Under the pieces are notes generated by a model. The model was not told the DNA's origin. It worked only from the letters and a program-made list of their open reading frames with translations, and did not search any database. 64,000 nt of DNA from Bacteroidales bacterium. Its GTDB lineage: Bacteria > Bacteroidota > Bacteroidia > Bacteroidales > WCHB1-69. Numbering within the stretch: position 1 is the stretch's first letter; every line of letters starts with the position of its first letter. Both the position numbers and the translations under genes were made by a program. Below, in pieces: positions 1-64,000 of this stretch. The DNA is taken from contig JAEEQA010000004.1 of the NCBI GenBank assembly GCA_016285085.1, positions 13,836 to 77,835 of the forward strand, written 5' to 3'.

Positions 1-327
1 CTCAAACGATTGACACCAGAAGGACACGAAGTGCTGGATGAGCAAATTGCCAACGAAGTGCAGGAGAATGCGCGGCGTGGTCCGTTCCGTTTCTCACAAT
101 GTGGCATAAAAGCAGGGGAAATGGTACAGTTTGTGGAGAATGCGACGATCCAAGCGAAAGTAATTGACGACAGGCATATCGAATATGATGGGCAAACGAC
201 ATCTCTGTCTGCGCTTGCTCAACAGATTAAGGGCTTTGACCATCCCGTACAGGGCACGCTGTGGTTTACTTATAAAGGCGTAAAACTTAATGACCTGCGA
301 TTGCAGTTGGAACAAAATAAACGGTGA
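1..327 (+). CDS. C-terminal fragment of a larger protein whose 5' end lies outside the window. Function is unassigned, possibly a restriction/defence-associated C-terminal module.
   Basis: The frame is open from base 1 (the ORF track starts it at a TTG at 10) and stops at 325-327. The tail '...FRFSQCGIKAGEMVQF...TTSLSALAQQIKG...GTLWFTYKGVKLNDL' resembles, from memory only, small C-terminal modules fused to R-M/GIY-YIG-type proteins. This is unverified. Confidence 0.35.
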   Translation, partial: LKRLTPEGHEVLDEQIANEVQENARRGPFRFSQCGIKAGEMVQFVENATIQAKVIDDRHIEYDGQTTSLSALAQQIKGFDHPVQGTLWFTYKGVKLNDLRLQLEQNKR

Positions 328-352
328 TTTTTTATTTGTATCTTGAATTAAA

Positions 353-922
353 ATGGCGAAAAAATCACAAAAAATATCAACCCCATTGGATGGAATAACA
401 GATGGCCATGCTTTTCAGCGCATTGTTGCTGAGTATTTCCGCTGTCTAAAAAAAGAAAACAATGGTTATTCCATATCAGATATTCATGTTGAAGATAGTG
501 GTATTGGTCCAGATGACTGTTGTGACATTTTGGTAGAATTCTTTTATGAAGATGTTATAGATAGTCACTCCAACAGGTGGGTGGTTGAATGCAAATGCCA
601 TAATAAAAATATTGGAGAACGAGATATAGATGGAAAAAACATTGAAATGATTTTGAAACAACATAACGCGATTGGATATTTACTTGTTTGTAAGCAAGAT
701 GCTTCATCTTCTTTAAAACGGAGGCTGAGTGGTTTAAACAAAAATGGGACAAATCGTTATGTGGTTTGGAATGGTCATCAGTTTTGGCATAAATGTGTAG
801 AATTCAAATCTTTACTAAAAGCATTTTTCCCATCTTATTACAACAAATACTTTATCCAAAATAATGATGAGCAAAGATTCAATCAGATTACGAGTGAATT
901 TGAAGAAAGGAGAAATAAATAA
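353..922 (+). CDS. PD-(D/E)xK (Mrr-like restriction endonuclease fold) nuclease-domain protein
   Basis: 189-aa ORF in a low-GC islet. The layout 'GHAFQRIVAEYF...GPDDCCDILVEF...RWVVECKCH...IGERDI' fits a D(58)...E(79)-x-K(81) nuclease core of Mrr_cat type. Its stop overlaps the next gene's ATG (TAATG). Confidence 0.55.
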   Translation: MAKKSQKISTPLDGITDGHAFQRIVAEYFRCLKKENNGYSISDIHVEDSGIGPDDCCDILVEFFYEDVIDSHSNRWVVECKCHNKNIGERDIDGKNIEMILKQHNAIGYLLVCKQDASSSLKRRLSGLNKNGTNRYVVWNGHQFWHKCVEFKSLLKAFFPSYYNKYFIQNNDEQRFNQITSEFEERRNK

Positions 923-1395
923 TGAAAAGAGCATTTGTTTCATATTCTATAGAAGATCGCAATTTACATCTGATAACCTTATTGTTAGAACACCTGCGAA
1001 GGAACAATTATGAGGTGTCTGTTTCAACACAATGGGGTGATTCGGATTTGAGAATTGCTAATGCTGATATTTTTATTGGAATAATTACCAACAACAGTGA
1101 TAGCATCGATTATGTAATAAAAGAATGGAAAACAGCACAAAGAAATTGTGTCCCGTATGTGCTTGTGGTTGAAAACGGCGTTAAAGTTGAAGATCCGGAA
1201 AGTCTATCATTTATCAGGTTTAATCGTTCCAATCCACAGGACGCCATAGATAGATTGTTCAAAATAAATAAGCCAGTTGCTAGTACCCATAAAAAGAAAA
1301 AAGATAATAATGACACTTTATCCGATGCCTTAATCGGAGTAGCTGTAGTTGCTGGTATCGCCGCTTTAATCAGTTTGTTAAGCAAAAACGAATAG
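922..1395 (+). CDS. Small TIR-like (TIR_2/DUF1863-like) domain protein with a C-terminal transmembrane anchor
   Basis: 157 aa. The N-terminus 'RAFVSYSIEDRN' and the motif 'S-I-D-Y-V-I-K-E(68)-W' match the bacterial TIR pattern FxSYxxxD ... SxxW/YVxxE. A Lys-rich linker is followed by the hydrophobic helix 'ALIGVAVVAGIAALISLL' at the extreme C-terminus. Low GC. Confidence 0.5.
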   Translation: MKRAFVSYSIEDRNLHLITLLLEHLRRNNYEVSVSTQWGDSDLRIANADIFIGIITNNSDSIDYVIKEWKTAQRNCVPYVLVVENGVKVEDPESLSFIRFNRSNPQDAIDRLFKINKPVASTHKKKKDNNDTLSDALIGVAVVAGIAALISLLSKNE

Positions 1396-1418
1396 TGAAT
1401 TACATCTTCATCAGCCCT

Positions 1419-1931
1419 ATGCCTCCCCTCCTCCCTATCCGCCCCGCAAGACTGCCGCAAGATGCTGAGAGAATCCTTGAGGTTTTCGAAGCCGCCAAGG
1501 GTATCATGGTGGCCGACGGCAATACGAAGCAATGGGTCAACGGTTACCCGTCGCTGGAGGCGGTGCAGGCAGACGTGGAGCGAGACGGCGCCTTCGTGAT
1601 GGAAGACAACGGCCGCATCGTGGCCTACTTCGCCTTCCTGCCCTCGCCCGAGCCCACCTACGGCACCATCTACCACGGGCAGTGGATCGACGACAGCCAG
1701 CCCTACCACGTCATCCACCGCATTGCCAGCTTTCCGGAAACGCACGGCATCTTCCACACTATCCTAGAGTTTGCCTTCGCCCGCGACCGCAACATCCGCA
1801 TCGACACCCACCGCGACAACCGCATCATGCAGCATAACATCCTTAAACACGGCTTCTCCTACTGCGGCATCATCCTCCTCGCCAACGGCGACGAACGGCT
1901 GGCGTTTCAGAAATTGAAAACTGAAAATTGA
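1419..1931 (+). CDS. GNAT-family N-acetyltransferase
   Basis: The ORF track gives 1395..1931; an ATG at 1419 (MPPLLPIRPA...) is the more plausible start. The layout is GNAT-like ('VMEDNGRIVAYFAF...', 'HRIAS...GIFHTILEFAF...IRIDTHRDNRIMQHNILKHGF'). GC jumps sharply to the genome-like level at about 1400. Confidence 0.7.
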   Translation: MPPLLPIRPARLPQDAERILEVFEAAKGIMVADGNTKQWVNGYPSLEAVQADVERDGAFVMEDNGRIVAYFAFLPSPEPTYGTIYHGQWIDDSQPYHVIHRIASFPETHGIFHTILEFAFARDRNIRIDTHRDNRIMQHNILKHGFSYCGIILLANGDERLAFQKLKTEN

Positions 1932-1938
1932 GAATTTA
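1911..1938 (+). repeat. Heptamer tract AAATTGA-AAACTGA-AAATTGA-GAATTTA spanning the GNAT stop codon
   Basis: Four 7-bp units. The TGA triplets at 1915, 1922 and 1929 fall in three different frames, and the third is the gene's stop. The ATG of the next gene follows at 1938. Confidence 0.8.
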
Positions 1939-2753
1939 TGAGAAAGTGTTTTATCACAATATTGTTTGTTGCCGCTGGACTGCTTGCCGCCGGGCAGAGC
2001 GCACAGCAGGCAGCATTATTGCGTACCGCCTTCCATGAGCAATCCGACGAAAAGCTGCTTGAGTTTTTCGACAACTGGGCGGACGAGGTGAAATCCAATG
2101 AACAAGAGGCCGCCAACCCGTATGTGGCGGAGGCACACAAGGTTTTCGCTGCCGTGTACCAACCGCTGCAAACAGGAAATTTGGGCTTCCCTGGTTTTTC
2201 AGAAACTTACCGCGACGTGCCCTATTTCATTGTTCAAGGATCCCTTTGGAAGATTTCGCAAACGAAAAAAATCCCCAAAAAAGGTTTCCCCTACGAAACC
2301 ACTCTCCCCACCACCACGCTTGACTCTGCGGTGGAATTTCGCCCGCCCGTAAATTTTGAAAACAAGAAAATCGTCTATCTTACAACTGATTACAGCAAAC
2401 TTCTGGACTTCTATATCAATGAAAGAAGTGCAGATTTCGACTTCTATTCTAAAGCGCAATCCGATTCCACACAAGATTTTGATGAATATTTTAGTTTAAT
2501 TTGGGAACAAGAGTCGGTTTTAACAGAGATGCTCGTCAACTTCCTGAAGAAGGCGGCACTGATTGACCGTCCCCACTTCGACAGTCCATGGCTGTATGAA
2601 ACTTACCCCACGGTGGAGAGCATTGTCTTTAACCAAAAAATGAACCGCGCCGTGGTAATGTTCGGCTTCGGCAACATAGGAGGCGAGGCGCTTTTAAAGA
2701 AGCGCAGCGGAAAATGGTTTATTGTGGCCGCACAGCCGACTTGGATATCGTAA
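1938..2753 (+). CDS. Hypothetical secreted protein
   Basis: 271-aa ORF with an N-terminal signal-like segment 'MRKCFITILFVAAGLLAAGQSAQQ'. No family recognised. Confidence 0.55.
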   Translation: MRKCFITILFVAAGLLAAGQSAQQAALLRTAFHEQSDEKLLEFFDNWADEVKSNEQEAANPYVAEAHKVFAAVYQPLQTGNLGFPGFSETYRDVPYFIVQGSLWKISQTKKIPKKGFPYETTLPTTTLDSAVEFRPPVNFENKKIVYLTTDYSKLLDFYINERSADFDFYSKAQSDSTQDFDEYFSLIWEQESVLTEMLVNFLKKAALIDRPHFDSPWLYETYPTVESIVFNQKMNRAVVMFGFGNIGGEALLKKRSGKWFIVAAQPTWIS

Positions 2754-2803
2754 CGGCATCTGGATGACGCTTTCCCCCCGTTTCGCTATTGACAAAAAAA
2801 TCG

Positions 2804-2811
2804 TACTTTTG
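2804..2811 (+). promoter_or_regulatory. Putative Bacteroidota -7 promoter box TACTTTTG
   Basis: Matches TAnnTTTG, 24 bp upstream of the ATG at 2836. Confidence 0.45.
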
Positions 2812-2835
2812 CCGCCGCTTTTTCAAAATGCACCG

Positions 2836-3270
2836 ATGAACCATATCCCCTTTATACTCAAGACCCTGCTGTGCCTGCTTCTGTTGGCTTGCACCGTCAG
2901 TTGCTTTGCGCAAAAGGCGGACGACATCGTGGGCTACTACTACAGCGTGGACCCGTTCTCGAAAGAGGGTTCGCAGAACTACATCTACAAAGCCGCTGAC
3001 GGCACCTACGAAGGGAAAGTGACATGGGTAAGCAACCCCGAAAAGAAGAAATTTTTGGAATACGTCTTTTTGAAAGGGTTGAAGTACAATGCCGAGAAAA
3101 AAGAGTGGCAGGACGGCGTGCTCACCTACCCGGGAAAGAAGGGAACCTACAAAACCTATATGAGTTTCGAGCCCGACGGCCGGCTCAAGGTACGCGGCTA
3201 CTGGGGCTTTTCCATGCTTGGGAAAACCGTCTATTGGCCAAGAGAAAAAGCGAAAAGAAAACAAGATTAA
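2836..3270 (+). CDS. DUF2147-like secreted protein
   Basis: The ORF track gives 2722..3270. An internal ATG at 2836 yields the signal peptide 'MNHIPFILKTLLCLLLLACTVSCFAQ', followed by 'DDIVGYYY...G.YEGKV.W...' and 'LKVRGYWGFS.LGKT.YW', typical of DUF2147 as I recall it. Confidence 0.6.
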   Translation: MNHIPFILKTLLCLLLLACTVSCFAQKADDIVGYYYSVDPFSKEGSQNYIYKAADGTYEGKVTWVSNPEKKKFLEYVFLKGLKYNAEKKEWQDGVLTYPGKKGTYKTYMSFEPDGRLKVRGYWGFSMLGKTVYWPREKAKRKQD

Positions 3271-3290
3271 TAATATAACTATTTAATACA

Positions 3291-4577
<1,287 letters not shown>

Positions 4578-4584
4578 AATCACC

Positions 4585-4614
4585 TGTAGAGACGCGATTC
4601 ATCGCGTCTCTACA
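4585..4614. repeat. Palindromic element copy 1 (TGTAGAGACG-CGATTCATCG-CGTCTCTACA); likely tyrS terminator hairpin
   Basis: Inverted arms GTAGAGACG/CGTCTCTAC with a self-complementary centre (CGAT..ATCG). Starts 8 bp after the tyrS stop. Confidence 0.85.
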
Positions 4615-4651
4615 AACGAAAGATGGTCGGCGGAATGATAGGACGGTGAAA

Positions 4652-5563
4652 TTATTCCTGCGCCAGCGCAAGAACCTCTTCCTCGGTGAGGCCGGAAATT
4701 TCCGAAATCATGGCTGGGGCAAGATCTTTGGCGAGCATGTTCCGGACAAGGAGGCGGCGTGCCTCTTCAATACCTTCCGCTCTGCCTTCCTCTCTCCCTT
4801 CATCATGTGCCAGCCTGCGGTTGTACTCGATCGCGTCTTTCACATCGTCGTACTCCAAAATGCTTTTTTCATACTCTTCTTTTTCCATGTCGCTCAGTTT
4901 TGACAGTTTGCACTCATCGTACAACTCCCGGAATGTGGTGTCCGCAACGGGGATGTCTCTATCCGACATCCGCCACATGTTCTTGATTGCGTAGCACCAT
5001 TTCTCTCTTGCGCCGGGGAGCTGCCCGAAATCCGTTTGGGCGGCAAATTTAGTCAAATCTATCAGAACAAACGCCACTTTTTCAGAAAATTTTTGGTTTT
5101 CGTCGTCCCGCAATGTCACCCGCTGCATGAACCGGTCACTGCCCTTCAGGTCCGGCAGTTCGAAATCGACAAGGATGATGGAGATGACTTTCGGGAAGTT
5201 GTACTTTCGGTCGCCCTTTTTCAGCGAGTTGCTGATGCTGCGCGCCGAGTACGCGATGACCCTGTCACGGATGAATTCCTGACTTGCCTTCTGCATCTCC
5301 ACGATGATCCTGTCGTCCTTTTTTGTGCTGCAGAACACGTTGTAGATCAGCCGTTTTTCCTTCTCCAAGAGCCCGAGCTGTTCCGTCGGTTTGTAGTCTA
5401 TATCCTTGATAGTGCCTATATATTCCTTCAGAAATGCGTTCAGGAACCGGATGAGGTTATTCTTATGTTCCTCCGTACCGAAAATACGCTTGAAACCGAA
5501 GTCGGTTAACAGGTTGATGGTTGCGCTCTCGATGCGGGCACTTTCGATTTTTTCATCTTCCAT
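4652..5563 (-). CDS. Rpn/YhgA-like PD-(D/E)XK nuclease family protein ('putative transposase', PDDEXK_2-like)
   Basis: The ORF track gives 4652..5605; the ATG at 5563 (MEDEKIES...) lies downstream of a -7 box. Shows 'TDFGFKRIFG', the 'IVEMQK' nuclease core, and a C-terminal 'EGREEGRAEG' helix. Paralogous to 33966..34871. Confidence 0.75.
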   Translation of the reverse strand: MEDEKIESARIESATINLLTDFGFKRIFGTEEHKNNLIRFLNAFLKEYIGTIKDIDYKPTEQLGLLEKEKRLIYNVFCSTKKDDRIIVEMQKASQEFIRDRVIAYSARSISNSLKKGDRKYNFPKVISIILVDFELPDLKGSDRFMQRVTLRDDENQKFSEKVAFVLIDLTKFAAQTDFGQLPGAREKWCYAIKNMWRMSDRDIPVADTTFRELYDECKLSKLSDMEKEEYEKSILEYDDVKDAIEYNRRLAHDEGREEGRAEGIEEARRLLVRNMLAKDLAPAMISEISGLTEEEVLALAQE

Positions 5564-5602
5564 GATATGATTTTTTGAGTGAATTAAAACAGAAACTGTC
5601 CG

Positions 5603-5610
5603 CAAAGATA
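5603..5610 (-). promoter_or_regulatory. Putative -7 box TATCTTTG (minus strand)
   Basis: TAnnTTTG match 40 bp upstream of the start at 5563. The identical octamer precedes the paralog at 33966. Confidence 0.45.
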
Positions 5611-5814
5611 CGGCGCTTGAAATGCATTTTCAAGTGCCGTTTTCTGCTATTTTTCTGAAAAACAAGGAATTAAAAAGATGCGGATTCCCGGCAGAAAGTG
5701 ACAAGGTTTGGGTCGAGAACCTGCAAATTTGTCAGAAAACAGGTTTTTGAAGGTGGTGCCGGGACGAAGTGTGAATTTCGGAAAATTTCGGAGAATGACA
5801 TGAAATCATGTACC

Positions 5815-5844
5815 TGTAGAGACGCGGTGCACCACGTCTCTACA
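5815..5844. repeat. Palindromic element copy 2 (centre CGGTGCACCA)
   Basis: Same arms. The inner GGTGCACC is a perfect palindrome, with one C.A mismatch next to the arms. Lies downstream of the minus-strand gene that ends at 5926. Confidence 0.85.
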
Positions 5845-5874
5845 ACAAAACGATATAAATTATATGTAACCTTT

Positions 5875-5905
5875 TGTAGAGACGCCATATTATGACGTCT
5901 CTACA
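5875..5905. repeat. Palindromic element copy 3 (centre CCATATTATGA)
   Basis: Same arms, with a near-self-complementary 11-nt centre. It is 30 bp from copy 2 and 21 bp downstream of the stop at 5926. Confidence 0.85.
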
Positions 5906-5925
5906 TTATTTATAATCCTGTCACA

Positions 5926-7083
5926 TTATTCCCGGAACAATTTCGAATGCACCGGGAAGACATCGGCCAATTCACCGGAATAGAAGAAATCGTTGCCGAG
6001 GACACCGAAGGTGTAGGTGATGCCGTTGACCGACACGTGCGAGCCGCCGCAGCGAGGTTCCGCGCTGGGTTTGGAGGCGGCGAAACCGAGGTTGAAAAGG
6101 GTACACAGGATGTCGGGGCGGTCGGCGATGCTGTAGCCGGCACGTTCCCACTGCAACATCGTCTGGTGCAGGATACACCCTGTATAGATGTACGAATAGA
6201 GATGGTTGCGATAATCCACCAAGCGGTTGAAACGAGCCAGCTCGATGTCTTCCACTTCGGTGGTGTCGTAATCCAGAATGTTTTCGTACTCCTTGCCCAT
6301 GTAGAAGACGGAGGTGGAGTCCTTCAGGTTGCGTTCGACCTTGGCGGCGGTGAAGTCCTTGATGCCGTTGACTCCGAAGGAGAAGGTGGATTGCACGCTC
6401 ATGACGGCGGGACCAAGGTAGCGTTTCACATCCTCCCGCTTGGAATTGAAGAGGCGGATCTGTTCGCCGACGGTGCAGGCCACGATGAGGCGCGGGTCCA
6501 CGCCGGTGAGTTCGGCTGCCTGCTTGATGGCCTTCTCGTCGCGGAGGATGGCCCGTTTCAGCACTAGCCAGCCGGAGTCGTTCATCCACGGGATGAGGTT
6601 GTCGGGCGTGAGCGACTGCGGGTGCTTGCGGTAGGCCGCCATCACATCGTCGAGAATCAGGCGGTACTGCTGCCCGATGGAGTCATCCTTAAGGTACATG
6701 TTGGCAGCATAGACCATGCGGTTCACGCACTGCGGGTCGTCGCTGTGACGGCTGGCCTCGTAAATCAGGTGCGCGTTCAACGGATACGATTTGCTGAGCA
6801 CGGCGAGGTTGAGGTAGTTCTCCATCCTTTCGGCAAAGAAAGCGGATGAATCCAGCACCGTTTCCCGCTGCTGGTAATCAGCCAGATAGCGGTTGTTCTT
6901 GTCGATGCCGCCGGCGTTGTTGGTGATGCCGACTTTATAGAGGCCCCACGCCGCCACCATCGCCAAACCGACACAAGCGAACAGATGGATGAAAATCTGG
7001 TAGATTTTCGACCGCGTTTTCAGCAAACGCCACGCCTTGAAAAGCGACTTTTTCTCTGATTTTCCTAAGGATTCCGTATTCAT
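5926..7083 (-). CDS. Hypothetical membrane-anchored protein
   Basis: The ORF track gives 5926..7119. The ATG at 7083 (MNTESLG...) is preceded by a -7 box. One N-terminal TM segment ('IFIHLFACVGLAMVAAWGLY'). No family recognised. Confidence 0.55.
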   Translation of the reverse strand: MNTESLGKSEKKSLFKAWRLLKTRSKIYQIFIHLFACVGLAMVAAWGLYKVGITNNAGGIDKNNRYLADYQQRETVLDSSAFFAERMENYLNLAVLSKSYPLNAHLIYEASRHSDDPQCVNRMVYAANMYLKDDSIGQQYRLILDDVMAAYRKHPQSLTPDNLIPWMNDSGWLVLKRAILRDEKAIKQAAELTGVDPRLIVACTVGEQIRLFNSKREDVKRYLGPAVMSVQSTFSFGVNGIKDFTAAKVERNLKDSTSVFYMGKEYENILDYDTTEVEDIELARFNRLVDYRNHLYSYIYTGCILHQTMLQWERAGYSIADRPDILCTLFNLGFAASKPSAEPRCGGSHVSVNGITYTFGVLGNDFFYSGELADVFPVHSKLFRE

Positions 7084-7105
7084 TTCCCCTTGAAAAAAAA
7101 CGGCG

Positions 7106-7113
7106 CAAACATA
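7106..7113 (-). promoter_or_regulatory. Putative -7 box TATGTTTG (minus strand)
   Basis: TAnnTTTG match 23 bp upstream of the start at 7083. Confidence 0.4.
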
Positions 7114-7172
7114 CAACAAAGTTTGTCAAGTTCATCAAGAATATAAAGTTTATCAAATTTTCAAAATTTGCG

Positions 7173-7180
7173 TACTTTTG
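7173..7180 (+). promoter_or_regulatory. Putative -7 box TACTTTTG
   Basis: TAnnTTTG match 20 bp upstream of the GTG start at 7200. Confidence 0.45.
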
Positions 7181-7199
7181 TCGCCTCAATTTTGAGTCT

Positions 7200-8060
7200 G
7201 TGAAAACAAAAATAATCCTGCTCCTTTTTCCCCTGTTTTCCGCTTTCTCCCTTTTCGGGCAGATGACGGCGGAGGAGATGCTGGCCAAGGGCGACAACTA
7301 TTACGAAGGGAAGAACGGGGTGGCCCGCAACCACGCCATGGCGGTGAAATGGTACCAGCAGGCGGCGGAAAAAGGAAACGCCGAGGCGCAGAACCAGTTG
7401 GGTTACTGCTACTTCCAAGGCGAAGGCATCCAGCAGGATTTTGAGGAAGCCCTGAAGTGGTTCAAGAAAGCGGCGGAGGGCGGCAGCGCCAAGGGACAGA
7501 CCAACCTCGCGGCATGCTACCACAAGGGCGAAACCGTGGAAAAGTCGTACGAGGAGGCTTTCAAATGGTACACCGCCGCGGCCAAGCAGGGGTACGCCAT
7601 GGCGCAGTTCAACCTCGGGCTCTGTTACGAAAACGGCGAGGGCACCGACACCTCCTTCACCGATGCCGTGAAGTGGTACCGCGCCGCCGCCGAACAGGGT
7701 CTTTCCGATGCACAGAACAACCTCGGGATGTGCTACGACAGCGGGCACGGCGTAGCGCAGTCATACACAGAAGCCGTGAAGTGGTACAAGCGTGCCGCCG
7801 ACAAAGGCAACACGATGGCCGAATACAACCTCGGCGTTTGCTACAGCAAGGGGCAGGGGGTGAACCTCTCCTACTCCAACGCCGTGAAATACTTCCGCAA
7901 GGCCGCCGACAAGGGGTTCGCCGATGCACAATACAACCTCGGTGTATGCTACTACCACGGTTACGCCGTCACCAAGTCGGAGCACGAAGCCGCCAAGTGG
8001 TGGAGCCGCGCCGCCAAGCAGGGGCACAAGGGCGCCATCGACGCGCTGATGCAGCTGTAA
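7200..8060 (+). CDS. Sel1-repeat (SLR/TPR-like) secreted protein
   Basis: Signal peptide followed by about seven 36-aa repeats of the form 'A.KWY.KAAEQG.A.AQ.NLG.CY..G.GV'. Confidence 0.85.
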   Translation: MKTKIILLLFPLFSAFSLFGQMTAEEMLAKGDNYYEGKNGVARNHAMAVKWYQQAAEKGNAEAQNQLGYCYFQGEGIQQDFEEALKWFKKAAEGGSAKGQTNLAACYHKGETVEKSYEEAFKWYTAAAKQGYAMAQFNLGLCYENGEGTDTSFTDAVKWYRAAAEQGLSDAQNNLGMCYDSGHGVAQSYTEAVKWYKRAADKGNTMAEYNLGVCYSKGQGVNLSYSNAVKYFRKAADKGFADAQYNLGVCYYHGYAVTKSEHEAAKWWSRAAKQGHKGAIDALMQL

Positions 8061-8089
8061 ATTTTCACTCCTGTTTGCAAAAAAAGATG

Positions 8090-8097
8090 TATTTTTG
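8090..8097 (+). promoter_or_regulatory. Putative -7 box TATTTTTG upstream of the RND operon
   Basis: TAnnTTTG match 73 bp upstream of the ATG at 8170. Confidence 0.35.
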
Positions 8098-8169
8098 CAA
8101 ATTATTTTGTCCTGAATCAGGGTGAATATATACATGTCTGCAAACAACATAAACTATTAATAAACTGAT

Positions 8170-9294
8170 ATGAAAATGCAACCGATGAAATGGGCGTGCC
8201 TGCTCGGCCTCGTGGTTGGGCTGGTATCTTGCGGGGTAGATATCCCCCAAGAAACAAAATCATCGTACGAGACGATGACAGTAGAAAAACAAGACATCAC
8301 GGTGCCTATCAAATTCAGTGCCAAGCTGAAGGGACAGGCGGATGTGAATATCTCGCCGCAGGTAAGCGGACAGTTGATGAAAATCTGCGTGAGTGAAGGT
8401 CAGCAGGTGAAGAAAGGCGCGACACTGTTCGTCATCGACTCGCGCAATGCACAGCTGGAGCTTGAGGCGGCACAGGCGAACCTATTGGCTGCCGAGGCTT
8501 CGGCAAACAGCGCGAAACTGGAGTACGAATCAAACAAGAACCTGTTTGAAAAGAAAATCGTAAGCCGTTACATGCTGGACAATTCGGAGAACTCGTACAA
8601 GCAGGCGCAAGCCGCCGTGAGCCAGGCGCAGGCCGCCGTAAGCCGCGCCCAAGTGAACCTCGGTTTCTGCACCATCACCTCCCCCGTGGACGGCATCATC
8701 GGCGAGATTCCCGTTTCCGAAGGACTTCAAGTGAATCCCGGCACCCATCTTACCATCGTCAGCGGCAACACCTTGATGGATGCCGAATTCTCAATTCCCG
8801 AGTCGATATTGGAGATGGCCTTTGCCGCAGGTTACGAGGGAACAATGGAAGATGCTTTGAAGTTATACCCCGATGTGACATTTGTGATGAAGAACGGCAC
8901 GGAATACACGCACAAAGGGCGCATTGCCAGCGCCACCGGTGTGGTGAACGCCGCCACCGGTACCATCGCCTGCAAAGCCACCTTCCCCAACCCCGAGGGT
9001 CTGCTCTATAGCGGCATCCAGGGCACCATCATCCTGCCCGACGACAATAAGGACGTGATGGTGATTCCGCAGATCGCTGTAGTGCGTTTACAAGACAAGT
9101 CATTGGTTTACAAAGTAAAAGAAGACAGTACCGCCTCCGCCGTCGCAGTAACGACAGTGGATGTCGGCAACGGAAAAGACTTCATCGTGACCAGCGGGCT
9201 GAACGTCGGCGACAAGATTGTGACCGTTGGGGCAAACAACGTGCAGGATGGCGAAAAAGTGCTGTTCCCAGCGACAACGCAAAACAAGAAATAA
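8170..9294 (+). CDS. Efflux RND transporter periplasmic adaptor (membrane fusion protein)
   Basis: Lipoprotein-like N-terminus ('LVSC'). Contains a biotinyl-lipoyl-like segment 'VSGQLMKICVSEGQQVKKGATLFVID', a coiled-coil hairpin and beta-barrel segments. It is the first gene of the MFP-RND-OMF order. Confidence 0.88.
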   Translation: MKMQPMKWACLLGLVVGLVSCGVDIPQETKSSYETMTVEKQDITVPIKFSAKLKGQADVNISPQVSGQLMKICVSEGQQVKKGATLFVIDSRNAQLELEAAQANLLAAEASANSAKLEYESNKNLFEKKIVSRYMLDNSENSYKQAQAAVSQAQAAVSRAQVNLGFCTITSPVDGIIGEIPVSEGLQVNPGTHLTIVSGNTLMDAEFSIPESILEMAFAAGYEGTMEDALKLYPDVTFVMKNGTEYTHKGRIASATGVVNAATGTIACKATFPNPEGLLYSGIQGTIILPDDNKDVMVIPQIAVVRLQDKSLVYKVKEDSTASAVAVTTVDVGNGKDFIVTSGLNVGDKIVTVGANNVQDGEKVLFPATTQNKK

Positions 9295-9297
9295 GCC

Positions 9298-12200
9298 ATG
9301 AAGGAAAATATTTTCATCAAAAGACACGTGATGGCCTGCGCAATCGCGGTTGTCATCACTCTGATAGGATTCATCTGCATCACCACGCTGCCCATTGAGC
9401 AGTATCCTGACATCGCTCCTCCGACCGTGCGTGTGTCCACATCCTACACCGGCGCCGATGCAAACACCATCATGAAGTCGGTGGTGCAGCCGTTGGAGGA
9501 AAACATCAACGGCGTGCCCGGCATGACCTACATCACCAGCTCGGCTTCGTCCACGGGCGAAGTGTCCATCCAGGTCTATTTCGAGCAGGGCACCGACCCC
9601 GACCTCGCCGCTGTGAACGTGCAGAACCGCGTCAGCCGCGCCACGGCACTGCTGCCCTCCGAGGTGACAAAAGTGGGCGTGCAAGTGATGAAGCAGCAGA
9701 ACAACATCCTTCACATCGGTGCACTGAAAAGCACCGACGGCAAGTACGATGCCGACTTCATCTCCAACTACATCGACATCAACGTGCGGCCCCGCCTCAT
9801 GCGTATCACCGGCGTGGGCGATGTGATGTCACTCGGTAACACCTACGCCCTCCGCATCTGGCTGAAGCCCGACGTGATGGCGCAGTATGGACTGGAACCC
9901 AACGACGTGTTTGCGGCCATCGGCGGACAGAGCTTCGTCGCCGCCACGGGCTCCTTGGGCGAACAGAGCGAGAACGCCTACCAGTACTCGATGGAGTACA
10001 AAGGCACGCTCAAAAGCGTCGAGGAGTTCAACGACATCGTGCTGCGGACAAGCGACGGCGGCCACCTTCTGCACCTGAGCGATGTGGCAGACGTGGAAAT
10101 CGGTGCCATAAGCTATAACTTCACCTCCAACATCGACGGCAAGCCCGGCACCATTTACATGGTCTTCCAAGCCCCGGGCGCCAACGCCACAGAGGTGAAC
10201 GCCCGCATCAGCAAGCTCTATGAGGATCTGAAGCCGACGATGCCCGCCGGACTCGAATTCGTGATACTGGAGACCTCCGACGACTTCCTTTTCGCCGCCA
10301 TCCACAACGTGGTGGAAACTCTCGTCATTGCCATCATCCTTGTTATCCTGGTCGTTTATTTCTTCCTGCAAAGCTTCAAGGCGACAGTCATCCCCTCCCT
10401 GTCAATCATTGTGTCGATGTTGGGTACCTTTGCGATTGTGAAGGTTGCGGGATTCTCCCTGAATATATTGACATTGTTTGCCTTGGTGCTCGCCATCGGA
10501 ACGGTGGTGGATGACGCCATTGTGGTGGTGGAGGCGGTGATGGCGAAGATGGAGGGCGGCATATCGGACGCCCGCGAAGCCACCCGCCAGGCCATGAGCG
10601 ACGTCTCCGTGGCAGTCATCTCGTGTACCTTGGTCTTCATGGCCGTGTTCATCCCCGTGGCCTTCATGCCCGGCACGTCAGGATCGTTCTTCCTGCAGTT
10701 CGGTGTCACGCTGGCATCCGCCGTCGGTTTGTCGTGCGTGTCGGCTTTGACGCTGTGCCCTGCCCTGTGCGGCCTTATGATGCGCTACTCCGGCGACGAG
10801 CAGGAAAAGAAGAGCCTGAACTATTATGTCAAAAAAGCCTATACCGTCAGCTACAACGCCATTCTTAAAAAATACAAGAAGAGCGTCGGCGGTTTCATCA
10901 AGCGCCCGTGGGTTGCGGGGCTGTTGTTAGCCATCGCTGCCGTGCTGCTCGTTCTGGCCATGCGCGGTCTGCCGTCCGGCCTTGTGCCGCAGGAAGACCA
11001 GGGCGTTTTCTTCGCCGAAGTGCGTGCTCCGGAAGGATGCACCCTCCACGAAACAGAGGAGATTGTGAAAAAGGTGGAGGAAAAAATAAAGAAGATTCCC
11101 GAACTGGAAAGCTACGCCGTAGTCAACGGCTACGGCATGATGGCGAACCAGTCAGCCAGCTGCTACGCCACGCTCATCGTCCGCTTGAAGAACTGGGGTG
11201 ACCGTCCGGGCATGAACCACAACATCGTACTGGTGTACTCCCGTTTCGCCATAGACTGCATGGATATCAAGAACGCGATGGTCATTCCGTTCCAGATGCC
11301 GCAGGTGCCGGGTTACGGTTCCAACAGCTGCGTGAACCTTGTGCTGGAGGATCAGCTGGACCGTCCGATGACGGAGTTCAATGCGGATGCCAACAAATTC
11401 CTGAACAAACTGAACGAGCGGCCGGAAATCATGATGGCCATGTCCTCCTACTCCGAGCGCTTCCCGAAGTATCAAGTCAGCGTCGATGCCACGCAGTGCG
11501 ACCGCGCCGGCGTGTCGCCCGCAGCCGTGCTCCAGACCCTTGGGGCCTATTGCGGCGGCTCGTATATCGGCAACTTCAACCAGTTCGGCAAGGTCTATCG
11601 CATCATGGCGAACGCCTCTCCCGACTACCGCCTCGACCCCTCTGCACTCAACAACATTTTTGTCCGCGTGAGTGGCGGCAAGATGGCTCCCATCTCCGAG
11701 TTCGTCACGCTGAAAGAGATTGTCGGTTCGGCCTCGGTTGAACATTTCAACCTGTTCCAGAGCATCACCTGCGGTGTGATGACCGCCGGCGGTGCCTCGG
11801 AAGGCGACGCGCACCAGGCCATCGCCGAGGTGTTCAAGGAGACGATGCCCACCGGCTACAGTTATGAGTACGGCGGAATGTCGCGCGAAGTGGAGGAGAC
11901 CGCCGGTTCGAACGCCACCGCCCTCATCTACGTCATTTGCGTCATCCTCATTTACCTCATTTTGGCTTCCCTCTACAACTCGTGGTTCACACCGTGGGCC
12001 GTGTTGCTCTCCGTTCCCTTCGGCTTGCTGGGTTCGTTCGGCATCACGTGGATGGTCTCGCTGCTCCACCTGCCGGGAATGGAAAACAACATCTACCTGC
12101 AGACAGGTGTCATCATGCTCATCGGTTTGCTGGCGAAGACGGCCATCCTCATCACCGAGTTTGCTTCGGAGCGCCGGGCGCAGGGACTGAGCATCCGCGA

Positions 12201-12573
12201 TGCTGCCTTTGCAGCCTGTGAGGAGCGTCTCCGTCCCATCCTGATGACTGTCGTCACGATGATTGCGGGTATGATTCCGCTCATCGTCGCCGGCGGTGCG
12301 GGCGCCAACGGCAACCGCGTACTCGCCCTCGGTGTCACCGCCGGTATGGCGGTCGGCACACTGGCCCTGCTCTTCGTCGTTCCCGCCTTCTTCATCGTGT
12401 TCCAGACACTTCACGAGAAGGTACACGGAGCGCCGGTGGCAGTGGTAGCAGAGGAGGTGCCTGAAGTAAGGACTGAAATTGAAACCGAAGTCAAAGAAGA
12501 GACTTCCGTTCAAGATAAAGCTGAAGAAATTATTGATTCAGAGAAGAACAACGAAAATAATTCTGAAAAATGA
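9298..12573 (+). CDS. Efflux RND transporter permease (AcrB/HAE1-type)
   Basis: 1091 aa with a 12-TM architecture and two large periplasmic loops, plus typical segments ('FIKRHVMA..', 'LAIGTVVDDAIVVVE'). It has an unusual acidic C-terminal tail of about 45 aa. Confidence 0.93.
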   Translation: MKENIFIKRHVMACAIAVVITLIGFICITTLPIEQYPDIAPPTVRVSTSYTGADANTIMKSVVQPLEENINGVPGMTYITSSASSTGEVSIQVYFEQGTDPDLAAVNVQNRVSRATALLPSEVTKVGVQVMKQQNNILHIGALKSTDGKYDADFISNYIDINVRPRLMRITGVGDVMSLGNTYALRIWLKPDVMAQYGLEPNDVFAAIGGQSFVAATGSLGEQSENAYQYSMEYKGTLKSVEEFNDIVLRTSDGGHLLHLSDVADVEIGAISYNFTSNIDGKPGTIYMVFQAPGANATEVNARISKLYEDLKPTMPAGLEFVILETSDDFLFAAIHNVVETLVIAIILVILVVYFFLQSFKATVIPSLSIIVSMLGTFAIVKVAGFSLNILTLFALVLAIGTVVDDAIVVVEAVMAKMEGGISDAREATRQAMSDVSVAVISCTLVFMAVFIPVAFMPGTSGSFFLQFGVTLASAVGLSCVSALTLCPALCGLMMRYSGDEQEKKSLNYYVKKAYTVSYNAILKKYKKSVGGFIKRPWVAGLLLAIAAVLLVLAMRGLPSGLVPQEDQGVFFAEVRAPEGCTLHETEEIVKKVEEKIKKIPELESYAVVNGYGMMANQSASCYATLIVRLKNWGDRPGMNHNIVLVYSRFAIDCMDIKNAMVIPFQMPQVPGYGSNSCVNLVLEDQLDRPMTEFNADANKFLNKLNERPEIMMAMSSYSERFPKYQVSVDATQCDRAGVSPAAVLQTLGAYCGGSYIGNFNQFGKVYRIMANASPDYRLDPSALNNIFVRVSGGKMAPISEFVTLKEIVGSASVEHFNLFQSITCGVMTAGGASEGDAHQAIAEVFKETMPTGYSYEYGGMSREVEETAGSNATALIYVICVILIYLILASLYNSWFTPWAVLLSVPFGLLGSFGITWMVSLLHLPGMENNIYLQTGVIMLIGLLAKTAILITEFASERRAQGLSIRDAAFAACEERLRPILMTVVTMIAGMIPLIVAGGAGANGNRVLALGVTAGMAVGTLALLFVVPAFFIVFQTLHEKVHGAPVAVVAEEVPEVRTEIETEVKEETSVQDKAEEIIDSEKNNENNSEK

Positions 12574-13955
12574 AAAGGATATTCTTTGTCATAGCCGTCA
12601 GCGTAATGTGCATCGCGTTCTCAGGCTGCGGCATCTACAACAAATATACATCGCAATCACGAATCGCCTCCGACATCTACGGCACGACGGAGGACGTGAC
12701 GGAGGCACAGAACGAAAAGTCCATTGCGGAGCTGTCGTGGCGCGAGTTCTTCACCGACCCGTTGCTGCAGAAACTCATCGATTCAGCGCTGGTGCACAAC
12801 ACGGATGCCAACTCGGCCCGCATTGCCGTGGAACAGGCACAGATCTCCCTCCGTACCACGAAACTGGGATATTTGCCTTCCGTCGCATTCGCGCCCTCTG
12901 TCGGCGTGAATTCCTACCTGAACGAAGGCAGCATGGCCTCCACATTGACCTACAGTCTCCCCCTACAGTTGGACTGGGACCTCGACATCTTTGCCGTGAA
13001 CACCAACCAGAAGCGCAAAGCGCAGGCGGTTCTGTGGCAGATGGAGGCACATGAGCAGATCGTGAAGGCCAACCTCATCTCTGCCGTGGCACAGCAATAT
13101 TTCATGCTGCAACTTCTTGACCACCAGTTGGAAATCCTGCTTTTCACCGATTCACTTTGGAACACTTCCCTGGAGACGCAGCGGGCACTGTGGGAAAACG
13201 GCAAGGCCTTTTCCACCGCCGTCAACCAGATGGAGTCTTCCTATCTGACCATGAAAATGCAGGTGGTGGATGTAAAACGCAGCATCCGCAACGTGGAAAA
13301 CTCCATTTGCCAACTGCTTGCCATCGCACCGCAGTCCATCGCACGCAGTCGCTGGAACACCTACGAGCTGCCGCAACAGCTGAGCACGGGCGTGCCGGCC
13401 CAGCTGCTTGAAAACCGTCCCGACATCAAAATGGCCGACCACCGACTGGAAGAAGCGTTCTACAACACGCAGGCAGCCCGTGCGGCATTCTACCCCAAGA
13501 TTTCATTGCAGGGTCTATTGGGGTGGGGTAACAACTCCGGCATGATACCGAATCCCGGCTCACTGCTGCTGAACGCCCTTGCCTCCCTCGTACAACCCAT
13601 TTTTGCCCAAGGAAAATTGAAAGCAAACCTCAAAATCAGCAAGCTTTCTCAAGAAGACATCCAACAGCAGTATGTGCAGACGGTTATCAACGCGGGAAAT
13701 CAGGTGAACGAGGCATTGGCCGACTGCCAGGTCGCCCGTGAAAAAGACGTTTACTACAAACGCCAGGTCGAGGTGCTGCACGATGCCTACGACGGCACGC
13801 ACGAACTGATGGACAACGGCAAGGCCAGCTATTTGGAAGTCTTGTCTGCACAGGAGGGACTTCTCTCCGCGCAGATCAGCGAGGCCACGAACCTGTACAA
13901 CGGCAACCGCGCCCTCATCGCGCTTTACATTGCGTTGGGCGGTGGAACGAAATAA
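12570..13955 (+). CDS. Efflux transporter outer-membrane factor (TolC/NodT-family lipoprotein)
   Basis: Shows a lipobox 'AFSGC' and two TolC-like repeats. Its start overlaps the RND permease stop by 4 nt (ATGA). Confidence 0.88.
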   Translation: MKRIFFVIAVSVMCIAFSGCGIYNKYTSQSRIASDIYGTTEDVTEAQNEKSIAELSWREFFTDPLLQKLIDSALVHNTDANSARIAVEQAQISLRTTKLGYLPSVAFAPSVGVNSYLNEGSMASTLTYSLPLQLDWDLDIFAVNTNQKRKAQAVLWQMEAHEQIVKANLISAVAQQYFMLQLLDHQLEILLFTDSLWNTSLETQRALWENGKAFSTAVNQMESSYLTMKMQVVDVKRSIRNVENSICQLLAIAPQSIARSRWNTYELPQQLSTGVPAQLLENRPDIKMADHRLEEAFYNTQAARAAFYPKISLQGLLGWGNNSGMIPNPGSLLLNALASLVQPIFAQGKLKANLKISKLSQEDIQQQYVQTVINAGNQVNEALADCQVAREKDVYYKRQVEVLHDAYDGTHELMDNGKASYLEVLSAQEGLLSAQISEATNLYNGNRALIALYIALGGGTK

Positions 13956-13964
13956 TTTCCATTT

Positions 13965-14840
13965 ATGAAAAAGATGCCCAAAGAGACCGCCTACTTCCTT
14001 GACATGGAGGAGGAATTTGCGCAGGAAGAAACTGCGAAATACGTTCTGATTCCCGTCCCGTACGACGGCACGAGCACGTTCGTGAAAGGGGCGGACAAGG
14101 GCCCGCAGGCCATCATTGAAGCGTCTGACAGTCTGGAACTTTACGACACGGTCTATGAAATGGAGGCCTACACCGCCGGCATCCACACCGACAGTCCGGA
14201 CCTCGACCTCGCCACGCCCGAAGCGATGGTGAACTCGGTGTACGCCCGCACCTGCCGGTTCATGGACCGCGGGAAGACGGTGGGGCTGCTGGGCGGCGAG
14301 CACTCCGTGAGCGTCGGGGCCATCCGCGCCGCCAAGGAGCGCTATCCGAACTTGTCGGTCCTGCAGATCGACGCCCACGCCGACCTCCGCGACGAGTACC
14401 ACCATTCGCCGTACAACCACGCCTGCGTGATGCGGCGGGCGCAAGAGATGGGGGCCAATGTAGTGCAGGTGGGCATCCGCAACGTCTGCATCGAGGAGAA
14501 GTCCAACATCGTAGAAGACAACATCTTCTATGCCCACCGTATCGTAGGTGCCGACCCCGAGTGGATGGACCGCGCCTGCGCCCGCCTCACCGACGAGGTC
14601 TATCTCACCATCGACCTCGACGGCCTGGACCCGTCGGTGCTGCCCGCCACCGGCACTCCCCTGCCCGGCGGCCTCAACTGGTACGAACTGACACGATTCA
14701 TCGACAAGGTGGCGAAGAACCGGCGCATCGTCGGTTTCGATGTGGTGGAACTGTGTCCCCAGCCCGACAATGTGGTTTCGGACGTGCTCGCCGCCACCCT
14801 CGTCTATCGCATCATCACAATGCTGGAATATTACCATTAG
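13965..14840 (+). CDS. speB: Agmatinase (arginase/ureohydrolase family)
   Basis: Mn-ligand motifs are present: 'GGEHSVS', 'DAHADL' and 'TIDLDGLDPS'. The 291-aa length fits the family. Confidence 0.82.
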   Translation: MKKMPKETAYFLDMEEEFAQEETAKYVLIPVPYDGTSTFVKGADKGPQAIIEASDSLELYDTVYEMEAYTAGIHTDSPDLDLATPEAMVNSVYARTCRFMDRGKTVGLLGGEHSVSVGAIRAAKERYPNLSVLQIDAHADLRDEYHHSPYNHACVMRRAQEMGANVVQVGIRNVCIEEKSNIVEDNIFYAHRIVGADPEWMDRACARLTDEVYLTIDLDGLDPSVLPATGTPLPGGLNWYELTRFIDKVAKNRRIVGFDVVELCPQPDNVVSDVLAATLVYRIITMLEYYH

Positions 14841-14859
14841 GAATTTTAAAATTTTATCG

Positions 14860-14867
14860 TATTTTTG
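14860..14867 (+). promoter_or_regulatory. Putative -7 box TATTTTTG
   Basis: TAnnTTTG match 25 bp upstream of the ATG at 14893. Confidence 0.4.
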
Positions 14868-14892
14868 CGCCTCGTTTTGCAAAACAAATCTT

Positions 14893-15114
14893 ATGAAAAA
14901 AATTAGTGTAATCCTTTGTCTTTCATTGATTTTGCTGGTATCGTTCTCCTGCAAGAGAGAATGTGTCTGCACAGGCTATCACCCCACCACCGATGAGGCG
15001 GACGAGTCGCACAGCTACGGCAAGATGACCACCGATGAATGTTTGGACAAACAATATCGTATGAACAAGGATACGATGTTCACCACCAACAAATTGTGGA
15101 TTTGCAAGAACTAA
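14893..15114 (+). CDS. Small Cys-rich lipoprotein (hypothetical)
   Basis: Internal ATG of ORF 14740..15114. Starts 'MKKISVILCLSLILLVSFSC' (lipobox). 73 aa. Confidence 0.45.
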   Translation: MKKISVILCLSLILLVSFSCKRECVCTGYHPTTDEADESHSYGKMTTDECLDKQYRMNKDTMFTTNKLWICKN

Positions 15115-15124
15115 TCTTGCGGAA

Positions 15125-15622
15125 ATGCAGGATTTTGCAGCCATTGATTTCGAGCTCGCCAACAAAGAGAAGACCAGCATCTGCTCCATCGGTCTGGTAG
15201 TGGTGCGGGGCGGTCAGATTGTGGACACTTTTTACAGTCTTATAAAACCTTTTCCCAACATTTACCCGTGGTTCTACACGCGAGTACACGGCATCAACCG
15301 CAAGATGACGGAACAGTCGCCGCTGTTTCCGGAGGCATGGAAGCAGATTGTGCCCAAAATCGAGGGGCTTCCCTTGGTGGCGCACGACAAGACCATTGAG
15401 GAGACCTGCCTCAAGCAGACCTTCGCCCATTACCGGATGAAATATCCCAAATACCAGTTTTACTGCACGTTGATTGCCTCGCAGCAGAAGCTTACCGACG
15501 AGATGGTGGAAAACCACCGCCTGCCGACAGTGGCGAAATATTGCGGTTACGACCTCACCAACCGGCACAACGCGCTTGCCGACGCCGAAGCCTGCGCCGC
15601 CATTGCAATGAAATTGTTATAA
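15125..15622 (+). CDS. DEDDh 3'-5' exonuclease (DnaQ/epsilon-like)
   Basis: Exo I motif 'AAIDFE' and Exo III motif 'HNALADAEA'. 165 aa. Confidence 0.8.
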   Translation: MQDFAAIDFELANKEKTSICSIGLVVVRGGQIVDTFYSLIKPFPNIYPWFYTRVHGINRKMTEQSPLFPEAWKQIVPKIEGLPLVAHDKTIEETCLKQTFAHYRMKYPKYQFYCTLIASQQKLTDEMVENHRLPTVAKYCGYDLTNRHNALADAEACAAIAMKLL

Positions 15623-15647
15623 AATCTATTTCTCCAGACGGTAATTT

Positions 15648-15676
15648 CACTTGTTGCAAGTGGTTTCGTTTTTTTG
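15648..15676 (+). terminator. Weak candidate intrinsic terminator
   Basis: CACTTG-ttg-CAAGTG hairpin followed by GTTTCGTTTTTTT, 26 bp after the exonuclease stop. The stem is only 6 bp. Confidence 0.3.
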
Positions 15677-15772
15677 CTTTTCTTGTCCTCCTCGAAACTC
15701 AACAGGAGGAAACCAAGCGGCAAAGAGACAAAAATATACGATACACGGCTTCAACCATTCTTGGAAATTTTG

Positions 15773-15780
15773 TATTTTTG
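15773..15780 (+). promoter_or_regulatory. Putative -7 box TATTTTTG upstream of the sensor-STAS-PPTase-OMP-NRPS unit
   Basis: TAnnTTTG match 57 bp upstream of the ATG at 15837. Confidence 0.4.
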
Positions 15781-15836
15781 CAGATTTATAGCAGTTTCTG
15801 GTTGAAACCGCGATTTCCAGTCAATAGCCCCCTTTT

Positions 15837-17915
15837 ATGAAGGACAATAACAACAAATACCGTTTTGCAAAGAAAGAGCTTGGCAAAATTTCCATCCCCA
15901 TTGTTGTCCTGTTCATTGTCAGCTTGTCGTACTATTTCTACATGCGGAACGACGCGCTCCGCATGGCTAAAGCAAACTCGGAATTTGCGCTGGAAAATGC
16001 CGAAAACATGATTCTCACTCGCCTGGGAAAGATTCAAACCGTGGTGAATTCCATGCAGCCTTTGGTGGAATACGCCCTTGACGACCCTGATGACATGTTC
16101 GATATCGCCCGCCACACCGTGGAGTCCAGTTCCCGCATCATGGGTTCAGGAATCGCCTTCAAGGAGGACTACTATCCCCAAAAGGGGCACTGGTACGAAA
16201 TCTATGTCGGCCATCAGGCAGGTTGTGACACGCTGATTGCCAAGCAAGTGGGAAGTGCGGAACATGACTATTTCCAGATGGAATGGTATCGGTCGGGGCT
16301 GGCTGCGGAAAAGGGCGTATGGAGCAACCCCTATTACGACAACGTCGGCGGGAAGTCCTACATGATGAGCTATGCCGTTCCCATCCATGACGAGAGCGGC
16401 GAGGTGGTGGGCGTCATCGGTGCGGACATCACCACTGACACCCTCGCCAACATTGTCCGGAGCATCAAGCCCTACCCCCACAGCTTCTGCACACTGACCA
16501 CCAATGACGGCACCATCTTGGTGACACCGCCCGCATATCCCAAAGGAAGATACAAAGTTTTTACGGAGGTTATTGAGGGCAAGAATCTGATCCTGAACAT
16601 CATTGTGCCCTATCCCGACATGTACGGACGACTGTGGCGGTCCACCATCTTCTTTGTCCTTATGGCCTTGACCGGTATTTTGTCAGTGTTTTTCATTGCC
16701 TACCGTTCCATGCAGAACCTGTGGAAACTGAACGAAGTACGCATCAAGGAGCAGCATATCGAGGACGAGCTGGCCATCGCCCGCGAAATCCAGCAGTCGC
16801 TGCTGCCGACGGGTGCCTCCGCATCCTCCATCCCCAAAGTGGATGTGTGCGGGCTGCAGATTCCCGCCAAGTATGTGGGCGGCGACCTTTACGACTACTA
16901 CGTGCGGGGCAACAAGCTGTTTTTCTGCATTGGAGACGTCTCCGGCAAAGGGGTGCCCGCCGCCCTGCTGATGGCCATCTCGCACAGTCTGTTCCGCACC
17001 CTGTCGGCCCACGACGAAAGTCCCGAAAGCATCATGAAGTCGTTCAATGCCGCCATCAACGACAACAACTCCGACATGATGTTCATCACGATGTTCATCG
17101 GCGTCCTTGACATGGAAACGGGCGTTGTACGCTACTGCAATGCCGGACACAACCCGCCGATCATCATCCGGGACGGGCAACCCGAGTACATTGCCACAGA
17201 ACCGTCCCTGCTGTTGGGGGTCGAGACCCATGCGACCTACACCGCTCACACGCTGGAACTCGCCCCGGGCGATTCGCTGTTCCTCTACACCGACGGACTG
17301 ACCGAGGCGGAGAATGCGCGAACGGAACTTTTCGGGGAGAAACGGGCGTTGGAGGTTGCCGCCGGTTTCCACAAGATCACTGCCGCAGAACAGGTGAAGC
17401 AGATGCGGGAGGCGATGCAGCTTTTTGTGGACCACGCCGAACAAAGCGACGACCTCACCCTGCTCGTCATCCGCCATACAGAAACCAGCGCCAATACCAA
17501 CACTCTGACCCTGACCAACAACATCAACGACTTGGAGCGGCTGGAACCGTTTTTGGAGGAGTTCTTCCATCAGAACGGTCTTGCGCCGGCTCCTCTTTCC
17601 CAAATCAGCCTTGCCTTGGAGGAGGCCTTGGCCAACGTCATCATGTACGCCTACCCCGAAGGCACGCAAGGCGATGTCACGCTATCCATGAAAGTGGAGG
17701 GCAAAGCCATCTGTATGGAAATCCGTGACAAGGGCGTGCCGTTCAACCCACTGCAGCAGCAGGAAGTTAACCTTGACGTCCCGCTCGAGGAGCGGAAAAT
17801 CGGCGGTTTGGGCATCCATCTCATCAAGGAAATTATGGATTCGGTGGCGTACGAATACCATGATGGAAGGAACGTGCTGAAGTTGGTTTTTACTACAGAA
17901 ATTAACGAAATTTAA
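15837..17915 (+). CDS. Membrane sensor fusion: Cache-like extracytoplasmic domain, PP2C/SpoIIE phosphatase, and a C-terminal GHKL (RsbW-like) kinase domain
   Basis: Two TM segments bracket a Cache-like region ('WSNPYYDNVGGKSYMMSYAVPIHDESGEVVGVIGADI'). The SpoIIE block carries 'IGDVSGKGVPAALLMA', 'YTDGLTEA' and 'SDDLTLLVI'. The C-terminus carries 'EEALANVIMYAY', 'RDKGVPFNP' and 'GGLGIHLI'. Confidence 0.82.
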   Translation: MKDNNNKYRFAKKELGKISIPIVVLFIVSLSYYFYMRNDALRMAKANSEFALENAENMILTRLGKIQTVVNSMQPLVEYALDDPDDMFDIARHTVESSSRIMGSGIAFKEDYYPQKGHWYEIYVGHQAGCDTLIAKQVGSAEHDYFQMEWYRSGLAAEKGVWSNPYYDNVGGKSYMMSYAVPIHDESGEVVGVIGADITTDTLANIVRSIKPYPHSFCTLTTNDGTILVTPPAYPKGRYKVFTEVIEGKNLILNIIVPYPDMYGRLWRSTIFFVLMALTGILSVFFIAYRSMQNLWKLNEVRIKEQHIEDELAIAREIQQSLLPTGASASSIPKVDVCGLQIPAKYVGGDLYDYYVRGNKLFFCIGDVSGKGVPAALLMAISHSLFRTLSAHDESPESIMKSFNAAINDNNSDMMFITMFIGVLDMETGVVRYCNAGHNPPIIIRDGQPEYIATEPSLLLGVETHATYTAHTLELAPGDSLFLYTDGLTEAENARTELFGEKRALEVAAGFHKITAAEQVKQMREAMQLFVDHAEQSDDLTLLVIRHTETSANTNTLTLTNNINDLERLEPFLEEFFHQNGLAPAPLSQISLALEEALANVIMYAYPEGTQGDVTLSMKVEGKAICMEIRDKGVPFNPLQQQEVNLDVPLEERKIGGLGIHLIKEIMDSVAYEYHDGRNVLKLVFTTEINEI

Positions 17916-17925
17916 TACTGATTTT

Positions 17926-18231
17926 ATGACTATCAACATTACGGAAGAGGGCAACACCATCACCGCCGCATTTGACGGACGGTTGGATACCATTGCCGCA
18001 CAACAGATCAGCGAAACCATCGAGCCGCTGCTGCAACATGCGGACCGCAACATCATCCTTGACTGCGGGAAGATGCCGTTCATCAGCAGTTCAGGTCTTC
18101 GTATTTTCTTGAAAATCAGAAAAGAAGTGGCTGCCAAAGGAGGAAAGGTGTATTTGAAGGATATCTGTCCCGATGTGCAGCAGGTCTTCAAGATGACCAA
18201 GTTGGACGACCTGTTCGAGACCATCGGCTAG
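17926..18231 (+). CDS. STAS-domain anti-sigma-factor antagonist-like protein (SpoIIAA/RsbV-like)
   Basis: 101 aa. Shows 'GRLDT..A......' and the phosphorylatable-Ser motif 'FISSSGLRIFL'. Confidence 0.82.
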   Translation: MTINITEEGNTITAAFDGRLDTIAAQQISETIEPLLQHADRNIILDCGKMPFISSSGLRIFLKIRKEVAAKGGKVYLKDICPDVQQVFKMTKLDDLFETIG

Positions 18232-18232
18232 C

Positions 18233-18793
18233 ATGGTCTATCTCAACGGACATACGGACCGGCTTGACCTTGCGGCGGCATTGGCAAAGGTGTCGGCGCA
18301 ACGCCGCGAGCAGGCGCTGCGGTACCGCTACGAAAGCAGCCAGCGTCTCTCCCTTGCGGTCTATCTGCTCCTGATGGAGGGTTTGGAGAAGGAGTACGGC
18401 ATCTTGGAACCGCCCCTCTTCGACTACACCCCGGAAGGCAAACCCTTTCTTCCCCAGCATCCCGGCATCCACTTCAGCTTCAGCCATTCCGGCACCGTGG
18501 CCCTGTGCGCCCTCAGCGACCGGCCCGTCGGCGCGGATGTGGAAACCACCCGCAAAATCACCCCTTCGTTGGTCAGCTACACCATGAACGAAAGCGAGGA
18601 GGCGATCATCAACGCTTCGGGAAACCCCACAATGCAATTCCTCCACTTCTGGACACGAAAGGAGGCCCTGCTCAAACTCACGGGCGAAGGCATCCGCAAC
18701 AATCTGCGGATGGTGTTGGCCGAAGCGGAAAAATACCAAATGGAAACCGTTCAAACAGAGAATTACATCTACTCCATTGTACAATATAAATAA
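18233..18793 (+). CDS. Sfp-type 4'-phosphopantetheinyl transferase
   Basis: Motifs 'PEGKPFL', 'FSFSHSG', 'VGADVE' and 'FWTRKEALLKLTGEG'. The start is 1 nt after the STAS stop. Confidence 0.82.
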   Translation: MVYLNGHTDRLDLAAALAKVSAQRREQALRYRYESSQRLSLAVYLLLMEGLEKEYGILEPPLFDYTPEGKPFLPQHPGIHFSFSHSGTVALCALSDRPVGADVETTRKITPSLVSYTMNESEEAIINASGNPTMQFLHFWTRKEALLKLTGEGIRNNLRMVLAEAEKYQMETVQTENYIYSIVQYK

Positions 18794-18823
18794 TTTATTA
18801 TCAGTGGATTAAGTTTTTTAATT

Positions 18824-20209
18824 ATGCATATTAATCGTATGAAAATAGCCCAGTGGCTGCTGATGGCGGCATTCTTTTTCGTGACCGGCCAGATACAGGC
18901 GCAGGAAGTCCAAGACACATCGGCGGTACAGGAAACAGAGGAACCCGAACAGGCCGTCAATGAGTTTTCAATCAGTGCCAAGTTGACCACCCGCGGGGAA
19001 ATTCGCTACGGCGGTTTTAATGCCGATGACAACGACAACCAAGCGATGGCACATTTTCTGATGGGTCAGTACAAATTCAGCCTCAGCTATAAGCGTTCGG
19101 ACTGGCTCGAATTGAAACTCACGCCGCAAATGGCGGGAGTCTGGGGGCAGAAGTCGGGGCTGTTGAGTCTCTCTGAAGCGTGGGCGCTTCTGAAGACCAA
19201 GCACACCCTTTTTGCCAAGATCGGACGGCAGACGCTGGAGTACGACGACGAGCGTATTCTGGGTTACGATGACTGGTCGATGACCGCGCCCACCCATGAT
19301 GCGCTGAAATTGGGTTTCGAGGGCTATGGCCACAAGATCCATATCATTTTGGCCTACAATCAGGATCCTGAAAACATAGCCGTCGGGGGAACCTACTATT
19401 CGGGCGGCATCCAGCCCTACAAGACGATGCAGACGTTTTGGTATCACTATGACACCCCGAAATCATTCTTCGGGTTCTCGCTTTTGGCGATGAATATCGG
19501 TATGCAGAACGACAACCCGCAGAAACCAAAGACATTTTACCAGCAAATCTATGGCACCTATATGGAACTGAGGCCGAAATACACGATTCTGTCCGGTGCT
19601 TTCTACTATCAAATGGGCAAGGAGGAGCACGGTATTCCCGTGAGAGCCTTTATGGGCAGTGCAAAACTCAAGGTCAGACCCCACGATATGGTTTCCGTTT
19701 GCGCCGGCTACGATTATCTGAGCGGTGACAAATATTTCGCCGTGCCGCCCATAGGTATGCTGGGAGTGACGCGTCGGGACACGGTTCGGGGGTTCAGCTC
19801 CCTTTTCGGCTCGCACCACGATTTCTACGGCGCCATGGACTTTTTTTATGTTGACAGCTACGTAAGCGGTTTTACCCCCGGTCTGCAGAACCTTTACGCC
19901 GGAATCTCAGTGTATCCAGTGGCAGGTTTAAGCATCAATGCGGCGTACCACTTCTTTGCCATCGCTACCGATCTTGACAACCTTAAGAAACCGCTTGGAC
20001 ACGAAGTGGAAACCTCTCTATCCTACACGTTTGCGAAATTTGTCACCGTCGCAGCGGGATACACCTTTATGAAGGGAACCGAAACCATGCTTGCCCTACA
20101 GCGCGTTTCCAACCAACGCCGGCTGCACTGGGGCTGGGTCATGCTGTCCATCAACCCCACCATTTTCTCCACTACATGGCAAGATAAAAAGAAGAGAGTT
20201 AAGAGTTAA
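18824..20209 (+). CDS. Outer-membrane beta-barrel protein (porin-like; possibly alginate-export family)
   Basis: Signal peptide followed by alternating amphipathic strands rich in Y/G/aromatic residues. A terminal-strand-like '...INPTIFSTTW' is followed by a 9-aa basic tail contributed by the heptamer tract. The family assignment is from memory only. Confidence 0.55.
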   Translation: MHINRMKIAQWLLMAAFFFVTGQIQAQEVQDTSAVQETEEPEQAVNEFSISAKLTTRGEIRYGGFNADDNDNQAMAHFLMGQYKFSLSYKRSDWLELKLTPQMAGVWGQKSGLLSLSEAWALLKTKHTLFAKIGRQTLEYDDERILGYDDWSMTAPTHDALKLGFEGYGHKIHIILAYNQDPENIAVGGTYYSGGIQPYKTMQTFWYHYDTPKSFFGFSLLAMNIGMQNDNPQKPKTFYQQIYGTYMELRPKYTILSGAFYYQMGKEEHGIPVRAFMGSAKLKVRPHDMVSVCAGYDYLSGDKYFAVPPIGMLGVTRRDTVRGFSSLFGSHHDFYGAMDFFYVDSYVSGFTPGLQNLYAGISVYPVAGLSINAAYHFFAIATDLDNLKKPLGHEVETSLSYTFAKFVTVAAGYTFMKGTETMLALQRVSNQRRLHWGWVMLSINPTIFSTTWQDKKKRVKS

Positions 20210-20251
20210 GAGTTAAAAGTTAAAAGTTAAGAGTTAAGAATTTAGAATTCA
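20196..20251 (+). repeat. Heptamer tract (GAGTTAA x3, AAGTTAA x2, GAGTTAA, GAATTTA, GAATTCA) spanning the OMP stop codon
   Basis: Eight consecutive 7-bp units. The embedded TAA rotates through all three frames, and the second unit supplies the gene's stop (20207-20209). The tract ends 17 bp before the NRPS ATG. Confidence 0.85.
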
Positions 20252-20267
20252 GATATATAGAAAATTA

Positions 20268-23200
20268 ATGGATACTATGAAAAATATCGCTCCTTTGTCT
20301 CAATCGCAATTAGGTATTTATGCCGAATGCGTACATCACGAAAACGAGATCTTTTATAACCTCCCCTTTCTCTATGTTTTTGACGGCAGTCTCGACGCCG
20401 ACCGGTTGTGCCGCGCCATAGAGGCGACCTTAAAGGCGCATTCCACTTTCTTCACACGGATTGAACTGAGTGATGACGGAGAACCTTTGCAGACTATTGA
20501 CCTGGAAAAAGAGGAATTCAGCCTTTCCGTCGAGCAGGTTACGGACCTTGAGGCTGAGAAGCGAAAATTCATCGAGCCTTTCAAACTCCATGGCGGCAGG
20601 TTGTTTCATACCAAGGTGATGCGCGACGCGGAGCATGTCTATTGGTTCTTCGACATGCATCATATCATCAGCGACGGCTCCTCGTACCATATTATCGTTT
20701 GCGATGTGGAAACGGCTTACAACGGCGGCACGCTGGCTCCCGAGGAGATGACGATGCAGGAACTGGCCCTTGCCGAAGCCGAGATGCGGAAAACGCCTGC
20801 TTTCGAGGAGGGCAAACAGTGGTATGCCCAGAACTTCGACTGCGGCGACACGTTCACCCAGCTCATGCCCGACCTCGAAATCCCCGAACAAACAGATGCC
20901 AATAAACACCGCGTCCTCAATACTGATATGGACCGGGTGGATGCTTTCTGCAAGACCAACGGCATCAAAAAAAGCACCTTCTTCACGTCGGCATTTTCTT
21001 TCCTGCTGGCCAAGTACAACAACGATCAGGAATCGCTGTTCACCACGGTTTTCAACGGTCGCACCGACCCGAAGTTCCAACATTCCGTCGGCATGACAGT
21101 AAAGACGCTGCCCGTTTACGCCAAGTTCACGGAAGAGACCACGGTGCTCGATTTCATGAAAGCCGGCGAGGAACAGATGATCGGCTGCCGCAAGCACGAC
21201 CTCTATTCCTATACCGACATCATGACCGACCTCAACCTGCAAACCAACGCCATATTTGCATGGCACGGGCTCATACTTGATTTCACCGAACTGATGGGCA
21301 AACCCATGGAGGCCATTCAGCTCCGCAAACATAACGAGGGAGTGTCGTTCTATCTGATGGCTTACTATGTCGGCAAAAAATATCATATCAAAGCGGAATA
21401 CAACGCCAACGAATATTCCGAGACGCTGGTTGACCAATTCATGGAGAGTTACGAGGCGGTTTTGGAGGGCTTCCTAAGCCAAACTCTCCTGTGCGACATC
21501 GACATCTGCACCGAGAGCCAGCGCGCCCTGCTTGACCGTTTCAACCAGACCGACAAGGAGTTGGATATGAACGCGACCATCGTTTCCAAGTTTCGTGAGC
21601 AGGTGGCGAAGACTCCTGACAACATCGCGGTGGTTTATCAGGACAAACGTTTTACCTACAAAGAATTGGATGAGATTTCCGACCGCATCGCAGCCTATAT
21701 CCATGGGAAAGGCCTTCATGAAGAGGATGTCGTTTCTGTGTTGATTCCGCGTTGCGAATGGATGCCTATCGTCTCCATGGGCGTGTTGAAGGCCGGCTGT
21801 GCTTACCAGCCCCTCGACCCCACCTATCCTTCGGAACGTCTCAACTTCATGATGCAGGATGCCTCCGTGAGGTTGCTCATCGCCGACCCGGAACTGCGCG
21901 GTATCGTCGATCAATACACCGGCGAGGTGCTGTTTACCACGGACATCAAAACATTGGAAACCGTAGAGACGTTTCATGAAACGTCTCTACAACAGCCGAA
22001 TTCGTCCTCCCTTTTCATCATGCTTTACACTTCCGGCACTACGGGAACGCCTAAGGGCTGTCAGATTGTGCATCGCAACATCGTTGCGTTCTGCGAGTGG
22101 TACCACCACCGGTTCAACCTCACCGCTGACTGCCGCGTTTCGGCCTACGCCAGTTTCGGTTTCGATGCCAATATGATGGAAACCTATCCTGCGCTCACGT
22201 GTGGTGCCACGCTCTACATTATCCCTGAAGAACTGCGCCTGGATTTGCTGGCATTGAACGAATATTTTGAGCAAGAGCAGATTACTCACGGATTCATGAC
22301 CACGCAGGTGGCTTATCAGTTTGCCACTTCCATTGAGAACCACTGCCTGCACTACCTGTTGACAGGCGGCGAGAAGCTGGCACCCCTGACCCCGCCTGCG
22401 AACTACACGCTGGTGAACCTCTATGGTCCGACCGAAAGCACCGTCTGCATCACCTCCTTCGACGTGACAAAGCCCATGAAGGACATCCCGATTGGCTCGG
22501 CGTTGGACAACACCAAGCTTTATATTGTCGATAAGGCGGGTCACCGTCTGCCGGTGGGGGTAGCGGGTGAGCTCTGGGTCGCCGGACCGCAAGTGAGTCG
22601 CGGCTACCTCAACCGTCCCGAAAAAACCGCTGAGGTCTATATCGACAACCCCTTCGATTCCAGCGAGAAATACGCGCACATCTACCGCACCGGCGACATC
22701 GTACGCTACCTGCCCGACGGCAACATCCAGTTCGTGGGACGTAAGGACGGACAGGTCAAGATCCGCGGTTTCCGCATCGAATTAAAAGAGGTTGAAGGCA
22801 TCATCCTTCAATTCCCCGGCATCAAGGACGCCACCGTGCAAGCCTTCGATGAAGAGGGCGGCGGCAAGTTCATTGCGGCCTATATCGTTTCCGATGAACA
22901 AATTGACATCGATGCCTTGAACAACTTCATCATGGAGGAGAAACCGCCTTACATGGTGCCCGCCGTGACGATGCAGATCGACCGGATTCCGCTCAACCAG
23001 AACCAGAAAGTGAACAAGAAAGCCCTTCCCAAGCCCGAGAAGAAAGCGGCTGAGGCGGTGGTGGAGAGCAATGTGCCCATGAATGTACTTGAGAAGGAAA
23101 TCCACGACATCATTGCAAAAATCATCAATACCGAGGACTTTGGCGTAACGACCGTATTGGGCTATGTCGGCCTCACCTCCATCATGGCCATCAAACTGGC

Positions 23201-26200
23201 CATCCAGATCAACAAACGTTTCGGGGTCACCCTCGACTCGAAATCATTGGCCAAGACGGGTACTTTGCAAAGCATTGAAAACGAAATCCTAAACGCGATG
23301 CTCTCAGGAAATGTCGCTGTTCATTCCAGCGAGTCTGGGCAGTCTGTTCAGACAGAACAGGCCACTCCGACAGGTCCGGTTCCCTTGAGCTACGCGCAGA
23401 TGGGTGTCTATGTGGATTGCATGAAACAGCCCACGTCCACGGTCTATAACATTCCTTCACTCATCCGTTTTCCCAAAGGAACCGACGTGCTGCTGCTTGC
23501 CAAATCTGTGGAGACCCTCGTCAAGGCGCACCCGCAGTTCTTTGTGCATTTTGACAGCGAAGGAGGCGAAATCGTACAGATTGTTGACACCAATCAACCG
23601 GTTACCGTCACAAAGAGCCAGTTAAGTGAAACGGAACTGGAAAAATACAAGGTGAAGTTTGTAAGACCGTTCAACTTGCGGCAGGGACCGCTGTACCGCA
23701 TGGAAATCGTCACCACCGGGCAGGATGTTTACCTCTTGGCCGATGTCCATCACCTGATTTTCGACGGCGGTTCCTTCGACCTGTTCCTGAACCAGTTGTG
23801 CGACCTGATGAACGGCAAAGAGATCGAAGCCGAGGCCATCAACTATGCGGCTTTTGTCGCCGACGAGAAAGCGGCTGAAAACAGTCCGAGCTACCTTGAG
23901 GCCAAGAACTTCTTCAACGAGCGTTTGGGTAAAGTGGAGGGCGTCACCGAAGTGCCTGCCGACCTGACCAATCCCGTGGAGCAAGGCACGGTCAGCGAGG
24001 CTTTCTGCAAGCTGGATTTCGATGCGATGGAGGAATTTTGCAAGAAAAACAATCTCTCACCCGCGCACCTCACCCTGGCGGCGGTGTTCTATGCGCTCTC
24101 GCGTTTCACCAACAACGAACAGATTTGCATCACCACCATCAGCAACGGCCGCTCTGACCTGCGCATCCGCAACACGACGGGCATGTTTGTCAACACGCTG
24201 GCCCTGAGTGCCCAGATTGGCGACCAAAGCGTGATGGACTTCCTGAAGGAGACCAGCCAGAACTTCAACGAGACTTTGACCCATGAAAAATATCCGTTTG
24301 CGCAAATTGCCGCCGACTACGACCTGTCGGCCGAAATCATGTTTGCCTATCAGATGGGTGTTATTGACCAATATCTTGTCAATGGTCAAAAACTTGAAAT
24401 AGAGTCTCTTGAGCTGAACACACCGAAGTTCCGTATCGCTTTCTACATTCAAGAAAAAGAAGGTGTGCCGGGCGTGGTGGTGGAATACGACAATGGTCGC
24501 TACAGCCAGGAACTGATGCAAAGTCTGGCGCAGTCGGTCAGCAATGCAGTCAATGCTTTCATCCGCCAGCCGGAGTCGGCGTTGCAGCATATTTCCCTGC
24601 TGGATGCCGAACAGACCGCTTTGCTCGACAGCTTCAACCAGACGGCTGTGCCTTACGACGACACCCAGACCATTGTTTCGCTGTTCCGCAAGCAGGTGGA
24701 GCAAACGCCCGACAATCTGGCGGTGGTGTATCATGATAATAAATACACCTATCGCGAGGTGGATGAGATTTCGGAGCGCATCGCAGGCTATGTCGTCGCA
24801 CAAGGACTTGGGAACGAAGATGTCGTTTCCGTGCTGATTCCGCGCTGCGAATGGATGGCCATCGTTTCGTTGGGCGTTTTGAAGGCCGGCTGCGCCTACC
24901 AGCCCCTCGACCCGAGCTATCCCGCCGAACGTCTGAACTTTATGATGAAAGACGCCGCTGCAAAACTGCTCATTGCCGATGAAGAATTGCGTCCCATCGT
25001 AAATGAATATGAAGGAAAGGTGTTGTTGACAAAGGATATTGCGACATTGAACCCTGTAGAGACGTTTCATGAAACGTCTCTACATGAAACGTCTCTACAA
25101 CCGACGCCGTCCTCCCTTTTCATCATGCTTTACACCTCCGGTTCCACGGGAACGCCGAAGGGTTGTCAGCTGGAACATGGCAACTTGGTGGCTTTCTGCC
25201 ATTGGTATCAGCGCCATTATGGGCTGACGGCCGCCGACCGCGTGGCGGCGTATGCCAGCTATGGTTTCGACGCCTGCATGATGGACCTTTACCCGGCGTT
25301 GACGTGCGGTGCCTGCGTCCACATCATTGGGGATGACATCCGCCTGAACCTGCCCGACCTCAACAACTATTTCAATGAGCAGGGCATCACCCACTCGTTC
25401 ATCACCACGCAGGTGGGCTACCAGTTTGCCACGAATGTGGACAACCACTCACTGCGTTGCTTCGCGGTGGGTGGCGAGAAGCTGTCCGCCCTCAACCCGC
25501 CGACAAACTACAAGATGTACAACGGCTACGGTCCGACGGAGTGTACCATCTTCACCACCAACTACTGGGTGAAGGATTACGAGCTGGACATCCCCATCGG
25601 CAAACCGCTGGACAACCTGAAACTCTATATCGTTGACAAGCAGTTTAATAGATTGCCTCTCGGGGCTGCCGGCGAACTATGGGTCACGGGACCGCAGGTG
25701 AGCCGTGGCTACCTGAACCGTCCCGAAAAGACGGCCGAGACCTACCTGAAGAACCCCTTCAGCGATGACCCGAAGCACGCCCGCGTCTATCGCACCGGCG
25801 ACATCGTGCGCTACCTCCCTGACGGCAACATCCAGTTTGTGGGGCGCAAGGACGGTCAGGTGAAAATTCGCGGCTTCCGCATCGAGCTGAAGGAGGTGGA
25901 AGCTGTCATCCGCCAGTATCCGGGCATCAAGGACGCCACCGTACAAGCCTTTGATTATGAGAACGGTGGAAAGTACATTGCCACCTATATTGTCAGCGAT
26001 GAGAAAGTTGACATCAAACAGCTCAATGCTTTCATCGGGCAGCAGAAACCGCCCTACATGATTCCGGCGGCGACGATGCAGATTGACAGCATCCCGCTGA
26101 ACCAGAACCAGAAGGTGAACCGCAAGGCACTGCCCACGCCCGTCATCCAAGCCAGCGACCGTGAGTATGTGGCACCGGCCAATTCGGCGGAGGAGCTGTT

Positions 26201-27602
26201 CTGCCGTATCTTCGGTGAGGTGCTCGCTCTCGACAAAGTCGGCGCCACCGACAACTTCTTCGATCTCGGCGGCACCTCTCTGATGGTGACCCGCGTCATC
26301 ATCGAGGCCGACAAGCAGGGGGTGCATGTGGCCTACGGCGACGTCTTCGCCAATCCCACCCCGCGCAAACTCGCCGCACTCGTCATGGGAGGCATTGTTG
26401 TCAATACCGACGATGAGGAGGTGACCCGATTTGATTATTCTTCCATCAACAATTTACTGGGTAACAATACATTGGATAGCTTCCGCAATGGCGAGCGGCA
26501 ATCCTTGGGCAACGTTCTGCTCACCGGTGCCACAGGTTACCTGGGCATTCATGTGTTGCAGGAACTGATCCAGTCGGATGCGCAGAACATCTACTGTCTG
26601 GTACGCGACAAGAACCTGGATGGCGCCGAGCACCGGTTGAAAACATTGCTGTTCTACTATTTTGAATCCACCTACGACGAGCTGTTCGGCAACCGTCTTC
26701 ACATTGTCCTTGGCGATGTCACCAACGACCTGACCGCTCTTGTCGAAGCGAAGATTGACACGGTGTTCAACTGTGCCGCTGTCGTAAAGCACTTCAGTGA
26801 AGGCACCGAGATTGAGGATGTGAATGTGGGAGGCGCGCAGCGTTGTGTGGAGCTCTGTCTGAAGACCGGCGCACGGTTGGTACACATTTCCACGTACAGC
26901 ACCAGCGGGCTCAACGTCAACGACACCATGGCTTCCGACTACATCTTCACCGAGCAGCGGCTTTACGACGGTCAGTACCTCGGAAACCAGTACGTTCATT
27001 CCAAGTTCATGGCCGAACGCATCGTACTGCAATCGATAGTAGAGGACGGGCTGTCGGCCAAGGTGATCCGTGTCGGTAACCTGGCGGCACGCACCAGCGA
27101 CGGTGAGTTCCAGATCAACTTCTCCACCAACTCCTTTATGGGGCGTATCAAAGTCTTTAACATGCTGGGCTGCTTCCCCTATTCTCTGTACGAGAGTAAA
27201 GTGGAGTTTTCACCCATTGATGAGGTGGCGCATGCCATCATTCTGCTCAGTTCCACACCCAAGGAGTGCTGTGTGTTCCATGCTTACAACAGCCACGAGC
27301 AGTTCCTCGGCGACGTCCTCAGCGGATTCAACAACCTGGGCACAAACATCCGTCTCGTGGAGGACGAGGAGTACAACGCCACCATGGAGAGTGCGGGCAA
27401 CGATCCCCAGAAGGCCAAGACGCTTTCCAGCTTGCTCGCTTACCAAGATATGGCCCACGGCATGAAAGTCAAACAGGTGGTCGTTAGTAACCAGTACACC
27501 ACGCAGGTGCTCTATCGTCTGGGCTTCAAATGGTCGCCCACCACGTGGGACTACGTCGATCGCATGTTGAGTGCCATCAGCGGGTTGGGATTCTTTGATT
27601 AG
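20268..27602 (+). CDS. Bimodular non-ribosomal peptide synthetase, C-A-T-C-A-T-R (terminal thioester reductase)
   Basis: 2444 aa. Two 'HHxxxDG' C-domain motifs (HHIISDG, HHLIFDG). Two adenylation cores ('LYTSG(T/S)TGTPKG', 'YGPTE', 'GELWV.GPQVSRGY', 'YRTGD', 'GRKDGQVKIRGFRIEL'). Two carrier sites ('GLTS', 'LGGTS'). The C-terminal SDR carries 'LLTGATGYLG' and 'YVHSK'. Confidence 0.93.
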   Translation: MDTMKNIAPLSQSQLGIYAECVHHENEIFYNLPFLYVFDGSLDADRLCRAIEATLKAHSTFFTRIELSDDGEPLQTIDLEKEEFSLSVEQVTDLEAEKRKFIEPFKLHGGRLFHTKVMRDAEHVYWFFDMHHIISDGSSYHIIVCDVETAYNGGTLAPEEMTMQELALAEAEMRKTPAFEEGKQWYAQNFDCGDTFTQLMPDLEIPEQTDANKHRVLNTDMDRVDAFCKTNGIKKSTFFTSAFSFLLAKYNNDQESLFTTVFNGRTDPKFQHSVGMTVKTLPVYAKFTEETTVLDFMKAGEEQMIGCRKHDLYSYTDIMTDLNLQTNAIFAWHGLILDFTELMGKPMEAIQLRKHNEGVSFYLMAYYVGKKYHIKAEYNANEYSETLVDQFMESYEAVLEGFLSQTLLCDIDICTESQRALLDRFNQTDKELDMNATIVSKFREQVAKTPDNIAVVYQDKRFTYKELDEISDRIAAYIHGKGLHEEDVVSVLIPRCEWMPIVSMGVLKAGCAYQPLDPTYPSERLNFMMQDASVRLLIADPELRGIVDQYTGEVLFTTDIKTLETVETFHETSLQQPNSSSLFIMLYTSGTTGTPKGCQIVHRNIVAFCEWYHHRFNLTADCRVSAYASFGFDANMMETYPALTCGATLYIIPEELRLDLLALNEYFEQEQITHGFMTTQVAYQFATSIENHCLHYLLTGGEKLAPLTPPANYTLVNLYGPTESTVCITSFDVTKPMKDIPIGSALDNTKLYIVDKAGHRLPVGVAGELWVAGPQVSRGYLNRPEKTAEVYIDNPFDSSEKYAHIYRTGDIVRYLPDGNIQFVGRKDGQVKIRGFRIELKEVEGIILQFPGIKDATVQAFDEEGGGKFIAAYIVSDEQIDIDALNNFIMEEKPPYMVPAVTMQIDRIPLNQNQKVNKKALPKPEKKAAEAVVESNVPMNVLEKEIHDIIAKIINTEDFGVTTVLGYVGLTSIMAIKLAIQINKRFGVTLDSKSLAKTGTLQSIENEILNAMLSGNVAVHSSESGQSVQTEQATPTGPVPLSYAQMGVYVDCMKQPTSTVYNIPSLIRFPKGTDVLLLAKSVETLVKAHPQFFVHFDSEGGEIVQIVDTNQPVTVTKSQLSETELEKYKVKFVRPFNLRQGPLYRMEIVTTGQDVYLLADVHHLIFDGGSFDLFLNQLCDLMNGKEIEAEAINYAAFVADEKAAENSPSYLEAKNFFNERLGKVEGVTEVPADLTNPVEQGTVSEAFCKLDFDAMEEFCKKNNLSPAHLTLAAVFYALSRFTNNEQICITTISNGRSDLRIRNTTGMFVNTLALSAQIGDQSVMDFLKETSQNFNETLTHEKYPFAQIAADYDLSAEIMFAYQMGVIDQYLVNGQKLEIESLELNTPKFRIAFYIQEKEGVPGVVVEYDNGRYSQELMQSLAQSVSNAVNAFIRQPESALQHISLLDAEQTALLDSFNQTAVPYDDTQTIVSLFRKQVEQTPDNLAVVYHDNKYTYREVDEISERIAGYVVAQGLGNEDVVSVLIPRCEWMAIVSLGVLKAGCAYQPLDPSYPAERLNFMMKDAAAKLLIADEELRPIVNEYEGKVLLTKDIATLNPVETFHETSLHETSLQPTPSSLFIMLYTSGSTGTPKGCQLEHGNLVAFCHWYQRHYGLTAADRVAAYASYGFDACMMDLYPALTCGACVHIIGDDIRLNLPDLNNYFNEQGITHSFITTQVGYQFATNVDNHSLRCFAVGGEKLSALNPPTNYKMYNGYGPTECTIFTTNYWVKDYELDIPIGKPLDNLKLYIVDKQFNRLPLGAAGELWVTGPQVSRGYLNRPEKTAETYLKNPFSDDPKHARVYRTGDIVRYLPDGNIQFVGRKDGQVKIRGFRIELKEVEAVIRQYPGIKDATVQAFDYENGGKYIATYIVSDEKVDIKQLNAFIGQQKPPYMIPAATMQIDSIPLNQNQKVNRKALPTPVIQASDREYVAPANSAEELFCRIFGEVLALDKVGATDNFFDLGGTSLMVTRVIIEADKQGVHVAYGDVFANPTPRKLAALVMGGIVVNTDDEEVTRFDYSSINNLLGNNTLDSFRNGERQSLGNVLLTGATGYLGIHVLQELIQSDAQNIYCLVRDKNLDGAEHRLKTLLFYYFESTYDELFGNRLHIVLGDVTNDLTALVEAKIDTVFNCAAVVKHFSEGTEIEDVNVGGAQRCVELCLKTGARLVHISTYSTSGLNVNDTMASDYIFTEQRLYDGQYLGNQYVHSKFMAERIVLQSIVEDGLSAKVIRVGNLAARTSDGEFQINFSTNSFMGRIKVFNMLGCFPYSLYESKVEFSPIDEVAHAIILLSSTPKECCVFHAYNSHEQFLGDVLSGFNNLGTNIRLVEDEEYNATMESAGNDPQKAKTLSSLLAYQDMAHGMKVKQVVVSNQYTTQVLYRLGFKWSPTTWDYVDRMLSAISGLGFFD
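20280..21557 (+). other. NRPS condensation domain C1 (N-terminal, starter-like position)
   Basis: Approximately aa 5-430; HHIISDG at aa 131-137 (nt 20658-20678). Boundaries approximate. Confidence 0.7.
21576..23042 (+). other. NRPS adenylation domain A1
   Basis: Approximately aa 437-925. A3 'LYTSGTTGTPKG', A4 'FDANMME', A5 'NLYGPTESTVCIT', A10 'NQNQKVNKKAL'. Boundaries approximate. Confidence 0.75.
21963..21990. repeat. Palindromic element copy 4 (centre TTTCATGAAA), in-frame inside NRPS A1
   Basis: A perfect 28-bp palindrome, GTAGAGACGTTTCATGAAACGTCTCTAC. It is translated as VETFHETSLQ (aa 566-575), immediately N-terminal to the A3 core motif. Confidence 0.9.
23079..23297 (+). other. NRPS carrier (T/PCP) domain T1
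   Basis: Approximately aa 938-1010. The attachment site is 'GYVGLTSIMAIKL' (Ser971, nt 23178-23180), which deviates from the canonical LGGxS. Confidence 0.6.
23373..24662 (+). other. NRPS condensation domain C2
   Basis: Approximately aa 1036-1465; HHLIFDG at aa 1161-1167. Confidence 0.7.
24669..26147 (+). other. NRPS adenylation domain A2
   Basis: Approximately aa 1468-1960. A3 'LYTSGSTGTPKG', A4 'FDACMMD', A5 'NGYGPTECTIFTT'. Long stretches are near-identical to A1. Confidence 0.75.
25055..25099. repeat. Palindromic element copy 5 (centre TTTCATGAAA) plus a 15-bp partial duplication, in-frame inside NRPS A2
   Basis: The full palindrome at 25056-25083 is followed by a repeat of its right half, ATGAAACGTCTCTAC (25084-25098). 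Translated as VETFHETSLHETSLQ (aa 1597-1611), at the position homologous to copy 4. Confidence 0.9.
26175..26387 (+). other. NRPS carrier domain T2
   Basis: Approximately aa 1970-2040. Canonical 'FFDLGGTSLM' (Ser2004). Confidence 0.75.
26514..27599 (+). other. NRPS terminal thioester reductase (R) domain
   Basis: Approximately aa 2083-2444. Rossmann 'TGATGYLG' and catalytic 'Y(2242)VHSK(2246)'. Confidence 0.8.
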
Positions 27603-27636
27603 GGGGATAAAAAGGGAATATTGCTGAAAAAGGTCC

Positions 27637-29328
27637 TTATTCCTTCACCACCTTCCCCACGGATATCACCTTGCCGTCGTCCACCAATTTCACGAAATAG
27701 ATGCCGTTGGCGTAACGGGACAGATCAATCTGTACGGCCTGTAGAGACGTTTCATGAAACGTCTCTACAATATCCAACATCCTGCCAAACACGTCAAACA
27801 CCTGGATTTCAGGGTTAAGGGACAAGGTTTCCGGAGCCAGTTGGACGGTGGCGATGCCCGTGGTGGGGTTCGGATAGAGGATGAGGTCCGTGGTGCTGTT
27901 TTCGGTGATACCGACTATGGCATTTAGACAGCTGGTGGTGTCGGTACATCCGTTATAGGTGATAATGCAAGCGTATGAACCAGATGTCACGGGTTCAAAC
28001 AACCGTTCGGTAGCATTTTCAACCCACTCATTGGTTCCACAATCAATCCATTGGTATTCAGCGTTTTCTTGAGCTGCTTCCATTCTAATTGCGTACCATT
28101 GTGTACCAATCCAAGTAAGTCCTGTATTGATGCGGGTCACTGTCAAGGTCATGATGACAAGGCTGTCGCAGTCATTCGAGGAAGTCAGCATTACGCTGTC
28201 CGTGCCGTCGTTCTCAAACACAATACCGTTCCATGTATAGGGAAGTTCGCTCTCGCAAATGGTGGCTTCAACCAATTCGGTTACCGGTGTGTATATGGTA
28301 AGGTGCAGTATGATAGTGCTGTCGCTGTTCTCGATAGGATGCGTATAGTCTCCGCTGGAGGTGAGTTCTTCGCCGTACCAGTCGAAACTGCCACAGGCAA
28401 CGGCAGTGGTGTCAATAATGACAGGAGGTTCCACTCCCGCTGCCCAAAGCCGGAGGTTGTCGAGATAAAGGGACGAGCCCTGTTGCGGTTCGGAGTTGGC
28501 CGAAGAGAAGATCATAATCACCAGCGAATCGGCCTCCACATATTCAACGGTGCTGTCGATTTCGGAAAGCGGGGTATAGACAATTTCGAAGGGGGTGTAG
28601 GCCGAAACGTCCGTCAGGTTTGCGGTGTATCCGCCGCCCACGACCTCGCGCTGCTGCGTGGCAGGATTGTACTTGGACCCCAGCACCAGAATGCCGCCCT
28701 TGTCCCCGCCAACGCCCGAGGTGTATTTGTAATAGCCCGTCATCCGGCCAAAAGCCTCTCCGTTCAAGGGAATACCGCCGTCAATGATACTGTTGAGATC
28801 GACGCTGTCAAAGACACCCAGCAACAGGGGAAGACTGTCGAAATTGTTGGTGAAATCTTCTAACATCGGCAGCAGCTGGTCGATATCCACCGCGCCTGTG
28901 GTCAAAACCGTCGGGAACACCGTGGTGGTCAGCCACTCGTCTAAAGAGGATGAAGCCAGATTGTAAACGGTGGAATTGACGATGTCGGAGAGCATGAAAC
29001 TCTGCAGCTTGACCGCATGGGAACCCTCGGGCACGCCGGTGGTTTCGTCGGAAACTTTCAGTAGCGGAAGGTCCGTGTTCACATTGACCGTCATTCCGAA
29101 ATAGGTGACACTCTCGTTCACGGGATAGGTGGGGTAATTCCAGCCCGTCGGATACGTATAGCTATCGTAAACAGGCAAGGAGATAAAACCGCCCACGGAT
29201 GCGCTGTACCCATTGCCTGTTGACCAGTTCTCAAAACCGCTGTTTGTCAGAGGAATGGAATTTTGTCCCGTCGTCTTCACCGACAGGAGAAAAAAGAGGG
29301 GTAAAAGGAGAAGGATAAAACGTTTCAT
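27637..29328 (-). CDS. T9SS C-terminal-sorting-domain cargo protein (secreted, function unknown)
   Basis: The ORF track gives 27637..29370, but its first 14 codons derive from palindrome copy 7. The ATG at 29328 gives the signal peptide 'MKRFILLLLPLFFLLSVKTTGQ'. The N-terminal region is 'NSGFENW'-type. The C-terminus 'LYPNPTTG....VFDVFGR......IDLS.YANGIYFVKL...K' matches the Por_Secre_tail pattern. Confidence 0.78.
   Translation of the reverse strand: MKRFILLLLPLFFLLSVKTTGQNSIPLTNSGFENWSTGNGYSASVGGFISLPVYDSYTYPTGWNYPTYPVNESVTYFGMTVNVNTDLPLLKVSDETTGVPEGSHAVKLQSFMLSDIVNSTVYNLASSSLDEWLTTTVFPTVLTTGAVDIDQLLPMLEDFTNNFDSLPLLLGVFDSVDLNSIIDGGIPLNGEAFGRMTGYYKYTSGVGGDKGGILVLGSKYNPATQQREVVGGGYTANLTDVSAYTPFEIVYTPLSEIDSTVEYVEADSLVIMIFSSANSEPQQGSSLYLDNLRLWAAGVEPPVIIDTTAVACGSFDWYGEELTSSGDYTHPIENSDSTIILHLTIYTPVTELVEATICESELPYTWNGIVFENDGTDSVMLTSSNDCDSLVIMTLTVTRINTGLTWIGTQWYAIRMEAAQENAEYQWIDCGTNEWVENATERLFEPVTSGSYACIITYNGCTDTTSCLNAIVGITENSTTDLILYPNPTTGIATVQLAPETLSLNPEIQVFDVFGRMLDIVETFHETSLQAVQIDLSRYANGIYFVKLVDDGKVISVGKVVKE
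27640..27890 (-). other. T9SS type-A C-terminal sorting domain (interrupted by a 10-aa palindrome-encoded insert)
   Basis: The last ~83 aa. Boundaries approximate. Confidence 0.7.
27741..27768. repeat. Palindromic element copy 6 (centre TTTCATGAAA), in-frame inside the T9SS sorting domain
   Basis: The same perfect 28-bp palindrome as copies 4 and 5. On the minus strand it again reads VETFHETSLQ. It lies about 140 bp beyond the convergent NRPS stop. Confidence 0.9.
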
Positions 29329-29358
29329 TTGGGAAATGATTAGGGTTTTGTTTAAAAT

Positions 29359-29386
29359 GTAGAGACGCAAAATTTTGCGTCTCTAC
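29359..29386. repeat. Palindromic element copy 7 (centre CAAAATTTTG), intergenic
   Basis: A perfect palindrome, GTAGAGACGCAAAATTTTGCGTCTCTAC. It sits 16 bp downstream of the stop at 29402 (minus strand) and 31 bp upstream of the start at 29328. Confidence 0.9.
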
Positions 29387-29401
29387 AAATGTTACGGTTA
29401 T

Positions 29402-30601
29402 TTATTTTTCAATCGGCAGCGGTTCGTCGATGCGCTCGTTCCACGGGAGGCCGTATTTCCCGATTTCAGCGAGGAACGGATCCGGGTCGAACTGTTCGAC
29501 GTTGAACACGCCCGTGCCCTTCCATTGGCCGGTAAGGATCATCTTGGCACCGAGCATGCAGGGAACGCCGGTGGTATAGGAAACGGCCTGTGCGCCCACC
29601 TCCTTGAAACATTCGGCGTGGTCGCAGTTGTTCCAGATGTAGTAGGTGCGCTCCTTGCCGTCCTTGATGCCGCGCATCTGGCAGCCGATGGAGGTCTGTC
29701 CCTTGTAGCCTTCGCCCAAGGAGGAGGGCTCCGGTAGAACGGCCTTCAGGAACTGCAGCGGCACGATTTCCTTGCCCTCGTAATTGATGGGCTTGATGGA
29801 GGTGAGCCCCACCTCCTGCAGCACGTTCAGCACCGTAAGGTACTTCTGGCCGAAGGTCATCCAGAAACGGCCCCGCTTGATGGTGGGATAGTTCTTCACC
29901 AGCGATTCCAGTTCCTCATGGTAGAGCAGATAGGATTCCCTTTCGCCGATATTGGGATATTCAACGGATTTATGGATGCTCATCGGGTCGATTTCCACCC
30001 ACTGGCCGTTCTCCCAGTACTTGCCGCGCTGGGTGATTTCACGGATGTTGATTTCGGGGTTGAAGTTGGTGGCGAAAGCCTTGCCGTGGTCGCCGGCGTT
30101 GCAATCGACGATGTCGAGGTAGTGGATTTCGTCGAAGATGTGCTTGGCGGCGTAGGCGGTATAGATGCTGGTGACGCCCGGGTCGAAGCCGCAGCCGAGG
30201 AGGGCCATGATGCCGGCGTCCTTGAAGCGGTCTTGATAGGCCCACTGCCACTTGTACTCAAACTTGGCCACGTCCTTGGGTTCGTAGTTGGCGGTATCCA
30301 TATAGTTGGTGCGGGTGGCGAGGCAGGCGTCCATCAGCGGCAGGTCCTGATACGGGAGGGCGACGTTGATGAGCAGGTCCGGTTTCTCTTTCTCCAAGAG
30401 GGCGATGGTTTCCGGCACGTTGTCGGCATCCACCTGTGCTGTGCTGATGTTCGGTTTGCCGATGGCTGCCGCCAGCTTGTCGCATTTGGCTTTCGTGCGG
30501 CTCGCAATCACGATTTCAGAAAAAACTTCGGGAACGGAAGCACACTTGTGTGCCACCACTGCGCCGACACCACCGGCGCCGATGATTAAGACTTTTGCCA
30601 T
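29402..30601 (-). CDS. Carboxynorspermidine/carboxyspermidine dehydrogenase (saccharopine-dehydrogenase family)
   Basis: 399 aa. The N-terminal Rossmann segment 'KVLIIGAGGVGAVVAHK...IVIASRT..KC' and overall length match the CANSDH/CASDH proteins I recall from Vibrio and Bacteroides. Confidence 0.78.
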   Translation of the reverse strand: MAKVLIIGAGGVGAVVAHKCASVPEVFSEIVIASRTKAKCDKLAAAIGKPNISTAQVDADNVPETIALLEKEKPDLLINVALPYQDLPLMDACLATRTNYMDTANYEPKDVAKFEYKWQWAYQDRFKDAGIMALLGCGFDPGVTSIYTAYAAKHIFDEIHYLDIVDCNAGDHGKAFATNFNPEINIREITQRGKYWENGQWVEIDPMSIHKSVEYPNIGERESYLLYHEELESLVKNYPTIKRGRFWMTFGQKYLTVLNVLQEVGLTSIKPINYEGKEIVPLQFLKAVLPEPSSLGEGYKGQTSIGCQMRGIKDGKERTYYIWNNCDHAECFKEVGAQAVSYTTGVPCMLGAKMILTGQWKGTGVFNVEQFDPDPFLAEIGKYGLPWNERIDEPLPIEK

Positions 30602-30648
30602 AATTATTTGGGTTTATATTGTTAGAATCTTCATTAGGTTGCAGGCGG

Positions 30649-30656
30649 CAAAAATA
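30649..30656 (-). promoter_or_regulatory. Putative -7 box TATTTTTG (minus strand)
   Basis: TAnnTTTG match 48 bp upstream of the start at 30601. Confidence 0.4.
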
Positions 30657-30758
30657 CACAAAATTTCGGTTGGATGACCAGAAAAACAAAGGGGCCTCGG
30701 TTTGCACCTCAGCCCCACAAAAAACAAGGTATGATCTCAGGGTATAGGAAATAGGGGT

Positions 30759-30793
30759 TAGTTTTCAGTTCTCAGTTTTCAGTTTTCTGTTTA
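30759..30793 (-). repeat. Heptamer tract on the minus strand: TAAACAG-AAAACTG-AAAACTG-AGAACTG-AAAACTA, starting at the hydG stop
   Basis: Period 7. The stop triplets (upper coordinates 30793, 30781, 30774, 30767, 30760) cover all three minus-strand frames. Confidence 0.8.
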
Positions 30794-32245
30794 GAAATAC
30801 AGGTCCCGTTCCCCCTTCTTAATCCGCTCGATGCGGGCCAGCAGCTCGTCGCGGAACTGTTCGTCCACGTTGCAGAGGTTGTTCTCGATCACCTTCCAGC
30901 CCTTGGCCGCCACCTCGGGGGTAGCATAGTCCACCAGGTACTCGCTGAGCGTGAGGATGGCGTTGGGCGTGCAGTAACGCTTGATGAAGCCCGGCACGCT
31001 GAACTCCATGAAGTGCTCGCCGGTGCGGCCCAGACGGTAACAGGCCGTGCAGAAGCTGGGGATGTAGTTTCCGTCCAACAGCTCTTCGATGATGTCGCCG
31101 AGGTTGCGGTCGTCTCCAATCTTGAACTGCTCGCGGTGCAGGTTCTGGTTCTCCTGCTTGTCGCTGTTCTTCTCGGTCTCTTCGTGATGGTACTTGTAAT
31201 CACCGATCTGGAGGTTGGTGCCGCCGTCAATCTGCGAGATACCGTACTGGATGGCTTTGGCGCGGAAGTCGGCGTTCTCGCGGGCGGTGAGAATCATGCC
31301 GGTGTAGGGCACGGCCAGACGGAAGATGGCGATGATCTTCTCGAAGGTTTCGTCATCCACAAAGTATTTCTTGTCGATGTCCAGACCGGAGGCATCCTTG
31401 ATGCGCGGGAACGAGATGGTGTGCGGTCCCACGTTGAAGCAGGCTTCCAGGTGGTTGGTGTGGCGGATCATCGCCATCACCTCGAAACGCCAGTCGTACA
31501 GACCGAACAGGATACCGAGACCGTTGTCGTCGATGCCGGCCTGCTGGGCGCGGTCCATGGCGGTGAGGCGCCAGTTGAAGTCACCCTTGATGGTGTTGGC
31601 GGGGTGGTACCACGAGTAAGCCTCCGGGTGGTAGGTCTCCTGGAAAATCTGGTAGGTGCCGATGCCGGCCTCTTTCACCGTGCGGAAGCCCTCCACATCG
31701 AGCGGTGCGGCGTTGATGTTCACGCGGCGGATGGAGCCGTTGCCCTTGTGCACCGAATAGGCGAGGCGGGTGGTGTGGGCGATGAACTCCGGCGAATACT
31801 TCGGCGACTCGCCATAAACGAGGATGAGTCGTTTCTGACCGTCATCTTCCAAAGCCTCAATGTTATGCACGAACTCCTCATCGGTGAGGGTGGTGCGCAC
31901 CTGCTCGTGGTTGGAAGAGCGGAAACCGCAATATTTGCAGTTGTTCACGCAGTAGTTGCCCACGTACAGGGGGGCGAACAGCACGATGCGGTTGCCGTAG
32001 ATGCGGCGTTTCAGCTCGCGGGCACCTTCCTTGATCTCCTCCACGAGAGCGGGGTCGGTGGTGTTGATGAGCACGGCGGTCTCCTCGAGCGTGAGGCGCT
32101 CCTTGTTCAGCGATTTCTGAATCAGCGCGCGCACCCGCTCGGGTGTGCTTTTCGTGTTGTTGATGTAATCCCAAATTTCTTCAGGATCGATAAAAGGCTT
32201 GCCGATTTCGTCGGGAATCCGACATTTTTCTGGATTGAATTTCAT
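30791..32245 (-). CDS. hydG: [FeFe]-hydrogenase H-cluster maturase, radical-SAM tyrosine lyase HydG
   Basis: 484 aa. Carries the radical-SAM motif 'CVNNCKYC' and the HydG-specific C-terminal CX2CX22C motif ('CTAC' + 22 residues + 'C' in 'RYCTPNA'), which a ThiH would lack. Confidence 0.85.
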   Translation of the reverse strand: MKFNPEKCRIPDEIGKPFIDPEEIWDYINNTKSTPERVRALIQKSLNKERLTLEETAVLINTTDPALVEEIKEGARELKRRIYGNRIVLFAPLYVGNYCVNNCKYCGFRSSNHEQVRTTLTDEEFVHNIEALEDDGQKRLILVYGESPKYSPEFIAHTTRLAYSVHKGNGSIRRVNINAAPLDVEGFRTVKEAGIGTYQIFQETYHPEAYSWYHPANTIKGDFNWRLTAMDRAQQAGIDDNGLGILFGLYDWRFEVMAMIRHTNHLEACFNVGPHTISFPRIKDASGLDIDKKYFVDDETFEKIIAIFRLAVPYTGMILTARENADFRAKAIQYGISQIDGGTNLQIGDYKYHHEETEKNSDKQENQNLHREQFKIGDDRNLGDIIEELLDGNYIPSFCTACYRLGRTGEHFMEFSVPGFIKRYCTPNAILTLSEYLVDYATPEVAAKGWKVIENNLCNVDEQFRDELLARIERIKKGERDLYF

Positions 32246-32289
32246 GGTTGTTTATTTGTTTAATTGTTGATTTGTTTATCTGTTGATTC

Positions 32290-32317
32290 GTAGAGACGCA
32301 AAATTTTGCGTCTCTAC
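32290..32317. repeat. Palindromic element copy 8 (centre CAAAATTTTG), between the TM1266-like gene and hydG
   Basis: Identical 28-mer to copy 7. Coordinates are anchored on ORF-track positions (hydG start 32245; ORF 32306; stop 32323). Confidence 0.9.
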
Positions 32318-32345
32318 AATTTTCAATTTTCCGTTTTCAATTTCG
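32318..32345 (-). repeat. Heptamer tract spanning the TM1266-like gene stop and abutting palindrome copy 8
   Basis: The minus strand reads GCGAAATTGAAAACGGAAAATTGAAAATT. It encodes the same C-terminal peptide, KLKTEN*, as the GNAT gene at 1911-1931. Confidence 0.75.
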
Positions 32346-32580
32346 CCACCATTGATTTCGCTTCCACGTCGGGCAGGCGGCCCAGTTTGCCGGTGAGGGC
32401 GCTGATCTGGTCGGTGGTGCCTTCAATGATGAGGGAGATGAAATGGATGCCCTTGTCGCGCAGGGGCAGTCCCTGGCGGGCCAAAACAAGGTCGGCGAAC
32501 TCCGAAAGAAGCTCGTTCACTTGGGGAACAATGTCGCGGTTGCTGATGAGGATGCTGATGCTTCCGATTCTCTTTTCCAT
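32323..32580 (-). CDS. TM1266-family putative iron-only hydrogenase system regulator (small ACT/RHH-like protein)
   Basis: 85 aa, immediately upstream of hydG on the same strand. 'ISILI.NR......VN.LL..F...I..R.G.P......I.LI.EG..D.I.AL.GKLG.L' matches my recollection of this family. Confidence 0.65.
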   Translation of the reverse strand: MEKRIGSISILISNRDIVPQVNELLSEFADLVLARQGLPLRDKGIHFISLIIEGTTDQISALTGKLGRLPDVEAKSMVAKLKTEN

Positions 32581-32673
32581 TAGATTTTCCTTTGGATTAG
32601 ACTGATTATTAATATTTTATAGCGATGTTTTGTTTTGGAGAAGAAACATCCGCTCCGCAAGAAAACAACGCGG

Positions 32674-32681
32674 CAAAAGTA
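32674..32681 (-). promoter_or_regulatory. Putative -7 box TACTTTTG (minus strand) for the TM1266-hydG unit
   Basis: TAnnTTTG match 94 bp upstream of the start at 32580. Confidence 0.35.
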
Positions 32682-32788
32682 CAAAAAAGTTTTGGTAACT
32701 TGCCCCACTGAAAATGGAAAGGTTGACAAATTATATCGAACCATGTTTTCCCCCTTTTTATAATGATTGCTCTGCGAATTAATGTTGA

Positions 32789-33049
32789 TTATAGAAGAAA
32801 AAAACATAATGCTATAAGCGATAAAAAATACAGAATTGCAATTACTTCGAATAGCACTGCCCGCCGAAACAATTGAACATAGCGTACTTTATTATTAACA
32901 TCGTTACAATTCTCTAAAAATAATTTGAATTTTCTATACACCGACAAAGTCGCTAAACTATTGACGGAAATCCCATTTTCACGCAGGCAATTAATCAATT
33001 TATGGTAATAGAAACCTGAAAAATAATAAGGACAAGCCATAAAAAGCAC
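32789..33049 (-). CDS. Hypothetical small protein in the low-GC islet (doubtful)
   Basis: 86-aa ORF with a non-ATG first codon and a C-terminal hydrophobic segment. No family recognised. Confidence 0.2.
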   Translation of the reverse strand: MLFMACPYYFSGFYYHKLINCLRENGISVNSLATLSVYRKFKLFLENCNDVNNKVRYVQLFRRAVLFEVIAILYFLSLIALCFFLL

Positions 33050-33092
33050 ACTACTATTGGAATAATGAAAAAAGTCTGCATGGTGTCGTTTT

Positions 33093-33710
33093 CTATCGTT
33101 TATTGATACAATGTATTATTTTCGGTTTTTTATAGCGACAAATCTTGTGTGGTGAACGATGATTGCAATTCCTTTCACACTTGGGCATTTTCCCCTGTGG
33201 ATCTATTGCTACATTTGGATGAAATAAATAATAGTTTCTAATTGCATCTATTGTTGTTTGTTTTACATTTTGAAATCTGTTCTTTACCCAGTGGACGACA
33301 TCTTCGACATGGTGCTTTTTTCTACAGCAGTTGAGCCCGATAAAAGCATAAATGGTATCATTGTACGGAATAATAATCATTGAAACTTTTCCATAAACAC
33401 TTGGAGTAACAACATGATATATATGCTTATCAATAAAAAGAAGCGTGTCTTGTTCTGATGTCAATTTATTGTCGACATTTTCAATATCATACATGTAATA
33501 GATACCGTGTTTGATTCCTGTTCTATACTTTTTATTTATACCCCGAAACTCTTTGTCAATGCTTTTTTGAAAAGAGTCTCTCGGCCCATATAGGGTCATT
33601 TTTGACAATGTGTCCTGTGCCAAACAGGAATACTGCATGGAAAAAACAATTATTAGAAAAACTGCCATACTCTTATTTAGCATGATAAATCTCCCGGTGT
33701 GACTTTTCAT
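33093..33710 (-). CDS. Hypothetical secreted protein (low-GC islet)
   Basis: The ORF track gives 33093..33737. The ATG at 33710 is 17 bp downstream of a -7 box and gives the signal-like 'MKSHTGRFIMLNKSMAVFLIIVFSMQYSCLAQ'. No family recognised. Confidence 0.45.
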   Translation of the reverse strand: MKSHTGRFIMLNKSMAVFLIIVFSMQYSCLAQDTLSKMTLYGPRDSFQKSIDKEFRGINKKYRTGIKHGIYYMYDIENVDNKLTSEQDTLLFIDKHIYHVVTPSVYGKVSMIIIPYNDTIYAFIGLNCCRKKHHVEDVVHWVKNRFQNVKQTTIDAIRNYYLFHPNVAIDPQGKMPKCERNCNHRSPHKICRYKKPKIIHCINKR

Positions 33711-33726
33711 AAAGCAAATTTGAGCG

Positions 33727-33734
33727 CAAACATA
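33727..33734 (-). promoter_or_regulatory. Putative -7 box TATGTTTG (minus strand)
   Basis: TAnnTTTG match 17 bp upstream of the start at 33710. Confidence 0.4.
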
Positions 33735-33924
33735 CAAATCTTTTGTTTACGTTTGCACGATACCATTGCAGAAAAAAAGTTTTCAACATGCCCCAATTCC
33801 GTACATCGCCCTTTTCAACAACCTGTTTTCCTCAAAATCATACCACAAAAGGAATAAAATCCGCAATATTTTAACCTTCTAAAAACCAATAAATTGACCT
33901 CTTGACAAGCGGTTGCCCATATCG

Positions 33925-33932
33925 TATCTTTG
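33925..33932 (+). promoter_or_regulatory. Putative -7 box TATCTTTG
   Basis: TAnnTTTG match 34 bp upstream of the ATG at 33966. Same octamer as at 5603-5610. Confidence 0.45.
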
Positions 33933-33965
33933 CCATCGCTATTCATTAATTAAATCATAAAGTTT

Positions 33966-34871
33966 ATGGCAAAGAACAAAAACATTTTCCAGATTCCTAC
34001 CACGGATTTCACTTTCAAGAAAATCTTTGGCACAGAGGCGAACAAACGTTTCCTCATCGACTTCCTCAACAGCTTCGTATCCAAGTACACGGGCATCATT
34101 ACAGATGTAACCTATTTGCCCACAGAACAGTATGGACTGAACGACACCGAACGGCGGGCAGTGTTCGACCTGCTGTGTGTGGACCAGAACCAGCAGAATT
34201 TCATCATTGAGATGCAGCGTGCGAACCAGCCGGACTTTGCCGAACGTTCGATATTCTACCTCAGCCGTGCCATCAGCGCCAGTATGGAGAAAGGCGGTTA
34301 CGACTACCACATTCTCCCGTCCTATTCCGTGAACCTTCTCGATTTTGAATTGCCGGAGTACAAAAATTCCGGAGAATGCTTCCAAGTGCTGTTTCTCAAA
34401 GACCAAGAAAATCGAATCCTCACGACAAAAGTGGCAATATTTTACATAAAATTGCGTAATTTTGCCGCCGAAAGCCCCGAACTGACGGAAGGGATGCGAA
34501 ATTGGCTGGATTTGTTGAAGAACATGCCGAAAATGGACGACAGCGACTACGAGAGGCAGAAACCGCTGTTCAGGGAGCTTCTGGACGTATGTCGAATTTC
34601 AAAATTGAACACTATGGAAAAAGAGAATTACCGCAAGAGTGTGCTTGAGTACGAGGACGTGCAACGCGCTGTCTCCTATGCCAAGGAACTGGCTTTTGAG
34701 GATGGAATAAAGAAAGGAAGAGAGGAAGGAAGAGAGGAAGGAAGAGAGGAAGGAAGAGAGGAAGCCCTTGTCAACACGGCTAAAAAATTATTGACAATGG
34801 GTCTTTCCATTGAGGATATTGTGAAAGCGACAGGGTTGAACGAAGATCAGGTGCGGGAAATTGCAAGTTAG
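33966..34871 (+). CDS. Rpn/YhgA-like PD-(D/E)XK nuclease family protein ('putative transposase', PDDEXK_2-like)
   Basis: 301 aa. Shows 'TDFTFKKIFG', 'IIEMQR', and a C-terminal (GREE)x4 plus helix. Paralog of 4652..5563. Confidence 0.75.
   Translation: MAKNKNIFQIPTTDFTFKKIFGTEANKRFLIDFLNSFVSKYTGIITDVTYLPTEQYGLNDTERRAVFDLLCVDQNQQNFIIEMQRANQPDFAERSIFYLSRAISASMEKGGYDYHILPSYSVNLLDFELPEYKNSGECFQVLFLKDQENRILTTKVAIFYIKLRNFAAESPELTEGMRNWLDLLKNMPKMDDSDYERQKPLFRELLDVCRISKLNTMEKENYRKSVLEYEDVQRAVSYAKELAFEDGIKKGREEGREEGREEGREEALVNTAKKLLTMGLSIEDIVKATGLNEDQVREIAS
34716..34763 (+). repeat. Perfect 12-bp tandem repeat (GGAAGAGAGGAA x4) encoding (GREE)4
   Basis: Read directly from the sequence. It lies within the Rpn-like CDS. 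The paralog has a diverged single version (EGREEGRAEG). Confidence 0.9.
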
Positions 34872-34898
34872 GAATGCGGCACAACTCTCTCCATCTAG

Positions 34899-35004
34899 GT
34901 GAGCGTGGATCCAATGGCGGACAAGTACCCCCTGAAAGTCTCCGTATGCATATTGCGCTAACAATCCGGTGAAGCTGGTGGACCCGAACGGGAAAAATAT
35001 ATAG
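34899..35004 (+). pseudogene. Frameshifted remnant of an Rhs/YD-repeat core C-terminus
   Basis: Frame a reads 'VSVDPMADKYPLK'. After a +1 shift the sequence reads 'SPYAYCANNPVKLVDPNGKNI*'. Together these match the conserved Bacteroidota Rhs-core end '..DP.AEKYP..SPYAYC.NNP....DP.G' (from memory). Stops flank both pieces and no toxin domain follows. Confidence 0.5.
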
Positions 35005-35024
35005 CACCCTCAAACCATCCATTA

Positions 35025-35606
35025 TTAGTTTTCCGACACATTCACCGGCACATCCAACCAGTGCCGGTAGTCCGGACCCAGCTGGCGCACCGCCGTCTCC
35101 CACACCGTCGCCGGATTTTCGCAAAACAGCAGCTCCCGGCGGTACTCCGCCACCACCCACATCCCACGTTCCAGCTCATCGTCCAACTGCCCCTCGCCCC
35201 AACCTGAGTAACCGAGGTAAAAACGGTACTTCATCGTGGGAATAGCATTGTACTCGATCATCGAAATCAACATGTCGTCAATGCCGGAATAGACCCCTTC
35301 TGCCACAGGATTGTACTTCCCGCTGCCACCAAACGTGTGCAGGGCGATGATGCCCTCCACTTTGACGGGACCGCCGAAGAAAAACTTGCCGTCGATGCGC
35401 CAGTCGCTCTTGGCCTCCTGGATCGGCACATTGGTGCGGCGGTTCACAATCAGCCCCGCTGCCCCCGACGAATCGTAGTCGGTGAGCAGCACCACCGAAC
35501 GGTTGAAGAACGTGTCGTTGAAAAACGGCACCGCCACCAGCATCACCCCGTCCTGCAACGGAATGCCCGTCGGCTTCACCTTCAGAAAATCCTGCTCAAA
35601 ATCCAT
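35025..35606 (-). CDS. YqgE/AlgH-family (UPF0301) protein
   Basis: 193 aa. The 'LLTDYDSSGAAGLIVNR' and 'FFGGPV' segments are typical of the family. Confidence 0.8.
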   Translation of the reverse strand: MDFEQDFLKVKPTGIPLQDGVMLVAVPFFNDTFFNRSVVLLTDYDSSGAAGLIVNRRTNVPIQEAKSDWRIDGKFFFGGPVKVEGIIALHTFGGSGKYNPVAEGVYSGIDDMLISMIEYNAIPTMKYRFYLGYSGWGEGQLDDELERGMWVVAEYRRELLFCENPATVWETAVRQLGPDYRHWLDVPVNVSEN

Positions 35607-35621
35607 GGCAAACTTGCTTTT

Positions 35622-36551
35622 TTACAAGTTCTTGAAATAGTCGATCGTCTTCAACAACCCTTCCCGTAGCTGTATGGTGGGTTCCCAATGGAGTATCTCC
35701 TTCGCCTTGTCGATGACGGGCTGCCGCTGCTGCGGGTCATCGGCAGGGGAATCCTGATAAATGATCCGGGACTTCGAACCGGTCAGTTCAATGACCAACT
35801 CCGCCAACTGCTTGATGGTAAATTCGTTGGGATTTCCAAGATTGATCGGTCCAATTACGGAATCGTCCGTTGCCATCATCCGTATCAACCCCTCGATGAG
35901 GTCGTCGCAATAGCAGAAACTGCGGGTCTGGTTGCCGTCGCCATAGATGGTGATGTCTTTTCCCTGCAAAGCCTGAATGATGAAGTTGGAAACCACTCGT
36001 CCATCGTTCGGGTGCATTCTCGGACCATAGGTGTTGAAAATACGTATTACTTTGATTCTCACATTATTCTGACGGTGATAGTCAAAGAAAAGGGTTTCGG
36101 CGCACCGTTTCCCTTCGTCGTAACAGGAACGGATGCCGATGGGATTGACATTGCCCCAGTACTCCTCCGGCTGCGGATGCACAAACGGGTCGCCATAGAC
36201 CTCGCTGGTGGAGGTCTGAAGGATTTTGGCATGGATGCGCTTCGCCAACCCCAGCATATTGATGGCGCCCATCACCGAGGTTTTCACTGTCTTGATGGGA
36301 TTGTACTGGTAATGAATCGGGGAGGCGGGACAGGCAAGGTTGTAGATTTCGTCCACCTCGATGTAGAACGGGGAGGTGATGTCGTGGCGGATGACCTCGA
36401 AATAGGGATTGTCCATCAGATGGACGATGTTGCGCTTGTTGCCGGTAAAGTAGTTGTCGAGGCAGATTACCTCGTTTCCTTCCTTGAGGAGGCGTTCGCA
36501 AAGATGGGAGCCGAGGAATCCGGCTCCGCCGGTTACTAATATCTTTTTCAT
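35622..36551 (-). CDS. UDP-glucuronate decarboxylase (UDP-xylose synthase), extended SDR
   Basis: Shows '[14 protein letters not shown]', 'DNYFTG', and the catalytic 'YDEGKR'. 309 aa. Confidence 0.88.
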
Positions 36552-37738
36552 TTTTCGGTTGTTTTTGACAATGAAGAGGGATTGGTTTTATGTGTTCGGA
36601 TAAGGATGTGCTTGTTCCCGAGCGTAGTGGCGAAGAGAGTGGTTCCGCCGCCCGCACCGAGCCTGAGTCGTTTACGGAGCTCCGCCTCCCCTATCGGGAA
36701 ATTGCGCACGGTGATGTCGGCGTTGGTCAGCCCTTGCAGCCCCGCCTTCAGGTCGGCCTTGCCCATCCCGAAGGCGGCCTCCACCTCGAAGCTCCGACCG
36801 AAAAAGTCGGGAACAAGGGCAGACGCGGTGTACAGATGGCTGTGCGGGTGCAGCTTTCCGAGGCCGCATCGGGCGGCTTCGGCATTCATCAGCTCCGCCT
36901 TTAGCAGCGGGGCTGCCGGCTCGTACAGGTACCTTCCCACCTCCGCCACACAGCCGATACTGCGGTTGCGCTGGTCGTACGGAAAGGTGGCTTTGCGCAC
37001 GGCGCCGTCGCGGGCGAGGTCGGCGCAAGTAACGGTCAGCGGGGCTGTGGTTTCACGGTTTGCCAGCAGCAGCAGTTCTTTCACCTCGCCCGCAACGGCC
37101 ACCACATGGATTTCGGCAATGCCGGCCAACGCCCGCACCGCCGAGGTGATGTCGTACATCGGGGAGAGTTTCACGAGGACGGTGGCATAGCGTGCCGTGA
37201 GTTGCGGCCACCAGTCAATCAGATCGGGGGAGCAGTCTTCTATGAGGAAGACGCGCCGTCCCGCCTCCCGCCGCGACGGGTCCAGGAACACGCAGTCGCC
37301 GTCGGGCAGATTATCGATGCTCCCGTCAGGGTTGAGCCGCGCCTCCACGTTGGAAAGTTCCAGCGCCGCGAAGTTACGGCGGGCCAGCTCCACAAGGTTC
37401 GACTGCATCTCCAGGTAAACCACCTGTTGGAAATGGCGGGCGAAAAAACTGCTGTCCACCCCCATCCCGCCGGTGGCATCCACCAAAGTGCCGCCCTCCA
37501 CAAGTGCGGCCTTATACGATGCCGTCAGCTCCGAGGAGGCCTGCTCCACCGACACCGGCGGCGGAAAAAGCAAGTCGAAGTTGCCGTACCACGACGGCAG
37601 CTTCGACTTGGCTTTCTGTCGTGACTGTATCTGCTGCAACAGCCACTTCTTGTCGGAATCGCCGTACCACCCGTCCTTGGCCGACAGCGCATAAACGTCG
37701 TCGTTCAGATGTTGGCGGATGATATCGGTCTCTTCCAC
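36548..37738 (-). CDS. Class I SAM-dependent methyltransferase with a THUMP-like C-terminal region
   Basis: SAM-binding motif '[12 protein letters not shown]'. 396 aa. Its stop overlaps the UXS start (ATGA). Confidence 0.6.
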
Positions 37739-37748
37739 AATGATTCAA

Positions 37749-39878
37749 TTATTCCTGGTTATCGGAACCCATCGCCTTGAACTTGTATTCCAGTTCTTTC
37801 ACCTGTTCTTTGGCGGCTTCGATCTTCTTGGCGAACTCGGCCTTGAGAAGGTCGGCGTTCTTGGAGTTCTCGAAGAAACCGAGGTTGTTTTCCCAAATAG
37901 CAATCTCGTCCTTCAGCTGGGCGATCTTGTTGGCGAGGAAACGGCGTTCCTTGTCGAGGATGCGGTCGGAACCCGGGTCGCCGAGCACGCGGCTGGAGTT
38001 GCGGTTGCCGCTCTGGCGCACCTCAAACGAGCTGACCTTCAGTTCGGCGAAACGTTTGTTGAGTGCCTCGCGGTAAGCAGCGTGAATGCGGTCCTTCTCT
38101 TTTCTGGGAACGTAGCCAATTTCGGTCCATTCGCGCTGGAAAGCGCTCATTGCATCAAGGTTGGCGTTCTTGTCCTCGCTAAATTCATAATCCAGAATAC
38201 GTTGGATAAGATCCTCTTTCTTGCGGAGGTTCTCCGTTTCGTTCTCTTCCACATTGCCGAAATACTTGGCCTTGGCTTCGAAGAACTTGTCGCAGGCGGC
38301 GCGGAAACGTTTCCAGAGAGCTTCGGAATGTTTGCGCGAGGTGGTGCCTACCTTTTTCCACTCCTGTTGCAGAGCGATGATGGCATCGGTGGCGGCGCGC
38401 CAGTCGGTGCGCTCGGCAATACCCTCAGCCTGGATGATGAGGTTCAGCTTCTGGTTGTAGTTGTTCTGCTGCTCCTCTTTCACCTTCGAGAAGAACTCCT
38501 TCTTTTTCTCGAAGAACTTGTCAAGATTGCCTTTGAAGCGGGTCCAGATTTCCTCGTTCACTTTGGGCGGTGCGGCGCCGAGGGTCTTCCATACCTTCAG
38601 CAATTCCGTAAGCTGGTCGCTGATCTTATTGTATTCATTGACATTTTCAGCCGGCTGAGCCGTGAATTCCTCAGCCTTTTCGCATAAAACGAGCTTGGCG
38701 TTGTAGTTGTTCTGCTGCTCGGCAAAAAGTTCGTCGTAATGTTCGCGGCGACGCTGGTTGATCTGGTCGGAAGCGGCTTTGAAACGTTCCCAAAGCTCCT
38801 CCTTCTTGTCGTCCGGCACAGGTCCGATCTCCTTCCACTGGTCGTGGAGGTCCTGAAGGGCGGAAAATGCTTGGTTGATGGATTCCATCAACATCAGTGC
38901 TTCGGCCTGTTCGCACAGTTTTATCTTTTGCTCAAGATTTTTCTTGAGATCCAAATATTTGAGTTCTTTGTTGATACGAAGAATATCAAAGAATTTCTCC
39001 ACAAAGAAATGATAGTTCTGCCAGAGATTGTTGGACTCGTTCTGAGGAACGGGACCCACGGATTTCCACTTTTCCTGAAGATCTTTGAACTTGTCGTTCA
39101 ACACCTTGAGATTGGTTTCATTTTCCACCAACACACGCAGTTCCTCAATGATGCTGCGCTTGGTTTCCAAGTTTTGCTGTTTCTCCTTTTCAAGATTTTC
39201 CAAGAACTTCTCCTTGTTGTCCTTGAAAGTGTGCAGCGCTTCGTTGAATTTCAACTCAATGTCTGTAACTTCGGGCTTGAAATCCTCCTCTTTGTTGTTT
39301 TCGTCGGCGAGGAAGGCCTCTTTCTGAGCCTGGCGGTTTTCTTTAAGGATAGCCAAAATATTGGCCTTCAATACACCGACCCGTGTTTTGATTTTGTTGT
39401 AGTCGGGTTCGACCACCACACGGCAGATTTCCTCCACGGCCTTGTCCAACGAAAGGTCCTTGTACTCTGCCTCGATTTGTTCGAGGGTTTCCACGGGCTC
39501 TTCCGGAGCGGGCTCCGCTTCAACAGGTTCCGATTCCTTGTTTTCAATCTCACTCATCATTTCAGCAGCGGTTTCGGCGGCGGGTTCTTCGGTAGCGGCG
39601 GGCTCTTCGGCCTTGGGTTCCTCTACTGGAATTTCCGTCACTTCGGGGGCGGGTTCCTCGGCTTTGGGTTCTTCGGCGGGAACATCGGCCACGACGGGTG
39701 CTTCAGAGGCGGGTGCTTCAACGGACTGCGGCTGTGCCTTTTCGACGGCTGCAGGTTCTGCGGGGGTCTGCGGAATTTCTTCCGTTACTGTTTCCTGGGC
39801 TGCTTCAGGAGCGCAGGGAGTCGCATCAAGATTCTGATTTTCATCATTTTCCGTGCGGAGAAGGTCTTTTTCTTCCAT
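37749..39878 (-). CDS. DUF349-repeat protein
   Basis: 709 aa. An acidic 'EEPKAEEPA' N-terminal region is followed by repeated helical units with 'W(K/E)..G.VP......LW.RF...'. Confidence 0.78.
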   Translation of the reverse strand: MEEKDLLRTENDENQNLDATPCAPEAAQETVTEEIPQTPAEPAAVEKAQPQSVEAPASEAPVVADVPAEEPKAEEPAPEVTEIPVEEPKAEEPAATEEPAAETAAEMMSEIENKESEPVEAEPAPEEPVETLEQIEAEYKDLSLDKAVEEICRVVVEPDYNKIKTRVGVLKANILAILKENRQAQKEAFLADENNKEEDFKPEVTDIELKFNEALHTFKDNKEKFLENLEKEKQQNLETKRSIIEELRVLVENETNLKVLNDKFKDLQEKWKSVGPVPQNESNNLWQNYHFFVEKFFDILRINKELKYLDLKKNLEQKIKLCEQAEALMLMESINQAFSALQDLHDQWKEIGPVPDDKKEELWERFKAASDQINQRRREHYDELFAEQQNNYNAKLVLCEKAEEFTAQPAENVNEYNKISDQLTELLKVWKTLGAAPPKVNEEIWTRFKGNLDKFFEKKKEFFSKVKEEQQNNYNQKLNLIIQAEGIAERTDWRAATDAIIALQQEWKKVGTTSRKHSEALWKRFRAACDKFFEAKAKYFGNVEENETENLRKKEDLIQRILDYEFSEDKNANLDAMSAFQREWTEIGYVPRKEKDRIHAAYREALNKRFAELKVSSFEVRQSGNRNSSRVLGDPGSDRILDKERRFLANKIAQLKDEIAIWENNLGFFENSKNADLLKAEFAKKIEAAKEQVKELEYKFKAMGSDNQE

Positions 39879-39925
39879 AAAATAAAAAGAATTTTAAATG
39901 AATAAATAGGTTGATAAATTAGGTA

Positions 39926-41719
39926 TTACTCTTCGTTTTTCTCTTTTTTATCGTACTGGTAAATCTCGCGACAGATGGCGTCGTACTTTTTGTAGAGCAC
40001 ACTGCGACGGAGTTTTAACGTTTGTGACAGCTCGCCTGTCTGGGTGGTCCAACTATCGGCCACCAGACGGAACTGACGGATCTGTTCGTGTTCGGGCAAC
40101 GTTTCATTCAGTTTAGAAACCTCCCTCTGAACCCGTTTTATTACATCTGGGTTGTGAACCAGTTCCTCATTGTCAACATAGTGAACTTTGTGCTTGGCGC
40201 ACCAGAAATGAAGTGTGTCGAAATCGGGCACGATGAGGGCAGCGGCTATCTTCTCGTTTTCGCCGATCACCATCGCCTGCTCGATGAAGGAGGACTCTTT
40301 CAGCCGGTTCTCCAACACCTGCGGCGCAATGTACTTGCCCGTGGAAAGTTTGAAAATCTCCTTTTTCCGATCGGTGATTTTCAGGTAGCCGTCCACCAAC
40401 ATGCCGATGTCACCGGTGTGGAACCAACCCTCCTCGTCCACCACTGCCTTGGTGGCGGCATCGTCCTTGTAGTAGCCCACCATCAGGCAGTCGCCCTTGG
40501 TGAGGATTTCACCGTCGTCGGCCAACTTGAACTCAACGCCGGGAAGGATGGGCCCGACCGTACCCGGATGAAGCTCACGCTTGCGCGGATTGTTCACCGA
40601 AATCACCGGAGATGTTTCCGTAAGCCCGTATCCTTCATATATTTGCAGCTTTGCCGCAGTGAAGGTACGAATAATTTTTTCTTGGATGGAGCTGCCGCCC
40701 GACACGATGATCATCGGCATACCGCCGAGGTTTTCGCGCCATTTGGAATAGACCAGTTTGTCGGCAAGATCGTATTTCTTTTTGTAAAACCAGCTTTGGT
40801 TCTCGTTATCATACACTTGCGCAATGCGGAACGCCCATTTGTAGATGCGTTTCTTGATGCCTTTGAGGTCTTTTCCTGCGGCCTGCAACTTGTTGAACAT
40901 CGTTTCCAAGACGCGCGGCACGGCGCAGAATCCGGTGGAATGGATGTCTTTCAAGTCCTTGGCGATGGAGGCCAGACTGGTGGCATAATAGATGCTGGAG
41001 CCTAAAATCTGGTACATGTAGTTGCACACCCTTTCGTAAACGTGGCTGAGTGGCAAGAAACTCAAAATCACGTCTTTGGAAGTATGGGTATGGAGGGAGG
41101 CCACTGTCGCGGCATTGATGACCATGCTCTTGTGGCGGAGCAGCACCCCTTTCGGGTTGCCGGTGGTGCCGGAAGTATAGATGAGGGTGGAAATGTCCTC
41201 GGGCGAAGTTTCCTCCTTGATTTTCTGGATGGTGGGAGCCCATTTTTCCAAATTGGCGCGGCCGGTTTCCAGAAATTCAGCAAAGCTGCGGCGCCCTTCA
41301 ATAGGGTCAATGGTGAAAATCTGCGGATTGAGAACCAAGTCGGGGATGGCAGGTTCCACGCGGCGGTAGATCTGTTCCACCCCGATGAAGATGAACTTGG
41401 CGTCGGAATGGTTCAGGATGTACTTGTATTCTGTGGGACTCAGGGTCGGATAGACGGGCACATGTATGCCGCCGGCCATCGTGATGCCCATGTCAAGGAA
41501 GTTCCATTCGGGACGGTTCTGCATGATGGTGGCCACCTTGTCGCCTTTCTGCACGCCCATTTCCAACAAGGCAGAGGCGATGGCATTAGCGTGTTCGCAA
41601 TACTCTTCAACGGTGTATTCTCGCCATTTTCCAGTGGCATCGCGGCGTCCTAAGACGACTTTGTTTCCGTAGTTTTCTTTGAGATTGTCGAGAATGTCAA
41701 AATTGCGCAGTAACTTCAT
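39926..41719 (-). CDS. Long-chain fatty-acid--CoA ligase (AMP-dependent synthetase)
   Basis: The ORF track gives 39926..41782. The ATG at 41719 (MKLLRNF...) lies downstream of a -7 box. Shows 'LIYTSGTTGNPKGV', 'GYGLTETSP' and 'WFHTGDIG'. Confidence 0.85.
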   Translation of the reverse strand: MKLLRNFDILDNLKENYGNKVVLGRRDATGKWREYTVEEYCEHANAIASALLEMGVQKGDKVATIMQNRPEWNFLDMGITMAGGIHVPVYPTLSPTEYKYILNHSDAKFIFIGVEQIYRRVEPAIPDLVLNPQIFTIDPIEGRRSFAEFLETGRANLEKWAPTIQKIKEETSPEDISTLIYTSGTTGNPKGVLLRHKSMVINAATVASLHTHTSKDVILSFLPLSHVYERVCNYMYQILGSSIYYATSLASIAKDLKDIHSTGFCAVPRVLETMFNKLQAAGKDLKGIKKRIYKWAFRIAQVYDNENQSWFYKKKYDLADKLVYSKWRENLGGMPMIIVSGGSSIQEKIIRTFTAAKLQIYEGYGLTETSPVISVNNPRKRELHPGTVGPILPGVEFKLADDGEILTKGDCLMVGYYKDDAATKAVVDEEGWFHTGDIGMLVDGYLKITDRKKEIFKLSTGKYIAPQVLENRLKESSFIEQAMVIGENEKIAAALIVPDFDTLHFWCAKHKVHYVDNEELVHNPDVIKRVQREVSKLNETLPEHEQIRQFRLVADSWTTQTGELSQTLKLRRSVLYKKYDAICREIYQYDKKEKNEE

Positions 41720-41738
41720 CTTGCTTTTTTTGGGGTGG

Positions 41739-41746
41739 CAAAAATA
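41739..41746 (-). promoter_or_regulatory. Putative -7 box TATTTTTG (minus strand)
   Basis: TAnnTTTG match 20 bp upstream of the start at 41719. Confidence 0.45.
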
Positions 41747-41771
41747 GGATTTTTTTGCACACGGAGCAACG

Positions 41772-42242
41772 TCAATAATCAATCCGGTAGGTGCAGTTTT
41801 TCCATTGTTGCAGCACGCCCACCGCCTCCGTTCTCATCTTTTGGAGAGCAGAAACCTTTCGTTCCGACCAGTTCAGGTCTATCTCATTATAAATGAAGGA
41901 GTCATCAAATCCAGCAGCGGATGCATCCGAGCGGTCGGCGGCGAAATAGACAGTTTCGAGGCGGGCCCAATAGATGGCGCCGAGGCACATCGGACATGGC
42001 TCACAGCTGGTATAAATATCGCAACCGGTAAGTTGGAACGTGTGGAGGTTCCGGCAGGCTTCACGAATGGCGGTCACCTCGGCATGGGCGGTGCAGTCAT
42101 TGTCGAGCGTCACACGGTTGCTGCCGCGTCCCACCACCTTTCCATCCTTCACAATCACCGCCCCGAAAGGTCCTCCCGTTCCCGAAACAAGGCATTTTTT
42201 CGATAGCTCAATGGCCTCACGCATATACTTTTCTTCGTACAT
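41772..42242 (-). CDS. CDA-fold nucleoside/guanine deaminase
   Basis: Zinc motifs 'HAEVTAI' and 'PCPMCLGA'. 156 aa. Confidence 0.82.
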   Translation of the reverse strand: MYEEKYMREAIELSKKCLVSGTGGPFGAVIVKDGKVVGRGSNRVTLDNDCTAHAEVTAIREACRNLHTFQLTGCDIYTSCEPCPMCLGAIYWARLETVYFAADRSDASAAGFDDSFIYNEIDLNWSERKVSALQKMRTEAVGVLQQWKNCTYRIDY

Positions 42243-42262
42243 AGCATCTTTTTTTTAGCCTG

Positions 42263-42270
42263 CAAAAGTA
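42263..42270 (-). promoter_or_regulatory. Putative -7 box TACTTTTG (minus strand)
   Basis: TAnnTTTG match 21 bp upstream of the start at 42242. Confidence 0.45.
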
Positions 42271-42361
42271 CGACTATTAATCGGATAATTTCCCAAAAAA
42301 ACGATAACCGATACGATGAATAAAAAAATTTCAAACCTTTTTAAACTTTCGGAAACAATGT

Positions 42362-43012
42362 ATGTCGTACCCTCGTTTTTTTGTTCCTACAATGGAAAAC
42401 CTCATTGACAAAGTTAAAAAAAGCGATTCCTTTCAGGTCCCTGACGGCTATTTTTCCGAATTGCCCGACAAGGTGATGGAAAAGATTGCTGCGGAGGAAA
42501 AAGTGGCCCAACTGCTGGAAAAACACCGCGAAGGGCACTCCTTTCCCGTACCCGATGGCTACTTTGAAAATCTTCCAAACCAAGTAATGGAACGCATCGG
42601 AGAAACCGAGAAACACCGGACTTTGTTTCTCCGCCGGGTTATCACTTCCATTTCCGTGGCTGCATCATTGATTCTGGTTGTCGGCATCGGTCTGTTATGG
42701 AACACTTTCCAAAACAAGGAGAGCGCAAACACAATGACCGCCACCGTCGTGGAAAAGCCCTCTCCTACCCCCGCCACCGCCGAACTCACACTCCCGGAAA
42801 ACACGCTGGCCAACGTCGTGGTTCCCGACCAAACAGCCTCTGTACCCTCCTCAAGTAAAAGAACCTCGACACAAAGCCAGAACGAGCTCCTTGAAAAGAA
42901 AGCCGACGACTTCGTCGAGAAATATGCATACGAGAACATGGATGATATCGACTACGACATCCTGGACTACTTTTCAGAGGAAGACTACATCACCGTTCTG
43001 TTGGAAAGTTAG
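42362..43012 (+). CDS. Hypothetical single-pass membrane protein with a duplicated N-terminal motif
   Basis: 216 aa. Two copies of 'F.VPDGYF..LP..VME.I' are followed by the TM segment 'VITSISVAASLILVVGIGLLW' and a low-complexity tail. Confidence 0.5.
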   Translation: MSYPRFFVPTMENLIDKVKKSDSFQVPDGYFSELPDKVMEKIAAEEKVAQLLEKHREGHSFPVPDGYFENLPNQVMERIGETEKHRTLFLRRVITSISVAASLILVVGIGLLWNTFQNKESANTMTATVVEKPSPTPATAELTLPENTLANVVVPDQTASVPSSSKRTSTQSQNELLEKKADDFVEKYAYENMDDIDYDILDYFSEEDYITVLLES

Positions 43013-43050
43013 GGGAATAAAAAATAGCCCCAATCATCAAATATTTTTCG

Positions 43051-43058
43051 TACTTTTG
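43051..43058 (+). promoter_or_regulatory. Putative -7 box TACTTTTG for the tRNA gene
   Basis: TAnnTTTG match 37 bp upstream of the tRNA 5' end. Confidence 0.45.
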
Positions 43059-43094
43059 CACCCGCGTTTATGGGAATATCCATAGGATGCATTT

Positions 43095-43168
43095 GCCCCC
43101 GTAGTTCAGCTGAATAGAATGTCAGATTCCGGTTCTGAAGATCGTGGGTTTGAATCCCGCCGGGGGTA
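43095..43168 (+). tRNA. tRNA-Arg (anticodon CCG)
   Basis: Hand-folded cloverleaf of 74 nt. Acceptor GCCCCCG/CGGGGGT, D stem GTTC/GAAT, anticodon stem TCAGA/TCTGA with loop TTCCGGT, T arm GTGGG-TTTGAAT-CCCGC. Confidence 0.88.
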
Positions 43169-43171
43169 CAG

Positions 43172-43200
43172 AAATCCGCCTCAAAAGAGGCGGATTTTTT
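43172..43200 (+). terminator. Rho-independent terminator after tRNA-Arg
   Basis: AAATCCGCCTC-aaaa-GAGGCGGATTT followed by a T run. Confidence 0.85.
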
Positions 43201-43240
43201 GTATTTTTCACGGTTCTCAAAGTCTTTATCGTTTAGTTGA

Positions 43241-43285
43241 AATAAAAGAAAAAAAGGTCAGCTGGAAAGATTCCAACTGACCTTT
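43241..43285 (-). terminator. Rho-independent terminator after the OmpA-family gene (minus strand)
   Basis: A 15-bp stem (AAAGGTCAGTTGGAA / TTCCAGCTGACCTTT, one mismatch) followed on the minus strand by TTTTTTTCTTTTATTT. It lies 20 bp after the stop at 43305. Confidence 0.8.
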
Positions 43286-43304
43286 GTATGTTTTGTGTAT
43301 GCGT

Positions 43305-44867
43305 TTATCTATTCACCTTGATGCTGATGATAGCCGCACGGTGTTCCTCCAATGCCGGATCCGTGATATTGTTGTTGTTTTCAGGATCGGAACTGGTGTA
43401 GGTGTGGAGTTCAAGCTGTGACGGATCAACACCCTTCTCTTCCACGAAGAGTCTCTTGATGCTCTCGGCTCTTCTCTGGGCAAGGTCACGGTTGTGTTCT
43501 TCAGGACCGAGCTTGCAGGTATAACCTTCAATAACGAGGATATACTTCTTGTTGGATTTCAACTTCTTGGCGGCTTTGTCAATGTAATCACCGCTTTCAT
43601 TGATCTTCGGCACATCCTTGTCAAGGTCGAAGAGAATCTTGATCTTTTCGAGATCATCTGCCAAGTCTGACAACTCTTTCTTTTCCTTCGGTGTGAGCTT
43701 TTCACCGCTTTCCGTCGTCTCGGGACAAACAGGAACGATGTAGATGTATTCCGTGTTCTTCTTACAAGCGTTGCAAGTGTCATCCAAGTACTTCTGGGCA
43801 GCTTCCGTCATCTTCTTGTAGAACTTCTTACGAGCGGATTCCTCCACTTGACCGCAAGGCTTGATATGGATACCAACCTTTACACCAACTTGGAGATAAT
43901 GCCACTTGAAGTTTCCAATAACATCGGCACGGCTAATGTCAAGATCATTGTCCATGCGATATGAGATGGTTTCTCTATCCATTGTTTCATAGATATTGGA
44001 ACCCATCATGCCGTTGTAATGAATCTTGCCGTTGTTGTCGTACTCAATCAGGTCATGCTTGTTTTCTCCCTTCGGAAGAATGTTCAGGAACCCGTATGAG
44101 GCGAAAAGGCCGACGTAGGCATCCACCTTGTTGTTGATAGTGAAAATCCCGCCAAAATCAGCCTGCAAATCAATGGAGCATCTGAGTTTTGTGGAATGGC
44201 TTGCACCATCAACCTCTGCCGTGTAAAAACCATGATTTTCCATATCATGGTAAAGGATGTTGTAATATTCATCCCAACCCGTGTAGGTAATGGTTCCGTC
44301 GGTAAGACGAGTACGGTTCATGATCGGAAAATAACCTTTCACACCCAACTGGGCATAGATACCGTTACGGCCGTCGAACTTCTTCTCAAACTGTGCGGTG
44401 AGGGGAACTTCAATCGCCCAAACGACCTCCCGTTCCATAAGATTGTTCGTCTTAAAGAGCAAGTCCACATTGGTGTTGTGAAGAGATGCCTGGTTGTAAT
44501 CTTCCGGATCCTGTGAGTCCGCCACAACGCCGCGAATGTTCATATTGGCACAAGCGGAGAACTTGTTCACGCCAACACCGATACCAAGACCCCAGTTCTG
44601 GTTGAAGAAATAGGTGTAACCCAGTTCCAAAAGATGGGCGTTCGGGTGAATGTACATACCATTCCACACTCCATTTTTGATACCGGGAATCCTATGGTAT
44701 ATATCATTGGTGAAAGCACCGCCAAAACGGATATTCACACGATGATGACATACGGAATCAACAACCATAGAGTCCTGCTCTGTCACCAAATTATCCTCTA
44801 TTTCCTGACAATAACCGGTGGTGAAGAAAGCCAGAATAAGACCGATTAAAATTAATTGTTTTTTCAT
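43305..44867 (-). CDS. OmpA-family outer-membrane protein (N-terminal barrel-like region plus C-terminal OmpA/peptidoglycan-binding domain)
   Basis: 520 aa with a signal peptide. The C-terminal 'IEGYTCKLGPEEHNRDLAQRRAESI' is an OmpA_C-like motif. It lies directly downstream of the giant adhesin gene on the same strand. Confidence 0.82.
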   Translation of the reverse strand: MKKQLILIGLILAFFTTGYCQEIEDNLVTEQDSMVVDSVCHHRVNIRFGGAFTNDIYHRIPGIKNGVWNGMYIHPNAHLLELGYTYFFNQNWGLGIGVGVNKFSACANMNIRGVVADSQDPEDYNQASLHNTNVDLLFKTNNLMEREVVWAIEVPLTAQFEKKFDGRNGIYAQLGVKGYFPIMNRTRLTDGTITYTGWDEYYNILYHDMENHGFYTAEVDGASHSTKLRCSIDLQADFGGIFTINNKVDAYVGLFASYGFLNILPKGENKHDLIEYDNNGKIHYNGMMGSNIYETMDRETISYRMDNDLDISRADVIGNFKWHYLQVGVKVGIHIKPCGQVEESARKKFYKKMTEAAQKYLDDTCNACKKNTEYIYIVPVCPETTESGEKLTPKEKKELSDLADDLEKIKILFDLDKDVPKINESGDYIDKAAKKLKSNKKYILVIEGYTCKLGPEEHNRDLAQRRAESIKRLFVEEKGVDPSQLELHTYTSSDPENNNNITDPALEEHRAAIISIKVNR

Positions 44868-44914
44868 AATATCTATAATTTTTAATTTCGTATTTAGATT
44901 TTTGAATAATCCAA

Positions 44915-44942
44915 ATCCATAGCGGCCGGAGCCGCTATGGAT
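44915..44942 (-). terminator. GC-rich hairpin between the giant ORF and the OmpA-family gene (possible attenuator or terminator)
   Basis: ATCCATAGCGGC-cgga-GCCGCTATGGAT, a 12-bp stem 12 bp after the stop at 44954. The trailing U-tract is weak. No TAnnTTTG box was seen between it and the OmpA-family gene start. Confidence 0.4.
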
Positions 44943-44953
44943 AGGATTGCGTG

Positions 44954-47900
44954 TTATTTCACAATGATGAATTTAACCGTCTTAACATCGTTCGTACCGG
45001 TTACAATACGTCCGAAGTATGTACCCTGCGCTTCGAAGCCGCTAACCTTCGTGATAACCTGGAGGTTGGTGACATGTTGTACGAGGGCACCCTTGGCGTC
45101 ATAGATGTCGAGGTAAGCACCATTCAGTTCTTCGTCGCTCAACGGGAGCTCAACAGTGATTTCGACACCAACGTTGGCAGGAACAGGATAGACACGGATC
45201 TGCGGGTTCGTGGCAATCATCATTTCACAGGTCATGTACTCATTACCCAGATCATCGATGACATACAGGCTGTAGAAGCCGTTGAGACCACCAACCTCCT
45301 GATAGTACTGGTCGTTAGCACCCGGGATGGCTTCACCGTTTCTGTACCACTGGTAGTACACGAAGGTGTGACCACCGTTGGTTGCAGGATTGTTGTTGCA
45401 GACAACAACGTCATCCCACTTCTGATCCATAATCTGAGTGATACCGTAGTTACCCCAGAGAATCTGAACCGTAACATCATATTCGCAACCGTCAATGATG
45501 ATACCGAAGTGGTATGTACCAGGCTCGCTCGTCGGCATGTAAACCGTGGCCGTGTTGTTGGTCAGGTCGAGGATGTCGAAGGAGTAGTCGAAGCCAAGAT
45601 TGTCATAGTCGTCGATCTCGAACCAGACAGTGTCACGATCATCGTTGACCGTCAAGTTGTTGAACAAGAACGTTGCAGTCGGATGGTCTCCTTCCGGACA
45701 GATGGAAACACTGTCAACCACAATCTCGAAGTGAGAAATGACAACCGTAACCGTGTTAGTGTTGACCACCTCACCATCGCAGTATCTGTCAGACAACTGG
45801 AAGACCTGGTAGGTCGTGGACACATTCGGTGTAACCTCGATAGAGTACTGATGCGAGTAAGTGGTGTGCTCGGTAATGACACCAGTGGTCATATCCTGCA
45901 GTGAGAAGTGGAACGGAGCAGTACCCGTGAAGGTGAAGTTAATCGTAGCATTGTCATCACCGTTGTTCCAGCAGAGAATGTCGGAACCGTTACCGAGAGT
46001 CATAGTAACTGTCGGATGTTCGTGTACAGTGATGATGTTACCGGAGAGGTTCGGCGTGTTGCTCGGAGCGCAGTTGGTGTTGGACGGAGCCACGTAAGTC
46101 GGGTAGTAAACGTATGTACCCGGAGTGCTTGCGTAGTCGCAAGAAACACCACCCAATCCGCAGGAGACAAGGTTCACGTCATTCAGGTCGGTAACAGGAG
46201 CATAGACCCACTGGATGTACGAACCAGTCTGGTGGTTGGCATCTTCGACACCGCCTTCGATGTAGGCGATGAGAGTGACGCGCTCACCTTCGCAGATGTC
46301 AGAGTTGCCGCTGGCAGTAGTGACAACAGCCTCTGTCCATCTCGGCTGGTAGAGGACGTGTACCGTAACATTGTCAGAGGTGGCACGACAGCCCGTAGCA
46401 GCGGCGTAGGTGACACCCACAGAGTAGTTGTAGGTACCGACGAGATCATTCGTATCCGTGTAGATAGTGGTCATATTGTCGTAAGCGGAGATACGAGCGC
46501 TGTTGCGTCTCCAGACGATGGTCGGTTCACCAACACCGCCTTCGATGACAGCGTTGAGTTCAACATAACCACCTTCGCAAACCTGGAGGATACCAGCGTA
46601 GTTGATACCAACGTACGGCTGATCAACCACTTCAATATTCACAGTCTGGACATCCGACTGGCAACCAGTGTTGTAGCTGTTGTTCACCGTAGCAAACACG
46701 CTGCAGGTTACCGTACCCGTATGGTCAGGTGTGATCGTAATCGTGTTGGAAGCACCCGTGCTGTAGTTGCGACCATCAACAACCCAAGTGTAGAGGACAT
46801 TGCTGTTGTCAGCATTCAGGTTGTCCGTCATTGAAGCCGTCAGCGTAACGGTACCACCGATACACATCTGGTTCTCAGGCAGAGAGGTCACAATGCTGTC
46901 GATAGTCGGGTCAGCCACAACGGTATAGGTGAAGGTAGCCGTAGCTCTGCAATCAATATCGTAGGTGGCGTTCCAAACCTCAACACTGTAAGTATAGGTA
47001 CCGGCAGCAAGTGTAGCATCCGTGGTGATAGCGGCGGTATTGAAGCCAAGAGCCATACCGTCTCTGTACCAAGCGTAGTTGTAACTGTTACCAGTCAGCA
47101 TCGGATAGACATTGGCTGTGAGCTCAACACTACCGCCTTCGCAGACCGCTTCATAACCAGAGATGGTAACTGTCGGGACAGCGATGACATTGGCATTGAC
47201 TGGTTCAGAAATCGCGTTGCAACCTGTCAGGTCAGCAGGCGTGATTTCAACTCTATAGATATAGTTACCAGCCACCAGTGAAGCATCCGTAGTGTAGGTG
47301 TCACTGTTGGAGCCAACAACTTCGTTGTCTCTGTACCAAGTGTAGTTGTAGGTGACACCGGCAACCGTTTCGGTTACCACAGCGTTCATCGTAACCACAC
47401 CGCCTTCGCAAACGTCAGCATTGTTGACGATGGCAACCACAGGATCAGCAACCACATTGGCAGTGACCACACCCGAGGTGACGGTGCAACCAGAGATCGG
47501 GTTGTTGACCGTTACAGAGTAGCTGTAGGAACCAAGTGCCAGGAGCGTATCCGTGGTGTAGGTGGACTCGGTAGCGCCAGCGATAATCTGAGCGTGACCG
47601 CCTTCAACTCTATTCCACTGATAAGTTACGTTAGCACCATAGGTTTCGTCAACTTCAGCATTCAAGGTGATCTGGCCACCGACACAGACGTTGGCAGCAC
47701 CGCTGATTTCAACCGTAGGAGCAGTGACCACGGAAACGATGACCGTGTTGGATTCACCATCGCAAGCCACACCGTTAGCGCGAACTGTTACATAGTAGCT
47801 GTAGTCAGCTGCCGGCAGCGTGGCATCCGTAGTCAGAGTCGGGTTGGTCTCACCGGCGAGGATGATACCGTTGCGATACCACTGATACTGGTATTCAATA

Positions 47901-50900
47901 CCGTCGATACCATTATCAATGTGGTGGACATACAACTGGGTTGAACCACCTTCGCAAACCGTGGTGTCGTAGTCAACATTGACAGCGATGAACGGAGCAG
48001 GATCGTCAACAACCGTGAAGGTGTAAACGCCTGTGTTACCCTGGACAGCCGTGTTGACATCGCAACCGTAGGCATTGTCTTCGAAGGACATAACCACAGT
48101 GTAGTTATAGGTTCCGGCAGCAAGCGTATCCGGGATGACGTAGGTGTTACCTGTGCCAACCTGTTCGCCGTTGTTGAACCAAGTGTAGGTGGGAGTACCC
48201 ATACCGTTGATCTGGTCAACACCGCCTGTGTAAGAGGCGTTCAAGGTAGCAGTACCGCCGACACAAACCGTGCTTGCGCCATTGTTGTCGATGTCAACCA
48301 AAGTGACAATCGGGTCAGCAACAACGTTGATAGCAACAGCCTGAGCCATCGTGGAGGTGATGCAGCCAGGAGCGCTTTCCACAACAACGTGGACCATGTA
48401 CGGAGTCTCTCTTGCAGCCAGGCCTTCGGCAACATACACATTCGTGTCGTAACCAACCTGTTCGTTGTCCAAGTACCACTGATACGTGTACGTTTCGTTG
48501 GCAGGATCAACATTGGCCGTCAGTGTGACATTGCCACCGTCGCAAACCGTGAGAGAACCATCGGTTACAACACTGACCGTAGCGTGCGGGTTCACCGTCA
48601 CAACCGGAGCAGCAACCTCTTCGGAGGTACAACCGCTGGCGGTCAGGGTCACGATAGCACTATAGATAATCTCAGTGACATCGTTGTCAACAACTGTCGG
48701 GTAGTCAGTGAAGGTGTTGGAAGTGTAACCATCCATTCTTTCACCATTCTTGTACCAAGTGTAGGTAGCCTCGCCGAGGACATCTTCAAGGTTTGCATTG
48801 GCTGTCACCACAACAGCACCACCGTCGCAAACAACCGTGTTGTTCACAGTAATGTCGGTGATGGCCGGATCGTTGTGGACATTGATGACAACGTCAGCAG
48901 AACCGATGCAGTCGGAAGTGGTCTGGTAAACGAGCACCGTGTAGGTGTAAGTACCAGCTCTCAGGTCATTCGGAGTGACATAGGTCTCTTCGTTGGCACC
49001 GTGGATGGTGTCACCTTCGAGCAACCACTGGTAGGTCAAGTTCTCAGCATTTCTGTCAATGATGTGGGACACCAAGGTGGTGGTGCCGCCGACACAGTAG
49101 TCAGCTTCAACAGCCTCAGCATTCACAACAGGAGCAGCCTTCACAAGGACATTGAAATCGTCGCCAGTGGTGCAACCGTTTTCGTTGTGGACAACCACCT
49201 GGAATTCGTACGGATTAACGTTCGGCTCAAGAACAGTGTCAAGTACGTTCGTCGTGAAGCCGAGAGTGTTGTTGAACAATCTCCATTCATAGGTGAAGCC
49301 GTCAACGAGATCGCTGTGGTCATTGACATTGGCCGTCAAGTGGACAGAAGTAGCATTGTCACCCGAACCGCAGATGACCGGGTCTCCAGCGATGACAACC
49401 GTCGGGTTCGGACGGACCGTCACCGTGATGGTGGAGGAGTCAGTCACAACAGACTGGCAACCAGAAGCGGTCAGGGTAGCAATCACCGTGTAGGTGTAGG
49501 TAGTGATGTCGTTGTCAACCGTGACAGGCGACTCAGTCAGAGTGGCATCGTGAGCGTCAACAAGCTCTTCGCCGTTTCTGGTCCAGGTGTAAGTAGCTTC
49601 ACCGAGGACTTCATCGTAATTGGCTGTAGCCGTCAGAGTGAACTCACCACCATCGCAAATCACGGTGTCTTCATCGCTGATAGCCAAGGAGACGGTCGGG
49701 TCTTCGTGGACAGTGACCGTAACGGTGGCTCTGGACAGGCAAGAGGTTGTGGGTTGAGCAACCAAAACTTCAAACGTATAGTCTGCAACAGTATCAAGTG
49801 TAGTAGTGTAGGCAGCGCTGGTGGCACCTGCAATACTGTCGGAACCGAGCATCCACTGATAGGTCAGACCTTCAATATTGTAGTTGTCAAGATGTGCGCT
49901 CACCGTCACCTGACCACCTGCGCAGATGTCAGTTTCGGAAGTGAGAGCGGTGACAACAACCGGTTCGTGGACGGTTACGTCAAACACTTCGCTGGTCGTC
50001 GTGCAACCATTTTCATTGCGTACAATTACAGTGAAGAGATACGGCTCGTCATTGGGTTCGAGAACGATGTTGAGTTCTGAACCGTCAGCACCGCTGATAA
50101 CTCTTGCATCCGTGCTGTCAATTGTTCTGGTGAACAGTCTCCATTCGTAGGTGTAACCGTCAGCATCCGTAATAGTGTCATTGACATTGGCAATGAGCTT
50201 GCAAGTGTCAAGGCCTTCGCCGGCACCGCAGATGTTGTGGTCGCCTTCGATTTCAACCACAGGATTACCATAGACATGGACATCGATTGTGGAGGAGTCG
50301 CTGATGACAGACTGGCAGCCAGACTGTGCAAGGGTAACAATGACCTGGTAACGGTAGTCAGTGACATCACCGTCAACCGTAACCGGGGAGTCGGTCAGGA
50401 CACTGTCAGTAGCATTTTCAACTCTGACACCATTTCTGAACCATGTGAACACCGGTTCGCCAAGTTCAGGATCGTAGCTGGCCGTAGCCGTCAAAGTGAT
50501 CTGGCCACCGTCGCAGATGTTCGTGTCAGGTGTCTCGTCGCTGATGGCGAGGGTGACAGTAGGATCGTTGTGGACAGTGACAGAATCACTACCGTAGGCC
50601 ACGCAACCGGAGGTCGGCTGGTAAATCTTCACGAAGAAGGTGTATGTATCAGCCGTATCCAGCGTGGTGGTGTAAGTGGACTGAGTGGCACCGCCAATCA
50701 TATCGGCATCGGTGGTGTCTTCAGCAAACCACTGGTAGGTCAAGTTCGGCATGTTGTAGTCACCGATGTTGGCCGTGAAGGTGACAGTACCGCCTTCACA
50801 GATGTCAGTTTCATCAACCGTCACAACGATGCTGGCCGTATCGTTCACATAAACATAGAAGTCGGCACTTTCATTGGTGCAACCGTTCGGGTTGTGGACG

Positions 50901-53900
50901 ATGACCTTGAAGATGTACGGGTTGTCGCTCACGGTCAAACCGTAGTCGAGAACCATCGTGTCAGCCACACCATTGATCAAGCTATCATCCGTAGCATCAA
51001 TTGTGCGGTTGAACAATCTCCATTCGTAGGTGTAACCGTCAACATCGGCCACCGTGTCGTTCAGGTGAGCAGTCAAGTGAGCAACCGTGCGGTTCAAACC
51101 AGCACCACAGATAATCGGGTCACCTTCAATCTGAACAGTGCTGTTCGGATAGACGTGGACGTTCATTGTGGAGTTGCTGTCGATGACAGACTGGCAACCG
51201 GAAGCAGTCAGCGTCACAAGAACCTGATAGGTGTAGTTCGTGAGGTCGCCGTCAACCGTAACCGGGGATTCCGTAATCACACTGTCAGTAGCATTGAGGA
51301 TTTCAACACCGTTTCTGAACCATGTGTAGGTCGGAGTACCGAGGTTCTCATCGTAAGAAGCATGGGCAACCAAGGTGAACTGACCACCTTCGCAGATGTT
51401 CGTGTCGCCGTCGCTGATGGTGATCGAATCAATGATCGGGTCAGCGTGGACATTGACTTGGACAGAAGCAACGGTGTAGCAAGAGGAGTTCGGTTGTGAC
51501 ACAACTACGAAGAAGGTCGTGGTGTCCTCAAGCGTCGTGGTATAGGTGGACTCGGTAGCACCGTCAATAATGTTGGCGACGAAGCTGGAATCCGTATCAC
51601 CGACCAGCGTAGTATTCGTTGTCGTGTCGGTGGCCTGGTACCACTGGTAGGTCAGTCCTTCAATATTATAGTTGTCGAGGTGAGCGCTGACGGTAACTTC
51701 ACCACCCTTACAGATGTCGGTTTCCGTCGTGAGAGCCGTCACAGCAACCGCCTTGTTGACGATAGCATAGAACGGTTCGCTGATAGTCGTACAACCATTC
51801 GTATTATGAACCGTCACCGTGAAGATGTAAGGTTCGTCATTGGGTTCGAGAACCATATTCAGGATAGCTGTTTCAGCACCCCAAATCATGTCAGCGCTGT
51901 CTTCGAGGGTTCTGTTGAACAGTCTCCATTCGTAGGTGTAACCGTCAGCAACAACCGTGTCATTGACATTAGCTGTAAGTACGAGAGTATCCATACCGAT
52001 GCCATCACCGCAGATGAAGTGGTCACCTTCGATTTCAACAGTCGGGTTCGGGAACACGTTCACAACCATAGTGGAGGAATCAGTGATGACAGACTGGCAA
52101 CCGGAAGCCGTCAGCGTGGCAATCACCTGATAGACGTAGCGCGTGCTGTCACCGTCAACGGTCAGCGGGCTCTCCACGAGGACACTGTCATGAGCGTTCT
52201 CAATTTCAAAGCCGTTTCTGAACCAAGTGAAGGTGGGAACACCAAGAGCCATCGTGTCGTACTCAACATGAGCAGTCAACATGACCTGACCACCGTCGCA
52301 GATGATAGTATCCTGATCGTAGATAGTCAACTTCACAGTAGGATCATCATAGACATTGATGGTGATAGCAGCCTGGCTCAAGCAAGAGCTGGTGGTCTGG
52401 ACAAGGTCAACATAGAAGGTCGTGGTGGAATCCAGAACCGTGGTGTACGTTGATGAGGTAGCACCCGGGATGGTGTCTTTCACCGTGTCGTTGATGCTCT
52501 GTTCGTACCACTGGTAAGTGAGGCTCGGCACATTGTAGTCGCCCAGGTTGGCGAACAAGGTGACTTCACCACCTCTACAAATGTCGGTTTCGCTAGCCGT
52601 AATCACAAGGCTTGTCGTATCGTTAACAAACACCGGGAATTCTTCGCTGGAGGTAGAGCAGCCGTTCTCATTCCATACATGTACGGTGAAGAGGTACGGG
52701 TTCTCGCTCGGGGCAGCAAGTACTTCGAGTACATTGCTGTCAGCACCAGCAACCACCATAGGATCATCTGCAGTAAGCGTGCGGTTGACCAGTCTCCATT
52801 CGTAGGTGAAGCCATCAACGCGAGCAGATGTATCATTCACATTGGCAATCAGGCGGATGGTGTCAAGTTCGTTACCAGCACCGCAGATAACCGGGTCACC
52901 TTCAATCTGAACAGTAGCGTTCGGGAGGATGGTGATAACTCTTGTGGAGTTGGAATCAATTACAGACTGACAACCGGAAGCTGACATCGTCACAAACACA
53001 GTGTAGGTGTGGTTGATACTGTCGTTGTCCACCGTCATCGGATGTTCGGTGAGGACAGAATCGCGAGCACCGACGATTTCAACACCGTCTCTGAACCAAG
53101 TGTAGGTAGCGATACCGAGGACACTGTCAACCGTCGTGTGGGCTGTGAGAGTGAACTCACCACCGGCGCAAATGACAGTATCGTTGTCGCTAACAGTGAT
53201 GGAATCGATGACCGGGTCTGCATGGACATTGATTTCAATATTATCAATGTCGAAGCATTCTGAACGAGTTCTGTAAACTCTCACAGAGAACTTGTTGACA
53301 CCAGTGTCAGTCAAAGCATTCGTCGTGTAGGTGTACTGCGTAGCACCATAGATTTCATGAGCGAGGTCAACCGTATCGGTGGTGTACCACTGGAAGGTGA
53401 GATCGTCCATGTGATAGTTCTCAAGATTGGCCGTGAGAGTCACACTACCGCCGACACAAATGTCAGTTTCAGTGGAAGTAATCTCAACAATCGGCTTCTC
53501 TTCAACATAGACCTCGAATTGTTCACTCATCGTTCTGCAACCATTGCCTCTGGTAACCTCGACGGAAATCAGGTACGGGTTCGGACGAGCGGTGAAGTAT
53601 TCGCTGTAGAACTTACTGTCACCATAACCATAGGCCATGTTGTCTCTCAACTGACCGGATTCATACCAAGTGTAGTGGAGGCCTCCAACATTGATGGAAG
53701 AGGTGTCAACATTGGCAATGCAGAAGATAGGATCAGTTTCGCAAATGTACGGGTCACCAGTGACTTCAACACGCGGGTTCATGTAAACATTGAGTCTTTC
53801 GGATGAAGTCGGCAGTGACGTACAGCCGGAAGCAGTCTGGTGAACCACAGCAGTATAGACATAGTAGGTGTCGTCATCGTCCACAGCGAATTCACGCGTG

Positions 53901-56900
53901 TTATCGGTGAAGGTATTACCTGTCACACCCTCAATGAGTTCACCATTTCTGTACCAAGTGTAGAAGTACGGATATTCAACCGTGTCAACACCACCATGAG
54001 CGTAGGCCGTAATGGTCGGCTGACCACCGTAGCACATGTCATAGTAGCTGAGGATGACCGTATCAACAACCGGAATCTTGTTCACGTTGATCTGGATGGA
54101 ATCATAGGAGTAGCATTCAGAGCCAACCTGATAGACATCCACATAGTACATCGTGGTGTCGGTCGGATCAACCGTGATGACACGCTGCATACCACCGTCA
54201 ATGCTGTCGATGACACCCGTCTCAATGTTTCTGTAGTGCCAACGATACATCAGGTTGTTCAGGTTGTAGTTGTCAATGTTGGCTGTCAGGACCGTGCTGC
54301 CGCCTTCACAGAACGTCTCTTCATAGGCAGTCACTTCAACCACCGGACGCGGGTTGACAACCACGGAGAACACTTCGCTTTCGGAAGTACAGCCGTGCTC
54401 GTTGGCAACCACCACCGTGTAGTTGTAAGCGTGGTCTCTCGGAGCCTTCACTTCAAAGATCGTGTCATGGCCAACTAGCGGCTCACGAATCGTATCGTTG
54501 TCAAGCAACCATGTGTAAGTCAGGTTAGCTGTAGCATAGTCATAGGTCACATTTGCCGTCAGGTAGATCGTGCTATCCTGGCAGATGAGCGGATCGCCGC
54601 TGATGACAACATACGGGTTCGGGTTGACCGTCAGAGTGTCAGCATAAGCGCGGACAGACTCACAACCGGCAGCATCCTGACGAACCGTAGCGGAGAAGAC
54701 ATACTCAGTGATGTCACCGTCAACCGTGAGGTCGCTCACAGTGAAGGTAGAATCAGTATAGCCTTCCATCAGCTCATTGTTACGATACCATGTGAAGATG
54801 TACGGGAATTCAGTAGAATCAACACCGCCGTGAGCGTGAGCTGTAACCGTCACTTGACCGCCGTCACAAATGTCATAGATAGAGAGGACAATCGTGTCGA
54901 TGACAGGATCCGGACGGACAAACACTGTATCAAAGCCATAGGTTTCGCAAGCAGACGGAGTCTGGAACACGCGCACCCAGAATACGGTGGTCTCGTGAAC
55001 CTCAGTAGTCAGAGTGGACTGCGTGGCACCCCAGATCTGGTTGGCAGCGGTTGTGTCACCCTTGTACCATCTGTAGGTCAGGTCGCTGTCATTGTAGTCA
55101 CCGAGGTTGGCAGTCAACGTAACAACGCCGTCTGTGCAAATCGTATCCTCAGTAGAGGTGACTTCAACAACAATCGTGTCATTTACATATACATAATACG
55201 GAGCGCTTTCAACGCGGCAACCATGCGGGTTGTCAACAACCACTGTGTAGACATAGGCGTAATCCTGAGGACCGCGGACATCAACAATGGTATCCTGTGT
55301 AGTGGAAGCATCGCGGATTGTATCGTTGTAGAGCAACCATGTATAGGTAAGTTCAGCATTCATGTAGTCATTCGTAACATTGGCTGAAAGCATGATTACA
55401 CTGTCTTCGCAGATAATCGGGTCACCAGCAATAACCACGGTCGGGTTCGGGTAAACCGTCAGCGTGTCAGAAGCGAATGTTCTGGCAGACAGACAGCCAG
55501 AGGAGGCCTGCGTCACGGTAGCGCTATAGACATACTTCGTGATATTACCATCAATCGTCAACGGGCTTTCCGTGAAGACAGAATCGGTAATACCTTCCAT
55601 CAGTTCATTGTTACGGTACCATGTGAAGACATACTCATCGCTCGGTACACCGCCAGTAGCGTGGGCCACGATCGTAACCTGGCCACCATCGCAAACACTG
55701 GTGTCGCTGATAACAACAGAGTCAATCACAGGATCATTCACCACTTCAACGCGGAAGGTGTCAAGAGCCGTGCAAAGGTCTGTCAGAGCAGCATACGGTG
55801 ATGAGCTATTCGTCAGACTTGAGTAAACTTCAACATAATACGTAGTAGAAGCATCAGGCATAACAGTGTAAACCGGCTCGTGAGCACCAAGTATTCTGTT
55901 GGCCTCAGTCAGCTCGTCTTTATACCACTGATAACGCAAGTATTCAAGGTTGTAGTTTTCAAGTGTGGCTGTCAAAGTAACCTCGCCACCATTACAGATA
56001 GTGTCTTCTGTGGCAACAATATGCGTAATGGGAGCTTCAACCATCACAACGTGGAACGGATCACTGAAGCCTGAGCAACCATTAGCGTCAATAACTTCAA
56101 CAATGTACTCGTGTGCCCAGTTGGTGGTAGGTCCAGCGACGCCATATTCAACATAGTCATAACGGTAGGAGTCTGCAGACTGGTTCAACTGACCATCTAA
56201 GTACCACTTATAGGTAGTAGAAGCAGGTGTATTCACAGCACCGTTGACCCAAGCAGTCAGGGTGACCGGACTATACTGGCAGACATACGGGCTACCAGAG
56301 ATAATAACCATAGGATTACGTGTCACCGTAATGGTATCGGAAATACCTCTGTTAGAGTAACGGCAGCCAGGAATATCCAGAACGATAGTCGAACTATAGA
56401 CATAGCGGGTCGTGTCGTCGTCTACGGTCAGCGGGCTCTCGCGGAACCACGGGCCACTCAAGAACGGATGCTCGAAGCCATTTCTGAACCACTCGTAGGT
56501 GAACAGCGTAGAATCAACACTGTTGCCATAGAGGTCGCGGACTGCAACAGTCACATCAACCTGACCACCATCGCAAATCTGGTGAGAGTTGGTAGCAACA
56601 TTCAAAGCAGTGACATTGTACACTTCAAACGGAGTTCTCGGCCATACATAGACAGAGTCAAAGCCCCATGCTTCGCAACCAGAGTTGGTCTGGGTGATCT
56701 TGAGGGCGAATCTGTTCCACAATGTGTCTGTCAACACATAGGTCAACCACGGTTCTCTACCGTAATCGATAGCAATCAAGGTGTCAACGCCAGCAGCAGT
56801 CGTGTCAATCTTGTACCACTGGAAGGTGAGATGACGGCTGTTGTAGTCAGCGATGTGAGCTGTGAACGTCACTTCACCACCGACGCACACGCTATCATAA

Positions 56901-59900
56901 TCAGAGGTAACAACAACATTGATAGAAGTAGAGTCATTAACATAGACCGGGAATTCATCGCTCAAGGTTGTGCAACCACGATTGTTCGACACCTGGACCG
57001 TGAAGAGGTACGGGTTGTCGGAAGCTTCCTTACGGATTCTCAGCGTATCAGTGGTGGCACTTGCAATACCTTCAATGTCGCGGTTGAAAAGTCTCCACTG
57101 GAAGTTGAACGGATAGTTAGCTGTATCATTCACATTGGCAACGAGGACAATGCTGTCATTTACCATGTTACAGATAATCGGGTCGCCAGAAATCTGGACG
57201 GTCGGGTTACCGTAAACAATGATTGCAGTATCAGCAGCATCCACACGGCAACCAGCATATTCCGGGAAGTAGGTCAGACCATAGACGTAACGGGTTGAAT
57301 CACCATCAACGGCCAACGGGCTGTCAAGGATTGTAGCACCATTAGCACCTTCGATGACAACGCCATTCTTGGTCCAAACGAAGCTTCCGCTTGTGATGGC
57401 TTCAAGAGCAGCACCAGCTTTCTTCTTGGCAGTCAGCTGGATTTCACCACCGCTACAAATTGTGTCATGGCCAACCAATTCGATAACAACGGTATCCGGA
57501 GTGGTCACTACAATCGTATCGTAACCGATAGCGAAACATTCAGAGGTCGTCTGAGAGACCTTTACCTGATAGTAAGTGGTCTTTTCCGGAGCAATGTTCA
57601 GGATCCGGCTGGTGCCGCCCCAAACTTCAATAGAATCATTTGAGCCTTCTTCTTTATAGTACCATCTGTACACTAAGTTGTCGGCATTGTAGTTACCCAA
57701 ATTAGCAGTCAATGTCACATCAGCACCGGCGCAAATGGTATCGACGCTGGAAGTGACCTCCACAAGAATTGTGTCGTTCACATAGACTGCATAAGGTTCG
57801 CTCATTGTGGTACAACCTCTGTCGTTGTAAATCTTCACAGTATAGAGGTACGGTTCATCTCTGAAGCCTTCCGTAAGTCTCAATGTATCACTGGTTTCAT
57901 TTTCGAGCATACGGTTGGATTCGTACCACTGATAGTGCAAATCGGTGAAGACAGCAGCCGTGTCCATATAGGCATGGAGGTAGATGTTGCCGGCCACAGA
58001 ATCGCATACAATAGCGTCACCAGAAATCTGGATAGTCGGGTTCGGATAGACGTAGATTGTAGTATCAATCAACGTGGAGTTACAACCTTCTTCAACAGGA
58101 ATGTACATGGCAGCATAAGTGTATGCCGTGGAGTCGCCGTCAACAACGACCGGGGAGTCGATGAGGGTATCCAGGTTGGCACCCGGGATCTGCTGACCAT
58201 TTCTGTACCAAATGTAGTAACCGTTAGCATGGTGTGTCACGCTCATTGAAATTTCTCCACCGAAGCAGATGTTAGTGTCGCTAACATGTTCAAACTTGAT
58301 GGTGGGAGCTGTCATGATCTTCACAGAATCAAAACCTTCTGCCACACAACCCGAGTTGGTCTGGAGTATCTTGACCTGATATTTCACCCAACCATTGGCA
58401 TCGGCTTCATCACTTGTCGGATGAACCGTCACAATACGTTCGGTTGCACCGTTAATGGGTTCGTACTGACCCAGGGACGTATTGTACTTGGACCAACGAT
58501 AGGTGAGGAATTCGTCATTGTAATCAGCAAGATGAGCTGTGAGAATTTCTTCTCCACCCGAGCAGATGGAATCTACGGTATGAGTGACTTCCACAATGAT
58601 GGAGTCATTTACATAAACATTGTACGGCTCGCTAATGACAGAGCAACCTCTTTCATTATTGGTTACGACAACCGTGAAGATGTAGGGCTGATCTGTAGGC
58701 TCAGCATTGTAAATCAATGTATCATGTGCTTCAGCAGTTGTACGGATCGTCTGGTTGAAGAGTCTCCATTCATAGCTGTAGGTCACACCGGCAATGGTAT
58801 CGTTGAGATTTGCCTGCAACATAATCACACTGTCTTCACAGATGATCTGGTCGCCGGAAATTTGAACCGTCGGGTTCGGGAATACATAGACAGTGCCTGT
58901 CTTCATTTCGGAAACACAACCGCTGTTCTCCTGTGAAATCACAACACCATAGACATAGACTGCGGTGTCACCCACTGTAGCAACAGCGATTTCACGGAGA
59001 ATTGAGTCGGTAGCACCCACAATTTCAACACCGTTCTTGTACCAAGTGTAAGTATAACCAACACCTGAAACACCCAGTGTATCGTTCGGAACAGCTGCAA
59101 TCTCAATCTGATAGCCATCGCAAACAGTGTCTTGGCTGATCACAATCGTGTCAACAGAAGGAACATTGTTCACCTTGACGTAGGCGTCTTTCACTGACTC
59201 ACAACGAGAGTCAAGATCGATCACAGTAACCGTGAGGGTATCCATACCCACGTTCAAGTCAGAGGTGACGAGTGTGGAGCTGAATGCACCGTCAACTGTC
59301 ACACCATTAACTTTCCATGTGTAGGAAACATTGGCATTCGGATTCAAGACATTGGCTGTAGCAACTGCTGTACCGCCCAAGCAGATGGTATCTTCTGCAA
59401 CTGTAACGACCACCGTCTGTGTATCAGCAATATTAATCGGCAGTACGTTACTGCGGACAGAGCAACCATTTCCGTAAGCAACTTCTAATTGATAGTTGTA
59501 AGCACTGCCACGGACATAATTCCAATTATCTGTGTACTCACCTTCCCAAGCATAACCAGGTACGGTATTGACAATAGGTGTAGTGAGTGAAGCTGCGGAA
59601 ACACCGTTGTCAACAAGGAGTGTCAATGTGCTGGAAGTATTATAGTTTCCAGTAATCTTGACAGCGATGTTAAAGTCGGTGTTCACACAATACGTGTCAT
59701 ATTCAGAGCTAATCTCCACGACCGGGTTAGCTGTAACCGTAACCATTGCTACATTAGAGATTGCAGACTGGCAAGCAGGAGCTTCTGCTGTAGCCATGAC
59801 CGTGTAGTTATGGACGGTATTGTCATTATCAACAGCATCAGGTGAAACGGTATAGACACTGTCGGTCACACCATTGATCAACTGACCATTGTCAAACCAT

Positions 59901-62900
59901 GTGTAGGTAACTTCGCCAAGTTCGGCCGGGACGGCAGCAGCGGGAGTTGCCGTAAGCGTAACCTGACCACCTTCGCAAATGTTATTAGCGGAAGCAACCA
60001 GATTGATAGTCGGCATAGTGTACACGTTGACATCAATGCTACCAGTAGCCGTGCAGCCTGAGTTGGTCTGGCTGATTTCAACAGTATAAGTAGTGGTAGC
60101 GGCAACTGTCGTTGTATAGGTAGCAGCAGTAGCACCCGGAATCTCCGTACCGTTAGCCTTCCAAATGTAGGTCAGGCTATTGGCGTTGTTGTCAACGATA
60201 TTGGCAGTCAATGTGACTTCACCATTGGCGCAGACAGCAGTATCAGTAGCCGTGACAACCACCTGGATAGAAGCAGTGTCATTCACATAGACATAGTACG
60301 GATCGCTGACAGTAGCACATCCAGTGATGTCATTGGTGACCTTCACCGTGAAGATGTACGGATTGTCGCTGCTCTCGTATTCTTTGTCCAAAGTCATATT
60401 CGTTTCAGAAGCAATGTCGGCATTGGCCAGCATCCACTGATAAGAATATGTAGCAGTACCGATTGTGTCATTGACATTGGCTGTCAACTGGACATTGTTA
60501 CCATTGCAGATGATAGGATCACCCGTGATGACCACTGTGTGGTTCGGGTAAACCGTAACAATCGTGTCAATGGAGGGCTGCACGCAGCCAGGAATGTTCG
60601 GAACATACACCAAGGAGTAGTTGTACTCAGTAACATCGCCATCAATAGCAAGCGGAGAATCTGTCAAGGTGTTCATTGTAGCTCCCGGGACTTCCTGACC
60701 ATTTCTGTACCAAGTATAGGTACCGCGGCCCGTGATGTCGGCAGTAAGGGTGATTTGACCACCTTCGCAAATCACATCACTCGGTGTGAGGGCAAGTTTG
60801 ATTGTGTCAAGCGTAATGACCGTGACGGTATCATAACCTACTGCTTCACATTCAGAAGTCGTCTGATACACGCGGACCATGTAGTTGGTCGTGGTATTCG
60901 GGCTCACTGTGAGAGTGCGGCTGGTGGCACCAAAAATCTGGGTTTCAGTTGCACCATCAGTGGTGTACCATCTGTAGGTCAAGTTCTGAGAGTTGTAGTC
61001 ACCAAGATTGGCTGTAAGAGTGACATCGCCGCCAGCGCAGACAGTGTCATCAGAAGCAGTGACTTCAACAAGGATACTATCATTCACATAGACTGCGAAC
61101 GGCTCGCTGATGCTTCTGCAACCGTTGGCGTTAGTCACTTCAACGGTGTAGATGTACGGCTCGTCAGCAGCAGCATGGTAAATCGTGATTGTAGAATTCG
61201 TAGAATCAACAATATCCGTATTGAACAATCTCCATTGATATTCAATGACACCCGTAGCCAAAGCGGTGTCGTTGAGGTTTGCGGTCAGAGTGGTGATGCT
61301 GTCATTGCAAAGCAGAGCGTCGCCGCTGATCATCACAGTGGGATTGTCATAGACATACAAGGTATCTGCAACAGCAACAGAGGTGCAAGCAGCGCTGGCC
61401 TGAGAAACCACAGCGGTGTAAACGAAGCTGTTGGCATCGTAATCGGCCAAGGACGGATTGTCAACGAACATGCTGTCGCTTACATTGTCAATCATAACAC
61501 CGTTTCTGTACCATGTGAAGATGTAGGGTTCATCTTCCACACCACCATTAGCGGAGGCACTGACTGTGACCTGCGCGCCCTGGCAAATGTTCTCTTCGCT
61601 GATTTCAACAGAAGTAATAACCGGAAGTTCTCTCGGAGTGATGGTCACTTCAACAGTATCTGCGCAAAGAGTGGTCGTCTGTTTGACAACGAGATAGTAA
61701 GTAGTAGCGTTTTCAATCGGATCGGTGGTAAGGGTCAATTCATTGCCGCCATTGACTGCGGTATTCAAATCGTTGACGAACCACTGATAAGTGAGGTCTT
61801 CAATATTGTAATTGTCAATATGTCCAGTGAGGTTGGCAACACCACCCTTACAAATGGTCGTGTCATCCACCGTGATAGAGGCCACTGGAGCAGGCTTGAT
61901 GTAAACCTCATAAGGTTCGCTCATAACCGTACAACCTGCGCCAAGGTCAACCTTAACAGTAAAGATGTAAGGTTCATCGCGGGCAGGACGAGGTCCGAGG
62001 TTGGCTTCACTATAGTAGAAAGTAGGAGCTAGCGGTTGTAATGCCATACCTGTCGGCACATTGTTCATGTACCAGGTCTGCTGGATGCTGTCGAGATCAA
62101 AGGTGTGATCCCAGCTTACATTACCGAGGAGTTCAGTGATAACATCACCCTCACAAAGCATCTGGTCGCCAGAGATGACAACAACAGGCAGAGGACGGAC
62201 GGTAACAACATCAGCAGATTTACGCTCTGACACACAGTTGGCGCTCGGCTGGCTGACCACTGCAGAGTAGGTAATCTGTTCGGCTTCTGTGCCAGAGATG
62301 ATAGTAGCATCGTGGAAGATAGAATCGGTCACACCTTCGATAACAACACCGTTCTTATACCAAGTGAAGATGTACGGTTCGTTTGCAATACCACCCTGAG
62401 CAGTAGCCTTGATGGTCAAATCATATCCAGAGCACACGTCAGTGGTATCTGTCTTGATTTGCGAGATAGTGGCAGGATCAACTGCATTCACATGAATATC
62501 GCCAGTAGCAACGCAGTTGGAAGTCGTTTGCAGAACTTTCACTGAATAAGTTTCAGTTGCAGGAACAGTAACCGTAATTACGCGCTCCGTAGCAGCCGTA
62601 ATCTCTTCAGTACCTTTATACCATTGATAGACGAGGTTACTATTGTTGTAATCGCCGAGCACAGCGGTCAATGTCACTTCGCCGTTCTTACAAATGGTGG
62701 TATCGTCAGCAATTACGGCAACCTGAATGCTGTCGTTCACATACACCGGATATTCGTTGCTCAGGATGCGGCAGCCGTTGCTGTCGGAAACCTGGACTGT
62801 GAATATGTAGGCGTCGGTGCTGTCGGGCATGTTGCTGATCTTCAGCGTGTCGTTGTCCGCACCCGTCACGGTCACACTCTTGCCGTTCAGCGTGAATGTC

Positions 62901-64000
62901 CCGTCCTCAAGGTCGCGGTTGGCCAGCATCCACTGGTAGGTCACCGTCGCCGCCGTCGTGTCGTAGCCGTTGATGTTGGCGTGCAGTTCGATTGTTGAAC
63001 CGTCACACACCAGCGGGTCGCCCTCGATGGCAATCGTCGGGTTCGGGTAGGCATACACCGTCGTGTCCTTCGTGGCCACGCAGCCCTCGATGTCGGAGGC
63101 AAACACCACTCCGTACACATAGGCCGTGGAGTCACCGTCAACCGCCATCGGGCTGTCATGAAGCTGCGCCGTGTTGGCTCCTGCTATCTGGACATCGTTG
63201 CGGTACCACTGGTAGCTGCCGCCCTGGACGGGATCCACCGTGGCGTTCAGCACAATCTCACCGCCGGAGCAGATCATCGATCTGTTCAGCGTCAGCTGGA
63301 TCTCCGGAGCGGATATCACATACACAGTGTCAATGCCCGTCATCGCGCATTCGGAGGTCGTCTGCATCACATCCACCTTGTAGATGCTCACCGTGTCGGT
63401 CGGGTTCACCGTCAACGTGCGGGCTGTGCCGCCGGGAACCGGTGTCCAGTCGTCATCGCCCGTACCGGTCTTGCGGGACCACTTGTAGATTATGTTGCTC
63501 GCGTTGTAGTCGCCAAGGTTCGCCGTGAAGGTCACCTCGCCGCCCAGACACATAGTGTCAACCGTGGAGGTCACTTCCACAAACACCGTGTCGTTCACAT
63601 ATACATAGTAAGGATCGCTCGTCACGCGGCAGCCCGTCTGCGGCATCTCCGCCGTGACTGTATAGACGTAGGCCTCGTCGGCAGACTCTCCGGCTACCAT
63701 CACCAACGTGTCATTGGCCTGGAGAACTCCCGTCGAGCTCGTAGTCAGATCGCTGTTGTTCAGTCTCCATGTGTACTGCAGACCGCTCGTGTTGTAGTCA
63801 ATGTCGTTGAGGTGCGCATACAGTGTCACCGTGTCGTGGCCCTGTGCGTCGCAGAGGATCGCGTCGCCGCTGATCGTCAGCGTCGGCTGCGGGATCACCC
63901 ACACCGTGTCGGACTTCGCTTCGGACTCGCATGCGGAGCTCGGCTGGCTCACCTTCACACTGTAGATGAACACCATCGAGTCGGTGGTGCCGCCAACGTA
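44954..64000 (-). CDS. Giant T9SS-secreted Ig-like-repeat surface protein/adhesin (partial; N-terminus beyond the window)
   Basis: A single open frame of >6340 codons, still open at base 64000. It consists of tens of ~90-100-aa modules with recurring 'C.GG.VTLTA...YN...LTYQWY', 'FTWYRNG..I.G.TDS' and 'PNPTV.ISGD..IC' signatures. It ends in a Por_Secre_tail-like sorting domain. Confidence 0.85.
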   Translation of the reverse strand, partial: YVGGTTDSMVFIYSVKVSQPSSACESEAKSDTVWVIPQPTLTISGDAILCDAQGHDTVTLYAHLNDIDYNTSGLQYTWRLNNSDLTTSSTGVLQANDTLVMVAGESADEAYVYTVTAEMPQTGCRVTSDPYYVYVNDTVFVEVTSTVDTMCLGGEVTFTANLGDYNASNIIYKWSRKTGTGDDDWTPVPGGTARTLTVNPTDTVSIYKVDVMQTTSECAMTGIDTVYVISAPEIQLTLNRSMICSGGEIVLNATVDPVQGGSYQWYRNDVQIAGANTAQLHDSPMAVDGDSTAYVYGVVFASDIEGCVATKDTTVYAYPNPTIAIEGDPLVCDGSTIELHANINGYDTTAATVTYQWMLANRDLEDGTFTLNGKSVTVTGADNDTLKISNMPDSTDAYIFTVQVSDSNGCRILSNEYPVYVNDSIQVAVIADDTTICKNGEVTLTAVLGDYNNSNLVYQWYKGTEEITAATERVITVTVPATETYSVKVLQTTSNCVATGDIHVNAVDPATISQIKTDTTDVCSGYDLTIKATAQGGIANEPYIFTWYKNGVVIEGVTDSIFHDATIISGTEAEQITYSAVVSQPSANCVSERKSADVVTVRPLPVVVISGDQMLCEGDVITELLGNVSWDHTFDLDSIQQTWYMNNVPTGMALQPLAPTFYYSEANLGPRPARDEPYIFTVKVDLGAGCTVMSEPYEVYIKPAPVASITVDDTTICKGGVANLTGHIDNYNIEDLTYQWFVNDLNTAVNGGNELTLTTDPIENATTYYLVVKQTTTLCADTVEVTITPRELPVITSVEISEENICQGAQVTVSASANGGVEDEPYIFTWYRNGVMIDNVSDSMFVDNPSLADYDANSFVYTAVVSQASAACTSVAVADTLYVYDNPTVMISGDALLCNDSITTLTANLNDTALATGVIEYQWRLFNTDIVDSTNSTITIYHAAADEPYIYTVEVTNANGCRSISEPFAVYVNDSILVEVTASDDTVCAGGDVTLTANLGDYNSQNLTYRWYTTDGATETQIFGATSRTLTVSPNTTTNYMVRVYQTTSECEAVGYDTVTVITLDTIKLALTPSDVICEGGQITLTADITGRGTYTWYRNGQEVPGATMNTLTDSPLAIDGDVTEYNYSLVYVPNIPGCVQPSIDTIVTVYPNHTVVITGDPIICNGNNVQLTANVNDTIGTATYSYQWMLANADIASETNMTLDKEYESSDNPYIFTVKVTNDITGCATVSDPYYVYVNDTASIQVVVTATDTAVCANGEVTLTANIVDNNANSLTYIWKANGTEIPGATAATYTTTVAATTTYTVEISQTNSGCTATGSIDVNVYTMPTINLVASANNICEGGQVTLTATPAAAVPAELGEVTYTWFDNGQLINGVTDSVYTVSPDAVDNDNTVHNYTVMATAEAPACQSAISNVAMVTVTANPVVEISSEYDTYCVNTDFNIAVKITGNYNTSSTLTLLVDNGVSAASLTTPIVNTVPGYAWEGEYTDNWNYVRGSAYNYQLEVAYGNGCSVRSNVLPINIADTQTVVVTVAEDTICLGGTAVATANVLNPNANVSYTWKVNGVTVDGAFSSTLVTSDLNVGMDTLTVTVIDLDSRCESVKDAYVKVNNVPSVDTIVISQDTVCDGYQIEIAAVPNDTLGVSGVGYTYTWYKNGVEIVGATDSILREIAVATVGDTAVYVYGVVISQENSGCVSEMKTGTVYVFPNPTVQISGDQIICEDSVIMLQANLNDTIAGVTYSYEWRLFNQTIRTTAEAHDTLIYNAEPTDQPYIFTVVVTNNERGCSVISEPYNVYVNDSIIVEVTHTVDSICSGGEEILTAHLADYNDEFLTYRWSKYNTSLGQYEPINGATERIVTVHPTSDEADANGWVKYQVKILQTNSGCVAEGFDSVKIMTAPTIKFEHVSDTNICFGGEISMSVTHHANGYYIWYRNGQQIPGANLDTLIDSPVVVDGDSTAYTYAAMYIPVEEGCNSTLIDTTIYVYPNPTIQISGDAIVCDSVAGNIYLHAYMDTAAVFTDLHYQWYESNRMLENETSDTLRLTEGFRDEPYLYTVKIYNDRGCTTMSEPYAVYVNDTILVEVTSSVDTICAGADVTLTANLGNYNADNLVYRWYYKEEGSNDSIEVWGGTSRILNIAPEKTTYYQVKVSQTTSECFAIGYDTIVVTTPDTVVIELVGHDTICSGGEIQLTAKKKAGAALEAITSGSFVWTKNGVVIEGANGATILDSPLAVDGDSTRYVYGLTYFPEYAGCRVDAADTAIIVYGNPTVQISGDPIICNMVNDSIVLVANVNDTANYPFNFQWRLFNRDIEGIASATTDTLRIRKEASDNPYLFTVQVSNNRGCTTLSDEFPVYVNDSTSINVVVTSDYDSVCVGGEVTFTAHIADYNSRHLTFQWYKIDTTAAGVDTLIAIDYGREPWLTYVLTDTLWNRFALKITQTNSGCEAWGFDSVYVWPRTPFEVYNVTALNVATNSHQICDGGQVDVTVAVRDLYGNSVDSTLFTYEWFRNGFEHPFLSGPWFRESPLTVDDDTTRYVYSSTIVLDIPGCRYSNRGISDTITVTRNPMVIISGSPYVCQYSPVTLTAWVNGAVNTPASTTYKWYLDGQLNQSADSYRYDYVEYGVAGPTTNWAHEYIVEVIDANGCSGFSDPFHVVMVEAPITHIVATEDTICNGGEVTLTATLENYNLEYLRYQWYKDELTEANRILGAHEPVYTVMPDASTTYYVEVYSSLTNSSSPYAALTDLCTALDTFRVEVVNDPVIDSVVISDTSVCDGGQVTIVAHATGGVPSDEYVFTWYRNNELMEGITDSVFTESPLTIDGNITKYVYSATVTQASSGCLSARTFASDTLTVYPNPTVVIAGDPIICEDSVIMLSANVTNDYMNAELTYTWLLYNDTIRDASTTQDTIVDVRGPQDYAYVYTVVVDNPHGCRVESAPYYVYVNDTIVVEVTSTEDTICTDGVVTLTANLGDYNDSDLTYRWYKGDTTAANQIWGATQSTLTTEVHETTVFWVRVFQTPSACETYGFDTVFVRPDPVIDTIVLSIYDICDGGQVTVTAHAHGGVDSTEFPYIFTWYRNNELMEGYTDSTFTVSDLTVDGDITEYVFSATVRQDAAGCESVRAYADTLTVNPNPYVVISGDPLICQDSTIYLTANVTYDYATANLTYTWLLDNDTIREPLVGHDTIFEVKAPRDHAYNYTVVVANEHGCTSESEVFSVVVNPRPVVEVTAYEETFCEGGSTVLTANIDNYNLNNLMYRWHYRNIETGVIDSIDGGMQRVITVDPTDTTMYYVDVYQVGSECYSYDSIQINVNKIPVVDTVILSYYDMCYGGQPTITAYAHGGVDTVEYPYFYTWYRNGELIEGVTGNTFTDNTREFAVDDDDTYYVYTAVVHQTASGCTSLPTSSERLNVYMNPRVEVTGDPYICETDPIFCIANVDTSSINVGGLHYTWYESGQLRDNMAYGYGDSKFYSEYFTARPNPYLISVEVTRGNGCRTMSEQFEVYVEEKPIVEITSTETDICVGGSVTLTANLENYHMDDLTFQWYTTDTVDLAHEIYGATQYTYTTNALTDTGVNKFSVRVYRTRSECFDIDNIEINVHADPVIDSITVSDNDTVICAGGEFTLTAHTTVDSVLGIATYTWFRDGVEIVGARDSVLTEHPMTVDNDSINHTYTVFVTMSASGCQSVIDSNSTRVITILPNATVQIEGDPVICGAGNELDTIRLIANVNDTSARVDGFTYEWRLVNRTLTADDPMVVAGADSNVLEVLAAPSENPYLFTVHVWNENGCSTSSEEFPVFVNDTTSLVITASETDICRGGEVTLFANLGDYNVPSLTYQWYEQSINDTVKDTIPGATSSTYTTVLDSTTTFYVDLVQTTSSCLSQAAITINVYDDPTVKLTIYDQDTIICDGGQVMLTAHVEYDTMALGVPTFTWFRNGFEIENAHDSVLVESPLTVDGDSTRYVYQVIATLTASGCQSVITDSSTMVVNVFPNPTVEIEGDHFICGDGIGMDTLVLTANVNDTVVADGYTYEWRLFNRTLEDSADMIWGAETAILNMVLEPNDEPYIFTVTVHNTNGCTTISEPFYAIVNKAVAVTALTTETDICKGGEVTVSAHLDNYNIEGLTYQWYQATDTTTNTTLVGDTDSSFVANIIDGATESTYTTTLEDTTTFFVVVSQPNSSCYTVASVQVNVHADPIIDSITISDGDTNICEGGQFTLVAHASYDENLGTPTYTWFRNGVEILNATDSVITESPVTVDGDLTNYTYQVLVTLTASGCQSVIDSNSTMNVHVYPNSTVQIEGDPIICGAGLNRTVAHLTAHLNDTVADVDGYTYEWRLFNRTIDATDDSLINGVADTMVLDYGLTVSDNPYIFKVIVHNPNGCTNESADFYVYVNDTASIVVTVDETDICEGGTVTFTANIGDYNMPNLTYQWFAEDTTDADMIGGATQSTYTTTLDTADTYTFFVKIYQPTSGCVAYGSDSVTVHNDPTVTLAISDETPDTNICDGGQITLTATASYDPELGEPVFTWFRNGVRVENATDSVLTDSPVTVDGDVTDYRYQVIVTLAQSGCQSVISDSSTIDVHVYGNPVVEIEGDHNICGAGEGLDTCKLIANVNDTITDADGYTYEWRLFTRTIDSTDARVISGADGSELNIVLEPNDEPYLFTVIVRNENGCTTTSEVFDVTVHEPVVVTALTSETDICAGGQVTVSAHLDNYNIEGLTYQWMLGSDSIAGATSAAYTTTLDTVADYTFEVLVAQPTTSCLSRATVTVTVHEDPTVSLAISDEDTVICDGGEFTLTATANYDEVLGEATYTWTRNGEELVDAHDATLTESPVTVDNDITTYTYTVIATLTASGCQSVVTDSSTITVTVRPNPTVVIAGDPVICGSGDNATSVHLTANVNDHSDLVDGFTYEWRLFNNTLGFTTNVLDTVLEPNVNPYEFQVVVHNENGCTTGDDFNVLVKAAPVVNAEAVEADYCVGGTTTLVSHIIDRNAENLTYQWLLEGDTIHGANEETYVTPNDLRAGTYTYTVLVYQTTSDCIGSADVVINVHNDPAITDITVNNTVVCDGGAVVVTANANLEDVLGEATYTWYKNGERMDGYTSNTFTDYPTVVDNDVTEIIYSAIVTLTASGCTSEEVAAPVVTVNPHATVSVVTDGSLTVCDGGNVTLTANVDPANETYTYQWYLDNEQVGYDTNVYVAEGLAARETPYMVHVVVESAPGCITSTMAQAVAINVVADPIVTLVDIDNNGASTVCVGGTATLNASYTGGVDQINGMGTPTYTWFNNGEQVGTGNTYVIPDTLAAGTYNYTVVMSFEDNAYGCDVNTAVQGNTGVYTFTVVDDPAPFIAVNVDYDTTVCEGGSTQLYVHHIDNGIDGIEYQYQWYRNGIILAGETNPTLTTDATLPAADYSYYVTVRANGVACDGESNTVIVSVVTAPTVEISGAANVCVGGQITLNAEVDETYGANVTYQWNRVEGGHAQIIAGATESTYTTDTLLALGSYSYSVTVNNPISGCTVTSGVVTANVVADPVVAIVNNADVCEGGVVTMNAVVTETVAGVTYNYTWYRDNEVVGSNSDTYTTDASLVAGNYIYRVEITPADLTGCNAISEPVNANVIAVPTVTISGYEAVCEGGSVELTANVYPMLTGNSYNYAWYRDGMALGFNTAAITTDATLAAGTYTYSVEVWNATYDIDCRATATFTYTVVADPTIDSIVTSLPENQMCIGGTVTLTASMTDNLNADNSNVLYTWVVDGRNYSTGASNTITITPDHTGTVTCSVFATVNNSYNTGCQSDVQTVNIEVVDQPYVGINYAGILQVCEGGYVELNAVIEGGVGEPTIVWRRNSARISAYDNMTTIYTDTNDLVGTYNYSVGVTYAAATGCRATSDNVTVHVLYQPRWTEAVVTTASGNSDICEGERVTLIAYIEGGVEDANHQTGSYIQWVYAPVTDLNDVNLVSCGLGGVSCDYASTPGTYVYYPTYVAPSNTNCAPSNTPNLSGNIITVHEHPTVTMTLGNGSDILCWNNGDDNATINFTFTGTAPFHFSLQDMTTGVITEHTTYSHQYSIEVTPNVSTTYQVFQLSDRYCDGEVVNTNTVTVVISHFEIVVDSVSICPEGDHPTATFLFNNLTVNDDRDTVWFEIDDYDNLGFDYSFDILDLTNNTATVYMPTSEPGTYHFGIIIDGCEYDVTVQILWGNYGITQIMDQKWDDVVVCNNNPATNGGHTFVYYQWYRNGEAIPGANDQYYQEVGGLNGFYSLYVIDDLGNEYMTCEMMIATNPQIRVYPVPANVGVEITVELPLSDEELNGAYLDIYDAKGALVQHVTNLQVITKVSGFEAQGTYFGRIVTGTNDVKTVKFIIVK
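44957..45200 (-). other. T9SS C-terminal sorting domain of the giant protein
   Basis: 'IRVYPVPANVGVEITV......LDIYDAKGALV........G..AQGTYFGRI.....VKTVKFIIVK'. Boundaries approximate. Confidence 0.7.
46100..49100 (-). other. About 10 single Ig-like modules (no tri-module periodicity)
   Basis: Hand-read modules such as 'VCEGGSVELTANV....YNYAWYRDG'. Boundaries approximate. Confidence 0.5.
49100..64000 (-). repeat. At least 18 protein-level tri-module super-repeats (~280-300 aa each) in the giant ORF
   Basis: The junction signature '(S)(E/D)P(F/Y).VYVND....V.V...D.IC.GG.VTLTA.L.(D/N)YN...L.Y.W' was counted 18 times by eye. The DNA copies are diverged, not identical. Confidence 0.65.

Follow-up and report, generated by a model that had tools for sequence, protein, structure and literature searches.

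A candidate anti-phage cassette of Bacteroidota couples a predicted tail-anchored TIR protein to a stand-alone Mrr-type nuclease domain

TIR enzymes are central to the immunity of bacteria, plants, and animals. To our knowledge, the bacterial TIRs studied to date are either soluble sensors themselves or effector domains attached to a soluble sensor, and the ThsB proteins known to us from Thoeris are likewise soluble. The TIR domain at the N-terminus of STAND NTPases is thought to be an effector that depletes NAD+. As for nucleases of the restriction fold, modification-dependent enzymes of the MspJI type act on DNA as oligomers, and NucC, which has no separate sensor domain, is switched on by a small nucleotide. 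In a December 2025 preprint, a TIR gene beside a cell-killing enzyme in a defence island is treated as Thoeris-type signalling, and 29 putative Thoeris types are given, DNases included, with unverified ‘DNase’ effectors adjoining TIR genes counted among the putative types (Yirmiya et al., bioRxiv 10.64898/2025.12.03.692087).

The window, that is, the whole 64,000-nucleotide stretch of DNA analysed, contains two open reading frames, here called A and B, which lie where the preliminary description placed them (Table 1) and meet in a TAATG junction, in which the last base of the A stop codon (TAA) is also the first base of the B start codon (ATG). GC content is 0.28–0.38 over positions 300–1400, which cover both genes, compared with 0.60–0.64 at 1400–1800. 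Thus, the AT-rich stretch and its GC-rich right flank hold as described, but the left flank does not, since positions 1–327 (GC ~0.45–0.49) are the 3' end of another island gene and not native GC-rich DNA. In L042, which is the same locus (99.96% identity over 9 kb), the low-GC stretch extends ~7 kb further upstream of the window (GC 0.33–0.37), and a 117-bp direct repeat found by self-blast brackets the whole island (L042 1617–1733 versus 10001–10117, 94% identity), its second copy corresponding to the one in the window and marking the right edge of the island. The pair closes this ~8-kb island, a foreign stretch of anti-phage genes in a Bacteroidales genome, which comprises a Type I methylase, an S subunit, a PtuA-like ATPase, PDC-S57, A, and B. 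The partial gene at the window edge, U, which had been suspected to be part of the same island, is the PDC-S57 member, its 222-aa whole in L042 matching at E = 2.8e-99 and belonging to Pfam T5orf172/MUG113. As U is common only to the close relatives L006 and L022–L027 and not to the other pair-bearing loci, it is a member of the island outside the conserved A–B pair. The two-gene cassette first described is real as a conserved pair, but it forms the tail of a larger island rather than an islet between native flanks. By blastn, the similarity of cassette DNA to other loci begins at ~332–348 and stops at 1395–1399; judged from sequence, A–B is a discrete two-gene unit. No convincing repeats, RNA families, tRNA, terminator, or sigma-70-like promoter were found in the flanks of the cassette, and a promoter scan of its leader returned no site.

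Table 1. Features of the cassette and its surroundings, in window coordinates
Feature	Position	Strand	Basis
3' end of gene U: PDC-S57, T5orf172/GIY-YIG-like, RAMA-like C-terminus	1–327	+	PADLOC PDLC05043, E = 1.1e-33
Short A/T-rich leader	328–352	+	blastn boundaries of other cassette copies
Gene A, predicted stand-alone Mrr-type PD-(D/E)xK nuclease domain, 189 aa	353–922	+	Mrr_cat, Foldseek
Predicted catalytic codons of gene A	D58 524–526, E79 587–589, K81 593–595	+	Invariant in relatives
Gene B, predicted tail-anchored TIR protein, 157 aa	922–1395	+	TIR_2
Predicted TIR domain of B, aa 1–115	922–1266	+	AlphaFold model pLDDT, Foldseek
Candidate catalytic Glu E68 of B	1123–1125	+	Alignment to verified Thoeris TIRs
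Lys-rich variable linker of B, aa 116–133	1267–1320	+	Entropy, low model confidence
Predicted C-terminal transmembrane helix of B, aa 134–154	1321–1383	+	Kyte–Doolittle hydropathy
Right-hand copy of 117-bp direct repeat	1419–1535	+	Self-blast of L042
GNAT-like gene downstream of island	1419–1931	+	First 39 codons are the right-hand repeat copy

The product of gene A is predicted to be an Mrr-type PD-(D/E)xK nuclease domain without any fused domain, in line with the fold first proposed for it. On the window protein, the Pfam family Mrr_cat scores 19.3 bits, below its gathering score of 21, and it is found in all 24 relatives (best E 2e-9), among which D58, E79, and K81 are invariant; a distant clade has D...QxK in place of D...ExK. 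The best PDB matches of the AF2 model (pLDDT 81.6) in Foldseek are the C-terminal nuclease domain of MspJI (1.9e-5), with an alignment spanning ~160 of the 189 residues, and AspBHI (4.6e-4). The nuclease domain fills nearly all of the protein. Neither a DNA-recognition domain (Mrr_N winged helix or SRA-like) nor a signal-binding domain (SLOG, Macro, SAVED, or CARF) was found in it, Mrr_cat being the sole domain matched, and a cryptic signal pocket may lie at an oligomer interface. Its calculated pI is near-neutral (~6.1) and uninformative. In a sequence search against solved structures, the A profile returned no relatives, and NucC was matched neither by sequence nor by structure (Foldseek); A from the distant clade matches a PADLOC LmuA model over its N-terminal nuclease region (3.3e-7).

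Gene B is predicted to encode a 115-aa TIR domain followed by a variable linker and a C-terminal membrane helix, the architecture that had been proposed at the outset. TIR_2 scores 27.9 bits on the window protein, just under the gathering score of 28, and is found in 24 of 25 relatives; no deoxyribosyltransferase-type family reached E ≤ 0.01 for B or its relatives in the Pfam profile search. Residues S7-Y8-S9, E68, E84, and R102 are invariant among relatives, the N-terminal FxSYS motif is TIR-like, and E68 takes the position of the canonical catalytic Glu when aligned to verified Thoeris TIRs. Among 128 distant representatives, 110 keep this Glu and 11 more have D. The B profile resembles the verified Thoeris TIRs weakly (best 15.9 bits) and found no relatives in a sequence search against solved structures. 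In the AlphaFold model, pLDDT is 81–92 over residues 1–110, and Foldseek places DNPH1/Rcl (1.6e-4) at the top, with the SARM1 TIR (2e-4), the plant TIRs RRS1/RPS4, the B. cereus TIR protein 8fz9 (2e-3), and MilB among the further matches. Sequence variability is highest in the Lys-rich linker (entropy 2.89 bits), and the transmembrane helix (1.74 bits, core 1.60, versus 2.04 for the TIR domain) is conserved at the level of the enzyme core. This helix, with a Kyte–Doolittle average of ~2.6 over 19 residues, has the conserved core GIAALISLL; G145, A147, A148, L149, L152, and L153 are invariant, and only three residues lie C-terminal to the helix. Of 126 close family members, 124 have a hydrophobic helix at the C-terminus, and family lengths are nearly all 147–175 aa, with end-to-end profile matches. 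Because the N-terminus is conserved in the family, the ATG at 922 is taken as the true start. The gene call for B in the source collection is 126 aa long (P0016). In addition, a B-like TIR is N-terminal in two STAND NTPase proteins (nSTAND3; P0250 and P0287). The domain after the TIR in these two proteins appeared restriction-enzyme-like by eye only; given that hmmsearch and hhalign gave no homology to A, they are not counted as A–B fusions, and no PDB relative of that domain was found.

A lies directly 5' of B in every usable related locus (~49 fetched), down to ~33% identity. The two genes occur together with either as bait wherever this could be checked (18 of 18 loci with B, 16 of 16 usable loci with A), and the adjacency is repeated in 11 additional loci. 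Among the 34 loci measured, the stop codon of A overlaps the start codon of B in 31, as ATGA in 26 and as TAATG in five. Clustering of flanking ORFs gave no third conserved gene common to more than 4 of 15 loci. B falls into more than 270 clusters at 90% identity, and at 50% identity it has 133 representatives with E ≤ 1e-10, which, together with dN/dS of 0.1–0.25 for each gene, argues that A and B are not chance ORFs. The taxonomically labelled loci all belong to Bacteroidota except two, both with doubtful labels. Neither gene was found on phages or plasmids in the collections searched, namely IMG/VR, GenBank plasmids, and PHROGs for both, and GenBank phages for B. A is the faster-diversifying partner and is often swapped: L019 and L024 share 60% identity in A and 92% in B, with the recombination break exactly at the A/B junction, and L045 and L049 share 24% and 47%, respectively.

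Recognised defence genes are found within a few kb of the pair in at least 22 of ~26 independent neighbourhoods (raw count), and on this ground, the candidate proposed as a defence module is very likely one directed against phages. In nearly all loci, other defence operons carry the pair at their 3' end, the immediate neighbours including Type I and Type III restriction-modification genes, Lamassu, SIR2-HerA, GmrSD, KwaB, PtuA/AriA-like ATPases, AbiH, RhuM/PDC-S05, PDC-S57, and PDC-M48B. The preliminary description knew of no described system for such a pair. The window A and B match no model of PADLOC v2.0.0, nor do A, B, or their distant relatives match Thoeris there. [quoted passage not shown] On the three points by which the initial proposal was to be judged, both folds are supported, the pair recurs elsewhere, and no named system among the PADLOC v2.0.0 models is matched.

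The best reading of A–B, to which we assign a probability of roughly 40%, is an autonomous, horizontally moved, two-enzyme anti-phage cassette with a Thoeris-like order of events. We infer the defensive role, NAD+ as the substrate, the order from sensor through TIR to nuclease, and the membrane topology, as follows. A and B would be co-translated, and the C-terminal helix would place B in the inner membrane with its TIR domain on the cytoplasmic side. Upon infection, the TIR domains would assemble, aided by the conserved helices packing specifically against one another in the membrane, and cleave NAD+ via E68 to an ADP-ribose-derived product. This product, or the assembled TIR itself, would activate the otherwise restrained nuclease A, which would degrade DNA and stop phage replication, probably at the cell's cost. 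The shuffling of alleles, with A at 60% and B at 92%, is easier with a diffusible signal or a conserved interface and thus supports the Thoeris-like order, as does the rule of Yirmiya et al. for a TIR gene beside a cell-killing enzyme. Several observations count against it: A has no recognisable ligand-binding domain, for which NucC may offer a precedent of switching on without a sensor domain; B is predicted to be membrane-anchored, unlike the known ThsB; the strictly 1:1, translationally coupled genes fit a stoichiometric complex better than a diffusible signal; a B-like TIR stands at the N-terminus of STAND proteins; and the resemblance to verified Thoeris TIRs is weak, with no PADLOC Thoeris match.

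Nearly as likely, and likewise tentative, is a SPARTA-like arrangement in which A would be the sensor, binding and perhaps nicking invading DNA near the membrane and oligomerising as MspJI-type domains do, which would pull the bound TIR domains of B into an assembly that would deplete NAD+ and cause abortive infection. The stop/start overlap and strict 1:1 pairing suggest a heteromeric complex, although diverged A alleles beside one B allele are harder to square with a tight, co-evolved interface. Rapid diversification and frequent swapping of A are what is expected of the component that meets the invader, and its best structural matches are the catalytic domains of modification-dependent enzymes; yet A lacks a DNA-recognition domain and has a near-neutral rather than a basic pI, and its intact catalytic triad argues that it is not merely a sensor. 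Domain searches detected no small-molecule sensor domain in A or B, and the B-like TIR occupies the effector position in the two STAND NTPases, both of which suit this arrangement. More doubtful is a membrane switch, in which helix packing of the tail-anchored TIR in the inner membrane would respond to phage entry or envelope stress and bring the TIR sites together, with either the product or the assembly directly activating the minimal Mrr nuclease. If true, sensor and executor would both sit at the membrane, unlike in all of the soluble ThsB-based Thoeris types.

It is improbable that B instead restrains a toxin, keeping a toxic nuclease A inactive at the membrane until infection or loss of the island frees it, with the TIR fold serving mainly as a binding scaffold. 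A and B are translationally coupled, and a stand-alone nuclease without a regulator of its own would be expected to be toxic, but E68, E84, and R102 are invariant or nearly so in the wider B family, which argues for catalysis and not scaffolding. As such restraint would allow, three loci carry a broken A next to an intact B: A has lost sequence by deletion in L005, has a stop at the E/Q codon in L016, and is frameshifted in L017. In L035, it is B that is apparently frameshifted. This asymmetry of three against one was considered and set aside as carrying no weight, since the numbers are too small and assembly errors in MAGs could explain the disruptions.

Equally poor are the prospects of A–B as a non-autonomous accessory module, an extra effector arm of an upstream NTPase system (LmuB, PtuA-like ATPases, HerA, or Res/HsdR helicases). 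In most loci, the pair lies 3–100 bp behind a co-directional gene, on this account that of the NTPase, and lacks a promoter of its own; in L001, however, it stands alone, with 470 bp of intergenic DNA upstream and a divergently oriented neighbour. LmuB adjoins the pair in 4–5 of ~26 contexts, where Lamassu has its own CTD4-type LmuA, and LmuB or an SMC-like ATPase precedes it in at least four separate contexts (L012/L039, L032, L049, and L045). Between L039 and L049, A, B, and a 231-aa protein are 82, 64, and 56% identical as a block, compared with 31 and 26% for LmuB and LmuA. On the other hand, the upstream genes are of many unrelated kinds (including methylases, PDC-S57, and a NuoF-like housekeeping gene), inter-locus DNA similarity is limited to the two genes, and NTPases are simply common at the ends of defence-island operons. 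Least probable of all is the targeting of modified nucleotides, with B as a DNPH1/MilB-like N-glycosidase on phage hydroxymethylated pyrimidine nucleotides and A cutting modified phage DNA as MspJI does: DNPH1/Rcl, the top structural match of B, and MilB, also matched, act on hmdUMP and hmCMP, and modification-dependent MspJI and AspBHI head the matches of A, but TIR and DNPH1/MilB are one fold with Foldseek scores equal to those of SARM1 and plant TIRs, TIR_2 alone is matched by sequence, the FxSYS motif of B is TIR-like, and the SRA-like domain with which MspJI reads a modified base is missing from A.

More than 100 diverse clusters make up a family in which a bare restriction-type nuclease accompanies a 115-aa TIR whose membrane anchor is constrained in sequence. 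If the cassette defends, a membrane-sited TIR system would join the known set, in the form of a very small and tractable pair (346 aa in total) for the study of how TIR assembly is controlled. It would also reveal how a nuclease that lacks a sensor domain is restrained and then switched on, and fill a gap in Bacteroidota, a group whose defences are captured poorly by tools based on Proteobacteria and Firmicutes.

Among named systems, Thoeris, a TIR-signalling defence with types I–XI, shares with the cassette a two-gene unit in defence islands that joins a small TIR protein bearing the canonical catalytic Glu, a feature present in B, to a cell-damaging enzyme. The cassette differs in that its TIR is predicted to be tail-anchored through a sequence-constrained helix, its genes are strictly 1:1 and translationally coupled, it resembles the verified ThsB clusters only weakly (15.9 bits), and its partner A has no detected signal-binding domain or pocket of the kind found in an adjacent Thoeris effector. 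Rst_2TM_1TM_TIR, a system at the P2-like phage AC1 hotspot (Rousset et al. 2022, PMC9122126), is likewise a small defence operon in which TIR and membrane-spanning helices occur together; it has three genes, transmembrane partners, and no nuclease, and belongs to enterobacterial prophages, whereas the sole conserved partner of B, which matches no PADLOC model of that system, is the soluble nuclease A. In SPARTA (TIR-APAZ with a short Argonaute), TIR-STING, TIR-SAVED, and TIR-NLR (Avs), induced oligomerisation turns on a TIR NADase once a nucleic-acid-binding partner or a STAND module has sensed the invader, but the cassette contains no APAZ, Argonaute, SAVED, STING, or STAND, and its partner is a bare Mrr-type nuclease. 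With MspJI, AspBHI, and Mrr, A shares the fold of the catalytic domain and, as in Mrr/Type IV enzymes, an Mrr_cat domain with an intact D...(E/Q)xK motif, while it lacks their N-terminal DNA-reading domain (SRA-like or winged helix) and is always coupled to a TIR protein. Lamassu-Mrr has an N-terminal Mrr effector domain in LmuA, and the pair often lies directly behind lmuB; A nevertheless lacks the C-terminal domain of LmuA, and most pair loci are without LmuB or LmuC. NucC likewise has a restriction nuclease fold and regulation that needs no separate sensor domain, yet it responds to cyclic tri-adenylate and not to TIR products. Set against the systems tested, A–B matches none that is named, and its logic is related to that of the known TIR systems.

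The abrupt low-GC stretch of the preliminary description, with two genes that overlap at a TAATG junction, is borne out. Two plus-strand ORFs, gene A (a small Mrr-type PD-(D/E)xK nuclease gene) and gene B (a tail-anchored TIR gene), occupy 353–1395 completely, with one base common to the A stop (TAA) and the B start (ATG), and GC is 0.28–0.38 across 300–1400. The GC-rich flanks hold on the right side, where GC is 0.60–0.64 right past the B stop, and not on the left, where the partial ORF has a GC of ~0.47–0.49 and the supposed flank is therefore not native DNA. Both genes are under purifying selection (dN/dS 0.1–0.25). The protein record for window B (P0016; 126 aa, 100% identity, 80% coverage) indicates a call from an internal start. 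The 31 residues it lacks take in FVSYS, the first strand and a conserved one, which makes the ATG at 922 the genuine start; gene A, too, is called short in a sister assembly (178 aa versus 189).

The product of A is a nuclease domain and little else, as catalytic-domain matches, the Mrr_cat profile and invariant residues jointly indicate. The window protein scores 19.3 bits against Pfam Mrr_cat, slightly under the threshold of 21, and all 24 aligned relatives match (best E 2e-9). The AlphaFold model, confident at a mean pLDDT of 81.6, has as its top PDB match the C-terminal catalytic domain of MspJI (E = 1.9e-5, ~160 aligned columns), followed by that of AspBHI (4.6e-4), both modification-dependent restriction enzymes, with VC1899 and Cap4 trailing far behind. 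E27, D58, E79 and K81 are invariant among aligned relatives, in keeping with the Mrr-like fold first proposed, and a distant Saprospiraceae clade carries D...QxK, the classical Mrr variant. By Mrr_cat and structural matches, A lacks any domain for reading DNA or binding a ligand.

For B, the TIR-like domain with E68 recognized earlier is upheld. The window protein reaches 27.9 bits against TIR_2 (threshold 28), which is matched by 24 of 25 relatives, none of them matching a deoxyribosyltransferase-type family at E ≤ 0.01. With the model (pLDDT 81–92 over residues 1–115, low in linker and tail), Foldseek scores equally DNPH1/Rcl (1.6e-4), the SARM1 TIR (2e-4), the plant RRS1/RPS4 TIRs and MilB, the Bacillus cereus TIR protein 8fz9 coming next (2e-3); these matches place B in the TIR/nucleoside-hydrolase fold, within which the TIR_2 sequence profile selects TIR. 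In alignment, E68 falls on the Glu that is catalytic in verified Thoeris TIRs. It does not vary among close family members, and 110 of the 128 distant representatives keep it (11 others have D); E84, G53 and R102 are conserved to a similar degree. The predicted C-terminal transmembrane helix is kept as well, a hydrophobic 19-mer (Kyte-Doolittle ~2.6) ending 3–7 residues from the last residue in 124/126 close relatives and also occurring in 98 of 128 distant representatives, most of the remainder having a weaker segment at the same position. Across 237 aligned sequences, conservation of the helix equals that of the enzyme core (entropy 1.74 bits, and 1.60 for the GIAALISLL core of the helix; TIR domain 2.04), the variable parts being the linker (2.89) and loop 36–47 (2.91). 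Since a passive membrane anchor requires hydrophobicity alone, this constraint points to specific helix-helix packing of the predicted tail.

The A-B pairing is obligate, and the pair recurs elsewhere. With B as bait, A lies directly 5' in 13/13 genome loci and in 5/5 loci from an exact-protein look-up; with A as bait, B lies directly 3' in all 16 metagenome loci reaching far enough, and eleven further loci fetched afterwards have the same arrangement. The stop/start junction is a 4-base overlap (ATGA) in 26 loci, a 1-base overlap in 5 and a 1-base separation in 3. Clustering of flanking ORFs revealed no third conserved gene (none common to more than 4 of 15 loci), and inter-locus DNA similarity runs from ~5–20 bases 5' of A to the B stop. 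The B family forms no fewer than 279 clusters at 90% identity; a search of 1.84 billion 50% representatives gives 325 matches at E ≤ 1e-3 (133 of them at E ≤ 1e-10), nearly all of 150–165 aa with the profile covered end to end. By record title, the loci belong to Bacteroidales, Chitinophagales, Flavobacteriales and Saprospiraceae, with two exceptions: a complete genome entitled Glaciecola amylolytica (L001/L013, CP034120.1), a gammaproteobacterial name made doubtful by the adjoining Por_Secre_tail and SprB genes typical of Bacteroidota, and a MAG labelled Clostridia (L004, JAFXCG010000016.1; protein P0069). Should these two labels be erroneous, as they may be, the family would occur in Bacteroidota exclusively. 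No match was found for B in IMG/VR, GenBank phages, GenBank plasmids or PHROGs, nor for A in IMG/VR, GenBank plasmids or PHROGs. The disrupted copies (see table) may reflect errors of sequencing or assembly, all of them coming from assembled metagenomes.

Between loci, identity in A tracks identity in B (r = 0.74), yet there are clear mosaics, such as A 60% and B 92% between L019 and L024, or 56% and 82% between the window and L026 despite 94% identity of their parts of PDC-S57, the island gene directly 5' of A. Sliding-window DNA identity leaps from 52–70% to 88–100% exactly at the A/B junction, and L045 and L049 share 24% in A and 47% in B. Judged from these comparisons, A is the faster-changing, swappable partner.

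The partial upstream gene, suspected of belonging to the same island, is the 3' end of PDC-S57 and does lie within it, as seen in L042, a record of this locus reaching further upstream (99.96% identity across 9 kb; window base 1 is L042 base 8583). Island genes have a GC of 0.33–0.37 (PDC-S57 0.45) against 0.55–0.59 in the flanks, and neither an integrase within the island nor an HsdR in its reach was found. The ~8.3-kb island is flanked by a 117-bp direct repeat, 94% identical, which corresponds to codons 1–39 of the GNAT-like gene on its 3' side; at the left copy, the native promoter is followed by this gene start in truncated form. Also duplicated, 5' of the island methylase, is a promoter-like stretch of 71 bp with TATCTTTG, and in L043 this GNAT 5' fragment lies 3' of B at another place in the genome. 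The repeats look like the footprint of island insertion or exchange. A recurrent Bacteroidales layout (L042, L002, L037, L043) consists of methylase, S subunit, variable ORF, PtuA/AriA-like ATPase, variable ORF, A and B, with no HsdR within 8–16 kb; its 753-aa Type I methylase carries an HSDR_N_2 domain, and methylase, ATPase and S subunit also match the PADLOC MADS models mad2, mad3 and mad5. Elsewhere, the window holds a second low-GC patch (GC 0.39 over 32–34 kb) with long non-coding stretches, and two paralogous PDDEXK_2 (Rpn-like) genes, one of which adjoins it.

Features of the A-B pair, its island and its neighbourhoods
Feature	Record	Position	Strand	Remark
Gene A	window	353..922	+	ORF, 189 aa
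Gene B	window	922..1395	+	ORF, 157 aa
Partial ORF (PDC-S57 3' end)	window	1-327	+
Second low-GC patch	window	32300-33950
214-aa ORF	window	33093-33737	-	in second patch; hydrophobic N-terminus
PDDEXK_2 genes	window	4652-5605, 33966-34871
117-bp repeat	L042	1617-1733, 10001-10117		latter = window 1419-1535
71-bp stretch	L042	1498-1568, 1904-1972
GNAT 5' fragment	L043	10474-10622
Recurrent layout	L042	2062-8170
Gene order 1, beta-lactamase-like host gene	L042			5' of window
Gene order 2, 753-aa Type I methylase	L042			PADLOC MTase_I, E=0
Gene order 3, S subunit	L042
Gene order 4, PtuA-like ATPase	L042			595 aa
Gene order 5, 202-aa ORF	L042
Gene order 6, PDC-S57	L042
Gene order 7, A, then B	L042
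Gene order 8, GNAT-like gene	L042
A disrupted, B intact	L005	7181-7653		internal deletion
A disrupted, B intact	L016	about 9479-9985		in-frame stop precisely at E/Q codon of ExK
A disrupted, B intact	L017	1793-2231		frameshift
B apparently frameshifted	L035	371-801
A, B, 231-aa ORF (then HNH)	L039; L049	4305-9161; 3340-8171
Directly 5': Type III Res	L008, L009, L011, L033
Directly 5': HsdR	L010/L031
Directly 5': KwaB	L014			within Type I operon
Directly 5': LmuB	L012/L039, L032, L049			complete Lamassu
Directly 5': SMC-like ATPase	L045			adjoining GmrSD; mobilisable element
Directly 5': HerA	L038			SIR2-HerA
Directly 5': PtuA/AriA-like ATPase	L019, L037, L002
Directly 5': HD-CE/HATPase protein	L047			adjoining Gabija-like pair
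Directly 5': Type II methylase	L020, L034
Directly 5': PDC-S57	window, L006, L024

Across loci, the pair almost always lies 3–100 bp 3' of a co-directional defence gene, and its 3' neighbours include HsdS, RhuM/PDC-S05, HNH, PDC-M48B, AbiH and YhcG; among annotated loci (L015 and L016 left out), a non-defence neighbour (NuoF-like) occurs in Saprospiraceae only. The pair can form its own transcription unit, since in L001 it follows a 470-bp spacer with a divergent neighbour. Between the Lamassu loci L039 and L049, the block of A, B and a 231-aa ORF is 82/64/56% identical, as against 31% for LmuB and 26% for the CTD4-type LmuA just 5' of it; the block thus either entered two highly dissimilar Lamassu operons at one and the same place or changes much more slowly than they do.

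The genes specify two intact predicted enzymes made together, one membrane-anchored, residing in defence islands. The cassette is real and conserved, and the proposed defence module is strengthened by that conservation, by the island setting and by two folds with invariant catalytic-type residues; it is probably a two-enzyme defence cassette, the probability of a defensive role at all being about 0.8. As to the order of action, a Thoeris-like one, in which the TIR of B would act first and nuclease A would execute, is a tentative first choice at somewhat under even odds. It fits the rule now defining Thoeris types, unverified DNase effectors included (Yirmiya et al., bioRxiv 10.64898/2025.12.03.692087), and is compatible with free shuffling of A alleles, but a signal-binding domain is missing from A, known ThsB proteins are soluble, and A and B are strictly 1:1 and translationally coupled. 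A close second, itself unlikely, is a SPARTA-like order, in which A would sense DNA and cluster the TIR, which would then deplete NAD+. In its favor are the tightly coupled genes, the lack of ligand domains, the quicker diversification of A and the B-like TIR placed as effector in two nSTAND3 NTPase proteins, P0250 (520 aa, E = 3e-17 with the B profile) and P0287 (1396 aa, 1.4e-11). The TIR forms their N-terminus, followed by a ~190-aa domain with a GTPD...VE(Y/I)TTQ motif, restriction-enzyme-like by eye, with no detectable homology to A or any PDB chain. Toxin restraint and an accessory arm of upstream NTPase systems are both improbable, and least probable is a DNPH1/MilB-like nucleotide glycosidase in B with A as a modification-dependent nuclease, which the Foldseek scores allow and the TIR_2 matches disfavor.

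No PADLOC v2.0.0 model matches A or B; weak matches mark distant relatives of A (LmuA N-terminal Mrr domain, 3.3e-7; PDC-M58A, 7e-6; PDC-S02, 1.6e-5), and NCBI names are 'TIR domain-containing protein' and 'restriction endonuclease' or hypothetical. In line with the preliminary description, full-text searches yielded no paper on an Mrr-type nuclease coupled to a TIR that bears a C-terminal membrane anchor. Closest in the literature are Thoeris, with 29 putative configurations in the preprint of Yirmiya et al., Rst_2TM_1TM_TIR (Rousset et al. 2022, PMC9122126) and E. coli systems that combine a TIR with TM partners. From the known Thoeris systems the cassette, which may be among that preprint's putative types with unverified DNase effectors, differs in the membrane anchoring of B versus soluble ThsB and in the lack of a signal-binding domain in A. 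It belongs to the TIR-plus-effector kind and is not categorically new; distinctive are the sequence-constrained tail anchor on its TIR and a partner that is a nuclease domain alone.

Follow-up and report, generated by a model that had tools for sequence, protein, structure and literature searches.

Palindromes in the window

The window analysed here, a 64-kb stretch of DNA, taken as a whole, from an uncultured member of the Bacteroidales represented by metagenome contigs alone, contains eight exact matches to GTAGAGACG-N8-12-CGTCTCTAC, a pattern matched in 0 of 100 shuffled versions, so that the eight dispersed copies of the original prediction are borne out. The spacing actually found is GTAGAGACG-N10/11-CGTCTCTAC, which gives an element of 28-29 bp with 0 copies expected by chance, and all eight fall within 28 kb. 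The copies, for which no strand is given, and the genes that bear on them are as follows:

4586-4613: palindrome copy with centre CGATTCATCG, between the convergent tyrS (+) and PDDEXK_2 (-) genes
4652-5563 (-): PD-(D/E)XK 'transposase' gene (Rpn family, PDDEXK_2)
5816-5843: palindrome copy with centre CGGTGCACCA, one mismatched pair; doublet member 1, 3' of the 5926(-) gene
5876-5904: palindrome copy with 11-nt centre CCATATTATGA; doublet member 2
20268-27602: gene for an NRPS, containing two copies
21963-21990: palindrome copy with centre TTTCATGAAA, within NRPS adenylation domain 1, where it is in frame and occupies the linker directly before the LYTSGTTG motif
25056-25083: palindrome copy with centre TTTCATGAAA, at the homologous site in NRPS adenylation domain 2
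25084-25098: tandem duplication of a half-palindrome (half-REP), ATGAAACGTCTCTAC, 15 bp, adding HETSL in frame
27637-29328 (-): gene for a T9SS-tail protein, containing one copy
27741-27768: palindrome copy with centre TTTCATGAAA, lying in frame within the part of the 27637-29328(-) gene that encodes the C-terminal T9SS sorting domain
29359-29386: palindrome copy with centre CAAAATTTTG, 3' of the saccharopine-dehydrogenase (-) stop, upstream of the T9SS-tail gene
30791-32245 (-): hydG
32290-32317: palindrome copy with centre CAAAATTTTG, separating hydG (-) from the TM1266-like gene (-)
32323-32580 (-): TM1266-like gene
33966-34871: second PDDEXK_2 paralog, without an adjoining palindrome

The 9-nt arms had been called invariant, and indeed all 16 arms of the eight copies are identical; allowing up to three arm mismatches revealed no decayed copies in the window. 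The T...A flank noted for most copies is present in six of the eight (it is missing at 21963 and 32290), and across 169 copies T at -1 (84/169) and A at +1 (78/169) are the only preferences that stand out. A conserved CT cleavage dinucleotide 5' of GTAG was considered and rejected, CCT being found in four of the eight window copies and the dinucleotide being unsupported across the 169. A 17th exact arm, at 25090-25098, is part of the 15-bp tandem duplication at 25084-25098; the longer copy originally placed at 25055-25099 is explained by this duplication of the right half of copy 25056-25083.

All eight copies begin with GTAG, the tetranucleotide recognised by RAYT enzymes, and end with its complement CTAC, so that either strand would fold into a hairpin of 13-14 bp that is identical for both and has GTAG as its 5' foot. 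The predicted hairpins have 13-bp stems and 4-nt loops, with energies of -9.5 to -14.6 kcal/mol as DNA (z -4 to -9) and -21 to -23 kcal/mol as RNA; copy 4586 reaches -14.6 kcal/mol as DNA and -22.4 kcal/mol as RNA, and copy 29359 has -20.8 kcal/mol as RNA. Rfam has nothing at the palindromes, and a single tRNA (43095-43168) is all that reaches the gathering score in the window.

Covariation of the centres

The centres are self-complementary or nearly so, as originally listed: five of the eight are perfect palindromes and the other three pair at four of five positions. Tabulating centre sequence against self-complementarity across genomes, as had been proposed, gives the same picture, with 57 different centre sequences and 66 perfect palindromes among 92 ten-nt centres, against 0.09 expected. 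In 59 distinct 28-mers from many genomes, double-sided changes affect 5/5 centre pairs, and the observed level of covariation was reached in 0 of 500 shuffles; what covariation maintains is a 13-14-bp hairpin or a perfect palindrome, in agreement with the earlier suggestion. Even the innermost two positions, for which pairing in a hairpin is impossible, follow this self-complementarity: the central dinucleotides are self-complementary in 31/33 cases and are nearly all AT or GC. A model of hairpin recognition alone does not account for these two positions, and palindromy through the hairpin apex may be a new detail.

Association with RAYT-like genes

We scanned genomes for the exact-arm pattern and examined neighbouring genes within 2.5 kb. 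The pattern is found at at least 120 genome loci, mainly in Bacteroidota, Cyanobacteria and Chloroflexota, and also in several other phyla. The sole gene family that recurs within 2.5 kb is RAYT-like, at six loci among the at least 120 listed, with the palindrome either flanking the gene or in frame inside it. The two members that were scanned matched only NCBIfam NF047646 'REP-associated tyrosine transposase' (E 1e-13 to 1e-15), at scores below the curated cut-offs (50-58 versus 80 bits for NCBIfam; Pfam Y1_Tnp is also below), and the only PDB match of a six-sequence profile was E. coli TnpA_REP (4ER8).

In the reciprocal direction, 80 metagenome loci were picked by RAYT-like protein similarity alone and searched for GTAG...CTAC palindromes with arms of at least 8 bp. 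Such palindromes are present at 52 of the 80, inside the gene or mostly within ~120 bp, the arm being GTAGAGACG in 50 palindrome instances; the other 28 loci have none by this definition. The motifs of the RAYT-like alignment, PNH[LF]H, WQ and YI-x-[ND]NP, are the signature of TnpA_REP subclass 2.4, for which NH[IFV]H / WQ / YIxNNP have been described (PMC6006769). No RAYT-like gene lies within the 64-kb window, nor near the pattern in the at least 120 IMG/VR viral stretches that contain it.

The original prediction could not name the family. On the reciprocal association tests, the copies are very probably 'double-foot' REPs (repetitive extragenic palindromes) tied to an HUH/Y1 RAYT, namely TnpA_REP of subclass 2.4. 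Alongside the observed anatomy, hairpin potential, covariation, extragenic bias and RAYT-like gene association in other genomes, we infer that a RAYT acts on the window copies and that the source genome encodes its gene.

Copies at gene ends

The five intergenic copies had been placed at gene ends, and each lies 5-82 nt downstream of a stop codon: copy 4586 is 8 nt past that of tyrS, the 5816/5876 doublet 21-82 nt past that of the 5926(-) gene, and copy 29359 15 nt past that of the 29402(-) saccharopine-dehydrogenase gene. An extragenic bias is also seen in other genomes, where 17 of 113 copies fall in a reading frame that stays open for 60 codons or more to either side and the other 96 are outside such frames.

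One may consider that selection keeps the palindromes at gene ends as primarily regulatory RNA or DNA elements of the host, be they terminators, insulators or stabilisers of mRNA 3' ends. This would agree with the location of five out of five intergenic copies and with the RNA hairpins of about -21 to -23 kcal/mol that transcripts would form; moreover, the PDDEXK_2 strand reads TTTTATT after copy 4586, and REPs of E. coli reportedly stabilise mRNA and in some cases act as terminators (PMC6006769, PMC3733652). The likeness to Rho-independent terminators, a stable GC-containing hairpin directly after stop codons, ends there: the window element lacks a consistent U-tract and belongs to a dispersed family with identical arms that is also found in coding DNA. 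Terminator-like sites are no commoner than in shuffles, and no T-run is present on the transcribed strand for the tyrS, 5926(-), 29402(-) or TM1266-like genes. Copy 32290 lies inside the co-oriented TM1266-hydG pair, yet in a related taxon, with a HydG that clusters with that of the window at 90% identity, the corresponding spacer is 28 bp long and has no palindrome. Since three copies are translated as well, and neither the identical 9-nt arms across phyla nor the RAYT link would be explained, we regard selection for regulation as rather unlikely, and the terminator or insulator role first suggested finds no support as a general function. Regulatory action could be a secondary effect.

Copies inside coding sequence

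Three copies are within coding sequence, as predicted, two in the NRPS and one in the T9SS-tail protein. They share the centre TTTCATGAAA and the reading frame, which is the sole open one for this centre, and encode the peptide VETFHETSLQ. The DNA surrounding the two NRPS copies is only ~65-70% identical between the modules, while the REP is identical at 28/28 positions. Recent gene conversion between the modules was rejected because no high-identity tract surrounds the REP, and independent insertion is inseparable from long-term maintenance. A clean insertion of 10 amino acids was likewise rejected: in PDB structures and in the closest database homologs (at most 67% identity, from Muribaculaceae) the linker is variable and only ~3 amino acids shorter. 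All that is certain is that this stretch of NRPS coding sequence is occupied by a full REP. Literature searches with the encoded peptides as strings gave no matches.

Comparison of related strains

Presence and absence at orthologous loci, a comparison that had been proposed originally, reveal both gain and loss between relatives. Where copy 4586 sits, strains L123/L124 have one REP, with the centre GGGCGCGCCC; the right flank of copy 5816 has its ortholog in the single REP present in L123/L124 and in L212-L215. The L212-L215 ortholog of copy 5876 is GTAGGGATGTCATACTATGGCATCCCTAC, in which arm pairs 5/25 and 8/22 are changed on both sides. At the site after tyrS the centre is wholly different, always in compensated pairs, in strains whose tyrS DNA is 95-98% identical to that of the window; such a fully compensated replacement at one orthologous site in close strains may be a new detail. 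Strain L216 contains half-REP tandem arrays similar to that at 25084-25098. For copies 27741, 29359 and 32290 the near-identical strains L125-L128, at 99.8-100% identity, are uninformative.

The same site invites the question of whether a mobile unit has the palindromes as its ends or targets, with the PDDEXK_2 (Rpn family) gene at 4652-5563(-) as its driver; this gene is bracketed by copy 4586 and the 5816/5876 doublet. A 1230-bp segment comprising one palindrome and this gene is missing from L123/L124 and L212-L215, and is present again in L216 between REP clusters. However, a tblastn search with the window protein found no match in the 120 palindrome-bearing genome loci listed, the paralog at 33966-34871 has no adjacent palindrome, and more distant strains hold at the tyrS site a PDDEXK_3 gene flanked by a different repeat. 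Given this absence elsewhere and the PDDEXK_3 swap, the site resembles a hot spot for insertions more than a REP-nuclease unit, and we consider the PDDEXK_2 explanation very improbable.

We find it hardly credible that the element serves as a restriction-type target or as an operator bound by a dimeric protein, with half-sites read in duplex DNA. In favour of this, two invariant 9-bp half-sites, in which the type IIS site CGTCTC/GAGACG is found, face each other at fixed spacing with perfect dyad symmetry, and symmetry at the duplex level continues through the apex; but an uncontacted spacer need not be self-complementary and yet is, the copies lie after genes and in coding sequence rather than at promoters, and the same element occurs across phyla beside and inside RAYT genes.

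Relation to known elements

Double-foot REPs, of the form 5' GT[AG]G ... C[TC]AC 3', are tied to TnpA_REP subclass 2.4 (Quentin et al. 2018, PMC6006769), which corresponds to RAYT Group 4 (Bertels et al. 2017, PMC5581495) and is common in Cyanobacteria and Bacteroidetes while also occurring in various phyla (PMC6006769; PMC5581495). Subclass 2.4 REPs are also found in frame inside genes, including in-frame insertions between HuH and Y (PMC6006769). The elements described here are like those of Quentin et al. in their GT[AG]G/C[TC]AC ends, long hairpin, host range and partner-protein motifs, and differ from the cases in both studies in that no cognate gene is seen in the window. Since the palindromes match a known kind, the finding is in this respect ordinary. 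The searchable article texts, which exclude figures and additional files, mention neither the arm GTAGAGACG and its occurrence in several phyla nor palindromy through the apex and turnover of centres at an orthologous site; as literature search strings, GTAGAGACG/CGTCTCTAC retrieved only unrelated primer-containing papers, and the arm is not in the supplements of Di Nocera 2013 (PMC3733652).

The GTAG-tagged REP superfamily consists of short, high-copy palindromes with complementary stem changes within families, located mostly downstream of genes with some copies inside them, and RAYT genes flanked by such REPs form REPtrons (Di Nocera 2013, PMC3733652). Tag, stem covariation and location are alike in the window element and in this superfamily, including E. 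coli REP/BIME with TnpA_REP (4ER8). In contrast, a classical REP has a single, unpaired GTAG foot, its stem is imperfect or bulged, and the element as a whole is strand-asymmetric, whereas here the foot is mirrored, giving a near-perfect palindrome that is the same on both strands.

Rickettsia palindromic elements (RPE) and cyanobacterial small dispersed repeats (SDR), the latter reportedly described by Elhai in 2008, are small palindromic repeats tolerated in frame in protein-coding genes. The window copies resemble both as in-frame palindromic repeats; RPEs, at about 100-150 bp, are unlike the window element in size. MITEs, which are 70-300 bp long and have terminal inverted repeats around a non-palindromic body and target-site duplications, were rejected, the window element being 28-30 bp, all palindrome, and having no flank duplication, only the T(-1)/A(+1) preference. 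RPE-4 and RPE-6 have been equated with CGTC-tagged REPs, for which no transposase is known and which have an unpaired terminal CGTC and a CCA-like tail, with a stem of 8-9 bp that starts in A/T pairs and carries a 4-5-nt loop (Di Nocera 2013, PMC3733652). This identity was rejected as well: the window element has GTAG/CTAC at its ends and lacks a CCA tail, and its only CGTC is paired, within the right arm.

A possible mechanism

Group 2/3 RAYTs do not cleave without GTAG, and cleavage is impaired when a perfect stem contains a mismatch (PMC8266576); in the literature searched these are the only enzymes characterised, and it yielded no biochemistry of subclass 2.4. By analogy, the enzyme of the double-foot REPs would bind the folded single-stranded hairpin, needing the GTAG foot and an intact stem, and would cut and rejoin single-stranded DNA beside it, by which copies would spread and homogenise. 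The foot-proximal arm GTAGAGACG may be read as sequence and the distal stem as structure only, so that the latter would drift by compensated changes or be swapped between copies. Most copies would then persist in intergenic DNA directly after stop codons, and the few that persist within genes would be limited to an open frame and to tolerant linkers; an effect of the RNA 3' hairpin, if any, would be secondary.

A more speculative idea, which we think improbable, is that subclass 2.4 RAYTs turn over double-foot REPs by a symmetric mechanism undescribed for Group 2/3 enzymes. Either both feet would be cleaved and the whole 28-30-nt hairpin swapped, or fold-back or cross-fork copying would regenerate a perfect palindrome. 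Such a mechanism would explain the self-complementary apex, the compensated centre change after tyrS and the half-element tandem duplications. If it is true, the 9-nt arm common to Bacteroidota, Cyanobacteria and Chloroflexota would represent a conserved enzyme-DNA code or horizontal spread of RAYT-REP systems.

Implications

The main value of the finding is for annotation, as the palindromes yield spurious short ORFs and 10-amino-acid inserts (VETFHETSLQ, RDAMHRVST and similar) in proteins of Bacteroidales, Cyanobacteria and Chloroflexi, and the REPs should be masked or labelled. REP copies also mark hot spots of recombination or insertion, at one of which the PDDEXK_2 cassette has been gained or lost. 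The window offers a compact example of Group 4 REPs, with copies in an NRPS adenylation-domain linker and a T9SS sorting domain, and its strain-level turnover of centres, together with palindromy through the apex, could guide biochemistry on subclass 2.4 enzymes.

Palindrome copies and identity

A pattern search of the whole window for GTAGAGACG-N8-12-CGTCTCTAC recovered, in place, all eight copies of the original prediction (8/8), with no match in 100 dinucleotide-preserving shuffles of the window. The arms are indeed invariant (16 of 16 identical), and a search of the whole window found no further copies with up to three arm mismatches; the T...A flank ascribed to most copies is present in six of the eight, extending them to 30 bp. 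The centres are perfectly palindromic in five copies; in the other three, a single position is left unpaired. Folded as single-stranded DNA, the copies form 13-bp stems with 4-nt loops (-9.5 to -14.6 kcal/mol, z -4 to -9); RNA folds in the orientation of the transcript are at -21 to -23 kcal/mol.

We identify these palindromes as double-foot REPs of REP-associated tyrosine transposase (RAYT) Group 4, i.e. TnpA_REP subclass 2.4. REPs of this subclass include "double foot" families, with GT[AG]G at the 5' end and C[TC]AC at the 3' end, and its enzymes carry the motifs NH[IFV]H, WQ and YIxNNP (Quentin et al. 2018, PMC6006769), to which PNH[LF]H, WQ and YI-x-[ND]NP correspond in our protein alignment of RAYT-like sequences (A1). 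The subclass equals Group 4 of Bertels et al. 2017, known from 61 species in 17 classes (PMC5581495). GTAG-tagged REP families whose stem variation is complementary, and which favour sites downstream of genes with occasional intragenic copies, were described by Di Nocera et al. 2013 (PMC3733652). The element is therefore of an already described kind; its exact arm string was not found in the texts and supplements searched.

Gene context

Genes around the palindromes in the window
3291-4577 (+), tyrS
4652-5563 (-), PD-(D/E)XK_2 / Rpn-family gene (PDDEXK_2)
5926-7116 (-), gene of unknown function
20268-27602 (+), two-module NRPS with a reductase at the end
27637-29328 (-), T9SS-tail protein
29402-30601 (-), saccharopine dehydrogenase
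30791-32245 (-), hydG
32323-32580 (-), TM1266-like gene

The window stems from an uncultured Bacteroidales, has a G+C content of 51.5% and encodes a T9SS sorting domain; a protein named "Bacteroidales bacterium" falls into the cluster (90% identity or more) of its exact HydG protein, and among NRPS homologs the closest come from Muribaculaceae. Most of the window's final 19 kb is taken up by a single ORF of 6340 aa (44954-63976, -).

The intergenic copies do lie at gene ends, as had been proposed, all five being 5-82 nt downstream of a stop codon. The three copies placed inside coding sequence turn out to be translated in one shared frame: all have the centre TTTCATGAAA and read GTA GAG ACG ..., giving VETFHETSLQ. 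One of the other two frames contains TAG and the other TGA (the latter due to the TTTCATGAAA centre), so that only the VETFHETSLQ frame can persist in genes.

In the NRPS, the tolerant linker immediately before the A3 motif certainly contains a complete REP. The 28-bp REP is identical in both adenylation domains, whose DNA is only ~65-70% identical around it, and comparison of the two domains revealed no conversion tract. In distant and closer homologs alike, the linker at this site is variable and only ~3 aa shorter; a clean 30-bp insertion is not demonstrable. A search for the 9-mer alone found an additional right arm in the window (25090-25098); it belongs to a 15-bp stretch (25084-25098) in which the 25056 copy has its right half duplicated in tandem, in frame within the NRPS (HETSL). 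Such half-REP tandem duplications (one arm plus half the centre, period 15-19 nt) also occur in the strain locus L216 (~4297-4340 and 5540-5620), and suggest that slippage, or a switch of template, takes place at the palindrome.

Association with a RAYT-like gene

An exact-arm scan of one genome per species yielded at least 120 loci, those listed being mostly from Bacteroidota, Cyanobacteria (Nostocales, Coleofasciculaceae) and Chloroflexota, with scattered matches in Acidobacteriota, Desulfuromonadales, Spirochaetales, Planctomycetota, Omnitrophota and others. We clustered every ORF within 2.5 kb of the palindromes among the matches listed, and the sole recurrent neighbour family was a protein of 180-240 aa, present at six loci. 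Its only NCBIfam match, in two members scanned, was "REP-associated tyrosine transposase" (E 1e-13 to 1e-15, under the curated cut-off); Pfam Y1_Tnp was matched weakly by three members scanned, and a profile of the six sequences had one match only among solved structures, the E. coli TnpA_REP 4ER8. At these loci the palindrome flanks the RAYT-like gene or sits in-frame within it, past the HUH motif, and in L022 the gene, of 179 aa, has two identical REPs, one on either side.

Reciprocally, metagenome contigs were scanned with nothing but the protein alignment. A relative was encoded in 571 of 600 candidate stretches, and 52 of the best 80 RAYT-like loci carried a GTAG...CTAC palindrome with arms of at least 8 bp, either within the gene or mostly no more than ~120 bp away. 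Arms in the best 80 loci were GTAGAGACG (50 instances), GTAGAGACA (14) and GTAGGGACG (5). Taken together, the two tests indicate that the association holds in both directions. No RAYT-like gene is present within the 64-kb window.

BIME-like REP clusters were observed in two of the RAYT-linked loci, one adjoining the gene (L152, 120-700; three tandem units of two REPs each, with differing centres, GATAATTATC and CAATGCATTG) and one with five REP variants around it (L186, 1240-1940). In RAYT-like genes that lack an intact REP inside (L112, 4928-5575; L053; L104), the same linker position (A1 columns 125-145) still shows short remnants resembling VST/VET, with a second, decayed copy (THGRAS) in the L112 gene, suggesting that one site of the gene has seen insertion and decay more than once. 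Predicted viral contigs (IMG/VR) contain the exact-arm pattern as well, in at least 120 stretches (L221-L340), with 150 instances and 53 perfect centres among the matches listed; the 1.06 Mb of these listed stretches contain no RAYT-like gene.

Covariation of the centres

Arms are set by the search pattern and are uninformative on covariation. The genome loci listed (at least 120) contain 130 instances, 92 with 10-nt and 32 with 11-nt centres. Among these matches the 92 ten-nt centres comprise 57 distinct sequences; 66 are perfect palindromes, versus 0.09 expected, and just three form two or fewer of the five pairs. For every one of the five centre pairs, 20-35 of the 59 distinct 28-mers are changed on both sides; double-sided cells number 134 versus 41.5 in shuffles (none of 500 shuffles reached 134), and the signal is lost when the partner column is slid. 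The prediction that the centres covary was thus correct: it is pairing, not sequence, that is preserved.

Self-complementarity extends to the apex. The two innermost pairs are self-complementary in 88% and 78% of the genome set (matches listed), and the central dinucleotide is so in 31 of 33 distinct 28-mers of an independent RAYT-linked set (L129-L208; A3 columns 13-16), with AT in 21, GC in 9, TA in 1 and CG in none. Stem stability fails to account for this, since neighbouring bases are unable to pair with each other in a hairpin. One idea is that both strands may have to be the same substrate, with a preference for certain loop bases in addition; another would be a symmetrising copying step.

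Strain turnover after tyrS

Arrangements downstream of tyrS in the window and related strain loci
Window, L121, L122 (98.6-100% DNA identity to the window in the shared region): REP CGATTCATCG, PDDEXK_2 gene, REP CGGTGCACCA, REP CCATATTATGA
L123, L124 (tyrS 98.3%, L123): 1230-bp "REP + gene" segment absent; single REP, centre GGGCGCGCCC
L212-L215 (tyrS 95.2%, L212): single REP, centre TGCCATGGCA
L216 (tyrS 95.4%): PDDEXK_2 gene between half-REP tandem-repeat clusters; GTGG foot
L217-L220 (tyrS ~91%): no REP; PDDEXK_3 gene with CGCAGA-rich tandem repeats on its flanks

Comparison of strains revealed both gain or loss of REPs and change of centre after tyrS. Between L123 and L212 the centre differs at 6 of 10 positions, which make up three compensated pairs. 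The L212-L215 ortholog of the 5876 copy keeps the centre core and has two arm pairs altered on both sides; a third pair does not form in either version. At a background divergence of 2-5%, differences so complete and always symmetric may better fit replacement or conversion by other family members than mutation in single steps.

The spacer is a strain-variable hot spot (window 4586-5815; L123 2454-2481; L212 4298-4325; L216 4290-5640; L217-L220 3790-4860), in which close strains have either a REP-bracketed PDDEXK_2 (Rpn-family) gene or no cassette. A second PDDEXK_2 paralog (33966-34871, +; 43% identity to the first) has no REPs nearby; the L126 locus (6346-6636) departs from the window within it, at ~34238, suggesting a strain rearrangement.

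Possible roles: terminator or transposase substrate

The terminator or insulator role originally proposed is not supported as the primary one. Across genomes, 96 of 113 copies among the matches listed are outside long open frames; this is the classical extragenic bias of REPs, such as would follow from the loss of most intragenic insertions. Against this role, terminator-like sites are not more frequent than in shuffled sequence, and the only T-run lies beside copy 4586, on the strand of the PDDEXK_2 gene. Moreover, the TM1266-hydG copy is within a pair of co-oriented genes, and in a related taxon (HydG in the same 90%-identity cluster) the 28-bp TM1266-hydG spacer has no palindrome, nor was one found in 13 kb.

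For RAYT Groups 2 and 3, the folded single strand is the substrate of the enzyme, and cleavage needs GTAG and is impaired by a mismatch in a perfect stem (PMC8266576). By analogy, the subclass 2.4 enzyme would likewise act on the folded strand. Effects at the RNA level are possible but would be side effects, not the reason for which the family exists.

Follow-up and report, generated by a model that had tools for sequence, protein, structure and literature searches.

A candidate NRPS operon of rumen Bacteroidales, linked to a sensor phosphatase/kinase and a STAS protein, is predicted to make an N-acyl dipeptide aldehyde

A 64,000-nucleotide stretch of DNA from an uncultured rumen Bacteroidales bacterium (the window) carries what appears to be one five-gene operon at 15837-27602, encoding a sensor phosphatase/kinase, a STAS-domain protein, a 4'-phosphopantetheinyl transferase (PPTase), an outer-membrane barrel, and an NRPS (Table 1). 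On balance, we favor the reading in which this operon makes an N-acyl dipeptide aldehyde under partner-switch control; the predicted product of the NRPS itself is probably a small fatty-acylated dipeptide aldehyde. The established part of this account comprises the gene order, domain order, motifs, purifying selection, AlgE-like fold, linkage of sensor and STAS genes to the NRPS, and a presence/absence polymorphism of the NRPS.

Table 1. Features of the candidate operon and its upstream region, in window coordinates
Feature	Coordinates	Strand	Basis or remark
Terminator-like hairpin and T-run	15647..15663	+	TCACTTGTTGCAAGTGG then TTTCGTTTTT; consensus match only
Candidate Bacteroidetes-type -7 element, TAtTTTTG	15773..15780	+	Consensus TAnnTTTG; 57 bp 5' of sensor ATG
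Membrane sensor, 692 aa	15837..17915	+	Pfam, hydropathy
STAS-domain protein, anti-sigma-factor-antagonist type, 101 aa	17926..18231	+	Pfam STAS, 3.6e-19
Sfp-type PPTase, 186 aa	18233..18793	+	Pfam ACPS, AASDHPPT_N
AlgE-like (alginate-export fold) outer-membrane beta-barrel, 461 aa	18824..20209	+	Pfam PF13372, AlphaFold2, Foldseek
NRPS, 2444 aa	20268..27602	+	C-A-T-C-A-T-R
NRPS C1, putative N-terminal starter-type condensation, residues 1-430	20268..21557	+	HHIISDG at residue 128
NRPS A1, adenylation, residues 431-925	21558..23042	+	Pfam AMP-binding 442-781, AMP-binding_C 841-914
NRPS T1, carrier	23043..23357	+	Serine in atypical GLTS, invariant throughout family
NRPS C2, internal elongation-type condensation	23358..24647	+	Pfam Condensation 1038-1453; HHLIFDG
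NRPS A2, adenylation	24648..26147	+	69% identical to A1
NRPS T2, carrier	26148..26402	+	Pfam PP-binding 1978-2039; serine in GGTSL
NRPS R, terminal NAD(P)H-dependent thioester reductase, stop codon included	26403..27602	+	Pfam NAD_binding_4 2085-2324

The five genes are tightly packed, with intergenic gaps of 10, 1, 30, and 58 bp in gene order; the STAS gene begins 10 bp past the sensor gene and stops 1 bp short of the PPTase gene. The hairpin, which lies 3' of the preceding RNase T gene, likely marks the upstream limit of the transcription unit. The -7 element is the single match on the + strand across 15600-20400 to TAnnTTTG, a consensus known from Bacteroides promoter studies, and is a candidate promoter element for the operon. 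An earlier note on this DNA had placed three + strand genes in a cluster at 18233-27602: we recovered all three at exactly those coordinates (PPTase, barrel, and NRPS in Table 1), but the limit was drawn too narrowly, missing the sensor and STAS genes directly upstream at 15837-18231. Against the favored reading, the operon lacks genes for acyl activation, for an acyl carrier protein, and for export across the inner membrane, although MatE or MFS genes are present in relatives.

We counted gene linkage across 55 species loci, each with at least 4 kb of flank on both sides. The NRPS is present in 31 of them, and the sensor and STAS genes occur together in 29 of those 31 versus 4 of the 24 loci that lack it (Fisher p = 4e-9, uncorrected for phylogeny). 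The sensor also occurs with the NRPS in L080-L082, two of which (L080 and L081) have no barrel and nonetheless keep sensor, STAS, and NRPS together. The linkage persists despite rearrangement (L054, L059 with L072), and in L079, a relative with the layout A-T-C-A-T-C-A-T-R, the sensor and STAS genes still lie ~5 kb from the NRPS. No genes accompany the NRPS more constantly than those for the sensor phosphatase/kinase and the STAS protein; the PPTase gene occurs in only 8 of the 31 NRPS-bearing loci.

The sensor consists of a transmembrane helix (~14-36), a periplasmic dCache/PDC domain (90-236), a second transmembrane helix (~266-292), a SpoIIE-type PP2C phosphatase (358-547), and an RsbW-type serine kinase, HATPase_c_2 (564-684). 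The STAS protein scores 68 bits against NCBIfam TIGR00377 (cut-off, 53) and carries the conserved phosphorylatable serine motif FISSSGL. Sensor and STAS partner could together form a partner switch through which a periplasmic signal governs production or export. SypE/SypA of Vibrio fischeri and SiaA/B/C of Pseudomonas aeruginosa are partner switches that control non-sigma targets, and RsbU/RsbW/RsbV is the classical case; in each, as predicted for the window, the conserved serine of a STAS protein is the target of a PP2C phosphatase and an RsbW-type kinase. The window sensor, a weak NCBIfam match to SiaA, fuses phosphatase and kinase in one protein, as SypE does. It differs from these systems in its periplasmic dCache input, in having an NRPS as its conserved neighbor, and in the absence of an adjacent sigma factor, diguanylate cyclase, or polysaccharide locus. 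Neither a sigma factor nor any other evident target for the STAS protein is encoded in the 64-kb window, and a literature search found no description of a sensor/STAS pairing with an NRPS.

The barrel is a genuine outer-membrane protein, as had been proposed. It scores 30.4 bits against Pfam Alginate_exp (cut-off, 25.2), has an N-terminal signal peptide probably cleaved after IQA, and yields an AlphaFold2 model (pLDDT 75.6) that is all beta-strand past the signal helix. Foldseek places this model nearest AlgE of Pseudomonas aeruginosa (E 5e-15, TM ~0.6), followed by the OccD/OccK porins; it shares the 18-strand-type fold of both at only 12-13% identity. Unlike AlgE, the barrel has no alginate or polysaccharide genes nearby, and its family is found in very different operons. 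An identical barrel protein with the same neighbors is present on four independent rumen metagenome contigs; homologues elsewhere lie in nrfA/cytochrome c, MnmE, ArgRS, and glycoside-hydrolase contexts, and some NRPS relatives have MatE or SNF in place of the barrel. Because the family occurs in such unrelated contexts, the dedicated export route suggested in the earlier note is weakly supported; the barrel is an optional accessory of the NRPS locus. It may offer the product a route across the outer membrane, presumably outward.

The NRPS comprises, by Pfam, two Condensation domains, two AMP-binding plus AMP-binding_C pairs, two PP-binding domains, and a terminal NAD_binding_4/Epimerase domain (2085-2324), and a 7.3-kb open reading frame with such an ordered series of domains cannot have arisen by chance. 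Pfam and motif reading bear out the C-A-T-C-A-T-R layout and intact catalytic motifs that had been claimed: the translation contains the A3 motifs LYTSGTTGTPKG and LYTSGSTGTPKG, the A8 motif GRKDGQVKIRGFRIEL in both A1 and A2, and TGATGYLG, LVR, and IST...YVHSK in the R domain. Every domain is under purifying selection (dN/dS 0.04-0.24). The PPTase, likewise real and of Sfp type, retains the motifs GADVE and WTRKEALLK. A1 can be aligned over its full length to GrsA PheA (1AMU), and the Stachelhaus codes are DAMFLGLVCK for A1 and DAMFAGGIFK for A2; both domains keep Asp235 and Lys517, and their pocket residues are all apolar, which points to hydrophobic amino acids as the substrates. We found no match to either code in the searchable literature and, to our knowledge, they correspond to no known code.

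C1 shares 52-66% identity with the N-terminal C domains found in relatives but only ~25% with any internal one, whereas C2 has 46-81% identity to every internal C domain of the relatives; relatives that start with A-T have C2-type domains only. Because its clade, conserved in more than 100 homologues, is exclusively N-terminal, we read C1 as starter-type, as had been suggested before. C1, and not C2, matches the surfactin starter C domain 8F7F; counting against this reading, its best PDB match by sequence is the elongation C domain TycC6. C1 is as constrained as C2 (dN/dS 0.07-0.15). The R domain (dN/dS ~0.05) is, by sequence, of the AusA/Mru_0351 type, with PDB matches to the Mru_0351 PCP-R didomain 6VTJ (E 8e-94; 39% identity over 473 aligned T-R residues), AusA R 4F6L (E 3e-50), and MxaA R (E 4e-17). 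A Dieckmann-type R* domain was rejected because this one still has its catalytic Tyr and Lys. Dimodular NRPSs with a terminal reductase release dipeptide aldehydes, which an N-acyl tail stabilizes (PMC8210680; PMC12327764). With 6VTJ and 4F6L as its nearest solved relatives, reductive release of an (acyl-)dipeptide remains the most reasonable logic for this R domain. The PPTase would convert both carrier domains to the holo form, A1 would load a hydrophobic L-amino acid on T1 and A2 another on T2, C1 would N-acylate the first residue with an acyl-CoA or acyl-ACP of primary metabolism, C2 would make the dipeptide, and R would release it with NAD(P)H, most likely by a two-electron reduction to an N-acyl dipeptide aldehyde. 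The domain logic of the earlier note is thus supported; its statements on NRPS rarity, dedicated export, and the cluster boundary are unsupported or need correction.

Among the closest known systems is AusA/PznA with AusB of Staphylococcus aureus, which shares with the window a dimodular NRPS, a terminal SDR-type reductase, and an Sfp-type PPTase. AusA is the top NCBIfam model for the window NRPS (1541 bits over residues 356-2432, far below the equivalog cut-off of 2500), and AusB the top model for the PPTase (67.9 bits versus 225), followed by HetI and AcpT, whose equivalog cut-offs are also not reached. Unlike the window NRPS, AusA has been given the layout A-T-C-A-T-R, with no functional starter C domain, and it makes a free dipeptide aldehyde that turns into a pyrazinone, whereas we predict an N-acylated one; the window also differs in its diderm host and in the added barrel, sensor, and STAS genes. 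Guo et al. (Cell 2017) reportedly described a gut-bacterial NRPS family giving dipeptide aldehydes and pyrazinones, some members being C-A-T-C-A-T-R and the clusters mainly from Clostridia, and Schneider and Balskus (2018) are said to have described ruminopeptin from Ruminococcus bromii. The window family, in contrast, is one of Bacteroidales (rumen MAGs and Muribaculaceae), and we know of no sensor/STAS or barrel genes in those gut clusters. The likeness is one of predicted logic: a short NRPS, reductive release, aldehyde-stabilizing N-acyl variants, and a gut habitat (PMC12327764; PMC8210680). The best solved relative of the window T2-R is Mru_0351 of Methanobrevibacter ruminantium M1, also from the rumen and, like the window family, an orphan NRPS (PMC8024701); it is archaeal and larger (catalytic Tyr, Y3988), and the comparison covers its terminal didomain alone.

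Two alternatives concern the product. Were C1 non-acylating, a free dipeptide aldehyde would cyclize and oxidize spontaneously to a dihydropyrazinone or pyrazinone, like the aureusimines, and may serve as a signal instead of a protease inhibitor. The top score of AusA among the curated family models, the lack of an acyl-supply gene in the operon, the established route from R-released dipeptide aldehydes to pyrazinones (PMC8210680), and the reported use of pyrazinones as autoinducers by Klebsiella (PMC11480411) are consistent with this scenario. We nonetheless consider it unlikely, as an idle C1 is hard to square with so distinct and conserved an N-terminal-only clade, with its intact HHxxxDG, and with constraint equal to that on C2. 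Equally improbable, in our judgment, is a four-electron reduction by R to an N-acyl dipeptidyl alcohol, a non-electrophile. The SDR-type R fold does yield alcohols in MxaA, MxcG, and an M. tuberculosis NRPS, and the NCBIfam model of MxcG is a strong match to the C-A-T-R part of the window NRPS, but the window R domain is far nearer to that of AusA (aldehyde) than to that of MxaA (alcohol). The extent of reduction has no settled determinants in the literature, two- and four-electron release being indistinguishable from sequence (PMC8024701).

A further alternative, which we regard as possible but doubtful, places the barrel outside biosynthesis, perhaps along with the sensor and STAS genes, and makes the NRPS a mobile cassette that enters and leaves a pre-existing sensor-STAS-barrel locus. 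The NRPS gene has been deleted repeatedly between close strains: it is cleanly absent in L008 versus L004, deleted in L034 versus L022 with a 34-aa remnant between flanks of 93-100% identity, and decayed in L017. Close strains retain sensor, STAS, and barrel after NRPS loss, so this trio may serve some separate function; it also stands without an NRPS in L042 and L070 and apparently in L052, whose downstream flank is only 3.7 kb. An integrase adjoins the barrel in L041, and between the window and L011 nucleotide identity is 87% across barrel and NRPS and only 65.5% in the sensor gene, which, with the unrelated contexts of barrel homologues, fits a cassette. A cassette agrees poorly, however, with sensor and STAS genes that accompany the NRPS where the barrel is missing, with a linkage that holds under shuffled gene order and at a distance of 5 kb, and with five window genes that are 1-58 bp apart behind one candidate promoter.

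The earlier note took NRPSs to be infrequent in genomes like this one, which holds for cultured Bacteroidia only (PMC9248904): the present family is represented in no fewer than 31 rumen Bacteroidales species genomes (species representatives) and in Muribaculaceae, its members appear in the list of the 120 best protein clusters, and 934 NRPS clusters were tallied for Bacteroidaceae in a survey of the rumen (PMC8241843). The family is common in rumen bacteria yet uncharacterized, and its product here is a prediction. If that product is indeed an N-acyl dipeptide aldehyde, it would belong to a type of electrophile by which cysteine and serine proteases are inhibited, and the N-acyl group, if present, would block cyclization to a pyrazinone.

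The three plus-strand open reading frames that the earlier note assigned to a PPTase, an outer-membrane barrel, and an NRPS lie where it put them; its start for the cluster, 18233, is too late. Two more plus-strand genes, for a sensor and a STAS protein, adjoin upstream, and the operon begins at 15837, with gaps of 10, 1, 30, and 58 bp between its five genes. The single TAnnTTTG on the plus strand between 15600 and 20400 falls 57 bp before the sensor gene and is a candidate promoter element, and a terminator-like hairpin follows the RNase T gene upstream of the operon. An Rfam scan of the window returned tRNA only, with no riboswitch or leader 5' of the operon.

Positions of the operon genes and of other features in the window
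Feature	Window position	Strand	Product and content
Sensor gene	15837-17915	+	692 aa; two transmembrane segments flanking dCache/PDC, then SpoIIE-type PP2C and RsbW-type kinase
dCache stretch with M-E-W-Y	16200-16320	+	sensor residues about 140-165
STAS protein gene	17926-18231	+	SSSGL phosphorylation motif
PPTase gene	18233-18793	+	186 aa
Barrel gene	18824-20209	+	461 aa
NRPS gene	20268-27602	+	2444 aa; C1-A1-T1-C2-A2-T2-R
A1 domain	21558-23042	+	
A2 domain	24648-26147	+	
PD-(D/E)XK transposase-family gene	4652-5605	-	
RND efflux operon	8170-13955	+	HlyD-type adaptor, AcrB-type pump, OEP channel
Low-GC stretch	about 32000-35000		GC 0.39-0.41, vs about 0.53 elsewhere
PD-(D/E)XK transposase-family gene	33966-34871	+	
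Long-chain acyl-CoA-ligase-like gene	39926-41782	-	
OmpA-domain protein gene	43305-44867	-	
Repeat ORF	44954-63976	-	6340 aa; Ig_7 (CHU_C-associated), Ig_3, Ig_2, and PKD repeats

The NRPS comprises two complete modules in C-A-T-C-A-T order (in Pfam terms, Condensation, AMP-binding, and PP-binding twice each, with AMP-binding_C accompanying both AMP-binding domains), followed by a C-terminal NAD_binding_4/Epimerase domain at residues 2085 to 2324 (NAD_binding_4, 6e-35). The catalytic motifs are intact, as had been claimed: HHIISDG in C1 (residue 128) and HHLIFDG in C2, canonical A3 and A8 in A1 and A2 alike, the serines of the carrier domains in GLTS (T1) and GGTS (T2), and, in the R domain, the Rossmann motif TGATGYLG with LVR, IST, and YVHSK, where the Thr/Ser-Tyr-Lys catalytic set is found. 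In pairwise comparisons with five related genes, dN/dS is 0.04 to 0.24 across all NRPS domains; C1 (0.07 to 0.15) is under constraint like that of C2, and R is the tightest at about 0.05. Together, motifs and dN/dS rule out a vestigial or inactive C1 or R domain, a prospect that the earlier note had raised. We consider it highly probable that the NRPS works and that its product is a short dipeptide, probably acylated, set free by reduction.

Our comparison of C domains, which took in two-, three-, and four-module relatives, yielded two clean clades. C1 is 52 to 66% identical to the N-terminal C domains of all relatives that begin with C, versus ~25% to internal C domains. C2 is 46 to 81% identical to all internal C domains of the relatives, including the first C of those that start with A-T, and A-T-starting relatives carry internal-type C domains only. 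Since its clade is confined to the head of the assembly line, C1 looks like a starter-type (lipo-initiating) condensation domain, a prediction from clade position. PDB sequence searches are ambiguous: C1 best matches the elongation C domain TycC6 (86 bits), with the surfactin starter C domain 8F7F at 43 bits; the search with C2, unlike that with C1, does not detect 8F7F. Inside the window NRPS, identity is 69% between A1 and A2, versus 27% for C1 and C2 and 25% for T1 and T2, and a trimodular relative, P0001, carries the code DAMFLGIVCK in both module 1 and module 2. The likeness of the A domains and this repeated code point to duplication of an A domain or module, or to gene conversion, within the NRPS family.

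A1 and A2 each align with GrsA PheA from end to end, and anchoring by motif to GrsA gives the Stachelhaus codes DAMFLGLVCK for A1 and DAMFAGGIFK for A2. The retention of Asp235 and Lys517 in both domains indicates that the substrates are alpha-amino acids. Every residue of both pockets is apolar, and the A2 pocket (Ala299, Gly301, Gly322) is larger than that of A1 (Leu299, Leu322). To our knowledge, neither code matches any described code, and a literature search for six codes of the NRPS family found no occurrence. Over the 120 NRPS homologues listed, the codes vary in a patterned fashion, A1 also reading DALFIGGCYK or DAMFSGGIFK and A2 also DCMFIAGILK; such variation is typical of a family that is diversifying its products. 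The last A domain of several three- and four-module relatives (P0094, P0101, P0103, P0105, P0106, P0109, P0110, P0116 to P0118, and P0120) carries the code DAEGTGVDDK, whose acidic pocket suggests a basic C-terminal residue. Speculatively, the DAEGTGVDDK relatives with a terminal R domain could make leupeptin-like acyl-peptidyl argininals or lysinals.

The best solved relative of the T2-R didomain is the PCP-R structure (6VTJ) of Mru_0351, an NRPS of the rumen methanogen Methanobrevibacter ruminantium M1 (E 8e-94, 39% identity), followed by the aldehyde-forming R domain of AusA, the aureusimine NRPS of Staphylococcus aureus (E 3e-50), and, far behind, by the alcohol-forming R domain of MxaA (E 4e-17). 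The window R domain is accordingly typed, from its sequence, as AusA/Mru_0351-like. The product of Mru_0351 is not known; what makes an R domain stop at two electrons or go on to four is not understood, and sequence is no guide to it (PMC8024701). We predict aldehyde release as the likelier outcome for the window enzyme. The chemistry proposed in the earlier note is sensible, and its domain order and intact motifs are confirmed. Against the NCBIfam equivalog model for AusA (NF047350), the window NRPS scores 1541.5 bits where the cutoff is 2500, and the alignment is limited to residues 356 to 2432; to judge by this, it is not an AusA orthologue, and its last six domains are predicted to be AusA-like in their working. 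Gut-bacterial dipeptide-aldehyde NRPSs and ruminopeptin follow the same logic, to go by their descriptions in reviews (PMC12327764, PMC8210680).

In the mechanism that we propose, the PPTase would prime T1 and T2, A1 and A2 would load two hydrophobic amino acids, C1 would acylate the first residue with an acyl thioester drawn from primary metabolism, C2 would make the peptide bond, and R would then release an N-acyl dipeptide aldehyde. We lean toward this compound as the actual product. The PPTase is a two-subdomain, Sfp-type (group II) enzyme (Pfam ACPS and AASDHPPT_N) with the motifs GADVE and WTRKEALLK (Mg-binding, W/FxxKE). Its best curated models, AusB (the aureusimine PPTase), HetI, and AcpT, are all Sfp-type, and it falls under the equivalog cutoff of each (68 against 225 for AusB).

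With one genome scanned per species, 73 loci carrying a barrel homologue emerged, and 55 of these have at least 4 kb on each side. Sensor and STAS genes occur together in 29 of the 31 loci that bear an NRPS (the other 2 do not have both) and in 4 of the 24 that lack one, the remaining 20 having neither (18 loci) or STAS alone (2 loci) (Fisher exact p = 4e-9, shared ancestry not corrected for). A PPTase gene is present in 8 of the 31 NRPS-bearing loci. The five genes stay together even where their order is altered, as in one MAG with PPTase-NRPS-barrel-sensor-STAS (L059 with L072) and in L054, where the arrangement is divergent. Contexts found by starting from the NRPS settle the matter. Two bimodular relatives (64 to 66% identical) lack the barrel and show sensor-STAS-NRPS followed by a MatE or SNF transporter; a trimodular relative has the order sensor-STAS-barrel-NRPS-MatE; and an A-T-C-A-T-C-A-T-R relative adjoins a PPTase, with the sensor/STAS pair 5 kb off. 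The sensor/STAS pair is therefore the NRPS's most constant partner; its accessories, namely barrel, PPTase, and MatE, are interchangeable.

The Pfam assignment of the barrel, PF13372 (Alginate_exp), is marginal (30.4 bits against a gathering threshold of 25.2), and the helix and AQA at its N terminus fit a signal peptide. An AlphaFold2 model (pLDDT 75.6) built from 41 homologues shows an all-beta barrel whose nearest structural neighbor is AlgE (Foldseek E 5e-15, TM about 0.6), followed by the OccD/OccK porins. Neither the window nor the related loci hold genes for synthesis or export of alginate or polysaccharide, and the modeled barrel is a member of the AlgE family by fold, not by function. 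Its homologues (39 to 61% identity) occupy differing contexts, following MnmE, ArgRS, or pectinesterase genes in MAGs and Prevotella, from which we conclude that this is a general Bacteroidales channel family, one member of which is now linked to the NRPS operon. In Bacteroides cellulosilyticus DSM 14838 (L064:6433-11230), a homologue of 40% identity closes an operon that holds nrfA (cytochrome c552 nitrite reductase) and genes for cytochrome assembly of the ResB/CcsA-like kind, a context that hints that the family may handle small-solute traffic outside secondary metabolism. Given these unrelated contexts and the NRPS relatives that do without a barrel, the earlier note's dedicated export route is weakly supported, and the argument is best dropped. 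Export of the product by the barrel would be reasonable, and the data are equally compatible with a barrel that instead imports the signal for the Cache sensor.

The sensor and STAS protein carry the full partner-switch set (SpoIIE 2.4e-55, HATPase_c_2 1.2e-25, and STAS 3.6e-19 in Pfam, with the serine motif SSSGL). No sigma-factor domain was found in the window ORFs scanned, so the output of the switch is probably not a sigma factor. A periplasmic ligand would set the phosphatase/kinase balance of the sensor and hence the state of STAS, which would in turn govern production or export. We take RxWY to be the amino-acid-sensing motif of dCache domains and its Arg site to be the one aligned with M-E-W-Y in the sensor; with M-E-W-Y where the carboxylate-binding Arg is expected, the ligand is probably not a free amino acid. 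A more elaborate reading is a signal-gated circuit of a sort not described for NRPSs, in which the Cache-PP2C-RsbW sensor sets STAS phosphorylation and STAS acts post-translationally on the synthetase or on export, a directness suggested by the lack of a sigma factor nearby; the ligand could even be the cluster's own product, re-entering by way of the AlgE-like barrel in an autoinducer or quorum-type loop of rumen Bacteroidales. We regard this circuit as an improbable conjecture. Our literature searches found no NRPS cluster with a partner-switching pair and no NRPS under partner-switch control.

Comparison of loci shows an NRPS that is dispensable and often lost. It is cleanly absent from L008, whose flanks are collinear with those of L004, and a 7-kb deletion in L034 (11430-11710, versus L022:11676-18776) has left a 34-aa stub between flanks that are 93 to 100% identical in protein to those of this sister locus. 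In L017 (11262-13232) the NRPS has collapsed to 656 aa, the first 93 C-domain residues being fused to an A domain, and in L041 (11291-12418) a phage-type integrase stands right after the PPTase-STAS-barrel trio, with the NRPS absent. The window and L011 share 87% nucleotide identity over 18958-27614 (most of the barrel gene and the NRPS) versus 65.5% over the sensor/STAS stretch 16689-18206, and these unequal identities suggest a mosaic history of the locus, one that would fit NRPS exchange among lineages.

Several other genes of the window were considered. The RND operon, complete and lying 2 kb ahead of the NRPS operon, was rejected as a missing exporter: no gene in it shows synteny with the cluster across the 73 related loci, and in the closest relative, L021, the genes between RND operon and cluster are inverted. 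The downstream T9SS-tail protein, saccharopine dehydrogenase, and radical-SAM genes were likewise set aside as tailoring genes, as they lie on the opposite strand and their adjacency to the NRPS is not conserved. The acyl-CoA-ligase-like gene, thought of as an acyl supplier, is 12 kb from the NRPS operon and on the other strand. The 6340-aa repeat ORF, which starts 24 bases from the window end and is followed by the OmpA-domain gene, looks like a giant surface adhesin. The low-GC stretch around one of the transposase-family genes may be a mobile or foreign insert.

Uncultured Bacteroidales MAGs from the rumen of sheep, yak, cattle, buffalo, and deer are the nearest genomes, and four contigs in NCBI rumen metagenome assemblies encode an identical barrel protein with the same neighbors. 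Together with the adjacent gene for a protein bearing a T9SS sorting domain, these matches place the window in a rumen Bacteroidales bacterium. Collinear C-A-T-C-A-T-R homologues (36 to 46% identity) extend to Muribaculaceae, the sole organism name returned when non-Bacteroidales relatives of C1 were sought in a 50% representative library and by cluster look-ups. The earlier note's view that NRPSs are uncommon here holds for cultured Bacteroidia only, with their mean of 1.15 BGCs per strain (PMC9248904); the cluster is common in rumen Bacteroidales, and rumen MAGs hold 934 NRPS clusters in Bacteroidaceae, with Prevotella NRPSs expressed (PMC8241843). We found no characterized product in the literature for a rumen, Prevotella, or Bacteroidales NRPS-R, nor for this NRPS family; the cluster is a common, uncharacterized variant, in Bacteroidales, of a system whose kind is known, and surveys have counted such clusters, never characterized them. 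Gut-bacterial peptide aldehydes are potent protease inhibitors, and the nitrogen economy of the rumen hinges on proteolysis and peptide turnover. The strain-level losses of the NRPS are natural knockouts that could be used in comparative metabolomics. Of most interest is the conserved sensor/STAS pairing, which offers a handle on the timing of compound production; should STAS act on the synthetase or on export, this would be a new mode of NRPS control. If this very widespread family makes peptide aldehydes, it would count as a candidate mediator of competition or host interaction in ruminants.
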